From assembly GCA_963719035.1 (NCBI GenBank), contig CAVRAO010000008.1, forward strand, positions 352,001-416,000: a DNA stretch of 64,000 bases. Direction: 5' to 3'. The DNA comes from Methanobacteriota archaeon (GTDB lineage Archaea; Halobacteriota; Bog-38; Methanoflorentales; Methanoflorentaceae). Shown piece after piece: positions 1 to 64,000 of the stretch. Position 1 is the first letter of the stretch. Every line of letters begins with the position of its first letter. The position numbers and the translations under genes were made by a program. The notes beneath the pieces are model-generated. The model saw nothing but the letters and a program-made list of their open reading frames with translations, was not told the DNA's origin and did not search any database.

Positions 1-694
1 CTCGGGCATACTTAACGACGATGGCACCGACACGATCCAAAACATCTTGCGGGGTATGCGAAAGGATGTCGAGTTCAGCGCCTTCACAATGCATCTTAAG
101 GAAATCGATGCGGTCGAGCCCATTGGAACTGAAGACATCCGCGAGCGTGACAGATTCGACGTCAATGGCGCTGACAAAGCCCCGGCCGTTCGACGGATAG
201 AACGTGTGTCCGTAACTCTTTTTCTCAGAAATCCACAGCCTCTTAATGCCTCGTGAATCACTGACCGCTTGCCTGAGCGCTTTGACGTTGTTTAGCCCGT
301 TAAGAGCAATGTTTTTCTGCAAAAACCTAAAATTACGGGGATGTGGTTCGTAACAGATCACGGTGTCGCTTGACGCGCTTGCTTGTACAGCAAATACTCC
401 TATGTGTGCGCCGATGTCTATCACCGTACCGTAGACCGGCCATTGTGAGTATAGGTCGTTGCGAAGGATCTCGTTAAGGATTGACAAATCCCCCATTTTG
501 GGACGGAGAACGTATTTTAGACCATTTCGCGTGGTTATCAGTGTCGCACTGTCCGTCGATGCAGATGGAGAGAAACGGATGAATAGTGGTAGGTACCAGT
601 TTCGTACGAGCACGATTAGTCCAATGAACGCGTTCAATAGCGCCGCCATTCTCTTGACGTTCGAGAATAACCGCTTGAGTTCACCCACTAGCAT
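1..694 (-). CDS. FkbM-family SAM-dependent methyltransferase (runs off window start)
   Basis: Manual minus-strand translation from ATG 694 gives VIDIGAHIG...YEPHPRNF..LQKNIALN...LKMHCEGAE, which are FkbM motifs. Missing from the ORF track because there is no stop in the window. Confidence 0.85.
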   Translation of the reverse strand, partial: MLVGELKRLFSNVKRMAALLNAFIGLIVLVRNWYLPLFIRFSPSASTDSATLITTRNGLKYVLRPKMGDLSILNEILRNDLYSQWPVYGTVIDIGAHIGVFAVQASASSDTVICYEPHPRNFRFLQKNIALNGLNNVKALRQAVSDSRGIKRLWISEKKSYGHTFYPSNGRGFVSAIDVESVTLADVFSSNGLDRIDFLKMHCEGAELDILSHTPQDVLDRVGAIVVKYAR

Positions 695-929
695 CACTTT
701 GGTTGCTTAATCTCGTCGTTTTTATCTTCAAGACCCGTATGGGTGGTTTACTGCTTCGTAACCGGCTAAATCTCGCCAAGCACTTCTGCCACTTTGGCTC
801 GCGCAAACTCGTATTAATCCACAGCGTTTTTATACGTGCTGGTGCGCTCTTGACGTCCGAAATGTAGATCAGTTAGAGTACGACTGCCAACCGTTGGTAT
901 TCTACGACTAAAACCTCCTTGAAGTTGAA

Positions 930-2015
930 ATGAGAACTGCAAAACAACAGCACTGGAACACCAAAGCACTGCCATCAAAGTACACGACAATTGACCTCAA
1001 TCGACGGTTCTCGGCAATCGAAATGCGCAAAATGCGCAGGGGGCTTGTACCTCAACAGATGGAAGATAAGTGGTTTATCTTCTGGGAACGTGATGCGTTA
1101 TACTTCCACCGCAGCTGGACAGGTCACTGCATCTACGTCGTTCGTTTCGTTAACGAAGGTGACTCGTGCGTGATGATCGAAGCAGATGTGAATCGAGACC
1201 CGGAACAATGGACAGAAACCAGCGCTGAAAGAGACGCGGAAATGATCTCATACCTGATTGATGTGCTTCTCCTTCATCGGCAAGCCGTTTTTCCGAGTGA
1301 CGATCCGTCTATCCAGAAGCGAGTAATAACGGAATGGAGCCTCGTTGGACGGGCTATGTTCGGCCAACATCCCTACAGTGAAAGGCCTGATGTGGAAGCG
1401 GCCGCGATAAAGGCAGAACGAATGATAAATTTGATCGACCGTGCGCCAAAGTTCGAGGGAACCGCATATCGTGGTATTAGAGTAGCAGAAAAAGATGCAG
1501 AGGCTATAGAACTTGCAAATAAGACGTTTCCGGGGCTTAAAATGTTTGTGCGAGATGTCAACCTCCCTGATACGATCGCTTCAAAGTATAAGCAAGGCAT
1601 GATCATACGGGAAAAAGGCCTTACTGATACTTCTGTCAGGGTAACGGGAATGATTACCACGCACAGATATTCGATATTGTCTAATCACATGCGTGATTTG
1701 CGATTTAATGAAAAAACGATAAATTGGGGGCTGTGCGTAGCCACTGCGGACTCATACTTCAAGGTTTTGGACACCTATCAGTATGGCAATAAAACTCAGA
1801 TACTTCTCCTTCACCTGCCGGAAGATGAGGATTGGAAGCTGTTTCAAAACATTGTTTTCAGTCTTGAAAGCGACTTGATTAAAACATCGAGAGAGAGCTT
1901 TAAAAACAAATGTAATGAAGCCCCAATACCCGAATTGGCGACAGAAGAATGGCTTTCTCGTTGTGCATTTCCGCTAGGAATGGACGATAACGGGAACTTC
2001 TTTGAGCTTGAATAA
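930..2015 (+). CDS. Chimeric hypothetical protein: MEDKWF-type N-terminal domain plus ADP-ribosyltransferase-like C-terminal domain
   Basis: 361-aa ORF; PQQMEDKWFIF..HRSWTG domain; PKFEGTAYRG and GMIIREKGLTDTS resemble VIP2-type ART motifs. Confidence 0.5.
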   Translation: MRTAKQQHWNTKALPSKYTTIDLNRRFSAIEMRKMRRGLVPQQMEDKWFIFWERDALYFHRSWTGHCIYVVRFVNEGDSCVMIEADVNRDPEQWTETSAERDAEMISYLIDVLLLHRQAVFPSDDPSIQKRVITEWSLVGRAMFGQHPYSERPDVEAAAIKAERMINLIDRAPKFEGTAYRGIRVAEKDAEAIELANKTFPGLKMFVRDVNLPDTIASKYKQGMIIREKGLTDTSVRVTGMITTHRYSILSNHMRDLRFNEKTINWGLCVATADSYFKVLDTYQYGNKTQILLLHLPEDEDWKLFQNIVFSLESDLIKTSRESFKNKCNEAPIPELATEEWLSRCAFPLGMDDNGNFFELE

Positions 2016-2257
2016 GTGATTTCTGAACAAGTGATTATTCGGACTTCTTAAATTAGATCGTTTTATGAAAAACCGAATAGAGGTCAATAGCCATCGACAT
2101 TAGCTGTAATTCGATCAGCTATCTGATAGTTTTTGCAGCGCTTTCGCAGCGGCTTCATTCTTAACCGCAACTTGCTCGAGCCATATTGTTCTTGGGGCCA
2201 GTGTGAATGGCGGTAACAGGGTGCCCCTTCAGCAGCAGCGCAGCAACTACTTCTTAG

Positions 2258-2407
2258 AGTCTTAAGAAGTTAATTGGTAAGGTTGAAACTATTAAAATAA
2301 TAGAAAAACTTCTTGAGGAGCTGGCAAAGGGCATAGAATCTCTTATGAATATGCTGGATGAGATACATAAGACGCCACAGCTTCCGTCAAACAATAACGG
2401 AGCTTAG
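2258..2407 (+). pseudogene. Start-less 3' gene fragment
   Basis: AT-rich open stretch LKKLIGKVETIKIIEKLLEELAKGIESLMNMLDEIHK...* with no plausible start at its 5' end. Confidence 0.3.
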
Positions 2408-2634
2408 AAAAGACTCCAAGAATGATAACGAAATAGCGACATAGCGTGTTCATTTTAACCTCTCCTTATCTCCTCCCTCTTTATTTCTTTTTTCGATTTC
2501 AAGTACGTAGCGGGTTCCTTTCACGCCATGACCAAGAAGGAACAAGTAATAGCTCAGAAAGTGCCTTGCACATCCCCTTTGAATAACAATCAACGTCTCG
2601 CAACCATTTTCGAGCATGTTATTAGACGGGTCTC

Positions 2635-2859
2635 TTAATTCTTTCTCCTGACTTCTTTTACAAAAATCCCGATGTAAATCAGCACTATGCCTGCAATGAT
2701 ACTAATAACGTGCAGGACGCCAGACACGTTAAGCGCAAATCCACTTACTAAGATATCATACGCAGCGAGTCCAGCACCGAAGAGACCGATCACGATTAAC
2801 AATATCCTAAGACCTAAATCCCGTACCATATCTACTCCTTCTTCGTCGTTCGTTATCAA
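2635..2859 (-). CDS. Small two-TM membrane protein
   Basis: Two hydrophobic helices and a basic tail; GGAG RBS before MVRD. Confidence 0.65.
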   Translation of the reverse strand: MITNDEEGVDMVRDLGLRILLIVIGLFGAGLAAYDILVSGFALNVSGVLHVISIIAGIVLIYIGIFVKEVRRKN

Positions 2860-3194
2860 AAAAATGAATCAACTACGTAACACTAGCTGACGTGACTTAA
2901 GCGTTATCTTTAGGGGTCAATAGAGATCGTATCGGTCGTTGTCGCCGAACTTGAGCGAGAACTTGTGCGTGCAGATCGGTTGCATATCGAGCACTAGTGA
3001 AGTTAAGGCTTAACCGTTGTGATTCGTGCAAGAATCCAATTTGTATATTCTGGTGCAAAATTACCTAGATTTCGTCCTGTTGACGACTCAAGACAATATT
3101 GACAAATTTTTATAAGGTTAATTATATAAAAGTCGCACCTCAATATAGCTCGTTTAAATGCGCGCCACGCGCGCTGCCATTGCGAGGTGAAAAA

Positions 3195-5459
3195 ATGAAT
3201 GATCGAGTTAAAACTATCATCATCATTATTCCAGTCGTACTCATCATCTTTGGATCAATGGCAGCGACGGTGTCCGCTACCCAGTACTCTTTAACCCTCG
3301 CCGGGCCCCAAACGGTCGCCGCCGGACAGACGTTTGTCGTCAGCGGGGTGTACACGGAAGGTGGCGAGGGGAAAGCAGGAATAAGCGTGGACATTTTCGA
3401 CGTGACTTCAGATTCGATATGCAGCGCATGTCACGATAATACCGGTACTAAGATAGGCAGCGCTATTACCGGTGAAGGTGGCGTCTACAAGACGACCGTA
3501 GGGCCACTCTCCGGCGGTGATTACGTTTTCGGTGCGCTTGTGGTGGGATCTAGCATCACCCACCCGGGGGTGGAAAGCGACCCGCTGAATGTGCATGTCT
3601 TTTCGTGCTCTATAACCCTCGTGGGCCCAGAGACCGCGACTGCCACTAAGAACTTCACTATCAACGGCACGCTGAGCGTTGGAACTACGGGCATAGCTGA
3701 CGCGACGATAACGCTGCAGCGCTCCATAGACAATGCGATCTGGAGCAACGTGACAACGAACCAGACGAATAGTACGGGCGGCTACCAATTTAGCAAGAAC
3801 GAATCGGCTGCAGGCACCTATTACTATCGCACAGCCTATGACGGCAATGATACATACGGCAACACCACGAGCGGTGTTGTCGAGATCACAGTCTTGAGCG
3901 TTGCACCGCCGCAAAGCATGCGATTCACAGACGGCTGCGACAAGAGTGTCTATATCGGGGCCCCTACTCATATTTCCGCTGCATGGGACCCGAGTTCTGA
4001 TCCGGACGTAGCGGGCTACCGCTCTTACTGGCGCGTGACGTCTCCATCTGGTGAGAGTACTAGCGTGACCATCGATGTGGGCCTTGTCACTTCTACGACC
4101 TTCACGTTTACACCCGCTGTTGCGGGGGTCTACTCAATCCAGCTCAACTGCACCGCGTACACTACAGCGGGCATCGAAGGAGATGCGAGTAACACAGCGG
4201 CGTGTTCGGTATATGCGAACGCCCCGCCGACCCCGCTTGCTGTCACCGCCATCGACCCCTCTGATAATGTGTTGAACGTACCTTATGACAAAGTTATCAA
4301 CGTTACTTTCAACAAGAGCGTCCAACAAAGCACGAACTACAGTAACATCACCCTTGCCAACGGCAGCACGAAAGTGGGCATCACTACAGCTATCACAAGC
4401 GACCTCCTTACAATTACTCCCACGAACGCCCTAACGCGCGATATGACCTATACCGTCACTATCCCTCGCGATGCGGTCAAGAATGGTACCTTTACGCTCG
4501 AGACTGACTTCATTTCCCGTTTCACTACTGAACCAAAGAAACCCACCACGCTTGACGCCTCTGCTCCAGCCACAGCATCCGTTACTAAGAACTTCACCAT
4601 CAACGGCACGCTGAGCGCTGGTAATACGCTCGTCGACAGCCAAACGATCACCCTGCAGCGTTCTACTGACAAAATCATGTGGAACAACTTCACGACGAAC
4701 GTGACCAACGCGACGGGCGACTACCAGTTTAGTAAAAATGAGTCAGCCGCAGGTACCTCCTACTATCGCACCGCCTATGACGGTAACGACACGTACGGCA
4801 ACGCGACAAGTGCAGTTGTGACCGTACAAGTGTACAAGATGCCTACGCAGCTCTCAGCGGCTCCTAATCGTACTGTAGTAGCGATCAACAACCCCTTTAC
4901 GATTAACGGAACGCTCAACACCACCGACGGCACCCCAATCGCGGGCGCCACGGTACAGCTCCAGAAGAACATAAGCGGCACGTGGCAGGACGCCCCCCTA
5001 AAGACCGCAACCACGACGGCAAGCGGTACGTATCGCATCAGCACGAGTGAGTCAACTGTCGGTACCTACCAGTACCGCGCGACCTACGCAGGCGACGATA
5101 CCTATGTCGGTAATAACAGCACGAGCGTCAGCGTTAAGGTAGTCAGCAAGGCTTCCGTTCAACAAGATTTCGCTACCCTTAGAACCACCTTCAACAATCA
5201 GCCTAACTCAGCTTTCATGCCCGGCACCAAGAGCGCCCTCATTGCTGTGCTGAACGCCGCTGAGCTGCAGATGCGCTACGGCCACTACAGCGCCGCCGCA
5301 TACACCCTCCAATATCAGTTCCTCGTACGCACGGACGGCTGCGCACTCCGTGGCACACTGGATACCGCCGATCTCGTCCGGACGTGTGCCGCACAGGGAC
5401 AGCTCTATCCGCAGGTGCAGAATCTGATACAGGAGCTAAATGCGTTGCAGGGTTCGTGA
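3195..5459 (+). CDS. Large exported Ig-like repeat surface protein (FN3-like and SbsA/Big_5-like domains, one CxxCH)
   Basis: GAGGTGA RBS at 3184-3190, signal peptide, Thr-rich beta domains, many NxS/T sequons, internal repeats. Confidence 0.85.
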   Translation: MNDRVKTIIIIIPVVLIIFGSMAATVSATQYSLTLAGPQTVAAGQTFVVSGVYTEGGEGKAGISVDIFDVTSDSICSACHDNTGTKIGSAITGEGGVYKTTVGPLSGGDYVFGALVVGSSITHPGVESDPLNVHVFSCSITLVGPETATATKNFTINGTLSVGTTGIADATITLQRSIDNAIWSNVTTNQTNSTGGYQFSKNESAAGTYYYRTAYDGNDTYGNTTSGVVEITVLSVAPPQSMRFTDGCDKSVYIGAPTHISAAWDPSSDPDVAGYRSYWRVTSPSGESTSVTIDVGLVTSTTFTFTPAVAGVYSIQLNCTAYTTAGIEGDASNTAACSVYANAPPTPLAVTAIDPSDNVLNVPYDKVINVTFNKSVQQSTNYSNITLANGSTKVGITTAITSDLLTITPTNALTRDMTYTVTIPRDAVKNGTFTLETDFISRFTTEPKKPTTLDASAPATASVTKNFTINGTLSAGNTLVDSQTITLQRSTDKIMWNNFTTNVTNATGDYQFSKNESAAGTSYYRTAYDGNDTYGNATSAVVTVQVYKMPTQLSAAPNRTVVAINNPFTINGTLNTTDGTPIAGATVQLQKNISGTWQDAPLKTATTTASGTYRISTSESTVGTYQYRATYAGDDTYVGNNSTSVSVKVVSKASVQQDFATLRTTFNNQPNSAFMPGTKSALIAVLNAAELQMRYGHYSAAAYTLQYQFLVRTDGCALRGTLDTADLVRTCAAQGQLYPQVQNLIQELNALQGS
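3640..4830 (+). repeat. Intragenic duplicated Ig-like module (~3640-3890 and ~4575-4830), with a third diverged copy after it
   Basis: TKNFTINGTLS...TITLQRS...YQFSKNESAAGT.YYRTAYDGNDTYGN occurs twice. Confidence 0.9.
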
Positions 5460-5486
5460 GGGGGGCTATACCCCCTCCATTTTTTT
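5458..5486 (+). terminator. GC hairpin plus T-run terminator
   Basis: GAGGGGG...CCCCCTC stem followed by T7 directly after the stop codon. Confidence 0.7.
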
Positions 5487-5805
5487 AACACAATTAGGCG
5501 AAGCAATTAGCCGCTAGCGATTATCTATAGATACGCTTCGTAACCACGTGAATAACGTACGTGAAGTGCTGTGGACAATATCTGCGTTGTCATTCAGGAG
5601 ATGTTTGAGCTTGGGCATTGAGCCAAAGTTTGACTTAATACTCGCTACCATGCCTTTGGAATATTTCTTGACAATCCAAGAAAGATTAAAACTCGAAACA
5701 ACGAGACAAGTCGCACGTCACGAAAGAAGATGTTGAGAACGTTCTTAGATATTTCGCCAACGCAGAGAAGAACGGATTGATCAGCAGTTACAGGGCTAAG
5801 CATTA

Positions 5806-5958
5806 CATGGCTTTTATTCCCCTATTTGTAACAAATGCGTTCACTATCACCGAAATCGAAGTGGGAAGATAACCTGCGATTTACACCCCGACCGCATACC
5901 GCATGAGATACTAACCGGCGATGAAACGTGCGACCAATGGAAGGGTGAAGAAAGCTAA
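5806..5958 (+). pseudogene. Small Cys4 protein (CxxC..C..IPxEILxG..C family), no clean start
   Basis: Reads GFYSPICNKCVHYHRNRSGKITCDLHPDRIPHEILTGDETCDQWKGEES*. Confidence 0.6.
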
Positions 5959-5987
5959 AAATCTCGCCCTATTTTGACAACGGAGGC
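5820..5987 (+). repeat. Dispersed ~170-bp repeat, copy 1 (copy 2 at ~34320-34486)
   Basis: Shared blocks AAATGCGTTCACTATCA, TAACCTGCGAT, GAGATACTAA, TGCGACCAATGGA and ATTTTGACAACGGAGGC. Confidence 0.9.
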
Positions 5988-6252
5988 CTAGTCTTACTGT
6001 CAGTTTCTATCTCTACAACTTGCGGTGGATGCCACCGCGGCGTGCACACTGATCGCCCAACCAGGCCCGATCGACGCTCTGCGAGAGGTCGCGACCATTC
6101 AGCACGACCGTGAGCGGCCCGCCTACGAAATGTCGATCAGAAATCAATTAACGCTTTACAGATCTCGAAAAGCAGCAATACATACCAGTCGGGAAGATAA
6201 CGTCAAAATATCCGTTATTTTAGAGATAGAGCTGCAGAACGATCCGGTCTTG

Positions 6253-7002
6253 CTATTCTATTTGCGGGCTTAGTGTCAGGTCCTGTAGCTCATAAGTATC
6301 CAGGTCTGCAGTCTTAGTCGTACAGATGGTGTTGAGGGCACGTTGCTGCTCCCTGTAGTCCGGACATAGAGTTGCCAGCTTGGCCCAGAACCTCTTCGAA
6401 TGGTTGAATTCGAAAAGGTGAGTCAACTCGTGGATCATGACATATTTCGCCAGTCTGTCTGGTAGCGCGATCAATTGCCACGTGAAGACCAAATCACCGT
6501 CCTTCGTGCAGTAGCCCCATCGCTTTGTATTTTTGACGGATACATTACCCACGCTGATGCCAAACCGCTTCGCATAAACGGGCAATTTGCTTGTTAGAAG
6601 CTCTAAGGTTGCTTTTCTCATCCATTCTTTCAATAAAGAAAGCGGCTCTTTCGTTCCGTTCACGTGAATGATGAGTTTGTCGCTGTTTATCTCAATCCCG
6701 TCTTTAGTGGATGAAACCGCATATATCTCAAGATACCGCCCTTTATACATGATAGAACCAGCATCAAAAACACACCTTCTGCTCGATAACTCGCCGTATT
6801 TTCGCTCTATCCATCCGTGCTTCTTCTTCAAAACGCTTTGTGGATCCACGTGAGCATTTGGTGGAATAACGACTTCAAGGTGGAGATCTTGCGTAAATCT
6901 GAGGTGAATGTACTTAGAGCTCTTGCCGACTTTCACGTGGTACGGAACCTCAATATCACGTACTGTTACTGTTCCCACACATCCACCTATAGATTGTACC
7001 AA
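6253..7002 (-). CDS. YgjP/DUF45 (M48-like) zinc metalloprotease
   Basis: RWGYC...YVMIHELTH..EFNHSKRFW; the true start may be a GTG a few codons downstream. Confidence 0.9.
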   Translation of the reverse strand: MVQSIGGCVGTVTVRDIEVPYHVKVGKSSKYIHLRFTQDLHLEVVIPPNAHVDPQSVLKKKHGWIERKYGELSSRRCVFDAGSIMYKGRYLEIYAVSSTKDGIEINSDKLIIHVNGTKEPLSLLKEWMRKATLELLTSKLPVYAKRFGISVGNVSVKNTKRWGYCTKDGDLVFTWQLIALPDRLAKYVMIHELTHLFEFNHSKRFWAKLATLCPDYREQQRALNTICTTKTADLDTYELQDLTLSPQIE

Positions 7003-7345
7003 ATGATGAAATTAATCAATTCCTCAGCCAAAGAGGAGAGCTGTTTCATATCAAGGTCGCCTTGAGCATCTGCGCGGGTCGGGGTTCTTGCTTTGGCCGG
7101 CATGCCCGTCTCGTTCTCTTCACACTTTCATGTTCTTTACGTGGCCCACGGTACAGGATAGCTTTATCGGGTTTTTCTAGCGTCAATAATGGCGCCAAAA
7201 TGGCCGTCATTCCCGGAGCGGCGACCCTAGGAATTCTGCGAAGGCAATCATACAGGCGAAAAAGGCACCATAGGAGTGCAGCGCACTCCTGAGCGTCTTT
7301 GCCGCCCGCCGATTTATCTTTTCACTGCATCACTTGCAAACGCTG

Positions 7346-8056
7346 TCAGCCGCTGATCAGCAATCCTATCAGGACACCCGCGATAGCTGCCGCGGTTGCG
7401 ATGGCTATGGTCTCCAGTACCGTCCTTCCCAGCGGGCGGTTGCCTATCTTTGCCCTGCCGACACCGAGCAGGATCAGGAGGGTAGCTGTTCCAAGGATAC
7501 AGATTGTCCGGGCCTCGGCAAACGGCAGTAATGCGAAAGGTATCACTGGGGTTATTCCGGCTCCAAAATCCGTGATCCCCATCCAGCCGGCCCGCACGAG
7601 CAGGGAGTCTTTCTGGGAGGTGGGGGTCTCCTCACTGGCGACCGCATCCTCGAATGTGCAAATCGCCAGGGGGTTAGCCTGTATATCAGTCCGGATCGTA
7701 TCGAGGCATGTACTGCTCAGGCCTGTTCCCTGCAGCACGCCCATCATCTCGTTCACTGCACGGTCAGGATCACGACGGATCTCGGCTTCCCGCTGCTTTG
7801 CCTCCACCCGGGCTTCGTCTCTCTCGGACTCGAGATCGAGGTAAAGCCCCGCCATCATCGAGACCGACGCCGCAATGGCGCCCGTAGCGCCTGCAAGAAA
7901 CACGGCACTTCCTGACTGGGCGCCTACTGCGACACCGAGCACGAGCCCGAAGATCGAGACCGCACCATCCACCATGCCGAATACGATGTCCCCCGCAGAG
8001 CCGCGGAGTGATTCCCTCATCCGGTAGAGGAATGACGGGCTGGGTACGGCGCTCAT
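7346..8056 (-). CDS. VIT1/CCC1 family metal transporter
   Basis: DIVFGMVDG...SMMAGLYL motif and TM pattern. Confidence 0.9.
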   Translation of the reverse strand: MSAVPSPSFLYRMRESLRGSAGDIVFGMVDGAVSIFGLVLGVAVGAQSGSAVFLAGATGAIAASVSMMAGLYLDLESERDEARVEAKQREAEIRRDPDRAVNEMMGVLQGTGLSSTCLDTIRTDIQANPLAICTFEDAVASEETPTSQKDSLLVRAGWMGITDFGAGITPVIPFALLPFAEARTICILGTATLLILLGVGRAKIGNRPLGRTVLETIAIATAAAIAGVLIGLLISG

Positions 8057-8640
8057 GCCCGGATCAACCTCACAAATATTAAAATCATGGAGTTTAAAGG
8101 GAATCCAAGAAATATAAAAGAACAGGAAATGAGTTGGGGATTACTTCGTCAATTCCAGTTTCTCACCATGGTGGATCAGCCGGTGTTTGTTTACACATTC
8201 CCTGTTCTCGGTCCGCCCATCACGGTGCGTGGTATTTCTGCACGCAGCGGAGGCATTCTACCAGTTCTGCCCTTAGAATTGACCTATTTCGTCAGGTGCT
8301 CTTCTTTGTCATAATCCTGTGTTCCGGGCGGAGCAGGCAAATAGTGTACGAATGGGGATATAACGGGCCGGACTCGTGGTTTATGACACGACGGGTGACG
8401 ACATCTCCAACCGCCGCACCAGCTTCTGAAGGGTCCCGCCAAGCAATCTGTGGGATGCCGCCTTCAGTGGATTGCAGTCAGAGTGGCATGCATTTCTCAT
8501 GATCCCTTGCGGCCCTAACGTTGTCTTGAGACGGGGGAAAGGCGTCGAAATCCCCGCATGTCTGACCTGTTGCGGGAGAAAAACAAAAGATTAATCCTTC
8601 AGGAATTAACAGCTGAGATTGCTTTTCATGAACAAAGAAG

Positions 8641-8718
8641 ATCCGAAAGGTGAGGCGATGCATCTTGCTAAAAGCCGGTATCCGGAAGGTGAGGCGATGC
8701 ACCTTACCAAAAGCCGGC
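8641..8718 (+). repeat. 39-bp tandem duplication containing an RBS and start codon
   Basis: ATCCG[A/G]AAGGTGAGGCGATGCA[T/C]CTT...AAAAGCCGG occurs twice. Confidence 0.9.
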
Positions 8719-9299
8719 TGGAAGCCCTGACGGATGGGATCTTTGCCTTCTCGATGACATTGCTTGTTGTAGGCATCAACATACCGGAGAAGGCGTCCCT
8801 GGTCCAATCAACACCCTTCGTCACGAACCTTCTCCTCTCGCTGTGGTCTGATTTTTTCCATTATATGCTGGCCTTCCTGATCCTCGGGGCATTCTGGCTT
8901 AGCCACCATGTCGAGCTCCATCCCGTGAGTCGCCTGGACCGGACGTATGTCTGGCTTAATATGGGGACCCTCATGTTCGTTGCCCTCCTTCCTTTCTCCA
9001 CCTCCTTTTCGGGTGATTTTCCTGGTGTCCCGCTCGGTCAGATCGTGTTCGAGCTGAACCTTTTTGCTCTCGGGATGGGGATGTTCCTGCAATGGAAGTA
9101 CGCCACTGGGAAAGACCGCCTGGTTGAACCGGGAATGGACCCCGGTTTCGTCCGGCAGGTGGGCACCCGCTCCCTGGTCGTTCCCTTTGTCTCCCTCCTC
9201 GCGATCCTTATCGCCCTGACGGGGAAGACGTGGAGCACGGCGGTTTACCTGCTCCTTCCACCGATCGAGTATGTCGTCGTCCGCTGGGCGAGGAGGTAG
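8658..9299 (+). CDS. TMEM175 (DUF1211) family potassium channel
   Basis: RLEALTDGIFAFSMTLL, W..HH and LLPFST motifs. Confidence 0.9.
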   Translation: MHLAKSRYPEGEAMHLTKSRLEALTDGIFAFSMTLLVVGINIPEKASLVQSTPFVTNLLLSLWSDFFHYMLAFLILGAFWLSHHVELHPVSRLDRTYVWLNMGTLMFVALLPFSTSFSGDFPGVPLGQIVFELNLFALGMGMFLQWKYATGKDRLVEPGMDPGFVRQVGTRSLVVPFVSLLAILIALTGKTWSTAVYLLLPPIEYVVVRWARR

Positions 9300-9526
9300 G
9301 CAGAACCTTCCGCGTGAACCATCGTTCATCCCAGCATCCCCCCCTGTGCACCTACCCGTCTAAACCCGGCTACGAGACCGTGTCGCGTCGTGTATTCCCG
9401 GAGAAATGACCCATAGTGAAGAAAAAGCCTACTGCCTCAGATTAATCGGTCGCTATAAGGAGCGGCAGCCACCCCAATCTACTTTAAGAGACGCTTCACT
9501 CAATTGTAATTCAGCTTCTTATGATC

Positions 9527-9925
9527 TTATTCCGTAGTCACTCCGTCGAATTCCGCTTCATTGGCTTCGGCTTCTTCCTTCGTGGCGCGTACGATTCCAT
9601 CCTTGTGATGTGCCGGAGAATAGATCGTATAGAGTTTCAGGTCTTCTGTTTTAGAGGTGTTGATGATATTATGCTGTGCTCCGGCGGGCACCACCACTGC
9701 AACTCCGTCACTAAGTGCATATTCGTTGCCGTCAATTACGCACTTTCCCTGCCCGCTCTCGAAACGGAAAAACTGGTCGTTTTCCTCATGCACTTCCATT
9801 CCTATGTCTTCTTCGGGCTTGAGGCTCATCAGTACAAGCTGGCTGTGCTTTGACGTATAGAGTACATTGCGGAAATTGCCATTTTCCAGAGTTGCTTTTT
9901 CGATATTATTACAAAATCCTTTCAT
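9527..9925 (-). CDS. Cupin-domain protein
   Basis: IGMEVH..DQFFRFESG...VPAGAQHNI. Confidence 0.9.
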   Translation of the reverse strand: MKGFCNNIEKATLENGNFRNVLYTSKHSQLVLMSLKPEEDIGMEVHEENDQFFRFESGQGKCVIDGNEYALSDGVAVVVPAGAQHNIINTSKTEDLKLYTIYSPAHHKDGIVRATKEEAEANEAEFDGVTTE

Positions 9926-10472
9926 ATTTTTCAATTAATAGTGACTCTATATAAATCGTTAGAAGCTTTCAAATATCTACAGGATCGCGTGCACGATGTA
10001 TGGTTACCCGACAGCGCACGGCAGCATGTCCGACAAATTATCAAACAGATACACGCGCAAATAAACCTACAGCGCGAATACAGCGGGACATATGAACCGC
10101 CTTGAGGGTGCAAAATAAGAGTTTTGCTAGTTTGCTAGCCATAATAATACACACAATAAACTGAAAGGAAGGTTCTTCAAGCAAGTATCAGCGACGAATG
10201 GTAGGGGCCATAAAGAGTGAGGTTACTCTAGTTTGGCCAACTAGTTGATGAGGCGACCCCATGCCCTTCGAAGCCAGAACACGTGCCCTCGCGGCGTTCA
10301 GCTCGCTCGGATCCGTCCCGAGAATGGCTTCCAATAGATCATTGCTCGCCACGCGCTCCACCCTCTGTCGTGCCTGTGCTTATATCGTCCACCGCTGAGC
10401 GCGCTGCGCTTAATAGAAACTGCAGACGCCTGGCCTTGCCTATCGATAATCGTACCTAGCACAAGGCGCTTG

Positions 10473-10850
10473 TTATTGTTTCTGCTGCAGAGCGGCGAGA
10501 TTGGTTTCTACGACTGCGCCAGTCTTCTGAACTTGTTCCTCTGGACTAAACATCACGAATTCCGTGCCCGCTTCAAAAATCGCCGTATGTGCTGGCTCTG
10601 CGTAGAACACATCCCCGGCATTAAAGACCTCTTCACGGTCTTTGTATATGACGCGGAATCTCCCTTTAAAGACATATCCCCAGTGCTCAGTAGGGTCCAT
10701 ATCGTCGGGCAAGCCTTTGAGAAAGGGAGTCACGTCGAGGTCCTTATTGAAGGTATCTATCTCGACGTGCATTGCCCCCCATGTTGTTTCCCGAAAGACG
10801 TACCCCTCTCCTTCATGTGTAACCGGCATCTCTGTTTTTGAGCTTCTCAT
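10473..10850 (-). CDS. Cupin-domain protein
   Basis: HWGYVFKG...AGDVFY.EPAH; GGAGG RBS before ATG 10850. Confidence 0.8.
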   Translation of the reverse strand: MRSSKTEMPVTHEGEGYVFRETTWGAMHVEIDTFNKDLDVTPFLKGLPDDMDPTEHWGYVFKGRFRVIYKDREEVFNAGDVFYAEPAHTAIFEAGTEFVMFSPEEQVQKTGAVVETNLAALQQKQ

Positions 10851-10970
10851 CGTGGCCTCCTTGAAATTTGATATCGTGTGTTGTTGCATACACCGCGTGC
10901 CGTGAACTTGTACTCTCTCCACGTTTTCACGGTCGCTCACGGCCTTCGTCTGTGTTTTGGCCATCTTGTT

Positions 10971-13635
10971 CTAGTTAGGGCGCCGTCTTCTCCGCAGTGC
11001 GATCCTCTTTCGTCCCTCTTCGATAAAGAGGAGCGATACACAGGCCACACCGATGTAGAGATAGTCAACGGCCGCGATGGGAATCGTCTTGAATGCCACT
11101 TGCATAAATGGGACGTATACGGTAGCGAGCTGGAGGAGCAACGCGATCCCGATAGCGCCTAACAGATAGCGGTTAGAGAACAGCCCTCGTCCGAGCAGCG
11201 GCCGCTCCGAACGGCTGTTGAGGGCATTTACCAGCTGAAAAAGAGAGATCGTAATAAAAGCGACAGTTCTCGTCTCGTCGATGTCGGGGTACACGCCCAA
11301 CCGTTCAAAGAAGAGTAAAAGCGTGCCGGCCGCCATAATGGAGGACAAGAAGATTATCCGCTGCTTGAGGAGTTTTGAGAAGATCCCTTCCTTCGGGTCA
11401 TGTGGCGGCCGTTCCATGACGTCGGGCTCCTCAGGCTCCAACCCGATCGGAATAACACAGATCCCGTCGGTGATGAGGTTGATCCAGAGGATCTGGATTG
11501 GGTAGAGGGGAAGCGGCAGACCAGTAACGATGGCCGTGATAACGATCATCACTTGCGCGGCGTTCGTGGCGAGTAGATAGAGCAGTACCTTTCTCAGATT
11601 GTCAAAGATGCGTCTGCCTTCCTTGACTGCGGCAACGATAGTCGCGTAGTTGTCGTCGGCAAGCACCATGTCTGACGACTCCTTCGCGACCTCAGTCCCT
11701 GACTTGCCCATAGCAACGCCTATGTCGGCGCTGACGAGGGCCGGGGCATCGTTCACCCCATCTCCTGTCACAGCCACGACGTTGCCTGCTGCCTTGAAGG
11801 CATCAACCAAGCGCTTCTTATCGACCGGCTTTGCGCGCGCAAACACCGATACCGTATCGATCTTTTTGGCGAGTTCTGCGTCGCTTAGCGCTTGCAGGTC
11901 TGCAGTCGTCAGCACCTCGCTGTCTGGGGCTGCGATTCCGAGCGTCGCAGCGATTGTCCGTGCGGTTACCGGGTTATCGCCGGTCACCATGACCGTCCGT
12001 ATGCCCGCTTTCCGACTTTCGGCAAGCGCCCTTTTGACCTCCTCTCGGGGAGGGTCCATCATGCCGACAAGCCCGACAAAGACGAAGTCAGACCCTAAGG
12101 CGTCTGGCGAAAGCCGCTTTTCCTCCCACGGCTTATATCCCGCAGCGAGCACTCGAAGCCCTTCAGCAGCCATTTTCTCGCTTTTTTGCGTGATTTCGCT
12201 TTTTTGCGTGTCATCGAGTGGGTGGTGCTGGCCGTCGACATAGACGGCAGACGACAGCGCAAGAATGACTTCAGGAGCGCCCTTTACGTACGCTACGCGG
12301 CCGTCGGCCACCGATTGGTGGAGGGTGACCATGTACTGGTTGACCGGGTCAAACGGGAGTCTCATCGATCCGCGGAGAGGCCTCCTCAAGCGCCGCCTTA
12401 TAGAGCCCCGCCTTTGCGCCAGCAGCAAGCATCGCCGCGTCAGTTGGGTCCCCGAGCATCCCGTCCGTCTCTGGCGTGAGGACAGCGTCATTGCAGAGAG
12501 ATAAGACCTTCAAGAGTATGCGCACGTTGTCATCAGGAGCGACGGGCGTGTCATCAATCAAGAATTCGCCGGCAGTCGAATATCCCACGCCGGTGACCGA
12601 AACTGACGTGTTCCCTGCACGGAGCGCTACGACGTTCATCTCGTTCCGCGTAAGCGTGCCCGTCTTATCCGAAAGAATGACGGTCGTTGATCCGAGTGTT
12701 TCGATGGCAGAAAGGCGCCGGACGTAGGCGTTTTTTTGTGCCATCGCTCTCACGCCTGATGTTAAAATGACTGTGATGACTGCTGGGAGTCCCTCAGGAA
12801 TGGCCGAAACAGCCTGACTCACAGAGATAAGGAAGATATCATAGAACGACTCACCGCGCAGAACGCCGAGACTGACGATCAAAGCACTCGCGAACAAGAC
12901 GACGACAAAAATCCAGCGTCCGAGCCTTGCAAGGTTCTTCTGCAGGGGGGTGGCTTCTCGCTCAGTTTCCGTAATCGATTGAGCAATCTTCCCGAACTCA
13001 GTATGGTAGCCGGTAGCCACCACGGCAGCCTTGGCTCGGCCTCTCGTAATCACCGTGCTGGCGTATACCATGTTCGACGCGTCGGCGCGCGGCGACTTGT
13101 ATACGGTCACCGACTCGCCGGTGAGGGCCGCTTCATCAACTTTTAGGTTCGCCGCTTCAAAGAGCCGTGCGTCTGCAGGGACCCGATCCCCGGCCTCGAG
13201 AAGGATAATGTCTCCAGGAACGAGTTCATCAACGGCGAGCGTGGTTGGTTGACCGTCACGAACTGCCTTCGCCTTCGGGGCGGTGAGCTGTTTAAGCGAC
13301 TCGAGGACGTTTTCAGCCTTGTTCTCTTGAAAAAAACCGATCAGCGCGTTGGCCAAAACGACGACCGCGATGACGAACGTGTCGACGTGTTTGTCGAGCG
13401 AGAAGGTGATGACCGCCGCGGCAATCAACAGATAGATGAGGGGGCTTCGAAACTGCCGCAAGAAGAGGCGCAATCTGCTGACTTTTTTGCGTTCCTCGAT
13501 ACGGTTGAGGCCATATTCTTGAAGCCTTTCTGTAGCTTCGTCCGCAGTAATCCCGGTTTCACGCGAACCAAGCACACGAAAAAGATCATCTACTTCAAGA
13601 TGTGTCCACTCTTCTTCGTTATCCTTGCTGCTCAT
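10971..13635 (-). pseudogene. P-type (IIA, Ca2+-like) cation ATPase split by a +1 frameshift at ~12360 (pseudogene or sequence error)
   Basis: TGES, PEGL and DKTGT in the first ORF; KGAPE, TGD and GDGVND in the second. Removing one base restores PRIDELPFDP. Confidence 0.85.
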
Positions 13636-14021
13636 AGCTCGTGGATGCCCTGCGGCGCTACAGTTCCGTCCATTTTGACAGCGTGTAAGCGCCCTCAACG
13701 TTTATCGTTTTTCATTTCTTTAACTATTTTAGCTATTCGAGACTTGCAGCCGTGAACGACCCAATCAAAGCGTTCTGAAACAGAAGAAGACGTGACTGAG
13801 CCAAAGCCCTTTCAGATACCACACCATCCCCATTGCAGAGGGTTGTAGCAACAAGGAAGGAACACGCCACTACTCTTCAAGAAATGCATTAGGCGAAAGC
13901 GCGACAAGATACGGTAAACAAAGTGAGTTTGTTAAAGTCAAACGTTTTCTATTACGAAGCCCCCACACATGGTGGTGGAACACCGGTAGACGATATTGGA
14001 TTAAAAAAGGGAGAACAGAGC

Positions 14022-14225
14022 ATGTGCGAGTTGGATTATGGCTTGGGTAAGGACTGTCCGGTTCACGGAGGCAAGCCGCGCTCTACAAACTGCCCTTGCA
14101 ATGAGTTTCAGAAATGCGTTGCCGAGTATATCATACCGCTATGTTTCGGATGTACGAGGCGCCGAACTTGTCCGCTAGCGTATACCTCGGAGTGTGATCT
14201 CTTTAAGATCGATGTGCTCATGTGA
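14022..14225 (+). CDS. Small Cys-rich protein (9 Cys in 67 aa)
   Basis: GGGAG RBS; CPVH, CPC and CFGC motifs. Confidence 0.55.
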   Translation: MCELDYGLGKDCPVHGGKPRSTNCPCNEFQKCVAEYIIPLCFGCTRRRTCPLAYTSECDLFKIDVLM

Positions 14226-14265
14226 CAGCCTAGAGATTACGAGAGAGCGGGGTTGAGGATGAAAA

Positions 14266-14448
14266 ATGAGTGATGTAGAGCGCGTAACTAAAGAATCTAT
14301 CGCAACGCCCAGCTTACACTTACTTCACCACGTGCAAAATGTAGAAGAGCACGAAGAGTTGTGGCGCGAACTCCAGGCACAGCAAAAGCAGATAGATGAC
14401 CTCTATAAACTAGTGCTCCGGCTATTAAGGGCAACTCTGCAACCGTAA
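14266..14448 (+). CDS. Small hypothetical coiled-coil protein
   Basis: GAGG RBS; 60 aa with a heptad-like C-terminus. Confidence 0.5.
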   Translation: MSDVERVTKESIATPSLHLLHHVQNVEEHEELWRELQAQQKQIDDLYKLVLRLLRATLQP

Positions 14449-14454
14449 GATTGG

Positions 14455-14823
14455 ATGATCACGCGATCTCTGCTGGTCCATTCACCGGGGTGCCCGGAGC
14501 AAACATCCGCAGGAGAATTAGGTGTCGATACCACGTTTAAGGGTAAAGGAAGCATGGAGGGACCGACGTCGGAGTTTACGGGAAAGATGACGGAATACGA
14601 TCCCTACAAGAGATCGCGCAAAGTAATGGACTTCGGGGACTTCACCATTGATGATGAGCTCGTTTTCGATCCTAGAGACGGCGGCACGAAGTTCACCTTG
14701 GGGTACGATGTGAAAGTACGTGGATTCGCCAAGTTACTTTCATCGAGGATAAACAACGCAATGCGCAAAGAGTTGAAGCAGGCCGTTAGCAACCTGAAGA
14801 CCATTCTTGAAACTCAATCCTAA
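14455..14823 (+). pseudogene. SRPBCC/polyketide cyclase-like protein, apparently lacking its N-terminus
   Basis: GVDTTF...TEYDP...FDPRDGGTKFT...LKTILE pattern. Confidence 0.6.
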
Positions 14824-14879
14824 GCCGCCCTTAACTACAAAGGTGGTACCTATGCAAAAAAACTCATTGTTTTGGTGCT

Positions 14880-15064
14880 GTGTAGGAGTGATTCCCATTC
14901 AGTATAACCAGACAACAGCGACGAACAAATCGGTTAAAATGACGCAAACTTACGTCGTTAATAACCATGTGGGGTATATTATTACGTACAAAGCTATTTT
15001 TAGCGACTACGATACGTATCTAGCGCAAGCACAACGAACAATGAACTCGTTTGTCCTGACGTGA
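14880..15064 (+). pseudogene. C-terminal fragment of a PsbP-like lipoprotein
   Basis: TQTYVVNNHVGYIITY....DYDTYLAQAQRTMNSF. Confidence 0.55.
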
Positions 15065-15106
15065 GGGTCCCCTAAATTGAGAGACCGAAGGTAATACCCA
15101 AAACTG

Positions 15107-15694
15107 GTGCAGTCAATGAATAGTTTAAGAGAGACACTTGAGCAGGAAGATGTTGGCCCCATAATTCGCAGGTTCTTCATCAACACCCTGTTTGACTCGA
15201 CCTTTATGCTGCTGGGCATAATTGTAGGCTCAGCTTTCGCCGCCGGCGCAGGCCTAAACGTCATCATAGTCACTATGATAACGACCAGCCTTGCCTTGGG
15301 CATCTCAACGGGCGTAAGCGTCTACGAAGCCGAAAGCTTAGAACAAGAACGAAAAATCTCCTACTTGGAAAAAGCACTCTTAGCCGACCTCGACGACACC
15401 AGCATCCAAAAAACCGCGAAATATACCATAGTGCTTGCCACAGTAATAAACTTTGCAACACCCCCTCTCGCATGCGCTATCACGATTACGCCTTTTGTCT
15501 TTGCAGCGATTGGATTGCTGCAGATTGATGTCGCCTCTTGGTTATCTGTGGGATTAGCCTTAAGCGCTTTGTTTGCCGCAGGCGCCTACATGGGACGAAT
15601 CGGAAAAACAAACCCCTTCATAAAAGGAGTGAGGATGGTAGCCTTCGGAGTATTAGCCTTCGCCCTCGGCTTTATCTTAGACTTCCTCATCTAA
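15107..15694 (+). CDS. VIT1/CCC1 family transporter (archaeal type)
   Basis: RRFFINTLFDS...LGISTGVSVYEAE. Confidence 0.85.
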   Translation: MQSMNSLRETLEQEDVGPIIRRFFINTLFDSTFMLLGIIVGSAFAAGAGLNVIIVTMITTSLALGISTGVSVYEAESLEQERKISYLEKALLADLDDTSIQKTAKYTIVLATVINFATPPLACAITITPFVFAAIGLLQIDVASWLSVGLALSALFAAGAYMGRIGKTNPFIKGVRMVAFGVLAFALGFILDFLI

Positions 15695-15784
15695 CCAGTA
15701 GTTAGGGCAGTCCGCTGCAAAGGCTGCTTCACGCTCTAACGGGTTTCTAGCCCTTCAATTTAGCAATCACGTGCTTTTTTTACA

Positions 15785-16054
15785 CTAACCCTTCCAATAC
15801 CACCATTTACGTTTTTCAGGATCCTGCATACGTTCCGGCGTTTCCGCGAAGTACACCGCACAGCGGAAGACATAGAGCAGGCACCGGTCCTGAGTTTTTC
15901 CCGCATAGTCGTTGGAAAGTGCGTACAGGAGCTCCGGGTCCTTGCCCTTTAAATCATCAATCCGGTCAATGCCAATGGCCCTAAGATCTTTTGCGATAGA
16001 TTTCCCAACGCCGGGGATGCCCGTCAGGTATTGCGACTGAAACCGCTTTTTCAT
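15785..16054 (-). CDS. Cdd1/mitomycin-resistance-like helix-hairpin-helix protein
   Basis: IPGVGKSIAKDL...DRCLLYVFRCAVY...WWYWK. Confidence 0.85.
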   Translation of the reverse strand: MKKRFQSQYLTGIPGVGKSIAKDLRAIGIDRIDDLKGKDPELLYALSNDYAGKTQDRCLLYVFRCAVYFAETPERMQDPEKRKWWYWKG

Positions 16055-16061
16055 GAAGGCT

Positions 16062-16490
16062 CTACTCCTCACCGATATACCGTTCACGGGAAGGCGCGGG
16101 TCCATCCTGCACCGCGTTCCTGAGCAGTATTATATGAATAGTCACGGCCGCCAGCACTACTAGCAGCACAATCCTGATTGCCAACTTGTCGGTAGCAAAG
16201 GCCACTGAGCACCCCAGTGTAAGCCACAGCAGGCTGAGCGTTAGCAGCTTCATTCTTATCGACATGCCGCTGCCTTGCATGTAATTCATCACATAACTGC
16301 CGACCAGCCTGTTACGAAGCAGCGCGGCGTACAGCCGCTGCGAGCTGCGCATATAACAGAATGCCGCCAGGAGCAGCAAGGGCGTTGTCGGCAGTAAGGG
16401 GATAAAAATACCGATGATCCCCACGCCAAGGGCCAAGGTGCCTGCGGCAATCAGCAGGGACCTTTTAAATGTACCAACGCTGGCAGACAT
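16062..16490 (-). CDS. YbaN/DUF454 membrane protein
   Basis: GIIGIFIPLLPTTPLLLLAAFCY.RSS. Confidence 0.9.
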   Translation of the reverse strand: MSASVGTFKRSLLIAAGTLALGVGIIGIFIPLLPTTPLLLLAAFCYMRSSQRLYAALLRNRLVGSYVMNYMQGSGMSIRMKLLTLSLLWLTLGCSVAFATDKLAIRIVLLVVLAAVTIHIILLRNAVQDGPAPSRERYIGEE

Positions 16491-17342
16491 ATGATTGTCA
16501 CCTAGAAGGGCGCGGGACCCCCTTTTATAGGGCAGCCCCGTACCAGACTCCCGCTTTAAGCAAGTATGATAACCAGGTTCTTTTGTGTTGCCCTTCGCGT
16601 AAAAGAAAGATAACGCTTGACTAAAATTGCACCATACGTTTCTAGTTTTTTTTGGACTACAAATGAGTAGGGATCTCTCGCAGTGCATTTCGGGTTTGGT
16701 TGTCTAATAATTTGAGCAGAAGCTATCGTCGCGTGCGCGCTGTGGGGCTACGATGATCTTTCGACCTAAGACGGCGTCTGGAAGGTTGTACATCGACATG
16801 CAGATACGATAACAGACTTAGCGAGCGGAATCGAAATTCAGTGGTAGATCGGCCATTTCCTTCGTCAATCTGAAAAAATCCGAGTATCTAATATCCATTA
16901 TCAAGGAGGAGATTTTAGGATTGTATGAGAACGTCAACGTCATAAAGCCGCTCTTTGCGGTGACGGGGACAATCTTCACCCTCTGAGTATATTTTCAGGT
17001 ATGATAGCGTTCATTTTTGAAATTTAACCTGTGAAAGCTCTTTGTTACAGCTCTAAAGCGCACACTATCATCTAAATATGATTTCTGCAGTGGAACCGAA
17101 TGTGACTTTTAAATGCGGAATAAGCCACATAAATAGTTTTTCGTTTAACCCTCACCGAACAGTTTATATGAGGTCTGCCATAACTTTTATTATCAGGAAA
17201 AGCATGCTCGGGGCCCAAAAAAGGCATATGAGAGCTGCTGTTGCTGACCTACGAAGAACTACACTTCATATCGTGCGGAATTGTTTCGATTTGATTTTGA
17301 TTCTAACAGAAGACTAGCGATCTGAAAGGGAGGTATACTGTC

Positions 17343-18648
17343 ATGAACAAGATGCGTCTTGCCTTGCCAGGGGTGCTAGCGCTCCTTTTGGTAGCAACAA
17401 CAACGGTGCCCGCAACTGCGGTTTCTACTCAGCCCTCAACGCACTCGATTGAATATCATGTTGGCTGTGGCCAAGCGATGATATGGGATGGCTCGCTTGA
17501 CTACTTTAAAGCGCACGGGTTCTCCACGGTCCATCTTGTCGTTCGTGATCAGAAGCCGTACAAGGAAGAGCTCGCAAAGATCAAATCGCTCGGTATGAAG
17601 GGGATTATTGATATCGAAATCCCCATTTGGGACGCGGGCAAGAAGAAGAGCGTTCCAATCGAAAACTTTGCCTCGTATTTCCAATCACTCAAAGCTGCGG
17701 GATGGGAATACGTCGCGTCCGAAGGCGGTCGTGAAGGTGACGCCAACTATCTCGCGCGGTACTTCAAGGGCTACGTTAACTACAACTGTGACCAGTGCGG
17801 CTTATGGAAGAACATGCACCTCCAGTCAGGCACGGTGATGAACAGCTGGGAGAGCTTTTATCCGTCAGAGTGGCAGTACATCCAGCAGGGAGCAAAGGAA
17901 TCAGCCGCGTTAGGTAAGACGAACGGAATCCTTGCCGGGGTGTGGGGGAGTTCTAAAGGGGTCGATCACAACCCGATACTAACCAACTCGAAGAATGGGG
18001 GATCACCGAGTTACAAGTCAATGCTCGACTGGTCCTATTCTAATGGGGTCGGTTTCACTCATTTTCACGTGTGGTGCAGCATAAATTCCAACGGCCTAGC
18101 TTTATACAAACAACTGGGATTTGAGCAGATCGTCAACGAGCTGCAAAAGACGTATCCTGCCACAACAGCAGCGTCTTCTGGAACGACAGCATCGAAGGCA
18201 GTAACGCCGACACCTAAAGCGACGGTAACGCCTAAAGCGACGGTGAACGGTGAAAGCGACGGCAACGGTGAAGGCAGTGCCAACGGTGAAGGCAGTGAGC
18301 ACGGTGAAGGCAGTGAGCACAGTGAAGGCAACGGCAACCCCTACGGCGACGGCAACGGTGAAGGCAGTGAGCACGGTGAAGGCGACTCCGCAACCGACGA
18401 AAACAGCCCCCATCAATAAGGCTACTGCGACGCCAACTCAAATGACCGCTGCTAAGGAGGTAATCAGCACAACCAGCTCCTCAGATGTGCTTAGGAACAG
18501 CTCAGTTCTGGAGCTATCTGTTCCATCAGCTCCAATTGACAATAGTTCGGACTTGTCACCACAACCTATACTCGAGTTCTCGTTACTAGGAATCGGCGTG
18601 CCGCTGGCGATTGCCGGGGCCATCTACATGTTTATGAGAAGAGGGTAA
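17343..18648 (+). CDS. Exported protein (possible glycoside-hydrolase-like barrel) with Thr-rich linker and C-terminal TM anchor; frameshift at ~18246
   Basis: GGAGGT RBS and signal peptide. ORFs 17343-18419 and 18250-18648 join if one A is removed. Confidence 0.75.
18229..18390 (+). repeat. Degenerate 18-bp tandem repeat (ACGGTGAAGGCAGTGAGC, encoding TVKAVS)
   Basis: About nine periodic units visible in the sequence. Confidence 0.9.
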
Positions 18649-18824
18649 TTGGGCGAAGGAGCAACCTCTCGACACCTAATAGTGAGGGTTTCAATTGCGT
18701 TGTCCGACGTTGCAGTCTTGAACCTACAGAGAACAAAGGGATACGCTCGCGTGGCAAGTTTCCTTGTAATACGCGAAACCAACTTTTGCAGCTTATGCCC
18801 TTCTATTCTTACGCAGTATGCGAT

Positions 18825-18890
18825 CTACGTCCTTCTTAAGATAACGAAAACGGCTCCAAAGCGATGAGCGCAAAGAAGCCACCGATGCCG
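18825..18890 (-). pseudogene. Orphan C-terminal TM-anchor remnant paralogous to the 3' end of 45486-46046
   Basis: Shares AAACGGCTCCAA and AGCGATGAGCGCAAAGA with ~45508-45538. Confidence 0.65.
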
Positions 18891-19390
18891 CTCAAGGTAT
18901 ATGCATGATAAACGTGGCATTGATCCGCCGATAGAATTCCTGTTCAGAAGCGCGACGCCCTGCTTAACGAGGTCGTACAGCGCTGCATCGAGTTGTCACC
19001 CGCAGATCGAAGCGGACGGATACACGTGCGCGAGCTTGCTCGAAGTCGACGCAACGTTCGCAGGCACGTGACTACGCACTTAGACTTTCCGATGCGCGTG
19101 CCTTATCCTACCGCGATACTCAGTTTACCGTAACCGCGTTTAAACGGTTTGATGCCCTCAAAAAGGTTAATTTTAATCTGCCGGCTCTATATCTCGCCAG
19201 AACCGCATATACGTGTCAAAGACGTCTTCAGTGAAGCGGGTGTTAATTAGTGCTCCCAATCCACTCCAGTCATACCGTGCGTTGAGACATATGTGCGGTT
19301 TATCGCTTCCTACCTGATGAGGTCCCCCAACATCGGGAAAAACGTGACCCAGGTGGAGATTTCCTCCTTAGCACGGCGACTTGATGTAAG

Positions 19391-19801
19391 TCAGTCCTCG
19401 ACGACGACTTTCCCCGTCATATACGGATGTGGGATGCAGTAGTACTCATAGGTCCCAATCTCGCTGAATTGTGCTTGATGCGTCGCATCTTTGCCCATGT
19501 CACCTGACGAGGGGAACCGGCTATCAGTCGACGTGACCGTGTGCATGGCCGAATCGCTGTTAGTCCACTTTACGGTCGTCCCTTTTTTTACCGTGAGCTC
19601 CGCTGGCTGATAGGCAAAGTTTTCGATATTGACTGATTCGGCAGTAGGACTAGCTTGACCGGTCTTGGCAGTAGTTGTCCCCGTAGACTCCGTGGCGTTA
19701 GCTGTCGGCGTCGTTGTTGGTGTGCTCGACGTGCAGCCCGTAACGAAAACAGCGGTCGCGACAACTGCGGCGATTACGGAAAAGATAAGTGATTTTTTCA
19801 T
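19391..19801 (-). CDS. Cupredoxin (plastocyanin/amicyanin-like) lipoprotein
   Basis: Lipobox VTGC; type-1 Cu ligands H(TVT)...CIPHPYM. Confidence 0.92.
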   Translation of the reverse strand: MKKSLIFSVIAAVVATAVFVTGCTSSTPTTTPTANATESTGTTTAKTGQASPTAESVNIENFAYQPAELTVKKGTTVKWTNSDSAMHTVTSTDSRFPSSGDMGKDATHQAQFSEIGTYEYYCIPHPYMTGKVVVED

Positions 19802-20024
19802 AGTGAACACCTGGTAAAGATAAGGCCCAAAGGAGCGTTATGCATACTATCGTTTATCTTTATGCACCGTTGGAGGCATAACCGTTGCAAAGAACAGATA
19901 AACGGCTCTTTAAAGCGTTTTATCGCTCACTAGAACAGCCGCTCGCTCCATTGTTTAGAGGTGGTGACCCTACACGTCGAACCGCAACGCTTTCATAGAG
20001 GCACAATATGAACAGAGAGGCTGC

Positions 20025-20264
20025 ATGGTAATTGATATACGGACAGTAACGACAGTAAGCCTTATCGTTCAGCTCGTGCTCATCGCCTTTGTCTTTGGCG
20101 CAGTGTACCTCGCGCGCAAAAGAAGGCTCATTCGTCATTGCACTATCATAAGCGGAGCCACTATCGTCCAAATTGTAACAATAGTGGCGATTATGCCATC
20201 GATGCTCGGGTACGTTAAAAATGTCCCCCCTGAGCCGAGACTGAATTCTGTGCGTTTTATGTAA
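20025..20264 (+). pseudogene. Truncated membrane protein (DUF420-like)
   Basis: Two TM helices with a conserved-looking His; ends abruptly near the katG segment. Confidence 0.45.
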
Positions 20265-20376
20265 TCCAACGGGAGTGTGAAACTTCTACCTTTTTTTCAT
20301 GAAGCTAACCTGTTTTGGGGAATGACCGTTTTTTCGCCGCCCTTTCAGAAGCCCTCGAAGACCGTTTATGCTCCGA

Positions 20377-22611
<2,235 letters not shown>

Positions 22612-22647
22612 CTACTTTGAATACTAGTGTTTCGCTGCTCATCTAGT

Positions 22648-22916
22648 TAACATCTCCGTCTGCTTGCCGACTTCGGAGAAGAGCTTGGCCTTGGTGTAGC
22701 GGGTGATGTCATGCGTTACGGTGAAGGCGCCGATAGCGCCCGAGCCCTTCGCGTGCATGCGCCGCTCGGGGATGGCCTCCCGGTCGAAGTGCGCCCTTTT
22801 CTAAGAACCAAACATCTTGCAGCAGCACGGGGCCCTCGCGGGCCGGCGGTCATGGTATTCTGGTTGTCCGCCACGGGTGCCCCCGCGACGGTGGTCAGTT
22901 TCTTTTGAGCTGTCAT
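22648..22916 (-). pseudogene. Monofunctional heme catalase 5' remnant with two frameshifts
   Basis: [54 protein letters not shown]. Confidence 0.93.
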
Positions 22917-23438
22917 TTTCGACCTTCCCCTTTAATTAGGTCTAATTTTTGTAAGTCAAGATTAAAATTCGTTTCGTCGTTGAATATAATAACTTGACAC
23001 GACTGATTGGAGGTTATGGCAAAAGTGAGCTCATAATTGCATCATCGAACACCCTTGCTTTCGTTAAAGCAAATGGGGCGTTCCACAGTGCTGATGTTCC
23101 AGTGCTGCCTATGCCACGATTTCGATGCGAAAAGACTGGATAAGGTGGGCGGTAAGGCGAAAGCGGGGGGAGATTCGCCAAAAAATAGTCCAAGAAGGGA
23201 GTGCCCCACCTTCGCCAGTAGTTGTATTAAAGCACCCTAGAGTAATATAATGCTTATCCATTCCCGTTGGGCCAGTGAGATAACGCTCTTTGTGCAGTTA
23301 ATTCACCTTATAAAAAGAGGTTTTTCCGAGTTTTAATTCCACTCGCAAGGCGAAGATGAGGGCCTCACCATCGCTCTAAATGCAATTCATCAAACTATAG
23401 ATCCTAAATCCACTCATCTACTTGAGATTGAAGCGTTA

Positions 23439-23918
23439 TCACTTCTCCAAGAGGTCGATGATGTCGCCCTCTATTTCTGAGGGTTTTGTTGTTGGCGCAT
23501 ACCGCTTAAAAGGCACACCTTCTTTGGAGACCAGGAATTTCGTAAAATTCCACTTTATGTTGCTCCCAAGAATGCCTCCGGGCAACTCCTTTTTTAAGTA
23601 AACAAAGAGCGGATGGGTATCTTTGCCGTTGACGTGTATTTTCTCGGAAATGAGGAAGGTGACGCCAAAGTTTATCAGGCACACTTTGACCATCGTCTCA
23701 TTTGACTCTGGCTCCTGTTTAAACTGGTCCGAGGGAAAGCCAATCACCTCAAGTCCACGGTCCTTGTACGCCTGGTAGAGTTTTTCGAGTTCTGTAAACT
23801 GCCCCGCCAGACCGCATTTGGTCGCCGTGTTAACAATGAGAACAACCTTTCCACGAAATTCGGACATGCTAATAGTCGATCCGAACGAATCACGAAAAGT
23901 AAAGTCATAGAACGTCAT
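23439..23918 (-). CDS. Glutathione peroxidase family (Cys-type)
   Basis: VNTATKCG, GFPSDQF and WNFTKFL motifs. Confidence 0.95.
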   Translation of the reverse strand: MTFYDFTFRDSFGSTISMSEFRGKVVLIVNTATKCGLAGQFTELEKLYQAYKDRGLEVIGFPSDQFKQEPESNETMVKVCLINFGVTFLISEKIHVNGKDTHPLFVYLKKELPGGILGSNIKWNFTKFLVSKEGVPFKRYAPTTKPSEIEGDIIDLLEK

Positions 23919-24366
23919 ATAGCTGCACCCTTCTTGATATCTATAAGAGCTAACGGCATAGTTATCTTAGGTATAATTACCGCATTAAATCACATGTACA
24001 TTGAAAAGCTGATGTTTTTTGGACTTTTTTTAGATAAGCGTTTGAAATACCCGAGTAAAAACGGAATGGGGCCTCGCTGGAAGAGCTATGTTCGGCCAAC
24101 ATCCACCCAGTACGTGAATTATCCTCCTATGCAATGGGTAATTTAGCTTTTGACAAGACAGGTTAGTTCTTTTCTCTAATATCCAACCATATCTTTTGCG
24201 ATTATTTGCTCGCAACGTCATTCATATTCGCTTTAAAAAGTCTTGAAATCTGGCTTGATCACAAGCTATTACTCGTACCCAAGTCTAATCGCTCCTAGCA
24301 TGTGCAGGCTTCCAACGCGCAAAGTTCACACAGTGCACAGATTAAACACGTCCACAAGCGGATTAT

Positions 24367-25038
24367 ATGAACACCAAACACGCGGCTTTCACGAACGCGG
24401 TCATCTTTGACCTAGACGGCGTGCTCGTAGACAGTATGCCCGCCTATTGCGATGCGTGGAGGGCAGCCTTTGCAGCGCACCATATCGTCATCGACAGAAA
24501 CGAGGTTTACGAACGAGAAGGGGAACAAGGGATGACATCAGTCGTAGGAATTTTTGAAAACCACAGAGGGTACCAACCGTCGACGCGCGTTGCAGAGGAC
24601 ATATTGAACACCATGCACGCGACCTTCGCTGCGTCGTTCAAGCCGACGTTGTTCCCGTGCACCAAAGAACTGCTAACGGGCTTGACTACTAAGGGCACCG
24701 CTTTAGGGTTAGTCACCGGGTCAGAGAATCCTGAGCAGAAGTTTGCGCAGGAGCGCGCTGTGCTTGACATGTTTCACGCTGTTGTGACCGGACGCGATAC
24801 GAACAAAGGCAAACCGGCGCCTGAACCGTACGAGCTTGCCGTTCAACAACTTGGGCTGCCAGCGTCGCGCTGTTGTGCTGTCGAGAACGCCCCGTTAGGT
24901 ATACGATCTGCAAAGGCGGCCGGATTGTTTTGTTATGCGGTACGAAACACGTCACCGCTTCACGCGGCCACGCTGCTCCAGGCAGGGGCGGATATTATAT
25001 GCAGCAGCACGAAAGCGTTAATGAAAGTGCTCGTTTAG
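24367..25038 (+). CDS. HAD-family phosphatase (beta-PGM-like)
   Basis: DLDGVLVDS, GKPAPE and VENAPLG motifs. Confidence 0.9.
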   Translation: MNTKHAAFTNAVIFDLDGVLVDSMPAYCDAWRAAFAAHHIVIDRNEVYEREGEQGMTSVVGIFENHRGYQPSTRVAEDILNTMHATFAASFKPTLFPCTKELLTGLTTKGTALGLVTGSENPEQKFAQERAVLDMFHAVVTGRDTNKGKPAPEPYELAVQQLGLPASRCCAVENAPLGIRSAKAAGLFCYAVRNTSPLHAATLLQAGADIICSSTKALMKVLV

Positions 25039-25310
25039 CGAGGCTCCCGCGTGCTCCACCAGCTTACCTTTTCTCTGAAACAACGATTAGCGCATCGGGA
25101 TCCACAAGGCTACGCCCTCTACAAACCGTGCCTAATCGCTTAGAAACGCGGTCAAAATGGCGCATGGCCGCCTGTATCAGCCAAATGTCGCAAGTTGATC
25201 CGGAGTATTGGCGTCCATTCACTTTCACCTCTCTTCTGCCACATCCCTTATCCCTCTTTCCCTCATACCATTTTTCATGGACCCGATCATTGCGCAGATA
25301 CAGCAGGAGA

Positions 25311-26345
25311 TTATTCGCTCTTTCTTGCAAAGAGCTTCAGATACTCCCCGTAGCCCTCCTTCTCCAGGTCCTCCTTCGGGATGAACCGAAGCGCCGCCGA
25401 GTTCATGCAGTAACGCTGCCCCGTCGGCGCGGGCCCGTCGGGAAAAACGTGACCTAGATGCGAGTCCCCGTGCTTGCTTCTCACTTCGACCCTCACCGCG
25501 AAGAGCTTCCTCTCCTCTCTTGTCGTGACGTTCTCCGGCTCCAGGGGTTTCGTAAAGCTTGGCCATCCCGTCCCGGAGTCGTACTTGTCGAGCGAGCTGA
25601 AGAGCGGCTCTCCAGATACGAAGTCAACGTAAATCCCCTCCTTCTTGTTGTCATCGTATTCATTTTGGAAGGGCGGCTCCGTGCCTTCGTGCTGCGTTAC
25701 CTCGTATTGAAGCGGTGTGAGCATCTTTTTCAGGGTAGCGTCGTCGGGCTTGGAATAGGCTTTCTTTCCCCTGGGGTTGTCGCCGGGGTTGGTGCCCGTC
25801 TTCTTCTCCTTTCCCCAGGTCTTATCGAGGAACTGGTCCCGGCCGGAGCCTAACCGGTAGAGCTTATACCTTAAAGGGCTCTTCCTGTGGTAATCCTGGT
25901 GGTAGAACTCCGCCTCGTAGAACCTTGAGAATTGCACAATCTGGGTGACGATAGGCTTCGTGAACTGCCCGGATTGTTCAAGATCCGCCTTGGATTTCTC
26001 CGCGATGCGCTTCTGTTCCTTATCGTGGTAGAAAATCGCCGTGCGGTACTGAGGGCCCCGATCTGCAAACTGCCCGCCAGGATCCGTCGGATCGATATGC
26101 CGCCAGAAGATATCAAGGATCTGCTCATAACTCACCTTTGAAGGATCGTAGTAGACCTGTACGGCTTCATAGTGCCCCGTCTTACCCGTTGAGACTTCCT
26201 CGTAAGTGGGGTTTTCCTTCTGACCGCCGGTATAGCCCGATATTACTTTTACAACGCCGGATGCATTTTCATAATCGGACGCTATACACCAGAAACAGCC
26301 GCCCGCGAGGGTTGCGACCTTAAAATTTGTCTGCTCTTCTTTCAT
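25311..26345 (-). CDS. msrAB: Bifunctional peptide methionine sulfoxide reductase MsrA/MsrB
   Basis: GCFWC (MsrA); HLGHVF and RYCMNS (MsrB). Confidence 0.97.
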
Positions 26346-26548
26346 AGGATGTTCACCTCTTGTTTTTTGCCTCTGCTGACACCCGCTCAGCGCTCACCTT
26401 CTTTTGGGTCAGAGGGCCCTCGCCGACTCCGGTCGCGTCAAGTGCATAGACTATGCCGGCTTGCTTGCCTATTGCCTCAGCTCTCGAGTGCGGTGACCGT
26501 TGAGTTTGGCAAGCATCTCGGCGCTTGCCTGTAGGGGGTTCCTTTTTC

Positions 26549-26974
26549 TCACGGCAACTGGAGATTGTCATTTTCATCCAGCTCCCAGAACGGGTTATAG
26601 GCTACTTCAATGATATGGCCATCGGGATCTTTAAAATAGCCATAATAACCGCCCCAGAATGCTTTTTGGGCAGGGCGCAGGATCGTTGCCCCAAGTTTTT
26701 TAACTTTTTCCAGAACCTCCTCAACCTCCTTTTCAGAAAGGGCATTATATGATAACGTGATGCCCGAAAAGCCGGTTTCGGCGTCTTCTACCAATGCATC
26801 TTCGGCTAATAAGTGCCGAGGATAGAGTGCCAGCACGATGCCGCCCAGAGGAAACAATATAAGGTTCTCCGTGCTTGCTGAAGATCGTTTCCAGCCAAGG
26901 CCTTCTTCATAGAAATCCAAGGCCTTCTTCATGTCGGCAACACCGAAGGTTATCATATTCAGTTTTTGTCTCAT
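26549..26974 (-). CDS. VOC/glyoxalase family protein
   Basis: ITFGVADM...FWGGYYGYFKDPDGHIIEVAYNP. Confidence 0.92.
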   Translation of the reverse strand: MRQKLNMITFGVADMKKALDFYEEGLGWKRSSASTENLILFPLGGIVLALYPRHLLAEDALVEDAETGFSGITLSYNALSEKEVEEVLEKVKKLGATILRPAQKAFWGGYYGYFKDPDGHIIEVAYNPFWELDENDNLQLP

Positions 26975-27084
26975 AGGGCTCTGTTTTTTTTTGCAATAAT
27001 AATGGCTCTTTAAACCACACACAATTAGTGAAAAATGCTGATATATGTGACGATTACGTAAACCGGATAACAACCTACTCGTGA

Positions 27085-27109
27085 TCGTCTATATCAGGCG
27101 AGGGGTCAC
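27085..27109 (+). repeat. tRNA-Val anticodon-arm-like motif (putative att-like site)
   Basis: TCGTC-TATATCA-GGCGA-GGGGTCAC; near-identical to 32161 and 29730. Confidence 0.6.
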
Positions 27110-27154
27110 TCACATATGGTGCATGCCCGCAGGAGGGAATGCTCGTAACCTGTC

Positions 27155-29518
27155 CTACTGGCGCGCCATGGCAATCTTCATGTCAGCTTCCTTATCCGGG
27201 ATCAGCTCGCCTGACAGATCCAGCGTGACGCGCTTAATGGTTCCTGTGAAGCAGAATGGTTCTCTGTATTCCTCCGGCGCCGCGGGCTCGCCGCCGTCAT
27301 AACCGCAGGACAGGCCTTGCGTCCCAAACATGATCGGAACCGAGTGGGGCATGTCGATGCTGGCAACCAGCTTACGGTTGATGTAGAGCTGGCCGCGTGC
27401 CGGCACCCCTTTCCCCTGGGCAATGTCGGGCTTGCCGGTCGGCTCGAACTCGTAGCGCAGCTCGACGTCGCCCTCCGGGACCGGCTCGCTGGACGTGAGC
27501 CAGAACCTGTCGCGGCCGAGCCAGTTGTACAGGAAGTACAGTTTGTGGTTCTTGACAAAGAAGGTGTAGCCGCCGGTGCGGCCTCCCTGGGCCAGCAACA
27601 CCCCCTCTGCGCCGCCCGGCGGGATCACGACCTCGGCCGTGATGCTCCATGGTCGGTTGTACAGCTTGGGCGTGGCGGTAAAGGGGATCGACGAGCCGCC
27701 GGGGTAAAGGACGATCTTGTCTCTCGGCTTGGCGATCGTTGGGCGTTCCACATTGAGACGGCTGAGGACGTCGCCGTCGATGGGAAGCACGTTGTACTTG
27801 CCCGCTTCGGCCCACCAGCGGCCGATCATTTCGATCAGCTTGTCGCGGTGCTCGGCGGCTAGGTTGTGGCATTCAGAGGGGTCCTCGTCGACGTGGTACA
27901 GCTCCCAGTCATGGGTCTCGATATCCACGAGCACCTGGTTAGGAATGGGGGAACCGAACTGACGGCCCTTCTTGGCGGCCTCGGTGAAGCTCGGGCCCGG
28001 CCACGGGCAGACCGCCCGCCAGCCGTCGTGATAGATCGCGCGGTGCCCGAACATCTCGAAGTACTGGGTGTGGTGATTGCTGGGCGCGGCCGCCTCGTTG
28101 AAGGTATGGGCAAAGCTCACCCCGTCAATGGGTGCCTGATGCACGCCGCGGATGCCCTCCGCCTCCTCGGTGCCAAGGGCTTCCAAAACCGTCGGGACGA
28201 AGTCGATGACGTGCGCGTACTGAGTCCTCAGCTCTCCGCGGGCTTGGAAGCCCTTGGGCCAGGACACGATGCACGGGTCGGCGGTGCCACCCCGGTAAGT
28301 CTCTCGCTTCCAGCGGCGGAACGGTGCGTTGCCGGCATTGGTCCAGCCCCAGGGGTAGTGGTTGCAGGACTCGACGCCGCCCAGCTTGTCGAGCATCTTC
28401 AGGTTGTCTTCCAGCGTTTCCGGCGCATTGTTGAAGAAGAACATCTCGTTAAGCGAGCCCACTGGCCCACCTTCGGAGCTGGCGCCGTTGTCGGAGATGA
28501 CGATGATCAGCGTGTTGTCCAGCTGGCCGATCTCTTCGAGGAACGTGAGAATGCGCCCAAAATGATGATCGGTGAAGCTCACGAATCCAGCGTAGACCTC
28601 CATGAACCGGGCATAGAGCCGCTTGGCATCGGCGGGCAGCGTGTCCCAAGCGGGCACGTCAGGGTCATGCGGCGACAGCTCGGTGCCTTTGGGGATGATG
28701 CCCATCTCGAGCTGGCGCTGGTGGACGATCTTGCGGTACTCATCCCAGCCCATGTCGAACGCGCCCTTGTACTTGTCCGCCCACTCCTTGAACACGTGGT
28801 GAGGCGCGTGGCCGGCGCCCGTTGCGTAATACAGGAAGAAGGGCTTTTCCGGCGCGTTGACGTGCGCATCTTGGATAAACTCGATAGCCTTGTCGGAAAG
28901 GTCGATGCTCAGGTGATAACCCTCCTCTGGTGACGTGGGCTGCTCGACCTCGTGGTTGTCATAGACCAGCTCCGGGTACCACTGGTTGGTCTCGCCGCCC
29001 ATAAAACCGTAGAAACGCTCGAAACCGCGCCCCAAAGGCCAGCGGTCGTAGGGACCGGCTGCTGTAAGGTGTTCGGGGGGTGTCAGGTGCCACTTCCCGA
29101 CGCAGAAGGTATTGTAGCCCTTCTGGAGCAGCATCTCGCTGAGCATGCCCTTGTCAAAGGGCAGGATGCCGTTGTAGCCCGGGTACCCTGTGGAGGTCTC
29201 AGTAATCGACGCCAGCCCGATCGAGTGGTGGTTACGCCCGGTTAATATGCAACCGCGCGAGGGCGAGCACAAGGCCGTGGTGTGCACGTTGGTGTAGCGC
29301 AGGCCGTTCGCGGCCAAGCTGTCCAGCACGGGCGTCTCGACCAGCCCGCCGAAGCAGGACAACTGTCCGAAGCCAACGTCGTCCAACACGAAGAAAAGCA
29401 CATTGGGCGCACCCTCCGGGGGGCGCGGCGGCTCAGGCCAGGCCGGCGAGGACTCTTCTGTGGTGCGTCCGATGACGCCAGTAAACGGGGTCCCATCTTT
29501 GTAAGTCTTGATTGCCAT
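27155..29518 (-). CDS. Arylsulfatase (Cys-type formylglycine sulfatase)
   Basis: LDDVGF, CSPSR and GKWHL motifs; AAGGAG RBS before ATG 29518. Confidence 0.95.
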   Translation of the reverse strand: MAIKTYKDGTPFTGVIGRTTEESSPAWPEPPRPPEGAPNVLFFVLDDVGFGQLSCFGGLVETPVLDSLAANGLRYTNVHTTALCSPSRGCILTGRNHHSIGLASITETSTGYPGYNGILPFDKGMLSEMLLQKGYNTFCVGKWHLTPPEHLTAAGPYDRWPLGRGFERFYGFMGGETNQWYPELVYDNHEVEQPTSPEEGYHLSIDLSDKAIEFIQDAHVNAPEKPFFLYYATGAGHAPHHVFKEWADKYKGAFDMGWDEYRKIVHQRQLEMGIIPKGTELSPHDPDVPAWDTLPADAKRLYARFMEVYAGFVSFTDHHFGRILTFLEEIGQLDNTLIIVISDNGASSEGGPVGSLNEMFFFNNAPETLEDNLKMLDKLGGVESCNHYPWGWTNAGNAPFRRWKRETYRGGTADPCIVSWPKGFQARGELRTQYAHVIDFVPTVLEALGTEEAEGIRGVHQAPIDGVSFAHTFNEAAAPSNHHTQYFEMFGHRAIYHDGWRAVCPWPGPSFTEAAKKGRQFGSPIPNQVLVDIETHDWELYHVDEDPSECHNLAAEHRDKLIEMIGRWWAEAGKYNVLPIDGDVLSRLNVERPTIAKPRDKIVLYPGGSSIPFTATPKLYNRPWSITAEVVIPPGGAEGVLLAQGGRTGGYTFFVKNHKLYFLYNWLGRDRFWLTSSEPVPEGDVELRYEFEPTGKPDIAQGKGVPARGQLYINRKLVASIDMPHSVPIMFGTQGLSCGYDGGEPAAPEEYREPFCFTGTIKRVTLDLSGELIPDKEADMKIAMARQ

Positions 29519-29709
29519 GATCTGTCTCCTTTCGATCAAGTATTCAACGGTTGTGTTCGACTTTAAATTATCGCCATCAGATTACTGCGCTGCGCGCCTT
29601 CATTCTTAAAGAGCATGCGCTGATCGCACCCTCTTACGCAAACTACATCGTTGTCGCTAATCTACAGGTTTTGCGAGTCTGATGTCTCGCCAATAACGCA
29701 TTCTAGATA

Positions 29710-29751
29710 TCGCCATAGCGAGGTGGAGGTCGCCTGTATCAGGCGGAGGTT
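29710..29751 (+). repeat. Two tandem copies of the tRNA-Val-like motif
   Basis: TCGCC-ATAGCGA-GGTGG-AGG followed by TCGCC-TGTATCA-GGCGG-AGGTT (20-bp period). Confidence 0.6.
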
Positions 29752-29869
29752 AACTCGTTGTGAACTCCAGCTAGGGAAGTGCGAGCAGTAGCCCGTTTGA
29801 TTTAGAGAGACCGGCTGTATAATGGTATCAACAGATTTACTCTGAATAGGTTGTAATTTACGTAGCTAT

Positions 29870-30095
29870 ATGGAAACGATCGTCGCTTTGTATTCTCCCA
29901 CAAACCCGCCGTGCTTAGTATAATAAATGACGCCGTATGCGCGCTTCAAGGAGACATACCACTCGCTGAGTGGAAAGAGCCTTACCAGTCAGCAGAAGAA
30001 CTCGACAAGGAGCAAGCGGATGGCGTTCAGTTTTACGGATTGACTAAAAGAAGGCACGTGATGGGTGTCGCAGGTATCCAGCACGTGGTATGCCA
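29870..30095 (+). pseudogene. GNAT acetyltransferase 5' remnant
   Basis: IINDA...GDIP..WKEPY.S.EEL..E..DGVQFYG...GVAGIQ; truncated. Confidence 0.75.
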
Positions 30096-30183
30096 CGCTA
30101 CTCCCTCAAAACGTCAGTTTAGAGCGGTACAAGCGGCGCATTTAAGGGCGCGTATGATAACGTTGGCATAGTCAAAAAGCAAG

Positions 30184-30531
30184 GTGAATCCAATGGAAGA
30201 GAAAACTCAATTTATCACGTCTGTTGCAATCCTCTCGCGAAGGTTGAAGGAAGGCATGACCTACGAGGACTTCCGCAAGGCCTGGTACCATACTACTGGT
30301 TTTGGAGTGGAGGGCAAGGAAAACGAAGGCAGTAACCGCATGCTCACGTTAGTCAATGTGTTCGATCCGAGTGAGATCATCGTCCTAGGTTTTGCCACCA
30401 CTACCCTCGAACAGCTTAAGGATGCCCTTAACATCGATGTAGATTTCCGAGGAGAGAACCCTCTGGATGAGGTCATAGAACCCGAAATAGATAGAAAATT
30501 CGCCCTCCTTATTTCGGAGGATGATTTTTGA
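30184..30531 (+). CDS. Conserved hypothetical protein
   Basis: RRLKEGMTYEDFRKAWYHTTGFG; protein-like composition. Confidence 0.7.
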   Translation: MNPMEEKTQFITSVAILSRRLKEGMTYEDFRKAWYHTTGFGVEGKENEGSNRMLTLVNVFDPSEIIVLGFATTTLEQLKDALNIDVDFRGENPLDEVIEPEIDRKFALLISEDDF

Positions 30532-30790
30532 GCAGTGGGACAAATATCATACAAACCACCCAGCATCGAGGGAAAGACAACAAATCTAGCACGATTCTAC
30601 AAGAATTTACAGGCTGTAAAAAAGCTTTATATGGATGCTGGAAAAAGACGTGATGAAAAACTGCAGCACGGGCGAAGATGAAGAAACCTGCATAATCCAA
30701 AAAATTCAGGCAAGAGTTGCAGATGAACTCTCGCCGAATCGCGCGCGGTTAATCACAACAATTACGTGCTCAGCACGAACCTCAGCATCA

Positions 30791-30845
30791 TTATGGTAGC
30801 CGCTGAACATTGAGGAGATTACCGGTCCGAATCCGGTCGAGCCCA
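30791..30845 (+). pseudogene. Decayed tRNA 3' portion (Val-like); attR-type remnant
   Basis: AGATT-ACCGG-TCCGAAT-CCGGT-CGAGCCC-A gives a perfect T-stem, a near-canonical T-loop and an acceptor 3' strand. No matching 5' GGGCTCG strand. Confidence 0.75.
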
Positions 30846-30956
30846 TCGTTCTTTTGCGAATCAACGATACCGGAGCCAGCCCCAACCTGCGAAAAAGCAA
30901 TGTCTTATCAATTCACCGTAAATCGAACAGACAAATAAACGTCGTGGAGACAGCCT

Positions 30957-31946
30957 ATGCCGATGACACCTTTTGCTATCATGTCCCTGGTATCAAAATT
31001 CCAGGAATCGAGAATATTCCTGACAGCTGCCGAAATGGATGTCTTTTCGCTGCTGGCAAAAAAACCGATGTCGGCCCAGGAAATAGCGGATACATTAGAA
31101 GCTACTGTGCGGGGCGTCACCATATTGCTTGATGCTGTCGTGAGCATGGGGTTACTCGAGAAAAAGGAAGAGAAGTACCATTGTCCGGCCGACGTAGCCT
31201 CCATAATGTCAAAGGAGTCACCAACTTCGATAATGCCCATGATCTTGGTGGCTACGGGAGGATGGAAAAGGTGGTCGTATTTGACGGATATTGTGCGCCT
31301 TGGAAAAGACAGGATCAGAGGAACAGCGTTTGACTTCAATGAAAGCGAACAGGAGGCTTTTACCGGTGCCATGCATGCCATCGCCAATGAGCTGGCTCCC
31401 CGGATAGTGGCCGCCATAAAACCAGGCGTGGCTAGGAAACTACTCGACATCGGCGGTGGTTCCGGCGCATATACACAAGCCTTTCTCGAAGCCTCGCCCG
31501 GCCTGACCGCCACAATCTTTGATCTGCCGCTGGTCATTAACACGGCCCAACGGCGTCTGGCCACTACAGGTCTGCTCGACCGAATCCAATTTATTGCCGG
31601 TGATTTTTATAAGGATAAACTTCCAACAGGACACGATTTGGCATTGCTTTCGGCTATTATTCATCAAAACAGCCCGGAAAAAAATGTTGAACTGTACCGG
31701 AAGATATTCAGGGCCCTTCAGCCAGAAGGACGACTGGTTATCCGTGACCATATAATGAGTTCGGATCACACCCAGCCGACCAGTGGGGCCCTTTTTGCCG
31801 TGAATATGCTTGTTGGCACTGCAGGAGGCCGGACCTATTCTTTTGAAGAAATTAAGTCATCACTCGAATCGGCTGGTTTTATCAAGGTCAATCTGATACA
31901 GCCTGATGAACGAATGACGGGGTTGGTGGAGGGGTTTAAACCTTAA
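30957..31946 (+). CDS. SAM-dependent O-methyltransferase (Methyltransf_2 with dimerisation domain)
   Basis: LDIGGGSG, FDLP and AGDF motifs. Confidence 0.92.
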   Translation: MPMTPFAIMSLVSKFQESRIFLTAAEMDVFSLLAKKPMSAQEIADTLEATVRGVTILLDAVVSMGLLEKKEEKYHCPADVASIMSKESPTSIMPMILVATGGWKRWSYLTDIVRLGKDRIRGTAFDFNESEQEAFTGAMHAIANELAPRIVAAIKPGVARKLLDIGGGSGAYTQAFLEASPGLTATIFDLPLVINTAQRRLATTGLLDRIQFIAGDFYKDKLPTGHDLALLSAIIHQNSPEKNVELYRKIFRALQPEGRLVIRDHIMSSDHTQPTSGALFAVNMLVGTAGGRTYSFEEIKSSLESAGFIKVNLIQPDERMTGLVEGFKP

Positions 31947-32092
31947 TAGGGATCACAACTTGCAGGTTTGCCCACTCGAATGTATCAAACCGGACAAGAA
32001 GCGCATTGGCCTTTCTTGTTGTTGTTTCATCTGCGTGCACTACGGCCACAGAAAAAAGTGCTGAGAGAAATCAGAAAACGCCACCCTAAGCG

Positions 32093-32180
32093 CGAATCCT
32101 CGTCTTCACACGTCGAAATTAGTCTTATTTGACCACGAATCACCTTGTCTGATCAAGTGTTCGTCTATATCAGGCGGAGA
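32093..32180 (+). repeat. Two tRNA-Val-like motifs (32100 and 32161)
   Basis: CGAATCC-TCGTC-TTCACAC-GTCGAAA (matches ~46494-46520) and TCGTC-TATATCA-GGCGG-AGA. Confidence 0.65.
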
Positions 32181-32340
32181 CTCGATCCGCAAAAAGCTAG
32201 AGAGAGTTAGCTCAAAAACCAGTTGTTAATGAAAAACTGATGGAAAAACAACATCCTCGTCAAATAACAGGGTCAGAAACCCCGAACAACAATGCGGCCG
32301 ATCCATCCTTCAAGAAAAAACTCGATTAAAACAAGTGAGG

Positions 32341-32628
32341 CTATTCGACTTGCCCTAAGGTTGTTACTTCCTTAGGAACTACAACGACCTCGGCGACCGC
32401 ACAGTTGCGCTTTATCTCCTTGATTTCAATCTTAACTGAGTCGTTGATCTTTGTGTTTGGAACAAAGACCACAAGCCCGCTAATGCGCGCAATGCCGTCT
32501 CCTTGTCTAGCAGTATCTTCAATTTTTACGTCGTGTTTTTCGCCAACGTTCACTGGAGAGTCATTTGACGCTCCTGTGTCGTAACTTCCAAAACTACTGC
32601 CGAAACTACTGTTATTCGATTTATACAC
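32341..32628 (-). CDS. Stand-alone TRAM-domain RNA-binding protein
   Basis: PVNVGE..DVKIED..RQGDGIARISGLVVFVP. Confidence 0.92.
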   Translation of the reverse strand: MYKSNNSSFGSSFGSYDTGASNDSPVNVGEKHDVKIEDTARQGDGIARISGLVVFVPNTKINDSVKIEIKEIKRNCAVAEVVVVPKEVTTLGQVE

Positions 32629-33126
32629 GTTTCACCTCCTTTTCTTACTGTACAACCATACGTGTGGACCACATATAGTCTTATGCTACGTTGCTAAACA
32701 GCCCAATTTGGCGAAATTAGGCATTTTTTGCCGTTTTTTAAAAAAACGGCCTTTTTCGAAGTGTTGAAATAGTATTAGTGAGACAGTACGTTGTTCGATC
32801 AGGGCCTTAAGGCAGTTATGCCGCTTCACTACTATAGCATGGAAACCGGGTTGTTTATTTCTGATCCGGTATAACGTCTTGGGGCTCTGACCAATGTATC
32901 AACTGGGCATTGAGTGGTGTTTTTCATTTGTAAGTCTATCTGTGTCGCGTGCGGCTAATCACCACTATTAAGGGAGCGGCACCGACTGCGTCCACTATTA
33001 TGGTAGCAAGTTCTTAAGTTAAGAGATCGCAATCCCGAACTGGCTAAGGTAGTCTTGATAACTTCCTTCTTTTTCGACGTATCAAACGTGCGCAGCTATA
33101 AGCGATCACCCGCCGTTGTACCTTTG

Positions 33127-33429
33127 ATGAAAGAGAGAACAAAAACAGAACAAGACGAGACAAGCGGCGTCGCTGTCAGTACGAAGAATGTAACTAGTAA
33201 GAAAACTGAAATCGGCAACACAGAACAGACGGCCAACATGCTCAAAGATGAGATTAAAGCGCTTGACGGTGAGCAACGCGCAGCAGTCATACTAGAGGCT
33301 AGCTTGAAACATGGGGAGACAAAGCGCATCTTAGAGCTAGCAGACACGACGCTTCAGCAGCTAGATGCCACTATCGCGGATAGTTATGCTCAGTTTCGAC
33401 GCACAACGGGTTTGACTGCGTTAGATTAG
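33127..33429 (+). CDS. Hypothetical protein
   Basis: Open frame followed by a hairpin and T-tract. Confidence 0.5.
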   Translation: MKERTKTEQDETSGVAVSTKNVTSKKTEIGNTEQTANMLKDEIKALDGEQRAAVILEASLKHGETKRILELADTTLQQLDATIADSYAQFRRTTGLTALD

Positions 33430-33441
33430 AAAAGACGCCGC

Positions 33442-33482
33442 AGCCGGTTCGAAAAATTTAGGTCGGCTCTTTTTTTCTTTTT
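33442..33482 (+). terminator. Hairpin plus long T-tract
   Basis: AGCCG...CGGCT stem followed by a long T-rich tract. Confidence 0.55.
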
Positions 33483-33497
33483 CCTACAGGTCGCTAA

Positions 33498-33524
33498 TAA
33501 GCGTTTGTGGAGAGACGTGCGCAG
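33498..33524 (+). repeat. 27-bp direct repeat, copy 1
   Basis: TAAGCGTTTGTGGAGAGACGTGCGCAG; 26/27 identical to 44174-44200. Confidence 0.9.
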
Positions 33525-33635
33525 AGGATAAGGCATAAAAGAGCCCCTTTAGCTATTTCTCGGAAGAAGATGTAGCAGCTTAATAATAGTAGCGCACCCA
33601 TCATCGCATTATCAACGTGCGGAGGTCGGTAAAAT

Positions 33636-33842
33636 ATGGGCGGAATAGACAGAGATGACTTAAAAAAGGTATTGGAAGCGTTGAGCAAGAAGAACGCGCT
33701 GCACGATGGCGATATCATCGAGGTCATTAAAGAAGGCGAACAAGACCCAACCAGGGTTGCGATTTCTGTAATTGATGATGAAGCGAAGTGTAACCAATGC
33801 GGGCCGCCGACGCCGCGCAAAAATAAGCAGCAAACCCATTGA
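33636..33842 (+). CDS. Small hypothetical protein
   Basis: GGAGGT RBS; 68 aa with one CxxC. Confidence 0.55.
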   Translation: MGGIDRDDLKKVLEALSKKNALHDGDIIEVIKEGEQDPTRVAISVIDDEAKCNQCGPPTPRKNKQQTH

Positions 33843-33956
33843 GCCGCCGCACGATAAGCGCACGTGTTAGTCCTGTACGGCGCCAAATGTATAAAGTGCA
33901 GCGCATACAATAACGGTTTTGCTATTCGCTTAGCCATCGGTTAGGAGGCGCTGATT

Positions 33957-34100
33957 ATGGCGACGATGATACCGCAATGTTATTTCTGTAAGCTCCACGA
34001 GAAAGGTATAAAATGTGCTAAATATGACCAAATCGCCCCCGAAATATTGGTTAACCTAATGAAGTGCACATTTAAGGAAGATACCGACCCGGAGGAGTAA
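33957..34100 (+). CDS. Small Cys4 protein (47 aa)
   Basis: AGGAGG RBS; MATMIPQCYFCKLHEKGIKCAKYDQIAPEILVNLMKCTFKEDTDPEE. Confidence 0.75.
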   Translation: MATMIPQCYFCKLHEKGIKCAKYDQIAPEILVNLMKCTFKEDTDPEE

Positions 34101-34179
34101 ACGATGACGATAATAGAGAGCGTAGTAAAATATGGCTTTTATACCCCCCTCAGATACATGTGCGTTCTTAAATAAGAGA

Positions 34180-34456
34180 TGGGCAATTGTGCAAAAATTG
34201 CGGCGCACCTATCGGTCTCGATTCAGTGCATTGCAAAGAATGTAGTCAAATGATCTCGCAAAGCGCGCCCTGTGGTGAAGGTGTGCAAAGCGATAAAGAA
34301 GCTGACGATCGCGTTTTTTTCCCATTTGTAATAAATGCGTTCACTATCATTGTAAGCTGAGTGGGAATGTAACCTGCGATACATACTTGCACCGCATATC
34401 ACCGGAGATACTAAACGGCGACAAAATGCGACCAATGGAGAGGTGAAGAAGGCTGA
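34180..34456 (+). pseudogene. Decayed zinc-ribbon fragment plus Cys4-family copy
   Basis: CKNCGAPIGLDSVHCKEC, then in another frame PICNKCVHYH..TCD..ISPEILNGD/CDQWRGEEG. Confidence 0.6.
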
Positions 34457-34590
34457 GAAACCCGCCCCATTTTGACAACGGAGGCTTTTAGCGCCTACCA
34501 ACGCTAACGTTAATTAATTAAGCGCATATAACTTTGTGGCTTTGCATCCGAAAAACGGTGCTGTGCACCTTTATAATGAGGTACCTGGAC

Positions 34591-34890
34591 ATGACCACCA
34601 CCACGATCACCGCCTCGAACCAGTATCCGGCCGTCGACTCCGCAGCGACCTTCACTGTCACCCTGAGGGAGGGCGCCGCCGGGCTGTCAAAGCCGGTCAG
34701 GATCTGGCATATCCTGCCTAACGGAGAACTACACGAGAACGGAACACACGACACCGGCGTAGGCGGGATCTACACGTTCACTCATAAGTATGCTTCCGCA
34801 GGCCAACGCGTCTATTACGCCGAGTTTGCCGGCGACGGTATGTATGCTCCCTCGCGCGGTTCCGTGACTGTGAACGTTGGCTCAAGGTAG
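34591..34890 (+). CDS. Single Ig-like domain protein
   Basis: GAGGT RBS; TTITAS...FTVTL...YYAEFAGD..YAPS resembles the modules of 3195-5459. Confidence 0.7.
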   Translation: MTTTTITASNQYPAVDSAATFTVTLREGAAGLSKPVRIWHILPNGELHENGTHDTGVGGIYTFTHKYASAGQRVYYAEFAGDGMYAPSRGSVTVNVGSR

Positions 34891-35026
34891 TGATAAACGC
34901 GTGGCCGTTGTTATTGCTGTTTTACTGACCGTACCCCTCCTTTTTTATGATTGAGCTCATCGATGTAGACACCCGGAAACTACCTTGACCTCCCTATTCA
35001 AGGACCAAACCAGGATTTGAAGAGCG

Positions 35027-36109
35027 ATGAACACGTCAGAGATCCTCAGGCTCCGTCTTTATAATTCTGGTCTGAGTCATTCCCCGTTCGAAAATGCCGT
35101 CGATGCAGTCTCCTACCTGGGGGCGGTCCAAGCTCAGGATTTTCCTGCCGCACAATGGGGGCTCGGGCTTCGTGTCAGGAATTCGACCGGCAAAGAGATC
35201 GAGAGTGCGTTTAATGATGGCAAAATCCTGCGTGTTCACGTCATGCGTCCCACTTGGCATTTTGTCCTGCCAGAGGATATCCGCTGGATGCTTGAGTTGA
35301 CCGCACCGCGCGTGAAATCACTTCTCAAAAATTACAATCGGAAACTCGGCCTCGATGAGGCGTTGTTTACCAGGAGCAACGCCGCGATCATCAATGCACT
35401 GGACGGGCACAGTTATCTCACGAGGCAGGAACTCAAGGCCATATTGGCAGACGCAGGTATCGAAACTGACGTTCAGCGCCTGGCCCATATTATCACCCAG
35501 GCGGAGCTCGATGGATTGATCTGCAGCGGACCACGGCGCGGGAAACAATTTACCTATGCCCTGCTGGATGAACGCGTGGAGGAATCGGACAGGCCAGATC
35601 GGGAACAATCACTTGCAAAACTGGCATTCAAATATTTTACTAGCCACGGCCCAGCCCAGCTGAAGGACTTCTCTTGGTGGTCAGGGCTTGCCGCAAAAGA
35701 TGCACGAACGGCCCTTGATATGGTCAAATCAGGGCTGAATCAGGCGATATTTGATAAGAAGACCTATTGGTTCCCCCCTTTTGCAGAGGCTGTGATTCCC
35801 GATCGACCCTCTGCATTATTGCTGTCGGTTTATGACGAATACTCAGTCGCCTATCACGACAGGAGCGATATCAGTGAAGCGCGATATATTGAGCGGATGA
35901 TAGCCATGGGAAATGCCCTGACTGCCGTCATTGTCCTGAACGGGAGGGTGGCAGGGACGTGGAAGAAAGCCTTGAAAAAAGATTCAGTGGAAATCAGGCT
36001 GAAACCTTTCCGGAAACTGGACAAGGATGCGCAGGAAGCAGTTGAGGCAGAGGTTAAACGATACGGAAAGTTCTTTGGGTTACCGGCGGTGATCGTTGAG
36101 GGACTTTGA
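35027..36109 (+). CDS. AlkZ/YcaQ-like (HTH_42) DNA glycosylase family protein
   Basis: GAVQAQD, MRPTWHFV, HGPA..KDFSWWSGL and YDEY motifs. Confidence 0.9.
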   Translation: MNTSEILRLRLYNSGLSHSPFENAVDAVSYLGAVQAQDFPAAQWGLGLRVRNSTGKEIESAFNDGKILRVHVMRPTWHFVLPEDIRWMLELTAPRVKSLLKNYNRKLGLDEALFTRSNAAIINALDGHSYLTRQELKAILADAGIETDVQRLAHIITQAELDGLICSGPRRGKQFTYALLDERVEESDRPDREQSLAKLAFKYFTSHGPAQLKDFSWWSGLAAKDARTALDMVKSGLNQAIFDKKTYWFPPFAEAVIPDRPSALLLSVYDEYSVAYHDRSDISEARYIERMIAMGNALTAVIVLNGRVAGTWKKALKKDSVEIRLKPFRKLDKDAQEAVEAEVKRYGKFFGLPAVIVEGL

Positions 36110-36170
36110 ATCGTGCATCGAAAGCAGGGTTACCGTCTCCTATTGCCGTGCTGAGGTTATGGCGGGGGGA

Positions 36171-37733
36171 TCAGTCTTTCTGAGGTGGTGATGGCTCAGG
36201 ACAGAATGTCTTCTCGATGACCATGGTCCGGTTGTACGGGAGCTTGGCGAGGATCATGCCCTCGATGGTGATGGGGTTCAACTTGCGGGACAGCTCCACA
36301 GCCTGGTCCAGCTTGGCCTGGATGTCGGCGTAGATGGTCAGCACCGGCTCCCCCTCGTCGACGCGGTCCCCTCGCTTCTTATGGAGCAGAACGCCCGCCC
36401 CCTTGTCCCGGGGAGACCCGGCGGCGCGAGCCAACGCGACCAGCTCCTTGTTGTGGATGGCATTGACGTAGCCACACATCTTGGCCGTGATATCGAAGCT
36501 GTACTGCCCAATCTTGATGTCCGTGGACCTGATGTTGGGGTCTCCACCCTGCGCGGCCACGATCTCCCTGAACTTGTCCAGGGCCTTGCCTGACATAAGC
36601 AGCTCCCGGGCCTTGGCCTCTCCACGCTTCATCCCGCCCATCTCTAGCAACATGCCGGCCACTCCGCAGGCCTTCTCGATGACGCTGTTGGGATGCTTCT
36701 CGCCCTCTAGTATGGCGATGGCCTCCCTTGCCTCCAAGGCCGGGCCGATAGCCCGCCCCACCGGCTGCCCACCGTAGGTGATGGCACACTCCACGCGGAT
36801 GCCCAGCCTTTCACCCAGGTCGACGAAGTCCTTGGCGTACACCGTCGCCTTCTCCATGGTGGGCACCTTGGTCTCCGCGCCCATCGGGATATCAATGACC
36901 AGGTATTCCGCCCCCACCGCCTTCTTCTTGCTCATGACTGAGGCCAGGAGCTGGGCGTGGGGATCGATGCCGAGCGGATACTCCACTCTAATGATGAGGT
37001 CATCGGCCGGGGCGAGGTTCACCGATCCGCCCCAGACCAATGCCCCTCCCGTGGTCTCCGCGATGCTGCGAAGCTTGTTACCGTCGAAGTCCACTCTGGC
37101 GAACACCTCCACGATGTCGGAGGTACCCGCCGCCGAGCTGATGGCCCGGGAGGAGGTCTTGGGGATCAGCAGTCCGGCTGCCGCGACTATCGGGACCACG
37201 ATCAGGGTGATCTTGTTGCCCGGACATCCTCCGACGGAATGGAAGTCGAACACCGGGGAACGGTCGAACTCGACCGTCTCTCCGGTTTCTACCATCGCCT
37301 TGGTCAGGTCGGCGGTTTCCCGCAAGTTCATCCCGTTGGTGTAGAGCGAGGCGACATACGCGGTCAGTTCGATATTGCTGAGGTTGTGGGAGGAGATATC
37401 GCCGATGATCGCCCGGATCTCCTCGGTGGTCAGCTCCTCACCGTCGAGCTTCTTTTTGATAAACTCGATCGATTCGGGTTTGGACGTCGCCACCACCTCG
37501 ATGAGCTCGTCGGGCTCTGGTCCGAGCGCGGACCACGCCTTGCCCAGGATCCCCACCTCCCCCTCATTCACCACCGTGTCAGTGGTTTGCACCACGGTCA
37601 CCGCGGAGCTGCGCTCGTGCTTGATGCGCACCCTGTCCTGTTCCCTTACTCCGATCTCCAGGGCATTCTCAATATGGAGGACAACGGTGAATTCCGAGGA
37701 TTCCATATCGATGTACTTCGCCTTGAGCTGCAT
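36171..37733 (-). CDS. deoA: AMP phosphorylase
   Basis: HSVGGCPGN, KTSSRAISSAAGT and the N-terminal AMPpase extension; in an operon with RuBisCO. Confidence 0.96.
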   Translation of the reverse strand: MQLKAKYIDMESSEFTVVLHIENALEIGVREQDRVRIKHERSSAVTVVQTTDTVVNEGEVGILGKAWSALGPEPDELIEVVATSKPESIEFIKKKLDGEELTTEEIRAIIGDISSHNLSNIELTAYVASLYTNGMNLRETADLTKAMVETGETVEFDRSPVFDFHSVGGCPGNKITLIVVPIVAAAGLLIPKTSSRAISSAAGTSDIVEVFARVDFDGNKLRSIAETTGGALVWGGSVNLAPADDLIIRVEYPLGIDPHAQLLASVMSKKKAVGAEYLVIDIPMGAETKVPTMEKATVYAKDFVDLGERLGIRVECAITYGGQPVGRAIGPALEAREAIAILEGEKHPNSVIEKACGVAGMLLEMGGMKRGEAKARELLMSGKALDKFREIVAAQGGDPNIRSTDIKIGQYSFDITAKMCGYVNAIHNKELVALARAAGSPRDKGAGVLLHKKRGDRVDEGEPVLTIYADIQAKLDQAVELSRKLNPITIEGMILAKLPYNRTMVIEKTFCPEPSPPQKD

Positions 37734-37735
37734 GT

Positions 37736-38974
37736 TTATCCCCACTTTTTAATCGCTTCTCGGAGATCCGGATGACTCTTGGAATATTCCAAGAGCGGTA
37801 TCCCCTGGTATACCGCGTCGACCGCCTGTACCATGGCCCGAGCCCCGGCCCGGACCCCTCCAGGGTGTCCGGCAACGCCCCCTCCCGCTTGAATCTGAAC
37901 ATCGGTGCCGGTGATCTTCGCCAACGGCTCGATGAGCGCGGGGTGCATCCCGCCGGAGCAGACTGGCATCACTTTCTCGTACGGAAGCTCCGGCCCGACG
38001 CATGCGCGCTGGTTGGCGAGGTCTTCAGCAGCGCTGCTCTTCATCTTCCCCACCCCGAATGTCCCTACGTGCAGGGCATCCCCACCGCACATGCGGACCA
38101 GTTTGGAGAAAACTGCCATCGATACCCCCAGGTCCTTATTGCGGGTAATGGCGCCGTGCATGGTGCGGTGGACATGGATAGGGAGCTGGATGGAGGGGTC
38201 CTCGGCGAGCGCCTGGACCGCGGCGAAACCGCACGTGAACACATCGACCATAAGCTCCGAAGCCCCCAGTTCCTGGGCGCGTTCAGCGACTTCTAGGACC
38301 CGGTCTCCCCTGGTGGAGACGTTGATGGCGTGCATCATAACGTGCCCCGTCTCCGCCTTGACCCGGTCGATGGCCTCGGCGATGGCGACCACCCTGTCCT
38401 CCAGCGGGCAGAACCTCTGGTTGGATAACGTCTCGTCATCCTTGCCGTTGGTCAGCCCCCCCATTCCAGCCTCGTACACGAAGTCGGCCGTGTCATGGGG
38501 AGGCAGCCCGATCTTCGGCTTGACGATCGTACCTACCAGAGGCTTGTCCGGTCTCTTGAGGGCCTTCCTCAACCCAGGGATGCCGAACTTGGGACCCTTG
38601 AACGCGTGCAGCATGCCGCGGGGGAACTCCACGTCCTCCAGACGCACACCCTTCAGCCCCTCTAGGCCAAACAGGTTCCCCGCAATGACGCTCAGGATCT
38701 GGGGCACCCCCCCGATGTCTAGGCTGAAATCGTCCTCCGGGTAGGCGATGGTCGCGACGTTGCCCTTGATGTCGATGACCCGTCCATGGTATCGCTTGAA
38801 GATCTCATCGTTGAGGGTGGAGATGCCCGTCCAGGTCCCCGTGGACTGCTCGGTGGCGACGGCCGCCGCGGCGAGCCTGATGTCCATGTCGGTCGTGATC
38901 TTGTATGTGCAGATGACATGGGCATCGGGGTCGACGTGCTCTCCCAGGTGCAGATATTTCTCCGAATATTCCAT
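37736..38974 (-). CDS. rbcL: Archaeal form III-type RuBisCO large subunit
   Basis: EQSTGTW, GN, KPK, KDDE, HR, H..T.GKM, SGG and GGG catalytic motifs all present. Confidence 0.93.
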   Translation of the reverse strand: MEYSEKYLHLGEHVDPDAHVICTYKITTDMDIRLAAAAVATEQSTGTWTGISTLNDEIFKRYHGRVIDIKGNVATIAYPEDDFSLDIGGVPQILSVIAGNLFGLEGLKGVRLEDVEFPRGMLHAFKGPKFGIPGLRKALKRPDKPLVGTIVKPKIGLPPHDTADFVYEAGMGGLTNGKDDETLSNQRFCPLEDRVVAIAEAIDRVKAETGHVMMHAINVSTRGDRVLEVAERAQELGASELMVDVFTCGFAAVQALAEDPSIQLPIHVHRTMHGAITRNKDLGVSMAVFSKLVRMCGGDALHVGTFGVGKMKSSAAEDLANQRACVGPELPYEKVMPVCSGGMHPALIEPLAKITGTDVQIQAGGGVAGHPGGVRAGARAMVQAVDAVYQGIPLLEYSKSHPDLREAIKKWG

Positions 38975-38976
38975 GT

Positions 38977-39930
38977 TCAACCCTCGTTGGCCTCGAAGAT
39001 GGACTCCTGTCCGAGTTCCCTGACTATTACCTCGTAAGCGGCATAGGGGGAGATCAGCCCGATCTCGGTGACGATGGAATCGATGTGCTCGGCGGGAGTG
39101 GAGTCGAAGACCGGGTTTCGGACTTTTACCCCAGCCGGCAACTGGTGGGGGTCCACGATCTCGCTGGCGTCCCGTTCCTCGATCTCTACGAGCTCCCCCA
39201 TGACGGTCTTAGGGGAGAACTTGTAGGTCTCCGCGCAGACGATGAACGGTACCCTTACCTCCTCAGCGGCCATGGCTATCTGGGAGGTGCCGATCTTGTT
39301 AATGAGCGCTCCGTTGGAGCAGATGGTGTCCGCCCCCACCAGCACGATGTCGACCTCCTTCATGATCCAGCGCACCGCGCTGTCGACGATAAGTGTAGAG
39401 GGGATCTGGGCGGCGGAGAGGTCCCTCACCGTCAGCAGCCCCTGCCTCCACGGGCGGGACTCGGTGGCATAGACGCTGATGTCCTTGCCATCGGCGTGGG
39501 CGGCCTTGATGACGCTCAGCGCGGCCTTGCTGTTGCAATGGGTGAGGACGGTCATCCCGCTCTTCAACCGCTTAGAGCCTATCCGCCCAATGGTCTCGAC
39601 GGCCTTACTCGACCGTTCTATGAAACGGTCGGCGTTGGATATCACCAAGGCGCGAAGCTCTTCCGTCTCCCTCGCCTTGGACGTCCCCCTCAAGGTGGCC
39701 TGGACCGCGTTCCAGAGCGATATGGCGGTGGGCCGGGAGCAGATGAGCGCCCTCCTGCCCTCCTCCAGACGCCGATGCAGTTCCGCGAGGTCATCGCCCT
39801 GATATTCCTGGGCCTGCTCCCGGAGCGCTTCAGCTGCGCTCCTGGCGATCAGCCCAGCTCCCCTGAGCTCCATGCTTTTGATAGATTCAGTGATCTCGAT
39901 CAATCCCAAGGCAACACCGTCCTTGTCCAC
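38977..39930 (-). CDS. Ribose-1,5-bisphosphate isomerase (eIF2B-like)
   Basis: RGAG, RPTA, THCNS, ESRP, GAD and NKIGT motifs. Confidence 0.95.
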   Translation of the reverse strand: MDKDGVALGLIEITESIKSMELRGAGLIARSAAEALREQAQEYQGDDLAELHRRLEEGRRALICSRPTAISLWNAVQATLRGTSKARETEELRALVISNADRFIERSSKAVETIGRIGSKRLKSGMTVLTHCNSKAALSVIKAAHADGKDISVYATESRPWRQGLLTVRDLSAAQIPSTLIVDSAVRWIMKEVDIVLVGADTICSNGALINKIGTSQIAMAAEEVRVPFIVCAETYKFSPKTVMGELVEIEERDASEIVDPHQLPAGVKVRNPVFDSTPAEHIDSIVTEIGLISPYAAYEVIVRELGQESIFEANEG

Positions 39931-39979
39931 ATGAACTCAGTGGCACGACATATAGTTTAGCGGTCCGACGGTCAAACAC

Positions 39980-40158
39980 TTTCCGTATCTGGTGGCGGTT
40001 GAGGAGAGCAGGAACGCCGCTTCGGTCCTTGGACTGGATGGAGGGATCGTAGGATCGCTAGCCAAGCCACACAGGGACTCTCGGTTAACTTCCCAGTGAG
40101 GACGAACGACGGTACCATCAAGGTGTTCGCCGGTTACTAAATCCAGCACAACAATGCC
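39980..40158 (+). pseudogene. gdhA: Glutamate dehydrogenase 5' remnant
   Basis: PYLVAVEE..NAASVLGLD...LAKPHR/SVNFPVRTNDGTIKVFAGY*IQHNNA. Confidence 0.88.
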
Positions 40159-40240
40159 GTTCTAGTACATTCATGGCGCCTTCGCAACGCGAAGGTACAC
40201 AAATGATCGATTTCTAGAGCCCGCTTTCGAAGCGGCCTCG

Positions 40241-43200
40241 CTACAGTGGAGGAGACAAGGGGACTCCATCCTCGATCTTAGACAGGGCTGAGTTCGGGAG
40301 CAATCTCTGACGGAACCGCTCTGGTATCAGGTCCCCAATGCGAGCAGTGGCCGCACAGATCACCGAATCCGCAGCGCCATAGTAGACGATCAGTTCATCA
40401 TCCGCATCGAGGATGCCCTTCTCCCCGTCTCTTGGGACGGCTCCACATGTGTACACGACGCGGGGAACCCACGACCGCTCATCCTCGCCCAGCTCCCATT
40501 CGTCTTCCGGCTCTAGAATGAAGTTGGGGGAACGATAGAGCAGTTTAGCGGGATTGTCCAGGTCCAAAAGCATAACCCCCAGCCGATAGATATGCGCATA
40601 GTCGACTCCGTGGGTGATGAGCAACCAGCCGAACCTGGTTTTGATCGGCTGTGAGCCGCCGCCGATCTTGGTCGCATCCCACATCATCCCGCAGGTGGCT
40701 CCCGCCAGTATTTTATGCATCTTTCTGGGCCAGGGGCAGCTCAGGTGGGGAGAGAAGGTCACCCATATATGCGGATCCACGCGATGCAGCATCGCGTACT
40801 TCCCGTTGAACTGCTCCGGAAACAAGGTGGCATCTTTGTTGAAGATTCCGGGGAACACCATACCGTGTCTCTCCCAGGCTTTCCAGCGTCTATGCAGAAA
40901 CGCATCCACTGGAATTGACGCTAAGGCGATTTGGGCCGTCATGCCATCGTAGGCAGTGTAGGTCATGTAAATATGATCCCCCATCCGTGTCAGACGAGGA
41001 TCCTCGCACCCTTGAGCGTCCGCCTTTCCCTCCGGCTCGAAGATGGGATGATCGAGCCGGCGTGTGAATCTGAATCCGTCGTCGCTGATGGCGAGGCCTA
41101 GCCGCGAGACGTTGTCTTCGCCGAATGCACGATAAACCAGATAGATCTTGCCATCCAATTTGATCGCGCCCGCATTGAGCACATATCTGGATTCCCAGGG
41201 ATGGTCTTTGACGGGCTTGAGCGCCGGATTATGCGCATACCGCTTTAGCATTCCGGCCGGAGACTGCCCTTCGATGGGACATGCTGTTGCTTCGGGCATG
41301 ATTTCGCTGGCTTCCTTTTCCGTTCCCAGCACCAGTCGGGCCAAATCTTCCCGTGCCCTTCCCTGTCCCATCAACTCGGTCACCTTCCCTCTCAAGTCTT
41401 CTTCGTTCCCTCCGGCAGCTTTGAAATATTCGAGGAGGAACTCCCTGGACGCCCAATCCGTCTCTACGTGCGCTGAGAGGGGTGGGGGAGAAGTCCTGCC
41501 CCCTCTGAAGCTGTAGCTCGCCCACGACCATGCGGAGCACGTCACAAAGCCGCCATCAGGGAGCGACAATGCCAGATGATAGGAATCGGCTACCGATCTG
41601 AGATCATCGGCTAGCGCCAGTCGATCCTTATTGCCCGGATTCTTCATGGCGATGGCCTCAGCCATCTGGCGCAGGCGCGTGGCCACTGATTGATGGATGG
41701 CGGCTTCGAATATACAGTGCGCCGAGAGAGGGTTTCTTCCCCAGTGGCCCTCAATCGACTCAATGATCTTCCGGCCAAAGTTCTTTCGCTCCAACGCAAA
41801 TCCCTGCCACACCTGACCGAACATTTCAGCCTCGACGATATTCTTGACAATGGTCGTCAGGTATCGTAGCCGGGGTAATTCACCGCCCATCCCCTTATGA
41901 AGGCTGGTCACCAAAATGCTGGAGCCCAATTTATCGAGGGCAGAAGAATCCTGCATCTCCGCCAGCGACGGGAAATCATCGCCATTGACCACGAGCGACT
42001 TAATATCGCAGGGGCCAGCATGTTCGGAACGAATGGCCTCCCGAATGAAGCCCCAGAGCCCCTCGACGTAGTCCCGATCCTCTACCCAGCTCACCAATGC
42101 CAGAACGTCCCGGGGATCGTATTTTTGCAGGAGTTCATCCAGCGTGTCAAAACCGAGTATGATCGGCAGAACCGTCGGCGGCATTTGCGCCAATATCGCA
42201 GAGATCAATTCGGGAACCAGGGAGAAGGCCTCCTGATGGGGGCAGTCGGCAAAAACAGCGTCGACCACCTGTTGGGTGCCTTCGATGGTCGAGAGATCGA
42301 TATCGGGGAAAAGACGGTTCTCCACAGAGAGGAGGAATTTGTGGACAGCACGAGACGTTTCCTGAGAGCTGGCTTCGCGCCGGACTCCCAGCCGCTCATA
42401 GACGAAATGCTCGAATTCTTGGCGGCGTCTGGCAAACACCGAATCATAAACATCGTTTGCCGTGACGATACCGCCGTCGGGGGCTCGTAACTGCGACGGA
42501 ACCACCAGAGGCACGCCGGGAATGAACTCCCGATAGGTCACATGGGGCACCGGGGGTTTGAGCGCTTCGGCCTGCTCCTGCCATGCTGCCATGAATGTCG
42601 GCCTCTGAACGAGGAACTCATTCACCAGCGCTTCGGTCCGCGACTCGGCTTCGATGGAGATGAGATGGTCGGCATTCACAGGGGCGGTCGACTCCAGTTC
42701 AGTCTTCAGCGCTTCGATTTCGATCAAGTTGCAACCGGTGAACCCTTCATACAGTGGAATGACGGAATCGCCTAAGTCATCCTGGGAAAAGTCTCGATTG
42801 AAGGCATAAGCCAAAAGCAGAGTATACAGGATGGTCGTCCACAGGCCGGCTGAGAATGTGAACTCCCTCGCTTGGACGTCAGCCATATTCTCCAGTTGCC
42901 GGTAGATCTCAGCCGGGAATATCTTGTCGTACAGCCAATGGAATTGGTTGAAACCCTCCTGATATTTGGCCATCAGCACATCCGTAGTCGTCTCTGAATC
43001 CACAGGCCGGTGCGATTTCCGAACGCCGACTGTCGGTAATCGTTTCAGAATAGGCGGCTCTTCAGTGATTTGAGTCGATTGCCACCAACCCTGGTCTTTA
43101 AGAATTTGATCGAATAGCGATCGGGTCATCTGCCGGAACACCAGTTCCCGCTTCGCTCCTGATTCTTTATGGATTTTCACCCCGAGGTTGGCTTCGCCGA

Positions 43201-43948
43201 TCCGGGCGTTGGTGACGATAGCGTTGGTGACAAGCCAAGCATCTACCCCATGTCCACTGGTTGTTGTGTTCCAGTTGCGGCGCGCATCATCCCGATACAC
43301 CCGAAGCAGTTGGTGGGCAATGCCCCAGAGGCCGCTCCTGAGGGAATAGACCGGAGAGTTGTACACTGAACTGAGCAATGGATACGTCAGACTGGCGTGC
43401 GTGAGGACGTCCGGATAAGGCAAATTGAACCGAGAGACCACCAGATCCATCTGACCACGCTTGACGGGGTCGAGCAAAGACCGAATCCACTCCGGGGCAA
43501 GCCCCAGCACTTCTTCTTTGCTGCTTCTGCTGGCCAGATCGGCCTCCAGCAGGACCAGATCGCTACCCAGTCGATCCGCGATCTCTATGATCGCGCGGAT
43601 ACTCCAACCCTTCCCATCCAGTAGGTCATCGTCGAATGTGAAGGCGATCCGCTCCACAAGGGATTCCTTCCTTAGACGCGTGGAGTTGATGGCCTCGAGC
43701 GCTTTTCCGCCCGCCGGAGACCCGGCGGCCACGATCACCGATTTCGCATCGGGATAGTATTGATCCAGTCCCTGGACGGCCGTCCTTAACACGTGACCAA
43801 TCGAGTCCGCTTCATTGAAGAAGGGAATCCCCACAACGATATCCGCTGCGCCTATGTGCTGCGCCTGACCGAGAGGGCCCTTTATCGCCTTCCGAAAACG
43901 GTCCCGCAGCTGGTTGCGGCTCGCGATTCCATTCAGAGGGATTGGCAC
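40241..43948 (-). CDS. Fusion of a GT-A glycosyltransferase (glucosyl-/mannosylglycerate-synthase-like), a central region and a GH130 glycoside phosphorylase
   Basis: DIVVGIPFFNE..IGHV and EADL at the N-terminus; NP.LKP, NAGA, YRA, EDPR, KDATLFPE and HGV at the C-terminus. Confidence 0.85.
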   Translation of the reverse strand: MPIPLNGIASRNQLRDRFRKAIKGPLGQAQHIGAADIVVGIPFFNEADSIGHVLRTAVQGLDQYYPDAKSVIVAAGSPAGGKALEAINSTRLRKESLVERIAFTFDDDLLDGKGWSIRAIIEIADRLGSDLVLLEADLASRSSKEEVLGLAPEWIRSLLDPVKRGQMDLVVSRFNLPYPDVLTHASLTYPLLSSVYNSPVYSLRSGLWGIAHQLLRVYRDDARRNWNTTTSGHGVDAWLVTNAIVTNARIGEANLGVKIHKESGAKRELVFRQMTRSLFDQILKDQGWWQSTQITEEPPILKRLPTVGVRKSHRPVDSETTTDVLMAKYQEGFNQFHWLYDKIFPAEIYRQLENMADVQAREFTFSAGLWTTILYTLLLAYAFNRDFSQDDLGDSVIPLYEGFTGCNLIEIEALKTELESTAPVNADHLISIEAESRTEALVNEFLVQRPTFMAAWQEQAEALKPPVPHVTYREFIPGVPLVVPSQLRAPDGGIVTANDVYDSVFARRRQEFEHFVYERLGVRREASSQETSRAVHKFLLSVENRLFPDIDLSTIEGTQQVVDAVFADCPHQEAFSLVPELISAILAQMPPTVLPIILGFDTLDELLQKYDPRDVLALVSWVEDRDYVEGLWGFIREAIRSEHAGPCDIKSLVVNGDDFPSLAEMQDSSALDKLGSSILVTSLHKGMGGELPRLRYLTTIVKNIVEAEMFGQVWQGFALERKNFGRKIIESIEGHWGRNPLSAHCIFEAAIHQSVATRLRQMAEAIAMKNPGNKDRLALADDLRSVADSYHLALSLPDGGFVTCSAWSWASYSFRGGRTSPPPLSAHVETDWASREFLLEYFKAAGGNEEDLRGKVTELMGQGRAREDLARLVLGTEKEASEIMPEATACPIEGQSPAGMLKRYAHNPALKPVKDHPWESRYVLNAGAIKLDGKIYLVYRAFGEDNVSRLGLAISDDGFRFTRRLDHPIFEPEGKADAQGCEDPRLTRMGDHIYMTYTAYDGMTAQIALASIPVDAFLHRRWKAWERHGMVFPGIFNKDATLFPEQFNGKYAMLHRVDPHIWVTFSPHLSCPWPRKMHKILAGATCGMMWDATKIGGGSQPIKTRFGWLLITHGVDYAHIYRLGVMLLDLDNPAKLLYRSPNFILEPEDEWELGEDERSWVPRVVYTCGAVPRDGEKGILDADDELIVYYGAADSVICAATARIGDLIPERFRQRLLPNSALSKIEDGVPLSPPL

Positions 43949-44173
43949 TTTATGCTCCTTTGGGAATCCTGGTCAAGACCTGGAAACCCCCCGACCCGGT
44001 ATGTGGAATTTCAAGGGGTCTTACCACCTTCTCTGTCCATGCAATATGTCTCTTTCTGCTGCGACTGCTGTGTGGCAGCCTATCACGTCCACACAAAGGT
44101 TTGACTGCGTTAGATTAGATCGGGCGCCACTAAGGTCTGATAAATTTAGTTTTGTTTTTTCAACCTGCCGCCG

Positions 44174-44200
44174 TAAGCGTTTGTGGAGAGACGTTCGCAG
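44174..44200 (+). repeat. 27-bp direct repeat, copy 2
   Basis: TAAGCGTTTGTGGAGAGACGTTCGCAG. Confidence 0.9.
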
Positions 44201-44256
44201 TAAAACGACAACACCCGCCTTTGTTGGATGTTGCTCTGCAACATCGACACATTTAT

Positions 44257-44433
44257 TTAATCATCCTCAATGCCCTCAAGAACTTCTTCTAAGATCTCTC
44301 TCACCCGCCTATTGGTCATCGCAGCAGAACGGGCCAGCTTCGTTTCAGGGAACGAAACGTCTTTAGACAGTTGGTCTAGGTCTTCTTTCTCATGGTTGAG
44401 CAAGTCAAGAACCTCTAATAGCCTCTCTTTCAT
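44257..44433 (-). CDS. Small helical hypothetical protein (58 aa)
   Basis: GAGGTGA RBS; MKERLLEVLDLLNHEKEDLDQLSKDVSFPETKLARSAAMTNRRVREILEEVLEGIEDD. Confidence 0.75.
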   Translation of the reverse strand: MKERLLEVLDLLNHEKEDLDQLSKDVSFPETKLARSAAMTNRRVREILEEVLEGIEDD

Positions 44434-44507
44434 TTATTCACCTCTTATAATCAGAAGGTTTCATAACAGTCCTTCTGCCATCTTTTTCACCTTTTTAAAA
44501 ATACTTG

Positions 44508-44792
44508 CTAACTAAACTTTGCAGCAGAGCGTAACGTAACGTTTTGAATCTCCAGGCCTCTCCCTCTGTTGCTGTCAACGTTCAGTTTCTTAACGTAGTG
44601 CGAACATTCATTTTTGCATTTTAGTATCTCGATAGGAACGCCGGTCATATACCACGCGCACATAGGGCCGTTAGACTCCGTACGGTATGCTTCGCGTTCA
44701 CGTTTACAGCGGCGATATACGAAGACGCACTTGCTACACGGAGCTGGAACTATGCCAGAACCGTCCCCCACAAATCTACTATAGTCAGTCAT
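44508..44792 (-). CDS. Small Cys4-family protein
   Basis: PCSKC...CAWYMTGVPIEILKCKNEC. Confidence 0.65.
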   Translation of the reverse strand: MTDYSRFVGDGSGIVPAPCSKCVFVYRRCKREREAYRTESNGPMCAWYMTGVPIEILKCKNECSHYVKKLNVDSNRGRGLEIQNVTLRSAAKFS

Positions 44793-44867
44793 CTGCTTCC
44801 GTGGAAAAAAAGCAGCCTTCGATTATGCTCGATTATATATTGTTGACTGCTGCTAACAACGGACTGC

Positions 44868-45407
44868 CTAAGAAGAACCGTAAGACTCTTGAGAGAACGC
44901 CCAGCTGTGGAAGATCAAATTTTGACCGTAATTGCACATGAACCAGTTAGCACTGTGGTTGCCCACCCATACCTCTTCGTAAGCTTTCGTAGCTTTGTAC
45001 GCAGCCGTATGTGTTCGGTTGACTTTGTATCCTTCCTTCAGTTTAGCAGCTATCGTTGCATTATACACATTTTTCGCTGCGGCTTTCGACTTGGTCTTCT
45101 CAATGACGATCGTCACGCGTGGACTGCCCGGAGTCGCGTTTCTCCCAACTCCCTTGTAAACGTCGTTCCCTCGCGCATTGGTTGACTTTGCGAACGGCCG
45201 TTCCATAGTGAGATTGTAGGATTCATACTGTTCAGTCAGGGCGCTGCTGTAATCGGCAGGCGTTTTTATTGGCGTGGACGTTGTCGTGGACGTTGTCGTG
45301 GACGTGGGCGTCGGTGACGACGTACTAGGGAGGCCGACCGTACAACCGGCTGCTGACAGCGATGCGACCAGAATAAGCGCTACAATCGCCGGTGTTTTTT
45401 TTATCAT
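44868..45407 (-). CDS. Hypothetical lipoprotein with Thr/Pro linker
   Basis: Lipobox AAGC; 12-bp repeats encoding STTT. Confidence 0.8.
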   Translation of the reverse strand: MIKKTPAIVALILVASLSAAGCTVGLPSTSSPTPTSTTTSTTTSTPIKTPADYSSALTEQYESYNLTMERPFAKSTNARGNDVYKGVGRNATPGSPRVTIVIEKTKSKAAAKNVYNATIAAKLKEGYKVNRTHTAAYKATKAYEEVWVGNHSANWFMCNYGQNLIFHSWAFSQESYGSS

Positions 45408-45485
45408 AAGTTTCGCCTTCGGTATAAACACATAAAACTCGACTTTTACAGCATATATCTTAGCATGCTTGCGCAGTTGAGAGGC

Positions 45486-46046
45486 CTAATTCCTTTTTAA
45501 GATGGCGTAAACGGCTCCAATAGCGATGAGCGCAAAGACGCCAAGGACGCCAGCAACTAAAGGCACGTTTATGTCTGTAGGCGCTGATGCGGGCGCGTTA
45601 CCTTGGACGGTATACGTCACGTTAGTCGCTAGTGCTCGGAGGACCGTCGAACCGCCTCCCACGTTTTGAGTCGTTGACGAATTAACGACCATGCGTGAGC
45701 TGAAAGTGCCCTCATTGGCATCGCTCGGCACGTCAAGCCTCACAGCTATGGTGATGTTTGATTTTGGAGCGATTGAACCGGATGAGGGCGACGCTGTGAG
45801 CTGACCGCTCGTGTTTGCTACATTGGTGAAGGTGACAGAATACGCAAGCGTCGAATTGTTGGCGGTGTTGGTGAGGACCACGTCCCGCTCTGCACTCCCC
45901 CCTCGTCCGACCGTGCCGAAATCAATGAGATTTGAAACGCTTGGGCTAGTTTGTGCGTTTACTGCTGTACTTATGGCAACAAGAACCGTAAGGAAAATAA
46001 CAAAAAGAGGCGTTGCGCCTCGCTTAACATTAAAGCTCATTTGCAC
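45486..46046 (-). CDS. Exported Ig-like protein with C-terminal TM anchor
   Basis: Signal peptide, IDFGTV...P.SGSIAP, TM helix plus KRN tail. Confidence 0.8.
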   Translation of the reverse strand: MQMSFNVKRGATPLFVIFLTVLVAISTAVNAQTSPSVSNLIDFGTVGRGGSAERDVVLTNTANNSTLAYSVTFTNVANTSGQLTASPSSGSIAPKSNITIAVRLDVPSDANEGTFSSRMVVNSSTTQNVGGGSTVLRALATNVTYTVQGNAPASAPTDINVPLVAGVLGVFALIAIGAVYAILKRN

Positions 46047-46186
46047 CCCCGCTCGCTTACTTTCATTCGACCATCAAAGAACATTTCGGCTATTTCCGGT
46101 CAATCGACCTGTTGATGGCACAATCGGTACCACGTCCTTTTCGGTTTGTGCCAACGAATCCAGGCAATTCACAGCCTTATCTAGCT

Positions 46187-46366
46187 TCAAAGCTCTAACA
46201 CGCGCACGGAGCAAACGTTGCGGAAGGGTATGAACGTCGAGCCCGTAGCAGCAGAACTTATGGTCAAACCGATGGCGTCAACGTCGACGAGGTTTCCTTC
46301 CCACTCAGTATCCTTTTGTATGCTCTTTATAGTAACGCGTTTCCCAATTTTCGTTTTTAACCACAT
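46187..46366 (-). CDS. Small Sm/LSm-like protein
   Basis: IGKRVTI......EGNLVDVD..GLTI......FIPFRNV.SVR; AAAGGTG RBS. Confidence 0.6.
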   Translation of the reverse strand: MWLKTKIGKRVTIKSIQKDTEWEGNLVDVDAIGLTISSAATGSTFIPFRNVCSVRVLEL

Positions 46367-46493
46367 AATGGCACCTTTCTTACGTTTGCATTGTAACTGA
46401 ATAAAAAGATAGCGACTGTGCAAAAAGAGACTTTTTCTTCTTCTTACATTGTGATCATTGACCCATCTGATGCGTGATGCTCAAAAAAACTCC

Positions 46494-46547
46494 CGAATCC
46501 TTCGTCTTCACACGGCGAAAGAGCCAGGTCCGAATCCGGCCGGGGGA
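46494..46547 (+). pseudogene. Decayed tRNA-Val(CAC)-like anticodon arm plus T-arm fragment
   Basis: TCGTC-TTCACAC-GGCGA (pairing stem, CAC anticodon), AAGA, then GCCAGG-TCCGAAT-CCGGC-CGGG. Confidence 0.7.
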
Positions 46548-46810
46548 TATGCTATTTTGTGATTGCCACAACCTAAGCGACACGAAAGCTTTCGTGTGCT
46601 GATGAATCGTAGAAAGGGTTGAAGTGTACGCGGGCCAAGGGGTGTGGTACCAGCAAAGTCACTAATGTTTAAGTATCTCGTTATTGAGAGTACTCGTCCG
46701 GTCACAGCAATTTGGCTCGTTCTCGAATGGGAAGTAGTTTAGTTGTATGCGAAAGTGCGGTCGGCACAAAATGGGAGCGATTTGAACGTCATTGCATTAA
46801 GGAGTGGTTG

Positions 46811-47680
46811 ATGAAATATTCGTGTTCTTCAAAGGCTTTGCAGCGCCAGAAACGAACGCAACTAGCGATGATTCGCTTGCTAAAAAGACGTCGAGGCGGA
46901 TTTAAGCCGAGCGGTTTTGAGATCGGCCACGTTGACGTAGCCATTCCCGACCTCGATCCTTCATTTCACGGGTATATGATCGCAAGTATCGCGGACATTC
47001 ATCTGGATGAATGGTCCAACGCGCGACGTTTTGAAGAGGTGATTAATCTCATCAACCGGCAGCACCCTGATTTAGTGGCAATTATCGGCGATCTCTTCTC
47101 CTACGAGGTTGACGGACTCTCGCAGCAGATGGCCACCTCTTTGAACAAACTGCAGCCAAAAGATGCCAGCGTTGCCGTTCTCGGAAATCATGATCACTGG
47201 GCCGGCGCGGCAGCTGTTCGCAAGGTTTTGGAACAAAGCAATGTTATCGATCTGAGTAACGACGTATTCACGATCAACAAGGGACGAGCGACGCTGCACG
47301 TCGCTGGGGTTGACAGCGTTATGTCAGGGAACCATCAGTTGGATGCGGTCCTGGATAAGCTTCCGCCGCTGGGCCCAGCAATCCTGCTGGCACACGAGCC
47401 TGATTTCGCAGATATAAGCTCTGCTACTGGTAGATTCAGCTTGCAGATTTCGGGACACTCGCACGGAGGACAGTGGATCGTGCCCGGAATCGGACCCCCG
47501 ATTCGCGGCATCTATGCTCGAAAGTACCCCCTTGGACGATATCGCGTGGGAAACATGACGCATTACACGAACCGTGGCATCGGGGCGAGTATAATCCGTC
47601 TAAGGATCAATTGCCTGCCGGAGATTACACTCTTTACGTTGATGCCCTCAGGGAATGCGTTTAACTATAGGACTAATTGA
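46811..47680 (+). CDS. Metallophosphoesterase (YkuE-like)
   Basis: DIH, GD, GNHD and GHSHGGQ motifs. Confidence 0.93.
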   Translation: MKYSCSSKALQRQKRTQLAMIRLLKRRRGGFKPSGFEIGHVDVAIPDLDPSFHGYMIASIADIHLDEWSNARRFEEVINLINRQHPDLVAIIGDLFSYEVDGLSQQMATSLNKLQPKDASVAVLGNHDHWAGAAAVRKVLEQSNVIDLSNDVFTINKGRATLHVAGVDSVMSGNHQLDAVLDKLPPLGPAILLAHEPDFADISSATGRFSLQISGHSHGGQWIVPGIGPPIRGIYARKYPLGRYRVGNMTHYTNRGIGASIIRLRINCLPEITLFTLMPSGNAFNYRTN

Positions 47681-47738
47681 GACAGTAGCTTACGTTAAAG
47701 ATGTCAACCGTTAATAGAAGTAATTGTAACAAACGAAA

Positions 47739-48929
47739 ATGGTAGGAAAAGACTTTCTCATCGAGCTTTTTCAAGCGGCTGAAATGCGCCGCTGGAACGA
47801 CAAGCTGTGTCCACTCCCCCTTACCGAGCTGGATAAACAGGGACACAAGATGACCATTGCCTACGTGCTCGGCAAGTTCGCCGAACATGAGGGCGGCTTC
47901 AGCTGGACCGAGATCATCGAGGGCGGACTTTTTGAGTACTTCGAGCGCCTCACCCTCACTGACATCAAGCCACAGGTCTTCGAGCGGATCAAAGCCAACG
48001 AAGAGACCTTTACGGAGCTCAAAAAAGAGGTCTATGCCCGCTTCACGCCCCTCATCGCCGACCTAGACGGCTTGGATGAACGATTCGAGACGTATCTTTT
48101 CCATCCGCAGGACTCCATCAACCGAAAGATCCTCGACGCCGCCCACTTTTACGCAACCAAGTGGGAGTTTGACATTATCAAACACGAGAACTGGAACGAC
48201 TACGAGATCGACGAGATCCAGCGCGGCCTGCAGCGGCGGCAGGAGGCGCTCTCTGACGTGGATGGGCTACAGAAGCTTGCCCTGTTTCCGACCTACCGCA
48301 GCTTCGTCGACTTGTGCGGGCGGCTTCGGTTCCAGGTGCGGTGGGGGCAACTGTACCGGGTTCCGCGCACCTCGGTGCTTGGCCATATGCTTATCGTTGC
48401 CATCCTGTCGTACCTGTTTTCCCTTACGATTGACGCATGCCCCAAACGGCGCGTTAATAACTACTTCGCCGGCCTCTTTCACGACTTGCCTGAGGTTCTC
48501 ACTAAAGACGTCATCAGCCCCGTCAAGAGGGCCGCCACTGGCGTCGACCGCTTCGTTAAGGAGTTTGAAAGAGACGAGATGCAACGGCGGATTTACCGAC
48601 CGAAGCTTATCCCAGAGGCGTGGCAGCCCGAGATGCGCATGTTTACCGAGGACGAGTTTGTCTCGAAGGTGACGGTCGAGGGGAAACTGCAGAATACGAC
48701 CTCTGACGCGATAAGCGCGTCGTACAACGATGACCGGTATAATCCGGTCGACGGCGAGCTGGTCAAAGCAGCCGATGATCTCGCAGCGTTTATGGAAGCG
48801 TATTTGGCGTTGCAGAACGGTATCTCGAACGCACAATTGCGAACCGCTGTTCGAGAGAAGAGCTTGTTCTATCGCCATAAGACGATTGCTGGCATAGACT
48901 TCGGCAAAGCGTACAAAGGTTTTCAATAG
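47739..48929 (+). CDS. HD-domain protein (YfbR-like, tandem domains)
   Basis: MRRWND..ELDKQ, SVLGH, FHDLPE and KAADD motifs. Confidence 0.88.
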   Translation: MVGKDFLIELFQAAEMRRWNDKLCPLPLTELDKQGHKMTIAYVLGKFAEHEGGFSWTEIIEGGLFEYFERLTLTDIKPQVFERIKANEETFTELKKEVYARFTPLIADLDGLDERFETYLFHPQDSINRKILDAAHFYATKWEFDIIKHENWNDYEIDEIQRGLQRRQEALSDVDGLQKLALFPTYRSFVDLCGRLRFQVRWGQLYRVPRTSVLGHMLIVAILSYLFSLTIDACPKRRVNNYFAGLFHDLPEVLTKDVISPVKRAATGVDRFVKEFERDEMQRRIYRPKLIPEAWQPEMRMFTEDEFVSKVTVEGKLQNTTSDAISASYNDDRYNPVDGELVKAADDLAAFMEAYLALQNGISNAQLRTAVREKSLFYRHKTIAGIDFGKAYKGFQ

Positions 48930-49224
48930 ATCGCAGGGATCGGCGGCGCAAATGCTCGGCACTCAGCGATTCTTAAAACAACAAGCATAGCTTACTACTC
49001 ACGGTCAAATGCCCCAAGACTTGATACAGGATCGCAAAGAAATAAACCCGGGACGCGACCGGCTGAATCAACAAAAGCACTGTGATTTGCCTTGGGGCTT
49101 TGACCAAACACCATATTCTTTCGTTGATACTATTTTAACGCTTTGAAAACGATCGGTTTTTGATAAAGAAAATACGCTAACTTATCAAAAATCGATAAGA
49201 GCGCACGCATTGCGCGCTTTATTC

Positions 49225-49647
49225 CTACAGTCGCTTGGCTAGACTGGATGCACCAAGCTGTCGGAGGATCCCAAACAAGTTGAGCTCGCCCCACTGCTCC
49301 GCAACTCTACCCTTCTCGACGCGGAAGATGGTAATTCCTTCCAGGGTCACCCGCTTGCCAGTGGGAGGGACGTCTAAGAAGGGCCCCTTGTGCGTCGCGT
49401 ATCCAGACCACCGAATCACTACCTTATCAGCCTCTGCGATCGTGTCCTCGACGGCGATTTCGGCATCAGGAAATGCAGTACGATAGACCTCACTCGCTTG
49501 CATTGTGCCCTTTACGCCCGGCAATTGACTTTCCAGAGGGTTATGATCAACAAAGCCGGACGCAGTCGTTTCTTCGAGCGTCCTTAAATCGCCTGAATCG
49601 AATGCTCGAAAGTTGCGCAGCGCAATTAGCTCGATTTCTCTCTTCAA
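49225..49647 (-). CDS. SnoaL-like ester cyclase
   Basis: AFPD...DKVVIRW...THKGPF.DVPPTGK. Confidence 0.9.
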   Translation of the reverse strand: MKREIELIALRNFRAFDSGDLRTLEETTASGFVDHNPLESQLPGVKGTMQASEVYRTAFPDAEIAVEDTIAEADKVVIRWSGYATHKGPFLDVPPTGKRVTLEGITIFRVEKGRVAEQWGELNLFGILRQLGASSLAKRL

Positions 49648-49726
49648 TAGACATGTCTTTTCAGAGGCTCTTACGGTTTGATCTCTGCGCTACATACAGC
49701 GACATTTGGCGCTAAAAAAAGCTTCT

Positions 49727-49951
49727 TTACTCTTTAGCTGCCCCTTTTATACAGTAGAAGGCTTCGCCGAGCTCAAACGTTGCCGATACGGGGCACACGT
49801 TGCACGGACATTTAACGCGTCGTGGAATTTTCGGACTTGCGCCGATAGCGCAAAAAAGCGTATCACTTAGCACGTTCTGATTGTACGTCGGACAATCCCC
49901 TTTATCACAAATGCAGCTCTTCCTGTTGGCTTCGGTGTCTGGTACCTGCAT
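49727..49951 (-). CDS. DUF2769-like Cys-rich protein
   Basis: CIC...CPTY...LFCA.G...CPC..CPV...YC..G. Confidence 0.8.
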   Translation of the reverse strand: MQVPDTEANRKSCICDKGDCPTYNQNVLSDTLFCAIGASPKIPRRVKCPCNVCPVSATFELGEAFYCIKGAAKE

Positions 49952-50222
49952 TCACATCTCCCATTTTACAATCTGCTGACTTTGGTAGCGGCGGATAAGC
50001 GCAGCCAACGCACTAGGGCTTTCATTACCCATTCCGTGCGTTTAGAAACCGTTTAGTTCTGAATAAGGAATGAGCGCGCCACTGGTATAAGATTTTCGAG
50101 CTCCCATGCTGGTTGCGCCCGATTGCGCGTGACCTGCGGTTCGTCTTGTCACTAAATGGTGACTCCTTAAGAGCAAATGTAAAGAGTCTTTATCGCGCAA
50201 CTAGTAGTACAGGCGAAGCTCG

Positions 50223-50783
50223 ATGATGGTGATCTACTCCGTGGGACATTCGAATCGATCGCTGCAGGAATTCATTTCACTTTTATCGCATTATGCCGTT
50301 TTAACGGTGATCGACGTGCGCAGCCATCCGCACTCACTCGCCAATCCTCACTTCAACAAAGAAGTGCTTGAATATGAGCTGCCGCGGTCAAGTATGCAAT
50401 ATTGCTGGATGGGAGAGGGATTTGGGGGGTTCAGACCTCAGGGGGCCGAAGAGTCGCCAAACGCTGCGTGGCGGGTGAAAAGTTTCAAGAACTACGCGGA
50501 TTACGCGCTCACCGACGCTTTTTCTGACGCCTTGACTGAACTTACCTCTCTTGCCACAAAACAAACCGCCGCCTTAATGTGTGCTGAAATCCTTTGGACG
50601 CGTTGCCATCGTCGGATTATCGCTGATTATCTTCTGGCGCTTGGGTGGGAGGTCGTGCATATAGTGGACGCGTCTCGTTCTACGACCCACGAGCTCACCC
50701 CCTTTGCAAAAGTTGAGGGCGCCCACATAACGTACCCCTCCCCTTTGCTCCAGCATTCGCTGGATGATTTCCAGTCAGAATGA
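50223..50783 (+). CDS. DUF488 protein
   Basis: SVGHSNR, DVR and MCAE...CHR motifs. Confidence 0.92.
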   Translation: MMVIYSVGHSNRSLQEFISLLSHYAVLTVIDVRSHPHSLANPHFNKEVLEYELPRSSMQYCWMGEGFGGFRPQGAEESPNAAWRVKSFKNYADYALTDAFSDALTELTSLATKQTAALMCAEILWTRCHRRIIADYLLALGWEVVHIVDASRSTTHELTPFAKVEGAHITYPSPLLQHSLDDFQSE

Positions 50784-50861
50784 GACGGAATCGCGCGTAT
50801 GCTTTCTTGCTACCTCGAATCCGTTTGAGTCGTCAGAGCGATCGCAAAAGATGATCTGTCA

Positions 50862-51227
50862 CTACCGTTGTCGCGCGCGCATCGTTTCGCGCAACCGATC
50901 GCCGCAACCAAAATAAGACGCCACTTCGCGCTCAGTAACCGGCTTCACTACTTGGGATAAATGCGCGCAAATCATATCGGCGGCCTCGGTCGGTATGTCG
51001 AATTGTGAGAGGTATAAATCGGTTATTTTCCAAAACTCGTCCCGATCGTTCACGCTGTCGAGCATATCTAAGTCGATCGAACCTAACCGCGTTTTATCGA
51101 CTATGCGCCCGTTTAACCACTTTTCTAGTACTACATGCAACGTAACATCGCCATGTCGGACCTGCCTTCGTGGGCCGTTAAACTTTTGTACGAACCGAGC
51201 GCGGTATTCTTCTGGCATTACTACCAA
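50862..51227 (-). CDS. Hypothetical protein
   Basis: 121-aa ORF with RBS and protein-like composition. Confidence 0.55.
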   Translation of the reverse strand: MVVMPEEYRARFVQKFNGPRRQVRHGDVTLHVVLEKWLNGRIVDKTRLGSIDLDMLDSVNDRDEFWKITDLYLSQFDIPTEAADMICAHLSQVVKPVTEREVASYFGCGDRLRETMRARQR

Positions 51228-51326
51228 TACCCCTCTACTCTTTATTAAGCTAAGTGCCTAACCGATGCGAAGCACGAAAGTAATTATTACCCTTAGAACC
51301 GGCACACGTGTAATTGCTTACAGCAG

Positions 51327-51422
51327 CTAAAACGGCCGTATTGATAGGTAGAAAACCAGGAGGCCCAATACTAGCATGAGGGCTATAACAACCGCTATCA
51401 TCTTCGTCTGAAGTGAGTTCAT
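51327..51422 (-). CDS. Tiny single-TM peptide
   Basis: AAGGA RBS; MNSLQTKMIAVVIALMLVLGLLVFYLSIRPF. Confidence 0.45.
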   Translation of the reverse strand: MNSLQTKMIAVVIALMLVLGLLVFYLSIRPF

Positions 51423-51708
51423 TTTACGCGTCCTTCCTTTCCTTCGTTTTATTAGCATACGTGACGAGAAGATAACCAGCCCATACCACAAGAGAGCCGA
51501 TGGCAATGCTAGCAGCGAGGAGGGGGTTGAACATCGCAGCAAAGAGTATGAAAAATGCGGCTGCAAGGGTGAGTAGTGCTTTATAATCCACGTCTAAGTG
51601 TTACTACGTAAGTCCTTAAATCCGTTTCCCGCCTCGTCATTGACTTTCTCGGGTGTAGATCAACCAAACCTCTTTTTCGAGTGAATGCCAGCCGAATTGA
51701 TCACATCC

Positions 51709-52446
51709 TTAGGATGTGTGAAGCGATATCTGCCTCTTTGAGCTTCCAATCGGAAATACCTCTGCGCCGAGGACATTATTGAGGTCAAAGCCGTAAAGCG
51801 TCGCGTCTTTTTCTAAGACGACAAGTCGCCCCTTTACGCCAATGACGCGGCCGATGAGCATATCCTTCACCTGCAAGGGCCGCATCCACAGTGGCACATC
51901 AAAATAGCGGAGCTTAGTTTCATCGCGAGTGTCCATCTTAGCTTTCATCGCGTCCCAAGCTGTCCAATCGAGTTCAGTGTCAACGAGCATTTTTTGAGAA
52001 TGGCGGACTGTCCCTTTGATTCCGTAACGCTTCTGCAGTTCGCGCTCGCGTCTTCGAGCTCGTTCGCCATCTAAGACATAGTCGACCACTGCAGCCACAT
52101 CGGCACCTTGCTCTCGCAGCCGGTCATCAAGTCGGCTGGCTTTCGTCACACCGATCTTGAAAATGTCGGGCCTGAACATTGCGATATATACCGCGTGCTC
52201 TTCTAGACACGTTTTTTCGTCCTTCAAGCACGTCCCGGTGCAGATTGCGCAGGCGTTAAACTCCTGGCAACTCCCGCACACCGGGGCTTCTTCACTGTCG
52301 CACGAATAATACATACCAGCCTGCCACTTTCCGACGCAGGTTCGCCTCCCTATCCCAAGCGACAGATTGCCTGAGAGCGGCAGCAGCTTCATAGAAGGAT
52401 ACGCTAGTAACGTCTTTTTTAGAGACGAAAAGCCAATAATCTTCAC
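51709..52446 (-). CDS. DUF2797 family protein
   Basis: Cys clusters; H.VYIA.F....KIGVT...RL.EQGAD. Confidence 0.85.
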   Translation of the reverse strand: MKIIGFSSLKKTLLAYPSMKLLPLSGNLSLGIGRRTCVGKWQAGMYYSCDSEEAPVCGSCQEFNACAICTGTCLKDEKTCLEEHAVYIAMFRPDIFKIGVTKASRLDDRLREQGADVAAVVDYVLDGERARRRERELQKRYGIKGTVRHSQKMLVDTELDWTAWDAMKAKMDTRDETKLRYFDVPLWMRPLQVKDMLIGRVIGVKGRLVVLEKDATLYGFDLNNVLGAEVFPIGSSKRQISLHTS

Positions 52447-52528
52447 TACAAATAGATTTGTTTTTAAGTCTTTATATGTGTTAACCTCGCGACCGTTACT
52501 ATTTAAGCTCAGAAAAAGACTATGAGGT

Positions 52529-53098
52529 ATGCTCGTTGAGGTCTTAGAAGAGCCCGTGTTCTACGATGGATCACAAATAGAACCATTGTGGGGTTACAAA
52601 CGCTGCGGCATACTCGGCGATTGTGTTATCGTTTTTCGGGGTGGCATGGACGTCTCGGAAGAACGCATGAAAGACTGCGAGGATATTCGCGGCAAAAGCA
52701 AGATAACCGGCGACGATGTCCTCCATCTCATCGTTGAACGCTTTGACAGCCCTGGAAACATGTTCATATCTTACTTGTTACAGCGATTACTCGTTGTTTC
52801 CGCGCAAGCCGTGCTAAACATGTACGGTATTGAGACGACGAGATCTGGTGATGATCTTTACGTTGCAGACGAGAAGCTCACCGTGAGCATTGCAACAGCA
52901 AGCATAGCCAGCGAGAAGATGCATCTAGGAATCAACGTCACCACGAGCGGGACGCCCAAAGGCGTTGCCATCACAAGCCTGACTTCCTCGGGTATCGAAC
53001 CAGACGAAAGCCTTTCGATCGGAAGAGATATTGCCGATATGTTCTCGAGGGAGACCCTCGGAATCCTTAAAGACGTAGTGAAGACCCGCGGGTCCTAA
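52529..53098 (+). CDS. DUF366 family protein
   Basis: YDGSQI.PLW, GDDLY..KLTVSIAT and HLGIN motifs. Confidence 0.88.
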   Translation: MLVEVLEEPVFYDGSQIEPLWGYKRCGILGDCVIVFRGGMDVSEERMKDCEDIRGKSKITGDDVLHLIVERFDSPGNMFISYLLQRLLVVSAQAVLNMYGIETTRSGDDLYVADEKLTVSIATASIASEKMHLGINVTTSGTPKGVAITSLTSSGIEPDESLSIGRDIADMFSRETLGILKDVVKTRGS

Positions 53099-53138
53099 CG
53101 CTGAGCTTCTCTTTTTGGACTAAAGAGAGGGATGCTCA

Positions 53139-53717
53139 ATGCGAAAAGAACAAATCATTTATTTAGAGAAGCCCGGCCCTCAAAACACTGAAGACGTGAT
53201 AAACGCCGTGCAGACTTATGTTGCAAGGAGCGGTCTGAAGCGAGTCGTTGTGGCGAGCACAACAGGCGCCACCGCGGTTAAATTTGCAGCTGCGCTCAAA
53301 AACACAGCAGAACTGGTTGTTGTGACTCACCATACCGGATTCAGTCAAGAAGGCACGCAGCGTTTTGACGCGGAAATACGGAAAATGCTCGAAAAACAAG
53401 GAGTCACGGTATTGACCCAATCGCATGTGCTTTCAGGAATTGAAAGGAGTATTTCTCGGAAGTTCGGCGGCATTTCACGCGTTGAGGCCATCGCAGAAGC
53501 GCTTCGCTCCCTGCTCGGACACGGACTCAAAGTGTGCGTGGAGATCGCGATCATGGCAGCTGATGCAGGCGCAATACCTATTGAAGACATTATCGCTGTC
53601 GGTGGCACGGGTAGTGGTTCTGACACCGCCGTAGTGATACGCCCAGCACACATGAACAACTTTTTCGATGCCCGCATCAGGGAGATCATCGTAATGCCAC
53701 GAGGTGGCGATGCCTGA
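53139..53717 (+). CDS. Stand-alone pyruvate-kinase C-terminal-like (PK_C) archaeal protein
   Basis: [30 protein letters not shown] and GGT..G.DTA motifs. Confidence 0.88.
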
Positions 53718-55146
53718 TCGATTTGAAATCACGCACAAAGACGTATTCGGGCGTATTGGCAAGCTTGATACGCCGCACGGACCGATCGAAACGCCTGCTC
53801 TGCTGCCGGTCGTCAACCCGAACGCGGCACTCGTTGCGCCTGAGGAGATGCGACAGTTCGGGGCCACAGCGCTCATAACGAACGCCTATATCATCTACCG
53901 GAATCCCCGTTTAAAGGAAGCTGCGCTCTCTGGAGGTATCCACAAGCTGCTCGGATTTGACGGGCCGATTATGACTGATTCAGGATCATTTCAACTTGCC
54001 ACATATGGGAAAATAGAAATTCGGTCAGAAGAGATAGTGGCTTTCCAGCGCGATATCGGATCAGACATCGGAACTCCAATTGATATACCGACGCCTCCTG
54101 ACGTTCCGTTTGAGCGGGCGCTCAGAGAACTCAATTTGACGCTGGAGCGGATTCGTGAGGCAACGACATGTTGTGGAGCCGAAATGCTGTTAGCGGCACC
54201 TATCCAAGGGTCGACGCACCTCGACTTGAGAGAGCAGCACGCGCGGCTGCTCAGCAAGCTCAACGCCGACGTTTACCCGATCGGAGCAGTCGTTCCACTT
54301 ATGGAATCTTATAGATATACTGCCCTGAGCAACGTCATTATGGCTTGCAAGGCAGGATTGACGTTGAACAAGCCCGTTCATCTGTTTGGAGCCGGGCATC
54401 CCATGATGTTCGCCCTCGCTGTGGCGTTAGGATGTGATCTGTTCGACTCAGCCGCCTACGCGCTCTATGCGAGAGCCGGGCGCTATCTAACGGCAAGCGG
54501 CACTCACCAACTCGACAACTTAGCTTATTTGCCGTGTTCGTGTCCAGTTTGCGCAGCTGGAGATCCGAAGCTCACCGAACGGGAACTTGCCGAGCATAAC
54601 CTTTGGGTGTCATTTGCTGAGCTCAAGACTATCAAGCAAGCGATAGTTGACGGGCAACTCTGGGAGCTGGTTGAAAGACGATGCGCGTATCCCGCGCTTT
54701 TGCAAGCCCTCCGAACGATCCAAAAAAACTGCGCGTCCTTTGAACCCATAGAACCGTTGAAGAGTTCTTTTATGTACACGTGCACGGAATCCGCCGAGCG
54801 GCCGGACGTTGCACGCTTCTCGAAAAAGCTTAACAATCTCGAATTGACCGGCCGCGTGCTCATAACGACCAACCGGAACAAGACCCGGGACGTGGAACAC
54901 GAGTTTGACACCACATTGCTTATGAAGGCCCCTTTTGGTCCCTATCCGCAAGAGCTCGCAGAAACGTATCCTATCGGTCAGTCTGAAGTCCCCGATCCCG
55001 ACTACGCCTCAATCAAATCCGCTGTGAGAAATCTGATAGCGCTTATCAGATCTAAAAACGTTGAAGCGACCTTTGCCTATGATAGCACGTGGAATCACGA
55101 CGATCTTGCCGAACTAAGCTCTTATGCAACGCTCTTACCATTGTGA
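53710..55146 (+). CDS. tgtA: Archaeosine tRNA-guanine(15) transglycosylase (short form without PUA domain)
   Basis: [25 protein letters not shown] and CSCPVC..H zinc site. Confidence 0.96.
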
Positions 55147-55152
55147 AAGAAC

Positions 55153-56839
55153 ATGACGCGCCTGTTTGAAGTAACAAAGCGAGACGGTGCTGCCCGGTTA
55201 GGAAAGCTCATGTGGCGAGGCGAAGAGGTCGTCACGCCTTGTAGCTTCGAGTCTAAAGAGGACCTTGAGTTCCTAAAGGAATCGACGATTCACCGAGCTG
55301 AAATCGACGTGACGATCGTCGCTGCTCAAGAAGAGACGAGCGCAGAACAAATCGACGCTGATGTAGTCATCCTCGCCGGCGCAGCGAGATTCCGCGATGA
55401 TCCGCGTGGCCTGACCAAAGCGCTCTTGAGGGCGAGAGAATTAGCAAATCCTGATTCAGCGCTTTACGCGCCGGCGTTGGCGACGCCAGAGAACGTGAGC
55501 TTGCTGGTCTACGCGGGCGTTGATCTTGTTGACTCCGTTGTGGCAGGGGTCAAGGCCCGCGAAGGGTACTTTCTCGATGCCGACGGCGGACGGCGATTTG
55601 ACGCGGTTTCGCGCAGGCCCTGTTTGTGCAGCGCCTGCAATGGCGCAAACGTAACAGAACTCTCGTTCGAGCACAAGGTGGCGTTAGCATCAGACCACAA
55701 CAAAAGAGCCCTCAAGGCAGAGCTCAACAAGATAGCCGAGAATGTAGAACGCGGGACCCTAAGGGAGCTTGTGGAGGGACGATGTAGATCTGCTCCCGTG
55801 CTAACAGCACTTTTACGATTGCTCGACGATGAGTTACAATTACTTTGAGCGGCGATCGCCGATTGTGCGGACGGCTACGCTGCTTGCGTGTTCTCAAGAA
55901 TCTCTTAACAGGCCGGAAATACGCCGGTTTAGCGAACGCGTCATAGAGCGCCTTCGGATAAGGGACGGCGTCCTGCTTCTGCTTCCGTGTTCTGCGCGAA
56001 AACCGTACTCTCGCTCGCGGTCCCACAGGATTATCCTTGCACATCTCAATAAACTGCGCCAGTATCTTAACGAGGCCATAATAACGTCGCCTATCGGCGT
56101 TGTTCCACGCAGTCTCGAGATTATGTACCCTGCAAGCAACTACGACATACCGGTCACCGGGAAATGGACGTGTGACGAGAGGGAGTGGGTAATCGGGCGC
56201 CTCAGTCAGTACCTTTCGGTCAATGCTTTTGAAAGTGTTATTGCACACGTAAGTGGTCCCTATCGACAGATCTGTGACGAAGTTGCTGCCTTACTCGGAA
56301 TCGAAATAGTTCACACCGTTTCTGATGAGAACGTTCTTAGTTTCGCGTCCCTCCAGCGCTTACGCACCGTCGCCCAAGAGCTCATTGATAGTTGTTCACC
56401 GGCGCGGCGCGATTTGCGGTTTGATTACTTGCGGGATCTCGCTGATTTTCAATTCGGCTCACACGCGTCAACAGCTATCTTTCCCGAAGTTCCAAAAGTC
56501 CACGGGCTTTTTCCGGCCTACTACGCCTCGGACGGTGGAGAGCGCATAGCAACTATCACGGGCACGTACGGTACCCTTGCTCTGACAATTGAAGGCGCTC
56601 GACGGTACCTGAGCGCAAGCGACGGTACGTACTCCGTAAGAATCGATGACTTCGAACCAAAAGGGACAGTTTTTGCGATAGGCGTGCTCAGTGCTGATCC
56701 CGGTATACGGCCTTTCGACGAGGTGATCGTATACAACGATAGCGTCATTGCAGTCGGAAGAGCCCTCATGAGCGGTTGGGAGATGCAAACGTCGAAAAAC
56801 GGTGGCGCTGTTGCTGTACGGCACATGGAGTCGCGATGA
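55153..56839 (+). CDS. arcS: Archaeosine synthase ArcS, split by a +1 frameshift at ~55834
   Basis: TGT-like N-terminal part; LLLPCSARKPYS.S.SH, YDIPVTG.W and PUA domain in the second ORF. Confidence 0.88.
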
Positions 56840-57855
56840 AAAAACAGCAAATACCTCGTGAATACGCGGCCCGGAAGCCGGAGCGAAAAGCAATCGGCAG
56901 CCGCGCACGTGGCAATGCGCAATTTGCCTGGACTGGCATGGATCTGCTAAACGGAGAGGTCGTGCCGTCTCTGACTGTGGTTCTTACGACTAAAGGCTGC
57001 TCCTGGGCCCATCGAGACGGCTGCACGATGTGCGGTTACAGCATCGACTCGAACCCTAATACGCAAGCCTCAGACATTCAAAAGCAATTCAACCAGGTCA
57101 TTGCGCGCTATGGCAAAGCGTTCAAGATCGTGAAACTGTTCACCTCAGGCAGCTTTCTTGATCAAGATGAGGTGCCGATCGACGTGCGAGACGCAATCCT
57201 GTCTGAGTTGAGGGACATGCCGAAGGTTATCGTCGAGAGTCGACCGGAATTTATCACGCCTGCGATCTGCGAGGATATCGCTAGAACAAACGAGCACGTT
57301 GAAGTAGCAATTGGCCTTGAAACGTCAAGTGACCGCATCAGAAACAACTACATCAACAAAGGGTTTTCATTTCGTGATTTTGTCAGGGCATCTGAAGCAG
57401 CACGCGCTCACGGCTTCACAGTCAAGGCTTACCTGCTCCTCAAGCCACCTTTTCTGACAGAACGGGAAGCCTTGGAAGATGCCCTCCAATCCGTTCGCGA
57501 CGCTGCCCCGTACGCAGATACGATTTCGTTGAACTTGTGCAACGTGCAAAAAGGCACCCTCGTTGAGGCACTTTGGAAAAAAGGCCTGTATAGGCCCCCG
57601 TGGTTGTGGTCTGCCGTGGAAGTCCTGAAGCGGACGCACGAGACTGCTACTGTCATCTGCGATCCCGTTGGAGGGGGCTCTCGGCGGGGGCCGCATAACT
57701 GTGGCAAATGCGACCGCGAGGTGGTAGCAGAAATCAAAGAGTTCTCCCTTTCCCAAAACAGCGCGTCATTCACCGCTTCGTGCACCGATCAGATGCTGTG
57801 GGAGTTTGTCCTCGAGTTTGAAGAGTTCAGTTACGGCGCACCGCTTGTGCCGTAA
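56836..57855 (+). CDS. raSEA: Radical SAM enzyme RaSEA (archaeosine biosynthesis)
   Basis: GCSW....CTMCGY, FTSGSFLD, ESRPE, LLKPPF, RPPWLWS and HNCGKC; ATGA overlap with arcS. Confidence 0.92.
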   Translation: MKKQQIPREYAARKPERKAIGSRARGNAQFAWTGMDLLNGEVVPSLTVVLTTKGCSWAHRDGCTMCGYSIDSNPNTQASDIQKQFNQVIARYGKAFKIVKLFTSGSFLDQDEVPIDVRDAILSELRDMPKVIVESRPEFITPAICEDIARTNEHVEVAIGLETSSDRIRNNYINKGFSFRDFVRASEAARAHGFTVKAYLLLKPPFLTEREALEDALQSVRDAAPYADTISLNLCNVQKGTLVEALWKKGLYRPPWLWSAVEVLKRTHETATVICDPVGGGSRRGPHNCGKCDREVVAEIKEFSLSQNSASFTASCTDQMLWEFVLEFEEFSYGAPLVP

Positions 57856-57962
57856 AATGCGGGCGAATCTTCTATTCTTCACTTTTGCGACTTCGTTTGA
57901 TAAAAGAGCGATAAGACAATGCTTATATACAGTTTAGCCAGTGTAGCAGCTGAGGTGGAACC

Positions 57963-58146
57963 ATGGCCTTGCGTGGCACTTTGATCTTGTGGGCAATTAT
58001 CTTTCTCCTCATTGCAATTGTTGCGGGCCTGCTCGGACTGACTTGGCTATCTGGAATAGCACAGAGCGCAGCTCTACTTGTGGTAGGCAATATTCGTCAT
58101 ACTATTCGTGATATCCTTCGTCGCTGGGTGGCTGCGACGCCATTAG
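57963..58146 (+). CDS. DUF1328-like small membrane protein with +1 frameshift at ~58086
   Basis: WAIIFLLIAIVAGLLG..GIA; removing one G gives AIFVILFVISFVAGWLRRH*. Confidence 0.7.
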
Positions 58147-58290
58147 CGTGCGCGTCGGTGAACCGTTCAGGTTGACCCATTTCCTCACGGTAGGATACGG
58201 ACAAACCCCGTATCTGAGTCTATATTCAGCAAACGGCATTGTTTTAGCAAAAGTGCTGAGCAATGCGTTGCGACAGAGTCCACAAAAGAG

Positions 58291-59931
58291 CTATCCGAAG
58301 ACACGCTTGAATTCACGTATCTGTTCTCGCGTGCCTATGACGGTCAGTGTGGAATCTTCACTGATAACGTGCTGCGGTGCGGGGTTCGGTATGGTTGCTC
58401 CACCGGCAGTGACGGCGATGACGGTACACCCGGTGCGTGATCGTATCTTTAGGTCCTCGAGGCTTCTGCCGACTAGTGACGGACCGGGAGGATATTCAAC
58501 AATCTTCATGTCCTCTGAGAGCAGGACCTCCCGTAGTCGCGTGCCACGGGGCCGGGGGTCAACAAATTTCAGCAAAACTTGGCCAGCTACAACGGACTGG
58601 GACAACACAAAGTCTGCCCCCGCCTGGTACAACTTTTCAACTGCTTGTGGGCGCACTGCGCGACAAATAATATCAATCTGAGGGTTAAGTTTTCTCGCGA
58701 CTAGAGTTGTATAGATTGCATCCAAGTCATTATTGATCGTGACGAGAAGGGTAGATGCTTCGGTAATCCCTGCTTGCTTAAGGATTGTCCTATCAGCAGA
58801 GCTCCCAACCACGTCACCTTGGTGCGTATCGATGATGATGTGTTCAATACCGTTTGACCGCAACACCTTGGATGCCCTTTTTCCAACGTCGCCGTACCCT
58901 GCGACGATATAGTGCCCCCTGATCGCGCAGTACGTACCATCAAGCCGACACATTGAGAGTTCCTTTGCCGCGTCGAGTTGTTTTTTTGTGCCGATAAGCA
59001 AGAGTACGGAGGTGTCCGTGATGATTTCAGAGGCCGGTGGATTGAAGGTGAGCTTTGAGCGCTTCCACATGCCTATGATCGTTGCACCTGTTCGCTCACG
59101 TATCTTGGCTTCTTCGATTGATAACCCGTTGATGCCGCTTTCTCCAAGAATCGGCAGCTCAAAAATCCGCAAAGAGCCAATCAAGGGAGTGGTGCCAACA
59201 AGCCGGTGCGTTATAGGCATGGCGGCCTTGGTGCCAATGTCAATGCCAAGCAGTTGTTTAGGCGATACGACTTTGTCCGCACCAGCATAGAGCAGGTATG
59301 CGGCGTTTGACATGTCGTCAACGAGACTAATGATGTCCGCTTGCGTAAGCTTCTTTGCAGCAAGCGCGACAATGGCATTCTTCTCATCGCTCTGATTTAG
59401 AACGACCTTATTTGCGCGCTCTATCTGAGCGTTCCGTAGAGTCACTTCGTCGCCGGGATCCCCAAACATACACGGTATCTTTCGTTCGACCAGAGCTTCA
59501 ATCACTTCCCTGTCGTCGTGAACAACGAGGTACGGCAAACCCCGCTCTTCAAAATCCTCGATAATCGCGTCTACCAGAGAGTTGTAGCCCACGATCAAAA
59601 CGTGATTGTTAGCCTTTGACTTCGTAGGCACCGATCGCCGAACGCTCTCCAGCACGGGCTCGAGGACGACAGGGATTAAGATTACGAAAAAGATGATAAT
59701 GCCAGTCAGCATTACAAGCACGGCAAATATTCTGCCCACGCTGCTTGCAAAGACGATGTCTCCTAGACCTTGCGTGGTCATCGTTGCGATGACCCAGTAG
59801 ACGGCGTCGATTATCGAATAAGACCTGCCTTCAGCACTGGCCATCAAGAGGAGGAAGACATAGCTATAAACGATGATGAACAGCACGGTGGCTACAAGGA
59901 AGATTAGTAGAGATTTGCGAAGAGGCCTCAT
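58291..59931 (-). CDS. TrkA-domain (RCK) potassium channel
   Basis: TMTTQGLGD filter; two TrkA-N/TrkA-C pairs. Confidence 0.93.
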   Translation of the reverse strand: MRPLRKSLLIFLVATVLFIIVYSYVFLLLMASAEGRSYSIIDAVYWVIATMTTQGLGDIVFASSVGRIFAVLVMLTGIIIFFVILIPVVLEPVLESVRRSVPTKSKANNHVLIVGYNSLVDAIIEDFEERGLPYLVVHDDREVIEALVERKIPCMFGDPGDEVTLRNAQIERANKVVLNQSDEKNAIVALAAKKLTQADIISLVDDMSNAAYLLYAGADKVVSPKQLLGIDIGTKAAMPITHRLVGTTPLIGSLRIFELPILGESGINGLSIEEAKIRERTGATIIGMWKRSKLTFNPPASEIITDTSVLLLIGTKKQLDAAKELSMCRLDGTYCAIRGHYIVAGYGDVGKRASKVLRSNGIEHIIIDTHQGDVVGSSADRTILKQAGITEASTLLVTINNDLDAIYTTLVARKLNPQIDIICRAVRPQAVEKLYQAGADFVLSQSVVAGQVLLKFVDPRPRGTRLREVLLSEDMKIVEYPPGPSLVGRSLEDLKIRSRTGCTVIAVTAGGATIPNPAPQHVISEDSTLTVIGTREQIREFKRVFG

Positions 59932-60091
59932 CGCGAACACCTCGGAGTTTTCGAAACCAACTTTTGCACTTACATGTCAATGCGGGATATAAATAGTAAC
60001 GTCTTTTGACGTCTTTAAAATCGAATTCGATCTTGCTATGGGTTGCCTAGTGAGAAAGGTTTATCATAGGCTCGCATAATCTCTAGATGCC

Positions 60092-61345
60092 ATGGACGTC
60101 GAGGACGTAACGCGATCGGTGAGGGCTCATCACAAGTGGTTCAGCGAATCCCTCCCGATGATCGCGAGTGAGAATGTCACTAGTCCTGCCGTGCGTCAGC
60201 TTTTAGCATCCGATTTCGGCCATCGATACGCCGAGGGTAAGGTTGGCCACCGGTACTACCAAGGGGTTAAGTACATCGACGAGGTCGAACAATGCGCCAT
60301 CGACTTAGCCCTCAAACTGTTCAGAGCTGAGCACGTTAACGTACAACCCATCTCGGGCGTAAACGCGAATATTGCTGCTTTTTTTGCCCTTTCAAGCCAA
60401 AATGATGTGCTAATGGCACTTGACACCTCTCACGGTGGTCACATAAGCCACGGGACGAAGTCCGGTCCGGGTATTCGTCACCTGAGGATCGTCAAACATC
60501 CCTTCGACTACGAAGAGATGAATATCGACACAGATGCGATGGTGTCGACGATTTATGAAAAGAAGCCCAAAATCATACTCTTTGGGGCGAGCTTGTTTCT
60601 CTTCCCACACCCGGTCAAAGAAGCGTGCGATGCCGCACGTGACGTCGGCGCCACAATCGTGTACGATTCCGCACACGTGCTCGGCCTCATCGCGGGCGAG
60701 CAGTTCCAGGACCCACTCAACGAAGGAGTTGATGTGATGACCGGTTCGACGCATAAGACGTTTCCTGGACCCCAACACGGAATAATCTTTACTACGCGCG
60801 CACTCGCCGACGCGATCGATGACGCTGTGTTTCCGGGAACCGTCAGCAACCACCACTTGCATCACGTCGCGGGTCTCGCGGTCACGCTCGTGGAAATGCT
60901 TGAATTCGGGAAGGCCTATGCACAGCAGACAATCAGGAATGCAAAGACGCTCGGTGAGGCGCTCCACAACCATGAGTTCAACGTGCTGTGTCCTGAAAAA
61001 GAATTCACGGAGTCTCATCAGATCGTATTGGACGTAGGGCGCGCAAGTGTTTTAGCGGCTGCTCTCGAAAAGGCGAACATAATAGCCAACAAGAATCTGT
61101 TACCGTGGGATAATCATAATGATCCAGAAAATCCTTCAGGGATTCGATTTGGAACGCAAGAGCTGACAAGATTAGGAATGAAAGAGTCTGAGATGAAAGT
61201 AGTGGCAGGACTTGTCGCTCGCGTACTTAACGGCGAAGCACCCGAAAAGGTTAAAAAAGATGTGGTAGAGTTTAAAAATAACTATCAGGAGGTCGAATAC
61301 TGCTTCAGCCATGAGCTTGGAGCTTACCAATTCCCCCCTTGGTAG
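60092..61345 (+). CDS. glyA: Serine hydroxymethyltransferase
   Basis: IASEN, YAEG, GGHISH and STHKTFPGP motifs. Confidence 0.98.
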   Translation: MDVEDVTRSVRAHHKWFSESLPMIASENVTSPAVRQLLASDFGHRYAEGKVGHRYYQGVKYIDEVEQCAIDLALKLFRAEHVNVQPISGVNANIAAFFALSSQNDVLMALDTSHGGHISHGTKSGPGIRHLRIVKHPFDYEEMNIDTDAMVSTIYEKKPKIILFGASLFLFPHPVKEACDAARDVGATIVYDSAHVLGLIAGEQFQDPLNEGVDVMTGSTHKTFPGPQHGIIFTTRALADAIDDAVFPGTVSNHHLHHVAGLAVTLVEMLEFGKAYAQQTIRNAKTLGEALHNHEFNVLCPEKEFTESHQIVLDVGRASVLAAALEKANIIANKNLLPWDNHNDPENPSGIRFGTQELTRLGMKESEMKVVAGLVARVLNGEAPEKVKKDVVEFKNNYQEVEYCFSHELGAYQFPPW

Positions 61346-62057
61346 ATTATTTTGCAATGGAAGTGCAATACTGATCGTTTTCGATATGGATGGCACACTC
61401 ATCGATGGCGAGACAATCGATGAGTTGGCAAAAGCTGCCAATGTCGGAGACCTTGTGGCGGGACTCACAAAGCGCGCCATGAGGGGCGAGATGGATTATG
61501 AAGAGGCCTTAAGAGAACGCGTAAAGCTCTTAAAAGGTCTTAAAGTAGCGGAGGTCAATAAAGTAGCCTCAGAGCTCCCTCTTATGAAAGGGGCTCAAGA
61601 GCTCATCCGGGAGCTTAAGAAAGAGTATAAGATCGCAATGGTTTCTGGAGGGTTTACCATCGTTGCCCGCACGGTAGCTCAAGAACTCGGAATTGACTGT
61701 CTGATTGCCAATGAACTCGTTATAAGGGACGGGGTTTTGACAGGAGACGTTGTTGGACCGTTAGTGCACCAAAACTCCAAAAAGGAGGCACTAGAGGCCA
61801 TTGCCAGGAGGGAGGGGATACGCCCCGAGGACTGTATTGTGATTGGAGACGGGGCAAACGACATCTCAATGTTTGAAGCTGCCGGGTTTTCCATAGCATT
61901 TAACGCAAGTCCAATTCTGTATGATATTGCGGACATCGTCATTATGCAGAAGGACCTCACCATGATACTGCCGATATTCAAGAGAGGAGTGCATGCTGAA
62001 AGAATTGCAGGAAAAAAAAGCCTTGTTAAAAAAGGAAGCCGACGTCTCAAAGCTTGA
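61311..62057 (+). CDS. serB: Phosphoserine phosphatase (start uncertain)
   Basis: FDMDGTLID.ETIDE, VSGGF and GDGANDISM motifs. Confidence 0.94.
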   Translation: MSLELTNSPLGRLFCNGSAILIVFDMDGTLIDGETIDELAKAANVGDLVAGLTKRAMRGEMDYEEALRERVKLLKGLKVAEVNKVASELPLMKGAQELIRELKKEYKIAMVSGGFTIVARTVAQELGIDCLIANELVIRDGVLTGDVVGPLVHQNSKKEALEAIARREGIRPEDCIVIGDGANDISMFEAAGFSIAFNASPILYDIADIVIMQKDLTMILPIFKRGVHAERIAGKKSLVKKGSRRLKA

Positions 62058-62853
62058 GCGTAACCGGCTTAACGCAGAAGCAAGTCAGTTCGCTACGAGA
62101 CGTGACGAGTTGAACACGAAGACCCGAGCTTTGATAGACAGCGCACAGCAGTCCAAAGACAAGCGAGATGAGTTCAACAAACTTGTTTCAGAGAACAAGG
62201 AAAAGCGGGACAGCATTAATGAGCAAGCGAACAACCTTCTCGCCAAAGCAGACCAGATTAAGAGAAAGTTTAGAGTCTCAGGCGGACTTTCGCTTAGCGA
62301 GCTCAAGCGGGAAATTGACCACCTTGAATTTAGGCAGCAGACGGAAGTTGTGAGTACAGAAAAAGAGCGTGAGCTTGTAGATCACATCGCCCACCTCTGG
62401 GAGGAGTACAGAAAGAAGCGGGTAGAGCTTGAAAACAACACTGAACTCAAAGAGGCGTTGGAAAAGGCGCACCAGCTCCGGGAAGAGGCAAGCGAATTTC
62501 ACAAGCAGCTTACGGATAACGCAGATCGTGCGCAGGAATGCCACGAAAAGATGCTCAAATGCTTCAAGGAAGCAGACACGGTTCGCGCCGAAGCTGATGT
62601 CGCGCATAAAGAGTTTGTGCGCGCACAAGAGAGTGCGGATGAGCAGCATCAAAAGTACATAAAAATGGAAAAGGAATTAAGAGACTACGACAAGATTATA
62701 TCGAGTCTCAAAAAGCGAACCAAAGAAGCCCGTGAAACTCGCGAGAGGGGCGACGTGCTTAAACGAGCTGAGGAGGTTTACGCTATGTTTAAAGACGGGC
62801 AAAAACTCGAGACAGATGATCTCCTCCTTCTACAGCGCTCCGGCCTCCTATAA
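61993..62853 (+). CDS. Archaeal coiled-coil protein (COG1340-like)
   Basis: Long heptad pattern, LEFRQQT, C-terminal GQKL.TDDLLLLQ. Confidence 0.85.
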   Translation: MLKELQEKKALLKKEADVSKLERNRLNAEASQFATRRDELNTKTRALIDSAQQSKDKRDEFNKLVSENKEKRDSINEQANNLLAKADQIKRKFRVSGGLSLSELKREIDHLEFRQQTEVVSTEKERELVDHIAHLWEEYRKKRVELENNTELKEALEKAHQLREEASEFHKQLTDNADRAQECHEKMLKCFKEADTVRAEADVAHKEFVRAQESADEQHQKYIKMEKELRDYDKIISSLKKRTKEARETRERGDVLKRAEEVYAMFKDGQKLETDDLLLLQRSGLL

Positions 62854-62877
62854 GCTTCAGGCTCATTGCAAGGAAGA

Positions 62878-64000
62878 ATGAAACTGGTCTTGTGCATCGA
62901 TCGCGACAACGATCTGGGATCAAAAGCCCACCTTCAGTGTCCGATCATCGGGCGGGAAGGCAACGTCAACGCAGCGTTACAGCTCGGACTGATCGATCCT
63001 GAAGACTCTGACGTAAACGCTATTTTTGAAGGCATTCGTGTTTATGATGATTTAAAGTCAGAAGGAATCGAAGCCGAGATCGCGTCTATAGCAGGCAACG
63101 AAGATGTTGGCTTAAAATCAGACCAGATCCTCGCAAAGCAGCTTGACCATGTCCTTAGCAGGGTTAACGCAACGAGTGTAATCATCGTTACCGACGGCGC
63201 AGAAGATGAATTTATACTGCCCATCGTTCAGTCCCGCATTCAAATTGATGGCATAAAACGCGTCGTTATACGTCAGTCTGAAAGCCTTGAAAGTACCTAT
63301 TACACGATTAAGAAGCTCTTCGAGGATCCAAAGATTGCGAACTATTTTTTCATCCCTGTCGGACTTACGCTCATTTTATTTGCGATATTCTCTTTTGCGC
63401 AGCACCCTGAAGGTGCCCTCATTGTGATAAGCGCATTCATTGGCATATACCTTCTTTTTCGAGGGTTTGGGCTTGATGATGCTCTTGAAGGCATTGCCCA
63501 AAGTGTGAAGTCTTCGTTTTATGGAGGCAATATCTCGTTTGTTACGTATATGGTGGCCCTTGCACTGGGAATTATCGGAACAGCACAAGGCATTATCACG
63601 ACCTTGAGTTTGGACTTCAGCGTTTATGGCGGCGTGCTCACTGTCGCTGTCTTTATCAATACTGCCGTGTGGTGGTTCGTTGCAGCAGGGGTGATCCTGA
63701 CTATCGGCCGAATCATCGACGCTTATCTAAACGACACAAAACACGCATGGCGATACGTGGAAATTCCTTTTTTCATATTTTCGACCGGTCTAATGCTATG
63801 GAGCGCAAGTATCCTCATATTAGCACTTGGAGGGAAGCCAATTCCCGTGCTCAACCCAGCGGACGTTTTATTAATTCAGACTTCAAGGAGTATCGAAATC
63901 ATCACAGGCTTCCAACTGCTTTTGTTTTCAGTTGCCGGCGCTATCATTATCGCCTTGACTGGCATCGCCATAGCTTCGCTGATAAAAAGAGGGCAAGAGC
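62878..64000 (+). CDS. DUF373 family membrane protein (runs off window end)
   Basis: MKLVLCIDRDNDLG..DPEDSDVN..TDGAEDE..RQS; no stop in the window. Confidence 0.9.
   Translation, partial: MKLVLCIDRDNDLGSKAHLQCPIIGREGNVNAALQLGLIDPEDSDVNAIFEGIRVYDDLKSEGIEAEIASIAGNEDVGLKSDQILAKQLDHVLSRVNATSVIIVTDGAEDEFILPIVQSRIQIDGIKRVVIRQSESLESTYYTIKKLFEDPKIANYFFIPVGLTLILFAIFSFAQHPEGALIVISAFIGIYLLFRGFGLDDALEGIAQSVKSSFYGGNISFVTYMVALALGIIGTAQGIITTLSLDFSVYGGVLTVAVFINTAVWWFVAAGVILTIGRIIDAYLNDTKHAWRYVEIPFFIFSTGLMLWSASILILALGGKPIPVLNPADVLLIQTSRSIEIITGFQLLLFSVAGAIIIALTGIAIASLIKRGQE

What the first reader, a model, noticed from the sequence alone, without database searches (positions are those of the whole stretch)
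27085..46547. tRNA-Val anticodon-arm motifs with varying 7-bp cores mark cargo junctions: a candidate archaeal DNA-accretion (integron-like) system
Seen: a same-strand, intergenic motif TCG[C/T]C-N7-G[G/T][C/T]G[A/G]-purines occurs at 27085 (core TATATCA), 29710 (ATAGCGA), 29730 (TGTATCA), 32100 (TTCACAC), 32161 (TATATCA) and 46502 (TTCACAC). Weaker copies lie at 40176 (TTCGCAA) and, on the minus strand, ~19358-19380. The copies sit where cargo changes: the arylsulfatase lies between TATATCA and TGTATCA sites, and 14.4 kb lies between the two CGAATCC(T)TCGTCTTCACACG copies. The 46502 copy continues into a T-arm and reads as tRNA-Val(CAC). Established: many tyrosine integrases cross over in the 7-nt anticodon loop of tRNA genes, using the stem arms as core binding sites. 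Inference: one recombinase may have acted repeatedly on tRNA-Val-derived sites, including cores that are not tRNA anticodon loops, building an array of unrelated foreign genes. No integrase lies in the window. The orientation predicts the intact tRNA-Val to the left.
Basis: partly seen in the sequence, partly recalled or inferred. Interest (0 to 1): 0.8.

Follow-up and report, generated by a model that had tools for sequence, protein, structure and literature searches.

The report
tRNA-Val-derived recombination sites joining gene modules
Short hairpin motifs copied from the anticodon arm of tRNA-Val, some with a non-tRNA loop, are real recombination joints in this archaeal island, where integrase-borne elements and gene modules have been added, swapped and lost.

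Summary
All six strong motif copies sit at the stated coordinates, on one strand, between genes. They are far denser than the genome background. The two "weaker" copies are at chance level.

The TTCACAC copies (32100, 46502) and a decayed copy near 30800 are tRNA-Val attachment-site remnants. They belong to a genus-wide family of tyrosine integrases that sit directly downstream of tRNA-Val genes. The integrase reading frame runs across the attachment site.

The TATATCA copies keep the tRNA-Val stem and the following AGG but carry a non-tRNA loop.
- The exact site occurs 24 times in 9 of 18 genus genomes, against 0 control matches, and in 65 metagenome loci.
- Its left and right flanks are reassorted exactly at the core.
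- Contigs from two unrelated metagenome studies join window 27084 directly to 32161. They skip 5,076 bp, and the joint lies inside the 16 bases shared by the two cores.

The junction idea is therefore supported. "Integron-like" is only an analogy: there is no platform integrase, attI or promoter. No intact tRNA-Val lies to the left on this contig. I rate it a new variant of a known kind, interest about 0.6.

The parts
19185..19378 (-). C-terminal remnant of the tRNA-Val-type tyrosine integrase, holding the last ~60 codons including the catalytic Tyr region
   Evidence: tblastn with the C2 integrase gives two HSPs, 49-53% identity, E 9e-9.
26549..27073 (-). Glyoxalase/VOC-family gene, the conserved left flank of the first TATATCA site
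   Evidence: Pfam PF00903, E 7.5e-18. Metagenome loci share 583 nt (89%) with window 26519-27100, and the homology stops at the core.
27085..27104 (+). Orphan core with TATATCA loop (TCGTC-TATATCA-GGCGA), acting as a docking site. Left border of the 5,076-bp presence/absence segment.
   Evidence: Its left-flank cluster is joined through the core to 4 different right flanks. A fifth partner appears in the joint 27084->32161 seen in runs X9 and X10.
27155..29539 (-). Sulfatase gene, a cargo module between the 27085 and 29730 cores
   Evidence: Pfam PF00884, E 5.5e-64.
29710..29749 (+). Doublet of two abutting 20-nt cores (loops ATAGCGA and TGTATCA). Point-variant copy of the TCAGCGA+TATATCA doublet seen in relatives.
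   Evidence: The same doublet occurs in G014:C143 and G007:C7 with different outer flanks. The right flank is shared with G017:1541680 from base 29730 on.
30788..30881 (+). Decayed tRNA-Val(GAC)-type anticodon arm, T arm, acceptor strand and downstream leader. Left border of the O-methyltransferase module.
   Evidence: z 22.8. Well-preserved counterparts stand at the same place in G003:C175 and G001:C47, and homology to the window starts inside the loop at 30807.
30957..31946 (+). O-methyltransferase gene, a cargo module
   Evidence: Pfam PF00891, E 3.8e-33. It is 92-93% identical on other contigs of relatives, with different neighbours.
31953..32092 (+). Frameshifted remnant of int(N), the ORF that in intact copies reads through the attachment core into the integrase
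   Evidence: tblastn with the N-terminal parts of P0122/P0123/P0124 gives E 1e-5. Alignment A1.
32093..32116 (+). Element-side arm (CGAATCC) plus TTCACAC core, an attR/attP-like joint whose right side is not tRNA
   Evidence: A homologous composite lies at G000 C11:86717-86800(-).
32117..32160 (+). 44-nt spacer of the composite unit (TTCACAC core, spacer, TATATCA core)
   Evidence: The composite is conserved with 44-85 nt spacers in G000 (twice), G001, G002 and G017. Likeness to a tRNA 3' half is not significant here, z 0.5.
32161..32180 (+). Orphan core with TATATCA loop. Right border of the 5,076-bp segment and left border of the TRAM block.
   Evidence: Homology with G004:C5 starts exactly at 32161, and G007:C221 shares only the left side. 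Joint.
32341..32628 (-). Small TRAM-domain gene, a multi-copy block in the genus
   Evidence: Pfam PF01938, E 6.6e-13. Several copies per genome.
35027..43948 (.). Cargo between the two TTCACAC copies: AlkZ-like glycosylase (+), AMP phosphorylase / form III RuBisCO / R15P isomerase-type operon (-), and a 1235-aa GH130 protein (-)
   Evidence: Pfam. Each block is 88-93% identical on different contigs of relatives.
46403..46493 (+). Weak int(N)-like remnant upstream of the last core
   Evidence: tblastn E 0.001, with an internal stop. Weak evidence.
46494..46560 (+). Element-side arm plus TTCACAC core plus decayed tRNA-Val T arm and acceptor, an attR-type end of the array

Best explanation
The motifs are core attachment sites of a genus-specific family of tyrosine integrases that target tRNA-Val genes.

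The core is the tRNA-Val anticodon arm. Two 5-bp stem halves act as the recombinase-binding arms. The 7-nt loop is the overlap in which strands are exchanged. The next 3-5 bases (AGG, often AGGTC) are also kept.

Elements carry an attachment site that lies inside the integrase reading frame. An N-terminal ORF, int(N), reads through the core and a tRNA 3' half into the catalytic part, int(C). Integration therefore leaves int(C) beside the tRNA and int(N) at the far end.

Repeated integration, decay and recombination have built a mosaic island at window ~27-49 kb.
- The TTCACAC sites (32100, 46502) and the decayed GAC-type site (~30800) are tRNA-type joints.
- The TATATCA sites (27085, 32161) and the 29710/29730 doublet are "orphan" cores. 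They have the same arms but a non-tRNA overlap.

Because tyrosine recombinases need identical overlaps in the two partners, each overlap class forms its own exchange channel. DNA between two TATATCA cores can be inserted or lost as a unit.

Shown: the sites, their enrichment, their conservation, flank reassortment at the core, one natural 5,076-bp presence/absence variant, integrase-tRNA-Val linkage, and ORF continuity across the site.

Inferred: that this integrase family, acting in trans, catalyses exchange at the orphan cores, and that cleavage borders the loop.
For: 1. tRNA origin. Host tRNA-Val genes read TCGCC-TTCACAC/TTGACAT/TTTACAC-GGCG(G/A)-AGG.
2. Other fragments. tRNA-Val 3' fragments lie elsewhere in G000. 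They share an element-side left flank and a conserved sequence beyond the tRNA end.
3. Integrase linkage. A 436-aa tyrosine recombinase (PF00589, 27.3 bits against a cut-off of 27.1) lies directly downstream of tRNA-Val(CAC) on C2. Of the 30 integrase loci fetched from the genus, 11 have a tRNA-Val-type core just upstream in the same orientation.
4. ORF across the site. In 10 of those 11 the integrase frame stays open back to the core. Fused int(N)-att-int(C) ORFs exist: P0122, P0123, P0124 and P0125 and G010 1290609-1291517.
5. A model array. In G010 an intact tRNA-Val(GAC) is followed on the same strand by TATATCA cores, tRNA-Val 3' halves and an integrase.
6. Conservation. YCGYC-N7-GGCGGAGG has 131 hits in 16 of 18 genus genomes against 3 control hits, with recurring loop classes. 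The TATATCA 17-mer has 24 hits in 9 of 18 genomes against 0 control hits. It is in 0 of 6 genomes of the sister genus and in 65 metagenome loci.
7. Reassortment. 88 sites give 36 left-flank clusters, 32 right-flank clusters and 46 combinations. Six left clusters have at least 2 right partners, and 8 right clusters have at least 2 left partners. Homology stops at the core edges.
8. Arm variants follow their own flank. Examples are right cluster R02 with both TCGCC and TCGTC, and left cluster L19 with both GGCGA and GGCGG. This places exchange between core positions 4 and 17.
9. Natural variant. Contigs of X9 and X10, from two studies, join 27084 to 32161, with 16 letters fitting both sides. X1 and X5 hold the filled form. 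The two joined cores share TATATCA; the intervening TGTATCA core was skipped.
Against: - None of the 30 integrase loci fetched has a TATATCA-type core just upstream.
- No ORF with TATATCA between int(N) and int(C) turned up in the 65 metagenome loci. The enzyme acting on orphan cores is therefore unidentified.
- No intact integrase lies in the window, and no intact tRNA-Val lies on contig C8.
- At the syntenic position, G010 and G017 show no such sites.
- Only one presence/absence event was seen, and in contigs, not raw reads. A 16-17 bp direct repeat could in principle also give a deletion by slippage or microhomology.
- The integrase family is not recognised by PF16795, the domain reported for known self-splitting integrases.
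- The int(N) fold could not be modelled.
- Some metagenome contigs could be chimeric at repeats.
Confidence: 0.7

Rival explanations
1. The tRNA-type sites are integrase joints. The orphan cores (TATATCA and the rest) are exchanged by something else: another recombinase such as the chromosomal Xer-like enzyme, or general or microhomology-mediated recombination at a short repeat left behind by old elements.
For: No integrase is linked to a TATATCA core in any of the 30 integrase loci fetched. Other PF00589 genes exist in G000, for example at C8:184109-184572. The observed deletion has 16 bases of identity at the joint.
Against: The arms and the following AGG(TC) are those of the tRNA-Val site. 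Orphan cores occur with both arm types, TCGCC and CCGTC/CCGCC, as tRNA-type cores do. In G010 all 5 of 5 TATATCA sites lie within 80 kb downstream of, and co-oriented with, a tRNA-Val gene. Reassortment at one and the same 17-21 nt across 88 sites is not what random microhomology gives.
Confidence: 0.15
2. The hairpins are functional structural or regulatory elements (a terminator, an operator, an RNA stem-loop, or a REP-like repeat). They sit at junctions only because they lie between genes.
For: They are intergenic inverted repeats. One lies 12 nt upstream of the glyoxalase ORF.
Against: Only about 5 copies occur per genome, clustered rather than spread. No T-run follows them. There is no constant neighbouring gene or orientation. 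Both flanks change at the core. A 5-kb indel is bounded by two of them. Rfam finds nothing.
Confidence: 0.06
3. It is a true integron-like platform: one resident integrase with a fixed primary site and promoter that captures promoterless single-gene cassettes.
For: One conserved left flank (the glyoxalase side of 27085) is joined to at least 5 different right-hand sequences. Some intervals between sites hold a single gene.
Against: No integrase gene adjoins the array; there are only remnants. Flanked genes lie on both strands. The intervals also hold element remnants: a tRNA half and int(N). Integrases in the genus are element-borne and next to tRNA-Val.
Confidence: 0.05
4. The non-tRNA loops are just mutated tRNA-Val fragments with no role, and their clustering is a by-product of old integrations.
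For: The window doublet (ATAGCGA, TGTATCA) looks like a point-mutated copy of the TCAGCGA+TATATCA doublet seen in relatives.
Against: TATATCA differs from every tRNA-Val loop at 4-5 of 7 positions. Yet it is identical in 24 genus sites and 65 metagenome loci whose flanks are unrelated.
Confidence: 0.03

Closest known systems
SSV-type ('type I', 'suicidal') archaeal integrases and their elements (SSV1, pTN3, pT26-2)
   Same: The target is a tRNA gene. For SSV1 Int the strand exchanges border the anticodon loop. The attachment site lies inside the integrase ORF, so integration splits the gene into int(N) and int(C), and captured elements decay in place. I saw this in passages of the review PMC8371274 and in the abstract and passages of PMC7253208. 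Here the integrase frame is open across the core in 10 of 11 loci, and fused ORFs exist.
   Different: The PF16795 domain that the review reports for all known suicidal integrases is not detected here; there is only a borderline PF00589 match. The host is a mesophilic Halobacteriota genus, going by the names sources give to homologues. Conserved non-tRNA overlap classes are not mentioned in the passages I read. Badel et al. list 5 Methanosarcinales integrases in a supplement I could not open, so an overlap with this family cannot be excluded.
Tandem arrays and 'gene capture' at tRNA genes in archaea; tandem accretion and cis-mobilizable elements in bacterial islands
   Same: There are serial integrations at one kind of site, displaced tRNA fragments mark the joints, elements lack an integrase of their own, and recombination occurs between non-adjacent sites. 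Tandem integration in archaea is mentioned in the review. The bacterial terms appear only in the search listing; for the rest I rely on recall.
   Different: Here part of the joints use cores whose overlap matches no tRNA. The window's array is not headed by a tRNA gene.
Integrons (IntI, attI, attC cassettes)
   Same: Short hairpin-forming sites separate unrelated genes. One conserved flank faces variable insertions. Units lack their own recombinase.
   Different: There is no resident integrase, attI or Pc promoter. The sites have constant arms and a few discrete loops, whereas attC sites are variable and recognised by structure (recalled). Genes lie on both strands. Remnants of whole elements lie between the sites.
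Xer/dif-bounded modules on plasmids (pdif modules), and engineered heterospecific lox/FRT spacer variants (both recalled, not tested)
   Same: Discrete gene modules are bounded by tyrosine-recombinase core sites. Sites with different spacers do not cross-react, which gives parallel exchange channels.
   Different: Different enzymes and different site architecture. The spacer-variant idea is known from engineering, whereas here it appears to occur naturally.

Membership tests
tRNA-targeting tyrosine-integrase integrative elements | Attachment site overlaps a tRNA gene, and displaced tRNA fragments mark element ends | tested here: met
   tRNA-Val 3' fragments with an element-side left arm (CCGTC/CCGCC in place of TCGCC) occur in G000, G010 and G003. 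Window copies lie at ~30800 and 46502.
tRNA-targeting tyrosine-integrase integrative elements | A tyrosine recombinase gene lies next to the target tRNA | tested here: met
   PF00589 at 27.3 bits against a cut-off of 27.1. 11 of the 30 integrase loci fetched have a tRNA-Val core just upstream. In the window itself there are only remnants.
tRNA-targeting tyrosine-integrase integrative elements | Breakpoints between genomes fall in the core | tested here: met
SSV-type / suicidal integrases | The recombination site lies inside the integrase ORF, and the gene is split into int(N) and int(C) on integration | tested here: met
   The frame is open to the core in 10 of 11 loci. Fused ORFs are P0122-P0125 and the G010 locus. 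The int(N) family is conserved at ~70% identity. Whether Int(C) alone is active is unknown.
SSV-type / suicidal integrases | PF16795 (Phage_integr_3) catalytic domain, as reported for all known members in PMC8371274 | tested here: not met
   There was no PF16795 hit at E<=5 for the four proteins scanned, P0001, P0003, P0110 and P0124, and none in six frames of G000 at E<=1.
SSV-type / suicidal integrases | Catalysis of integration and excision at the anticodon-loop borders | not testable with these tools
   This needs biochemistry.
Integron | Resident intI gene with an adjacent attI site and a promoter heading the array | tested here: not met
   No intact integrase lies in the 64-kb window. 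Nothing of this kind stands at 27085.
Integron | Cassettes are single promoterless ORFs in one orientation, each ending in an attC site | tested here: not met
   Sulfatase is on (-) and O-methyltransferase on (+). The intervals also hold a tRNA half and an int(N) remnant.
REP / terminator-type hairpins | High copy number, spread genome-wide, with no link to rearrangement | tested here: not met
   There are 5 TATATCA-type copies in G000, 3 of them in this island, and flanks are reassorted at them.
Xer/dif modules | Sites with Xer-type arms and a 6-bp spacer, recombined by the chromosomal Xer enzyme | not tested
   No archaeal dif consensus was to hand. The arms here are the tRNA-Val stem.

The most novel reading that the evidence does not exclude
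A set of orphan attachment cores forms a natural cassette-exchange network in this archaeal genus. They carry tRNA-Val arms with non-tRNA overlaps (TATATCA, TACATCA, TCAGCGA, TCTGACT). Each overlap is a separate channel. Integrase-less gene modules are inserted, excised and swapped at these cores in trans by a previously undescribed, non-PF16795 family of self-splitting integrases. This would be a functional archaeal counterpart of integron or pdif-module systems, freed from the need for a tRNA gene.
Probability: 0.4. Interest if true: 0.75.

Novelty: new variant of a known kind. Interest (0 to 1): 0.62.

Why it matters
Integration of archaeal elements into tRNA genes, and the trapping of elements by self-splitting integrases, are known. 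What is added here has three parts.
- A conserved family of attachment cores keeps the tRNA-derived arms but has left the tRNA. These cores behave as module joints across many genomes and metagenomes.
- A natural insertion/deletion variant is bounded by two such cores.
- The integrase family has the attachment site inside its ORF but lacks the domain signature reported for all known enzymes of that kind.

If the orphan cores are true substrates, they give a directly testable model for two questions. One is how integrases change target specificity through the overlap sequence. The other is how integrase-less gene modules spread in archaea. In this window those modules include a sulfatase, a methyltransferase, and possibly the AMP/RuBisCO operon and a GH130 enzyme.

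Tried and rejected
- tRNA and RNA-family scans of the window found nothing.
- The weaker copy at 40176 is at chance level. The minus-strand copy near 19358-19380 does not fit the pattern.
- I asked whether the 44-nt spacer at 32117-32160 is a decayed tRNA 3' half. It is not significant in the window (z 0.5) and only weak in the C11 copy (z 3.2).
- I looked for the predicted intact tRNA-Val to the left. There is none on contig C8. The left 49 kb of the window has no long synteny with G010, G017 or G006. G010 and G017 show no such island at the syntenic place. G006:C24 has TCAGCGA cores and a tRNA-Cys there.
- I looked for a gene that recurs next to TATATCA cores. Only int(N) remnants, methyltransferases and an inverted integrase C-terminal piece recur. 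No intact recombinase does.
- I looked for an episomal form. No viral contig holds the TATATCA 20-mer. One IMG/VR contig holds only a tRNA-Val next to an integrase fragment.
- The 532-aa ORF in L070 proved to be out of frame in its int(N) part.
- AlphaFold of int(N) from a 9-row alignment gave mean pLDDT 47.6, too poor to search with. The ESM Atlas gave no usable hit. Pfam found nothing for int(N). A PDB sequence search with the integrase gave nothing meaningful.
- Read laying showed no joint between 32100 and 46502 in the four runs. These are contigs, so that is no evidence of absence. Depth differences between bins were not used as evidence.
- Literature. Searches, plus passages of PMC8371274 and PMC7253208, showed no description of conserved non-tRNA overlap classes. 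I did not read these papers in full, and the supplementary tables, which list the Methanosarcinales integrases, were closed.
Only the label "Halobacteriota archaeon" on homologues was seen.

Full report
**What is in the sequence**

The loops are the ones reported (sequence read).
- The window has 7 matches against 2.87 expected from shuffles.
- The whole 2.19-Mb assembly has 68 on both strands. Six same-strand copies in 19.5 kb are therefore a real cluster, with Poisson P between about 8e-7 and 4e-5.
- A stricter 20-nt form that includes the trailing AGG has 6 perfect copies in the genome, two of them here. It has 54 copies with at most one mismatch, seven of them in the window.
- The "weaker" copy at 40176 needs two mismatches. 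There are 402 such hits genome-wide, so it is chance.
- No tRNA or Rfam family is called in the window.

**Two kinds of site, one origin**

The host's three tRNA-Val genes have the anticodon arm TCGCC-loop-GGCG(G/A) followed by AGG. The loops are TTCACAC, TTGACAT and TTTACAC.
- The 46502 copy continues into a decayed T arm and acceptor strand.
- Elsewhere in the genome there are well-kept tRNA-Val 3' fragments. Each is preceded by a shared non-tRNA sequence ending in CCGTC, and each is followed by the same sequence beyond the tRNA end. These are the classic marks of displaced target fragments.
- The TATATCA and TGTATCA copies keep the tRNA-Val stem and the AGG but have a loop that no tRNA could carry.

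**The recombinase**

A 436-aa tyrosine recombinase lies directly downstream of tRNA-Val(CAC) on contig C2. Its Pfam match to PF00589 is borderline.
- All 18 genomes of the genus have matches, from 1 to 45 per genome. Many are short C-terminal pieces.
- Of the 30 integrase loci fetched, 11 have a tRNA-Val-type core just upstream in the same orientation. These are the closer relatives, at 42-100% identity in the tblastn hit.
- In 10 of those 11 the integrase frame stays open upstream to the anticodon-loop core.
- A conserved ORF family sits at the other end of elements and reads in frame into the core.
- Uninterrupted ORFs that run from this family through the tRNA-encoded stretch into the integrase exist in metagenome proteins P0122-P0125 and in G010.

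This is the architecture the literature calls type I, SSV-type or "suicidal": the recombination site lies inside the integrase gene, which is split on integration. I saw it in passages of PMC8371274 and in the abstract of PMC7253208. The review states that known suicidal integrases carry PF16795. That model finds nothing here.

The window holds only remnants of this gene.
- An int(C) C-terminal piece lies at 19185-19378(-).
- A frameshifted int(N) lies at 31953-32092, directly left of the 32100 core.
- A weak int(N)-like stretch lies left of 46502.

**The sites are joints**

Against 17 genomes of the same genus, window 26700-46650 is a mosaic. Each gene block is 88-93% identical somewhere, but on different contigs and with different neighbours.

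The O-methyltransferase block illustrates this.
- Its left border is a tRNA-Val fragment in G003 and in G001. The two are different variants, and homology to the window starts inside the loop.
- Its right border carries a TTCACAC core in this genome, a TATATCA core in G003:C94, and a TTGAC-type core in G003:C175.

In the complete genome G010 an intact tRNA-Val(GAC) is followed, on the same strand, by several elements. There are TATATCA cores 1.3, 39.5 and 45.4 kb from the tRNA start. There are three tRNA-Val 3' fragments, at 1290961, 1304054 and 1307960. There is also an integrase.

**The orphan cores**

- The 17-mer TCGYCTRTATCAGGCGR occurs 24 times in 9 of 18 genus genomes and never in the reversed-pattern control.
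- It is absent from the 6 genomes of the sister genus that were searched.
- The 20-mer with TATATCA occurs in 65 metagenome loci.
- A wider pattern gives 131 hits against 3 control hits. It shows recurring loop classes: the three tRNA-Val loops plus TATATCA, TACATCA/TACATTA, TCAGCGA and TCTGACT/TCTGATT. Both kinds of left arm occur.
- Only about 21 bases are conserved, and both flanks differ between copies.

Of 89 sites, 88 had at least 40 nt on both sides. They fall into 36 left-flank and 32 right-flank clusters in 46 combinations. Six left clusters have two or more right partners, and eight right clusters have two or more left partners.

BLAST shows homology stopping at the core edge.
- 26519-27100 for the glyoxalase side.
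- 32161 onward for the TRAM side.
- 29730 onward for the doublet.

Arm variants travel with their own flank. That places the exchange between the arms.

The window doublet at 29710/29730 is a variant of a TCAGCGA+TATATCA doublet seen in two relatives. The two 20-nt units abut exactly.

**A natural presence/absence variant**

Contigs of four public runs were laid on window 26700-46650.
- Runs X1 and X5 hold the form seen in the window.
- In X9 and in X10, from different studies, a contig joins 27084 to 32161 and skips 5,076 bp. Sixteen letters fit both sides, and 73 and 96 letters lie beyond the joint.
- The 16 letters are the shared part of the two TATATCA cores.
- As I recall, these contigs are built from 31-letter words. 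If so, a 16-base repeat cannot by itself create the joint.
- The skipped segment holds the sulfatase, the doublet, the tRNA fragment, the O-methyltransferase, the int(N) remnant and the TTCACAC composite.
- The TGTATCA core in between, which differs in one overlap base, was not used. Tyrosine recombinases need identical overlaps in the two partners; the abstract of PMC2817482, seen in the listing, describes this as a strict requirement in other members of the family. The observation fits that rule, but it is a single event.

**What this does not show**

- No integrase is linked to an orphan core, so the enzyme is inferred from the shared arms and from co-location.
- The array in the window is not headed by a tRNA-Val gene.
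- The core genome resumes at about 49.2 kb. Everything to the left is variable.
- There is no integrase/primary-site/promoter platform, so the system works by accretion of elements and modules rather than as an integron.

**Verdict**

The best explanation is a composite island built by tRNA-Val-targeting, self-splitting integrase elements. Orphan cores with non-tRNA overlaps serve as extra recombination channels.

It is a new variant of a known kind. The novel points are the conserved orphan overlap classes, the natural indel bounded by them, and a site-in-ORF integrase family outside PF16795.

Noticed in passing
G000 genome-wide (e.g. C11:91834-93912, C8:149122-149268, C8:182357-182570, C12:43859-44071, C5:1413-1625); window 19185-19378: Very many short C-terminal pieces of the integrase, the last ~40-70 codons with the catalytic Tyr region. 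G000 has about 30 HSPs, and the two complete relatives G010 and G017 have 39 and 45 matches. One recurrent form starts ~10 nt from an inverted TATATCA core. Three G000 copies share a conserved block ~100 nt upstream. Why only the 3' ends persist is unexplained.
   Followed up: partly
window 36171-39930 (-): An operon of AMP phosphorylase-like, form III RuBisCO and ribose-1,5-bisphosphate isomerase-type (IF-2B family) genes lies inside the variable island, between the two TTCACAC copies. It is 88-89% identical on other contigs of relatives.
   Followed up: no
window 19391-26345: A cluster of oxidative-stress genes lies left of the first core: cupredoxin, catalase-peroxidase, glutathione peroxidase, a HAD hydrolase and a fused MsrA-MsrB.
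   Followed up: no
G000 C2:17956-18029 (-): The host tRNA-Val(CAC) has a T stem (ATGCG/CGCAT) unlike that of tRNA-Val(CAC) in relatives (GCCGG/CCGGC). Its acceptor strand gives a G-U pair. This is as expected if its 3' half was supplied by the element integrated next to it.
   Followed up: partly
window 34101-36165 and 44087/33397: Run X5 has a contig in which 34101-36165 (the AlkZ-like gene) is replaced by 33 other letters. Run X10 has a contig joining 44087 to 33397. Neither joint is at a tRNA-Val-type core.
   Followed up: no
G006:C24:55524-55543 (+) and 73960-73978 (-): Two TCAGCGA cores lie in inverted orientation 18.4 kb apart, beside a tRNA-Cys gene. This is the place syntenic to the right end of the window's island, and it may be an inversion substrate.
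   Followed up: no
window 32211-32712, 33043-33553, 33880-34139, 44225-44471, 45499-46042: Small blocks occur in several copies per genome across the genus: the TRAM gene, short ORFs without Pfam hits, and an ASH/Ig-like secreted protein. They may be conserved element genes.
   Followed up: partly
G000 C2:508-879 (-) with C2:519-560: The element next to tRNA-Val(CAC) on C2 ends 17.4 kb away in an int(N) copy and a core with the GAC-type loop, not the CAC loop. The two ends do not match, so this island is also composite.
   Followed up: no
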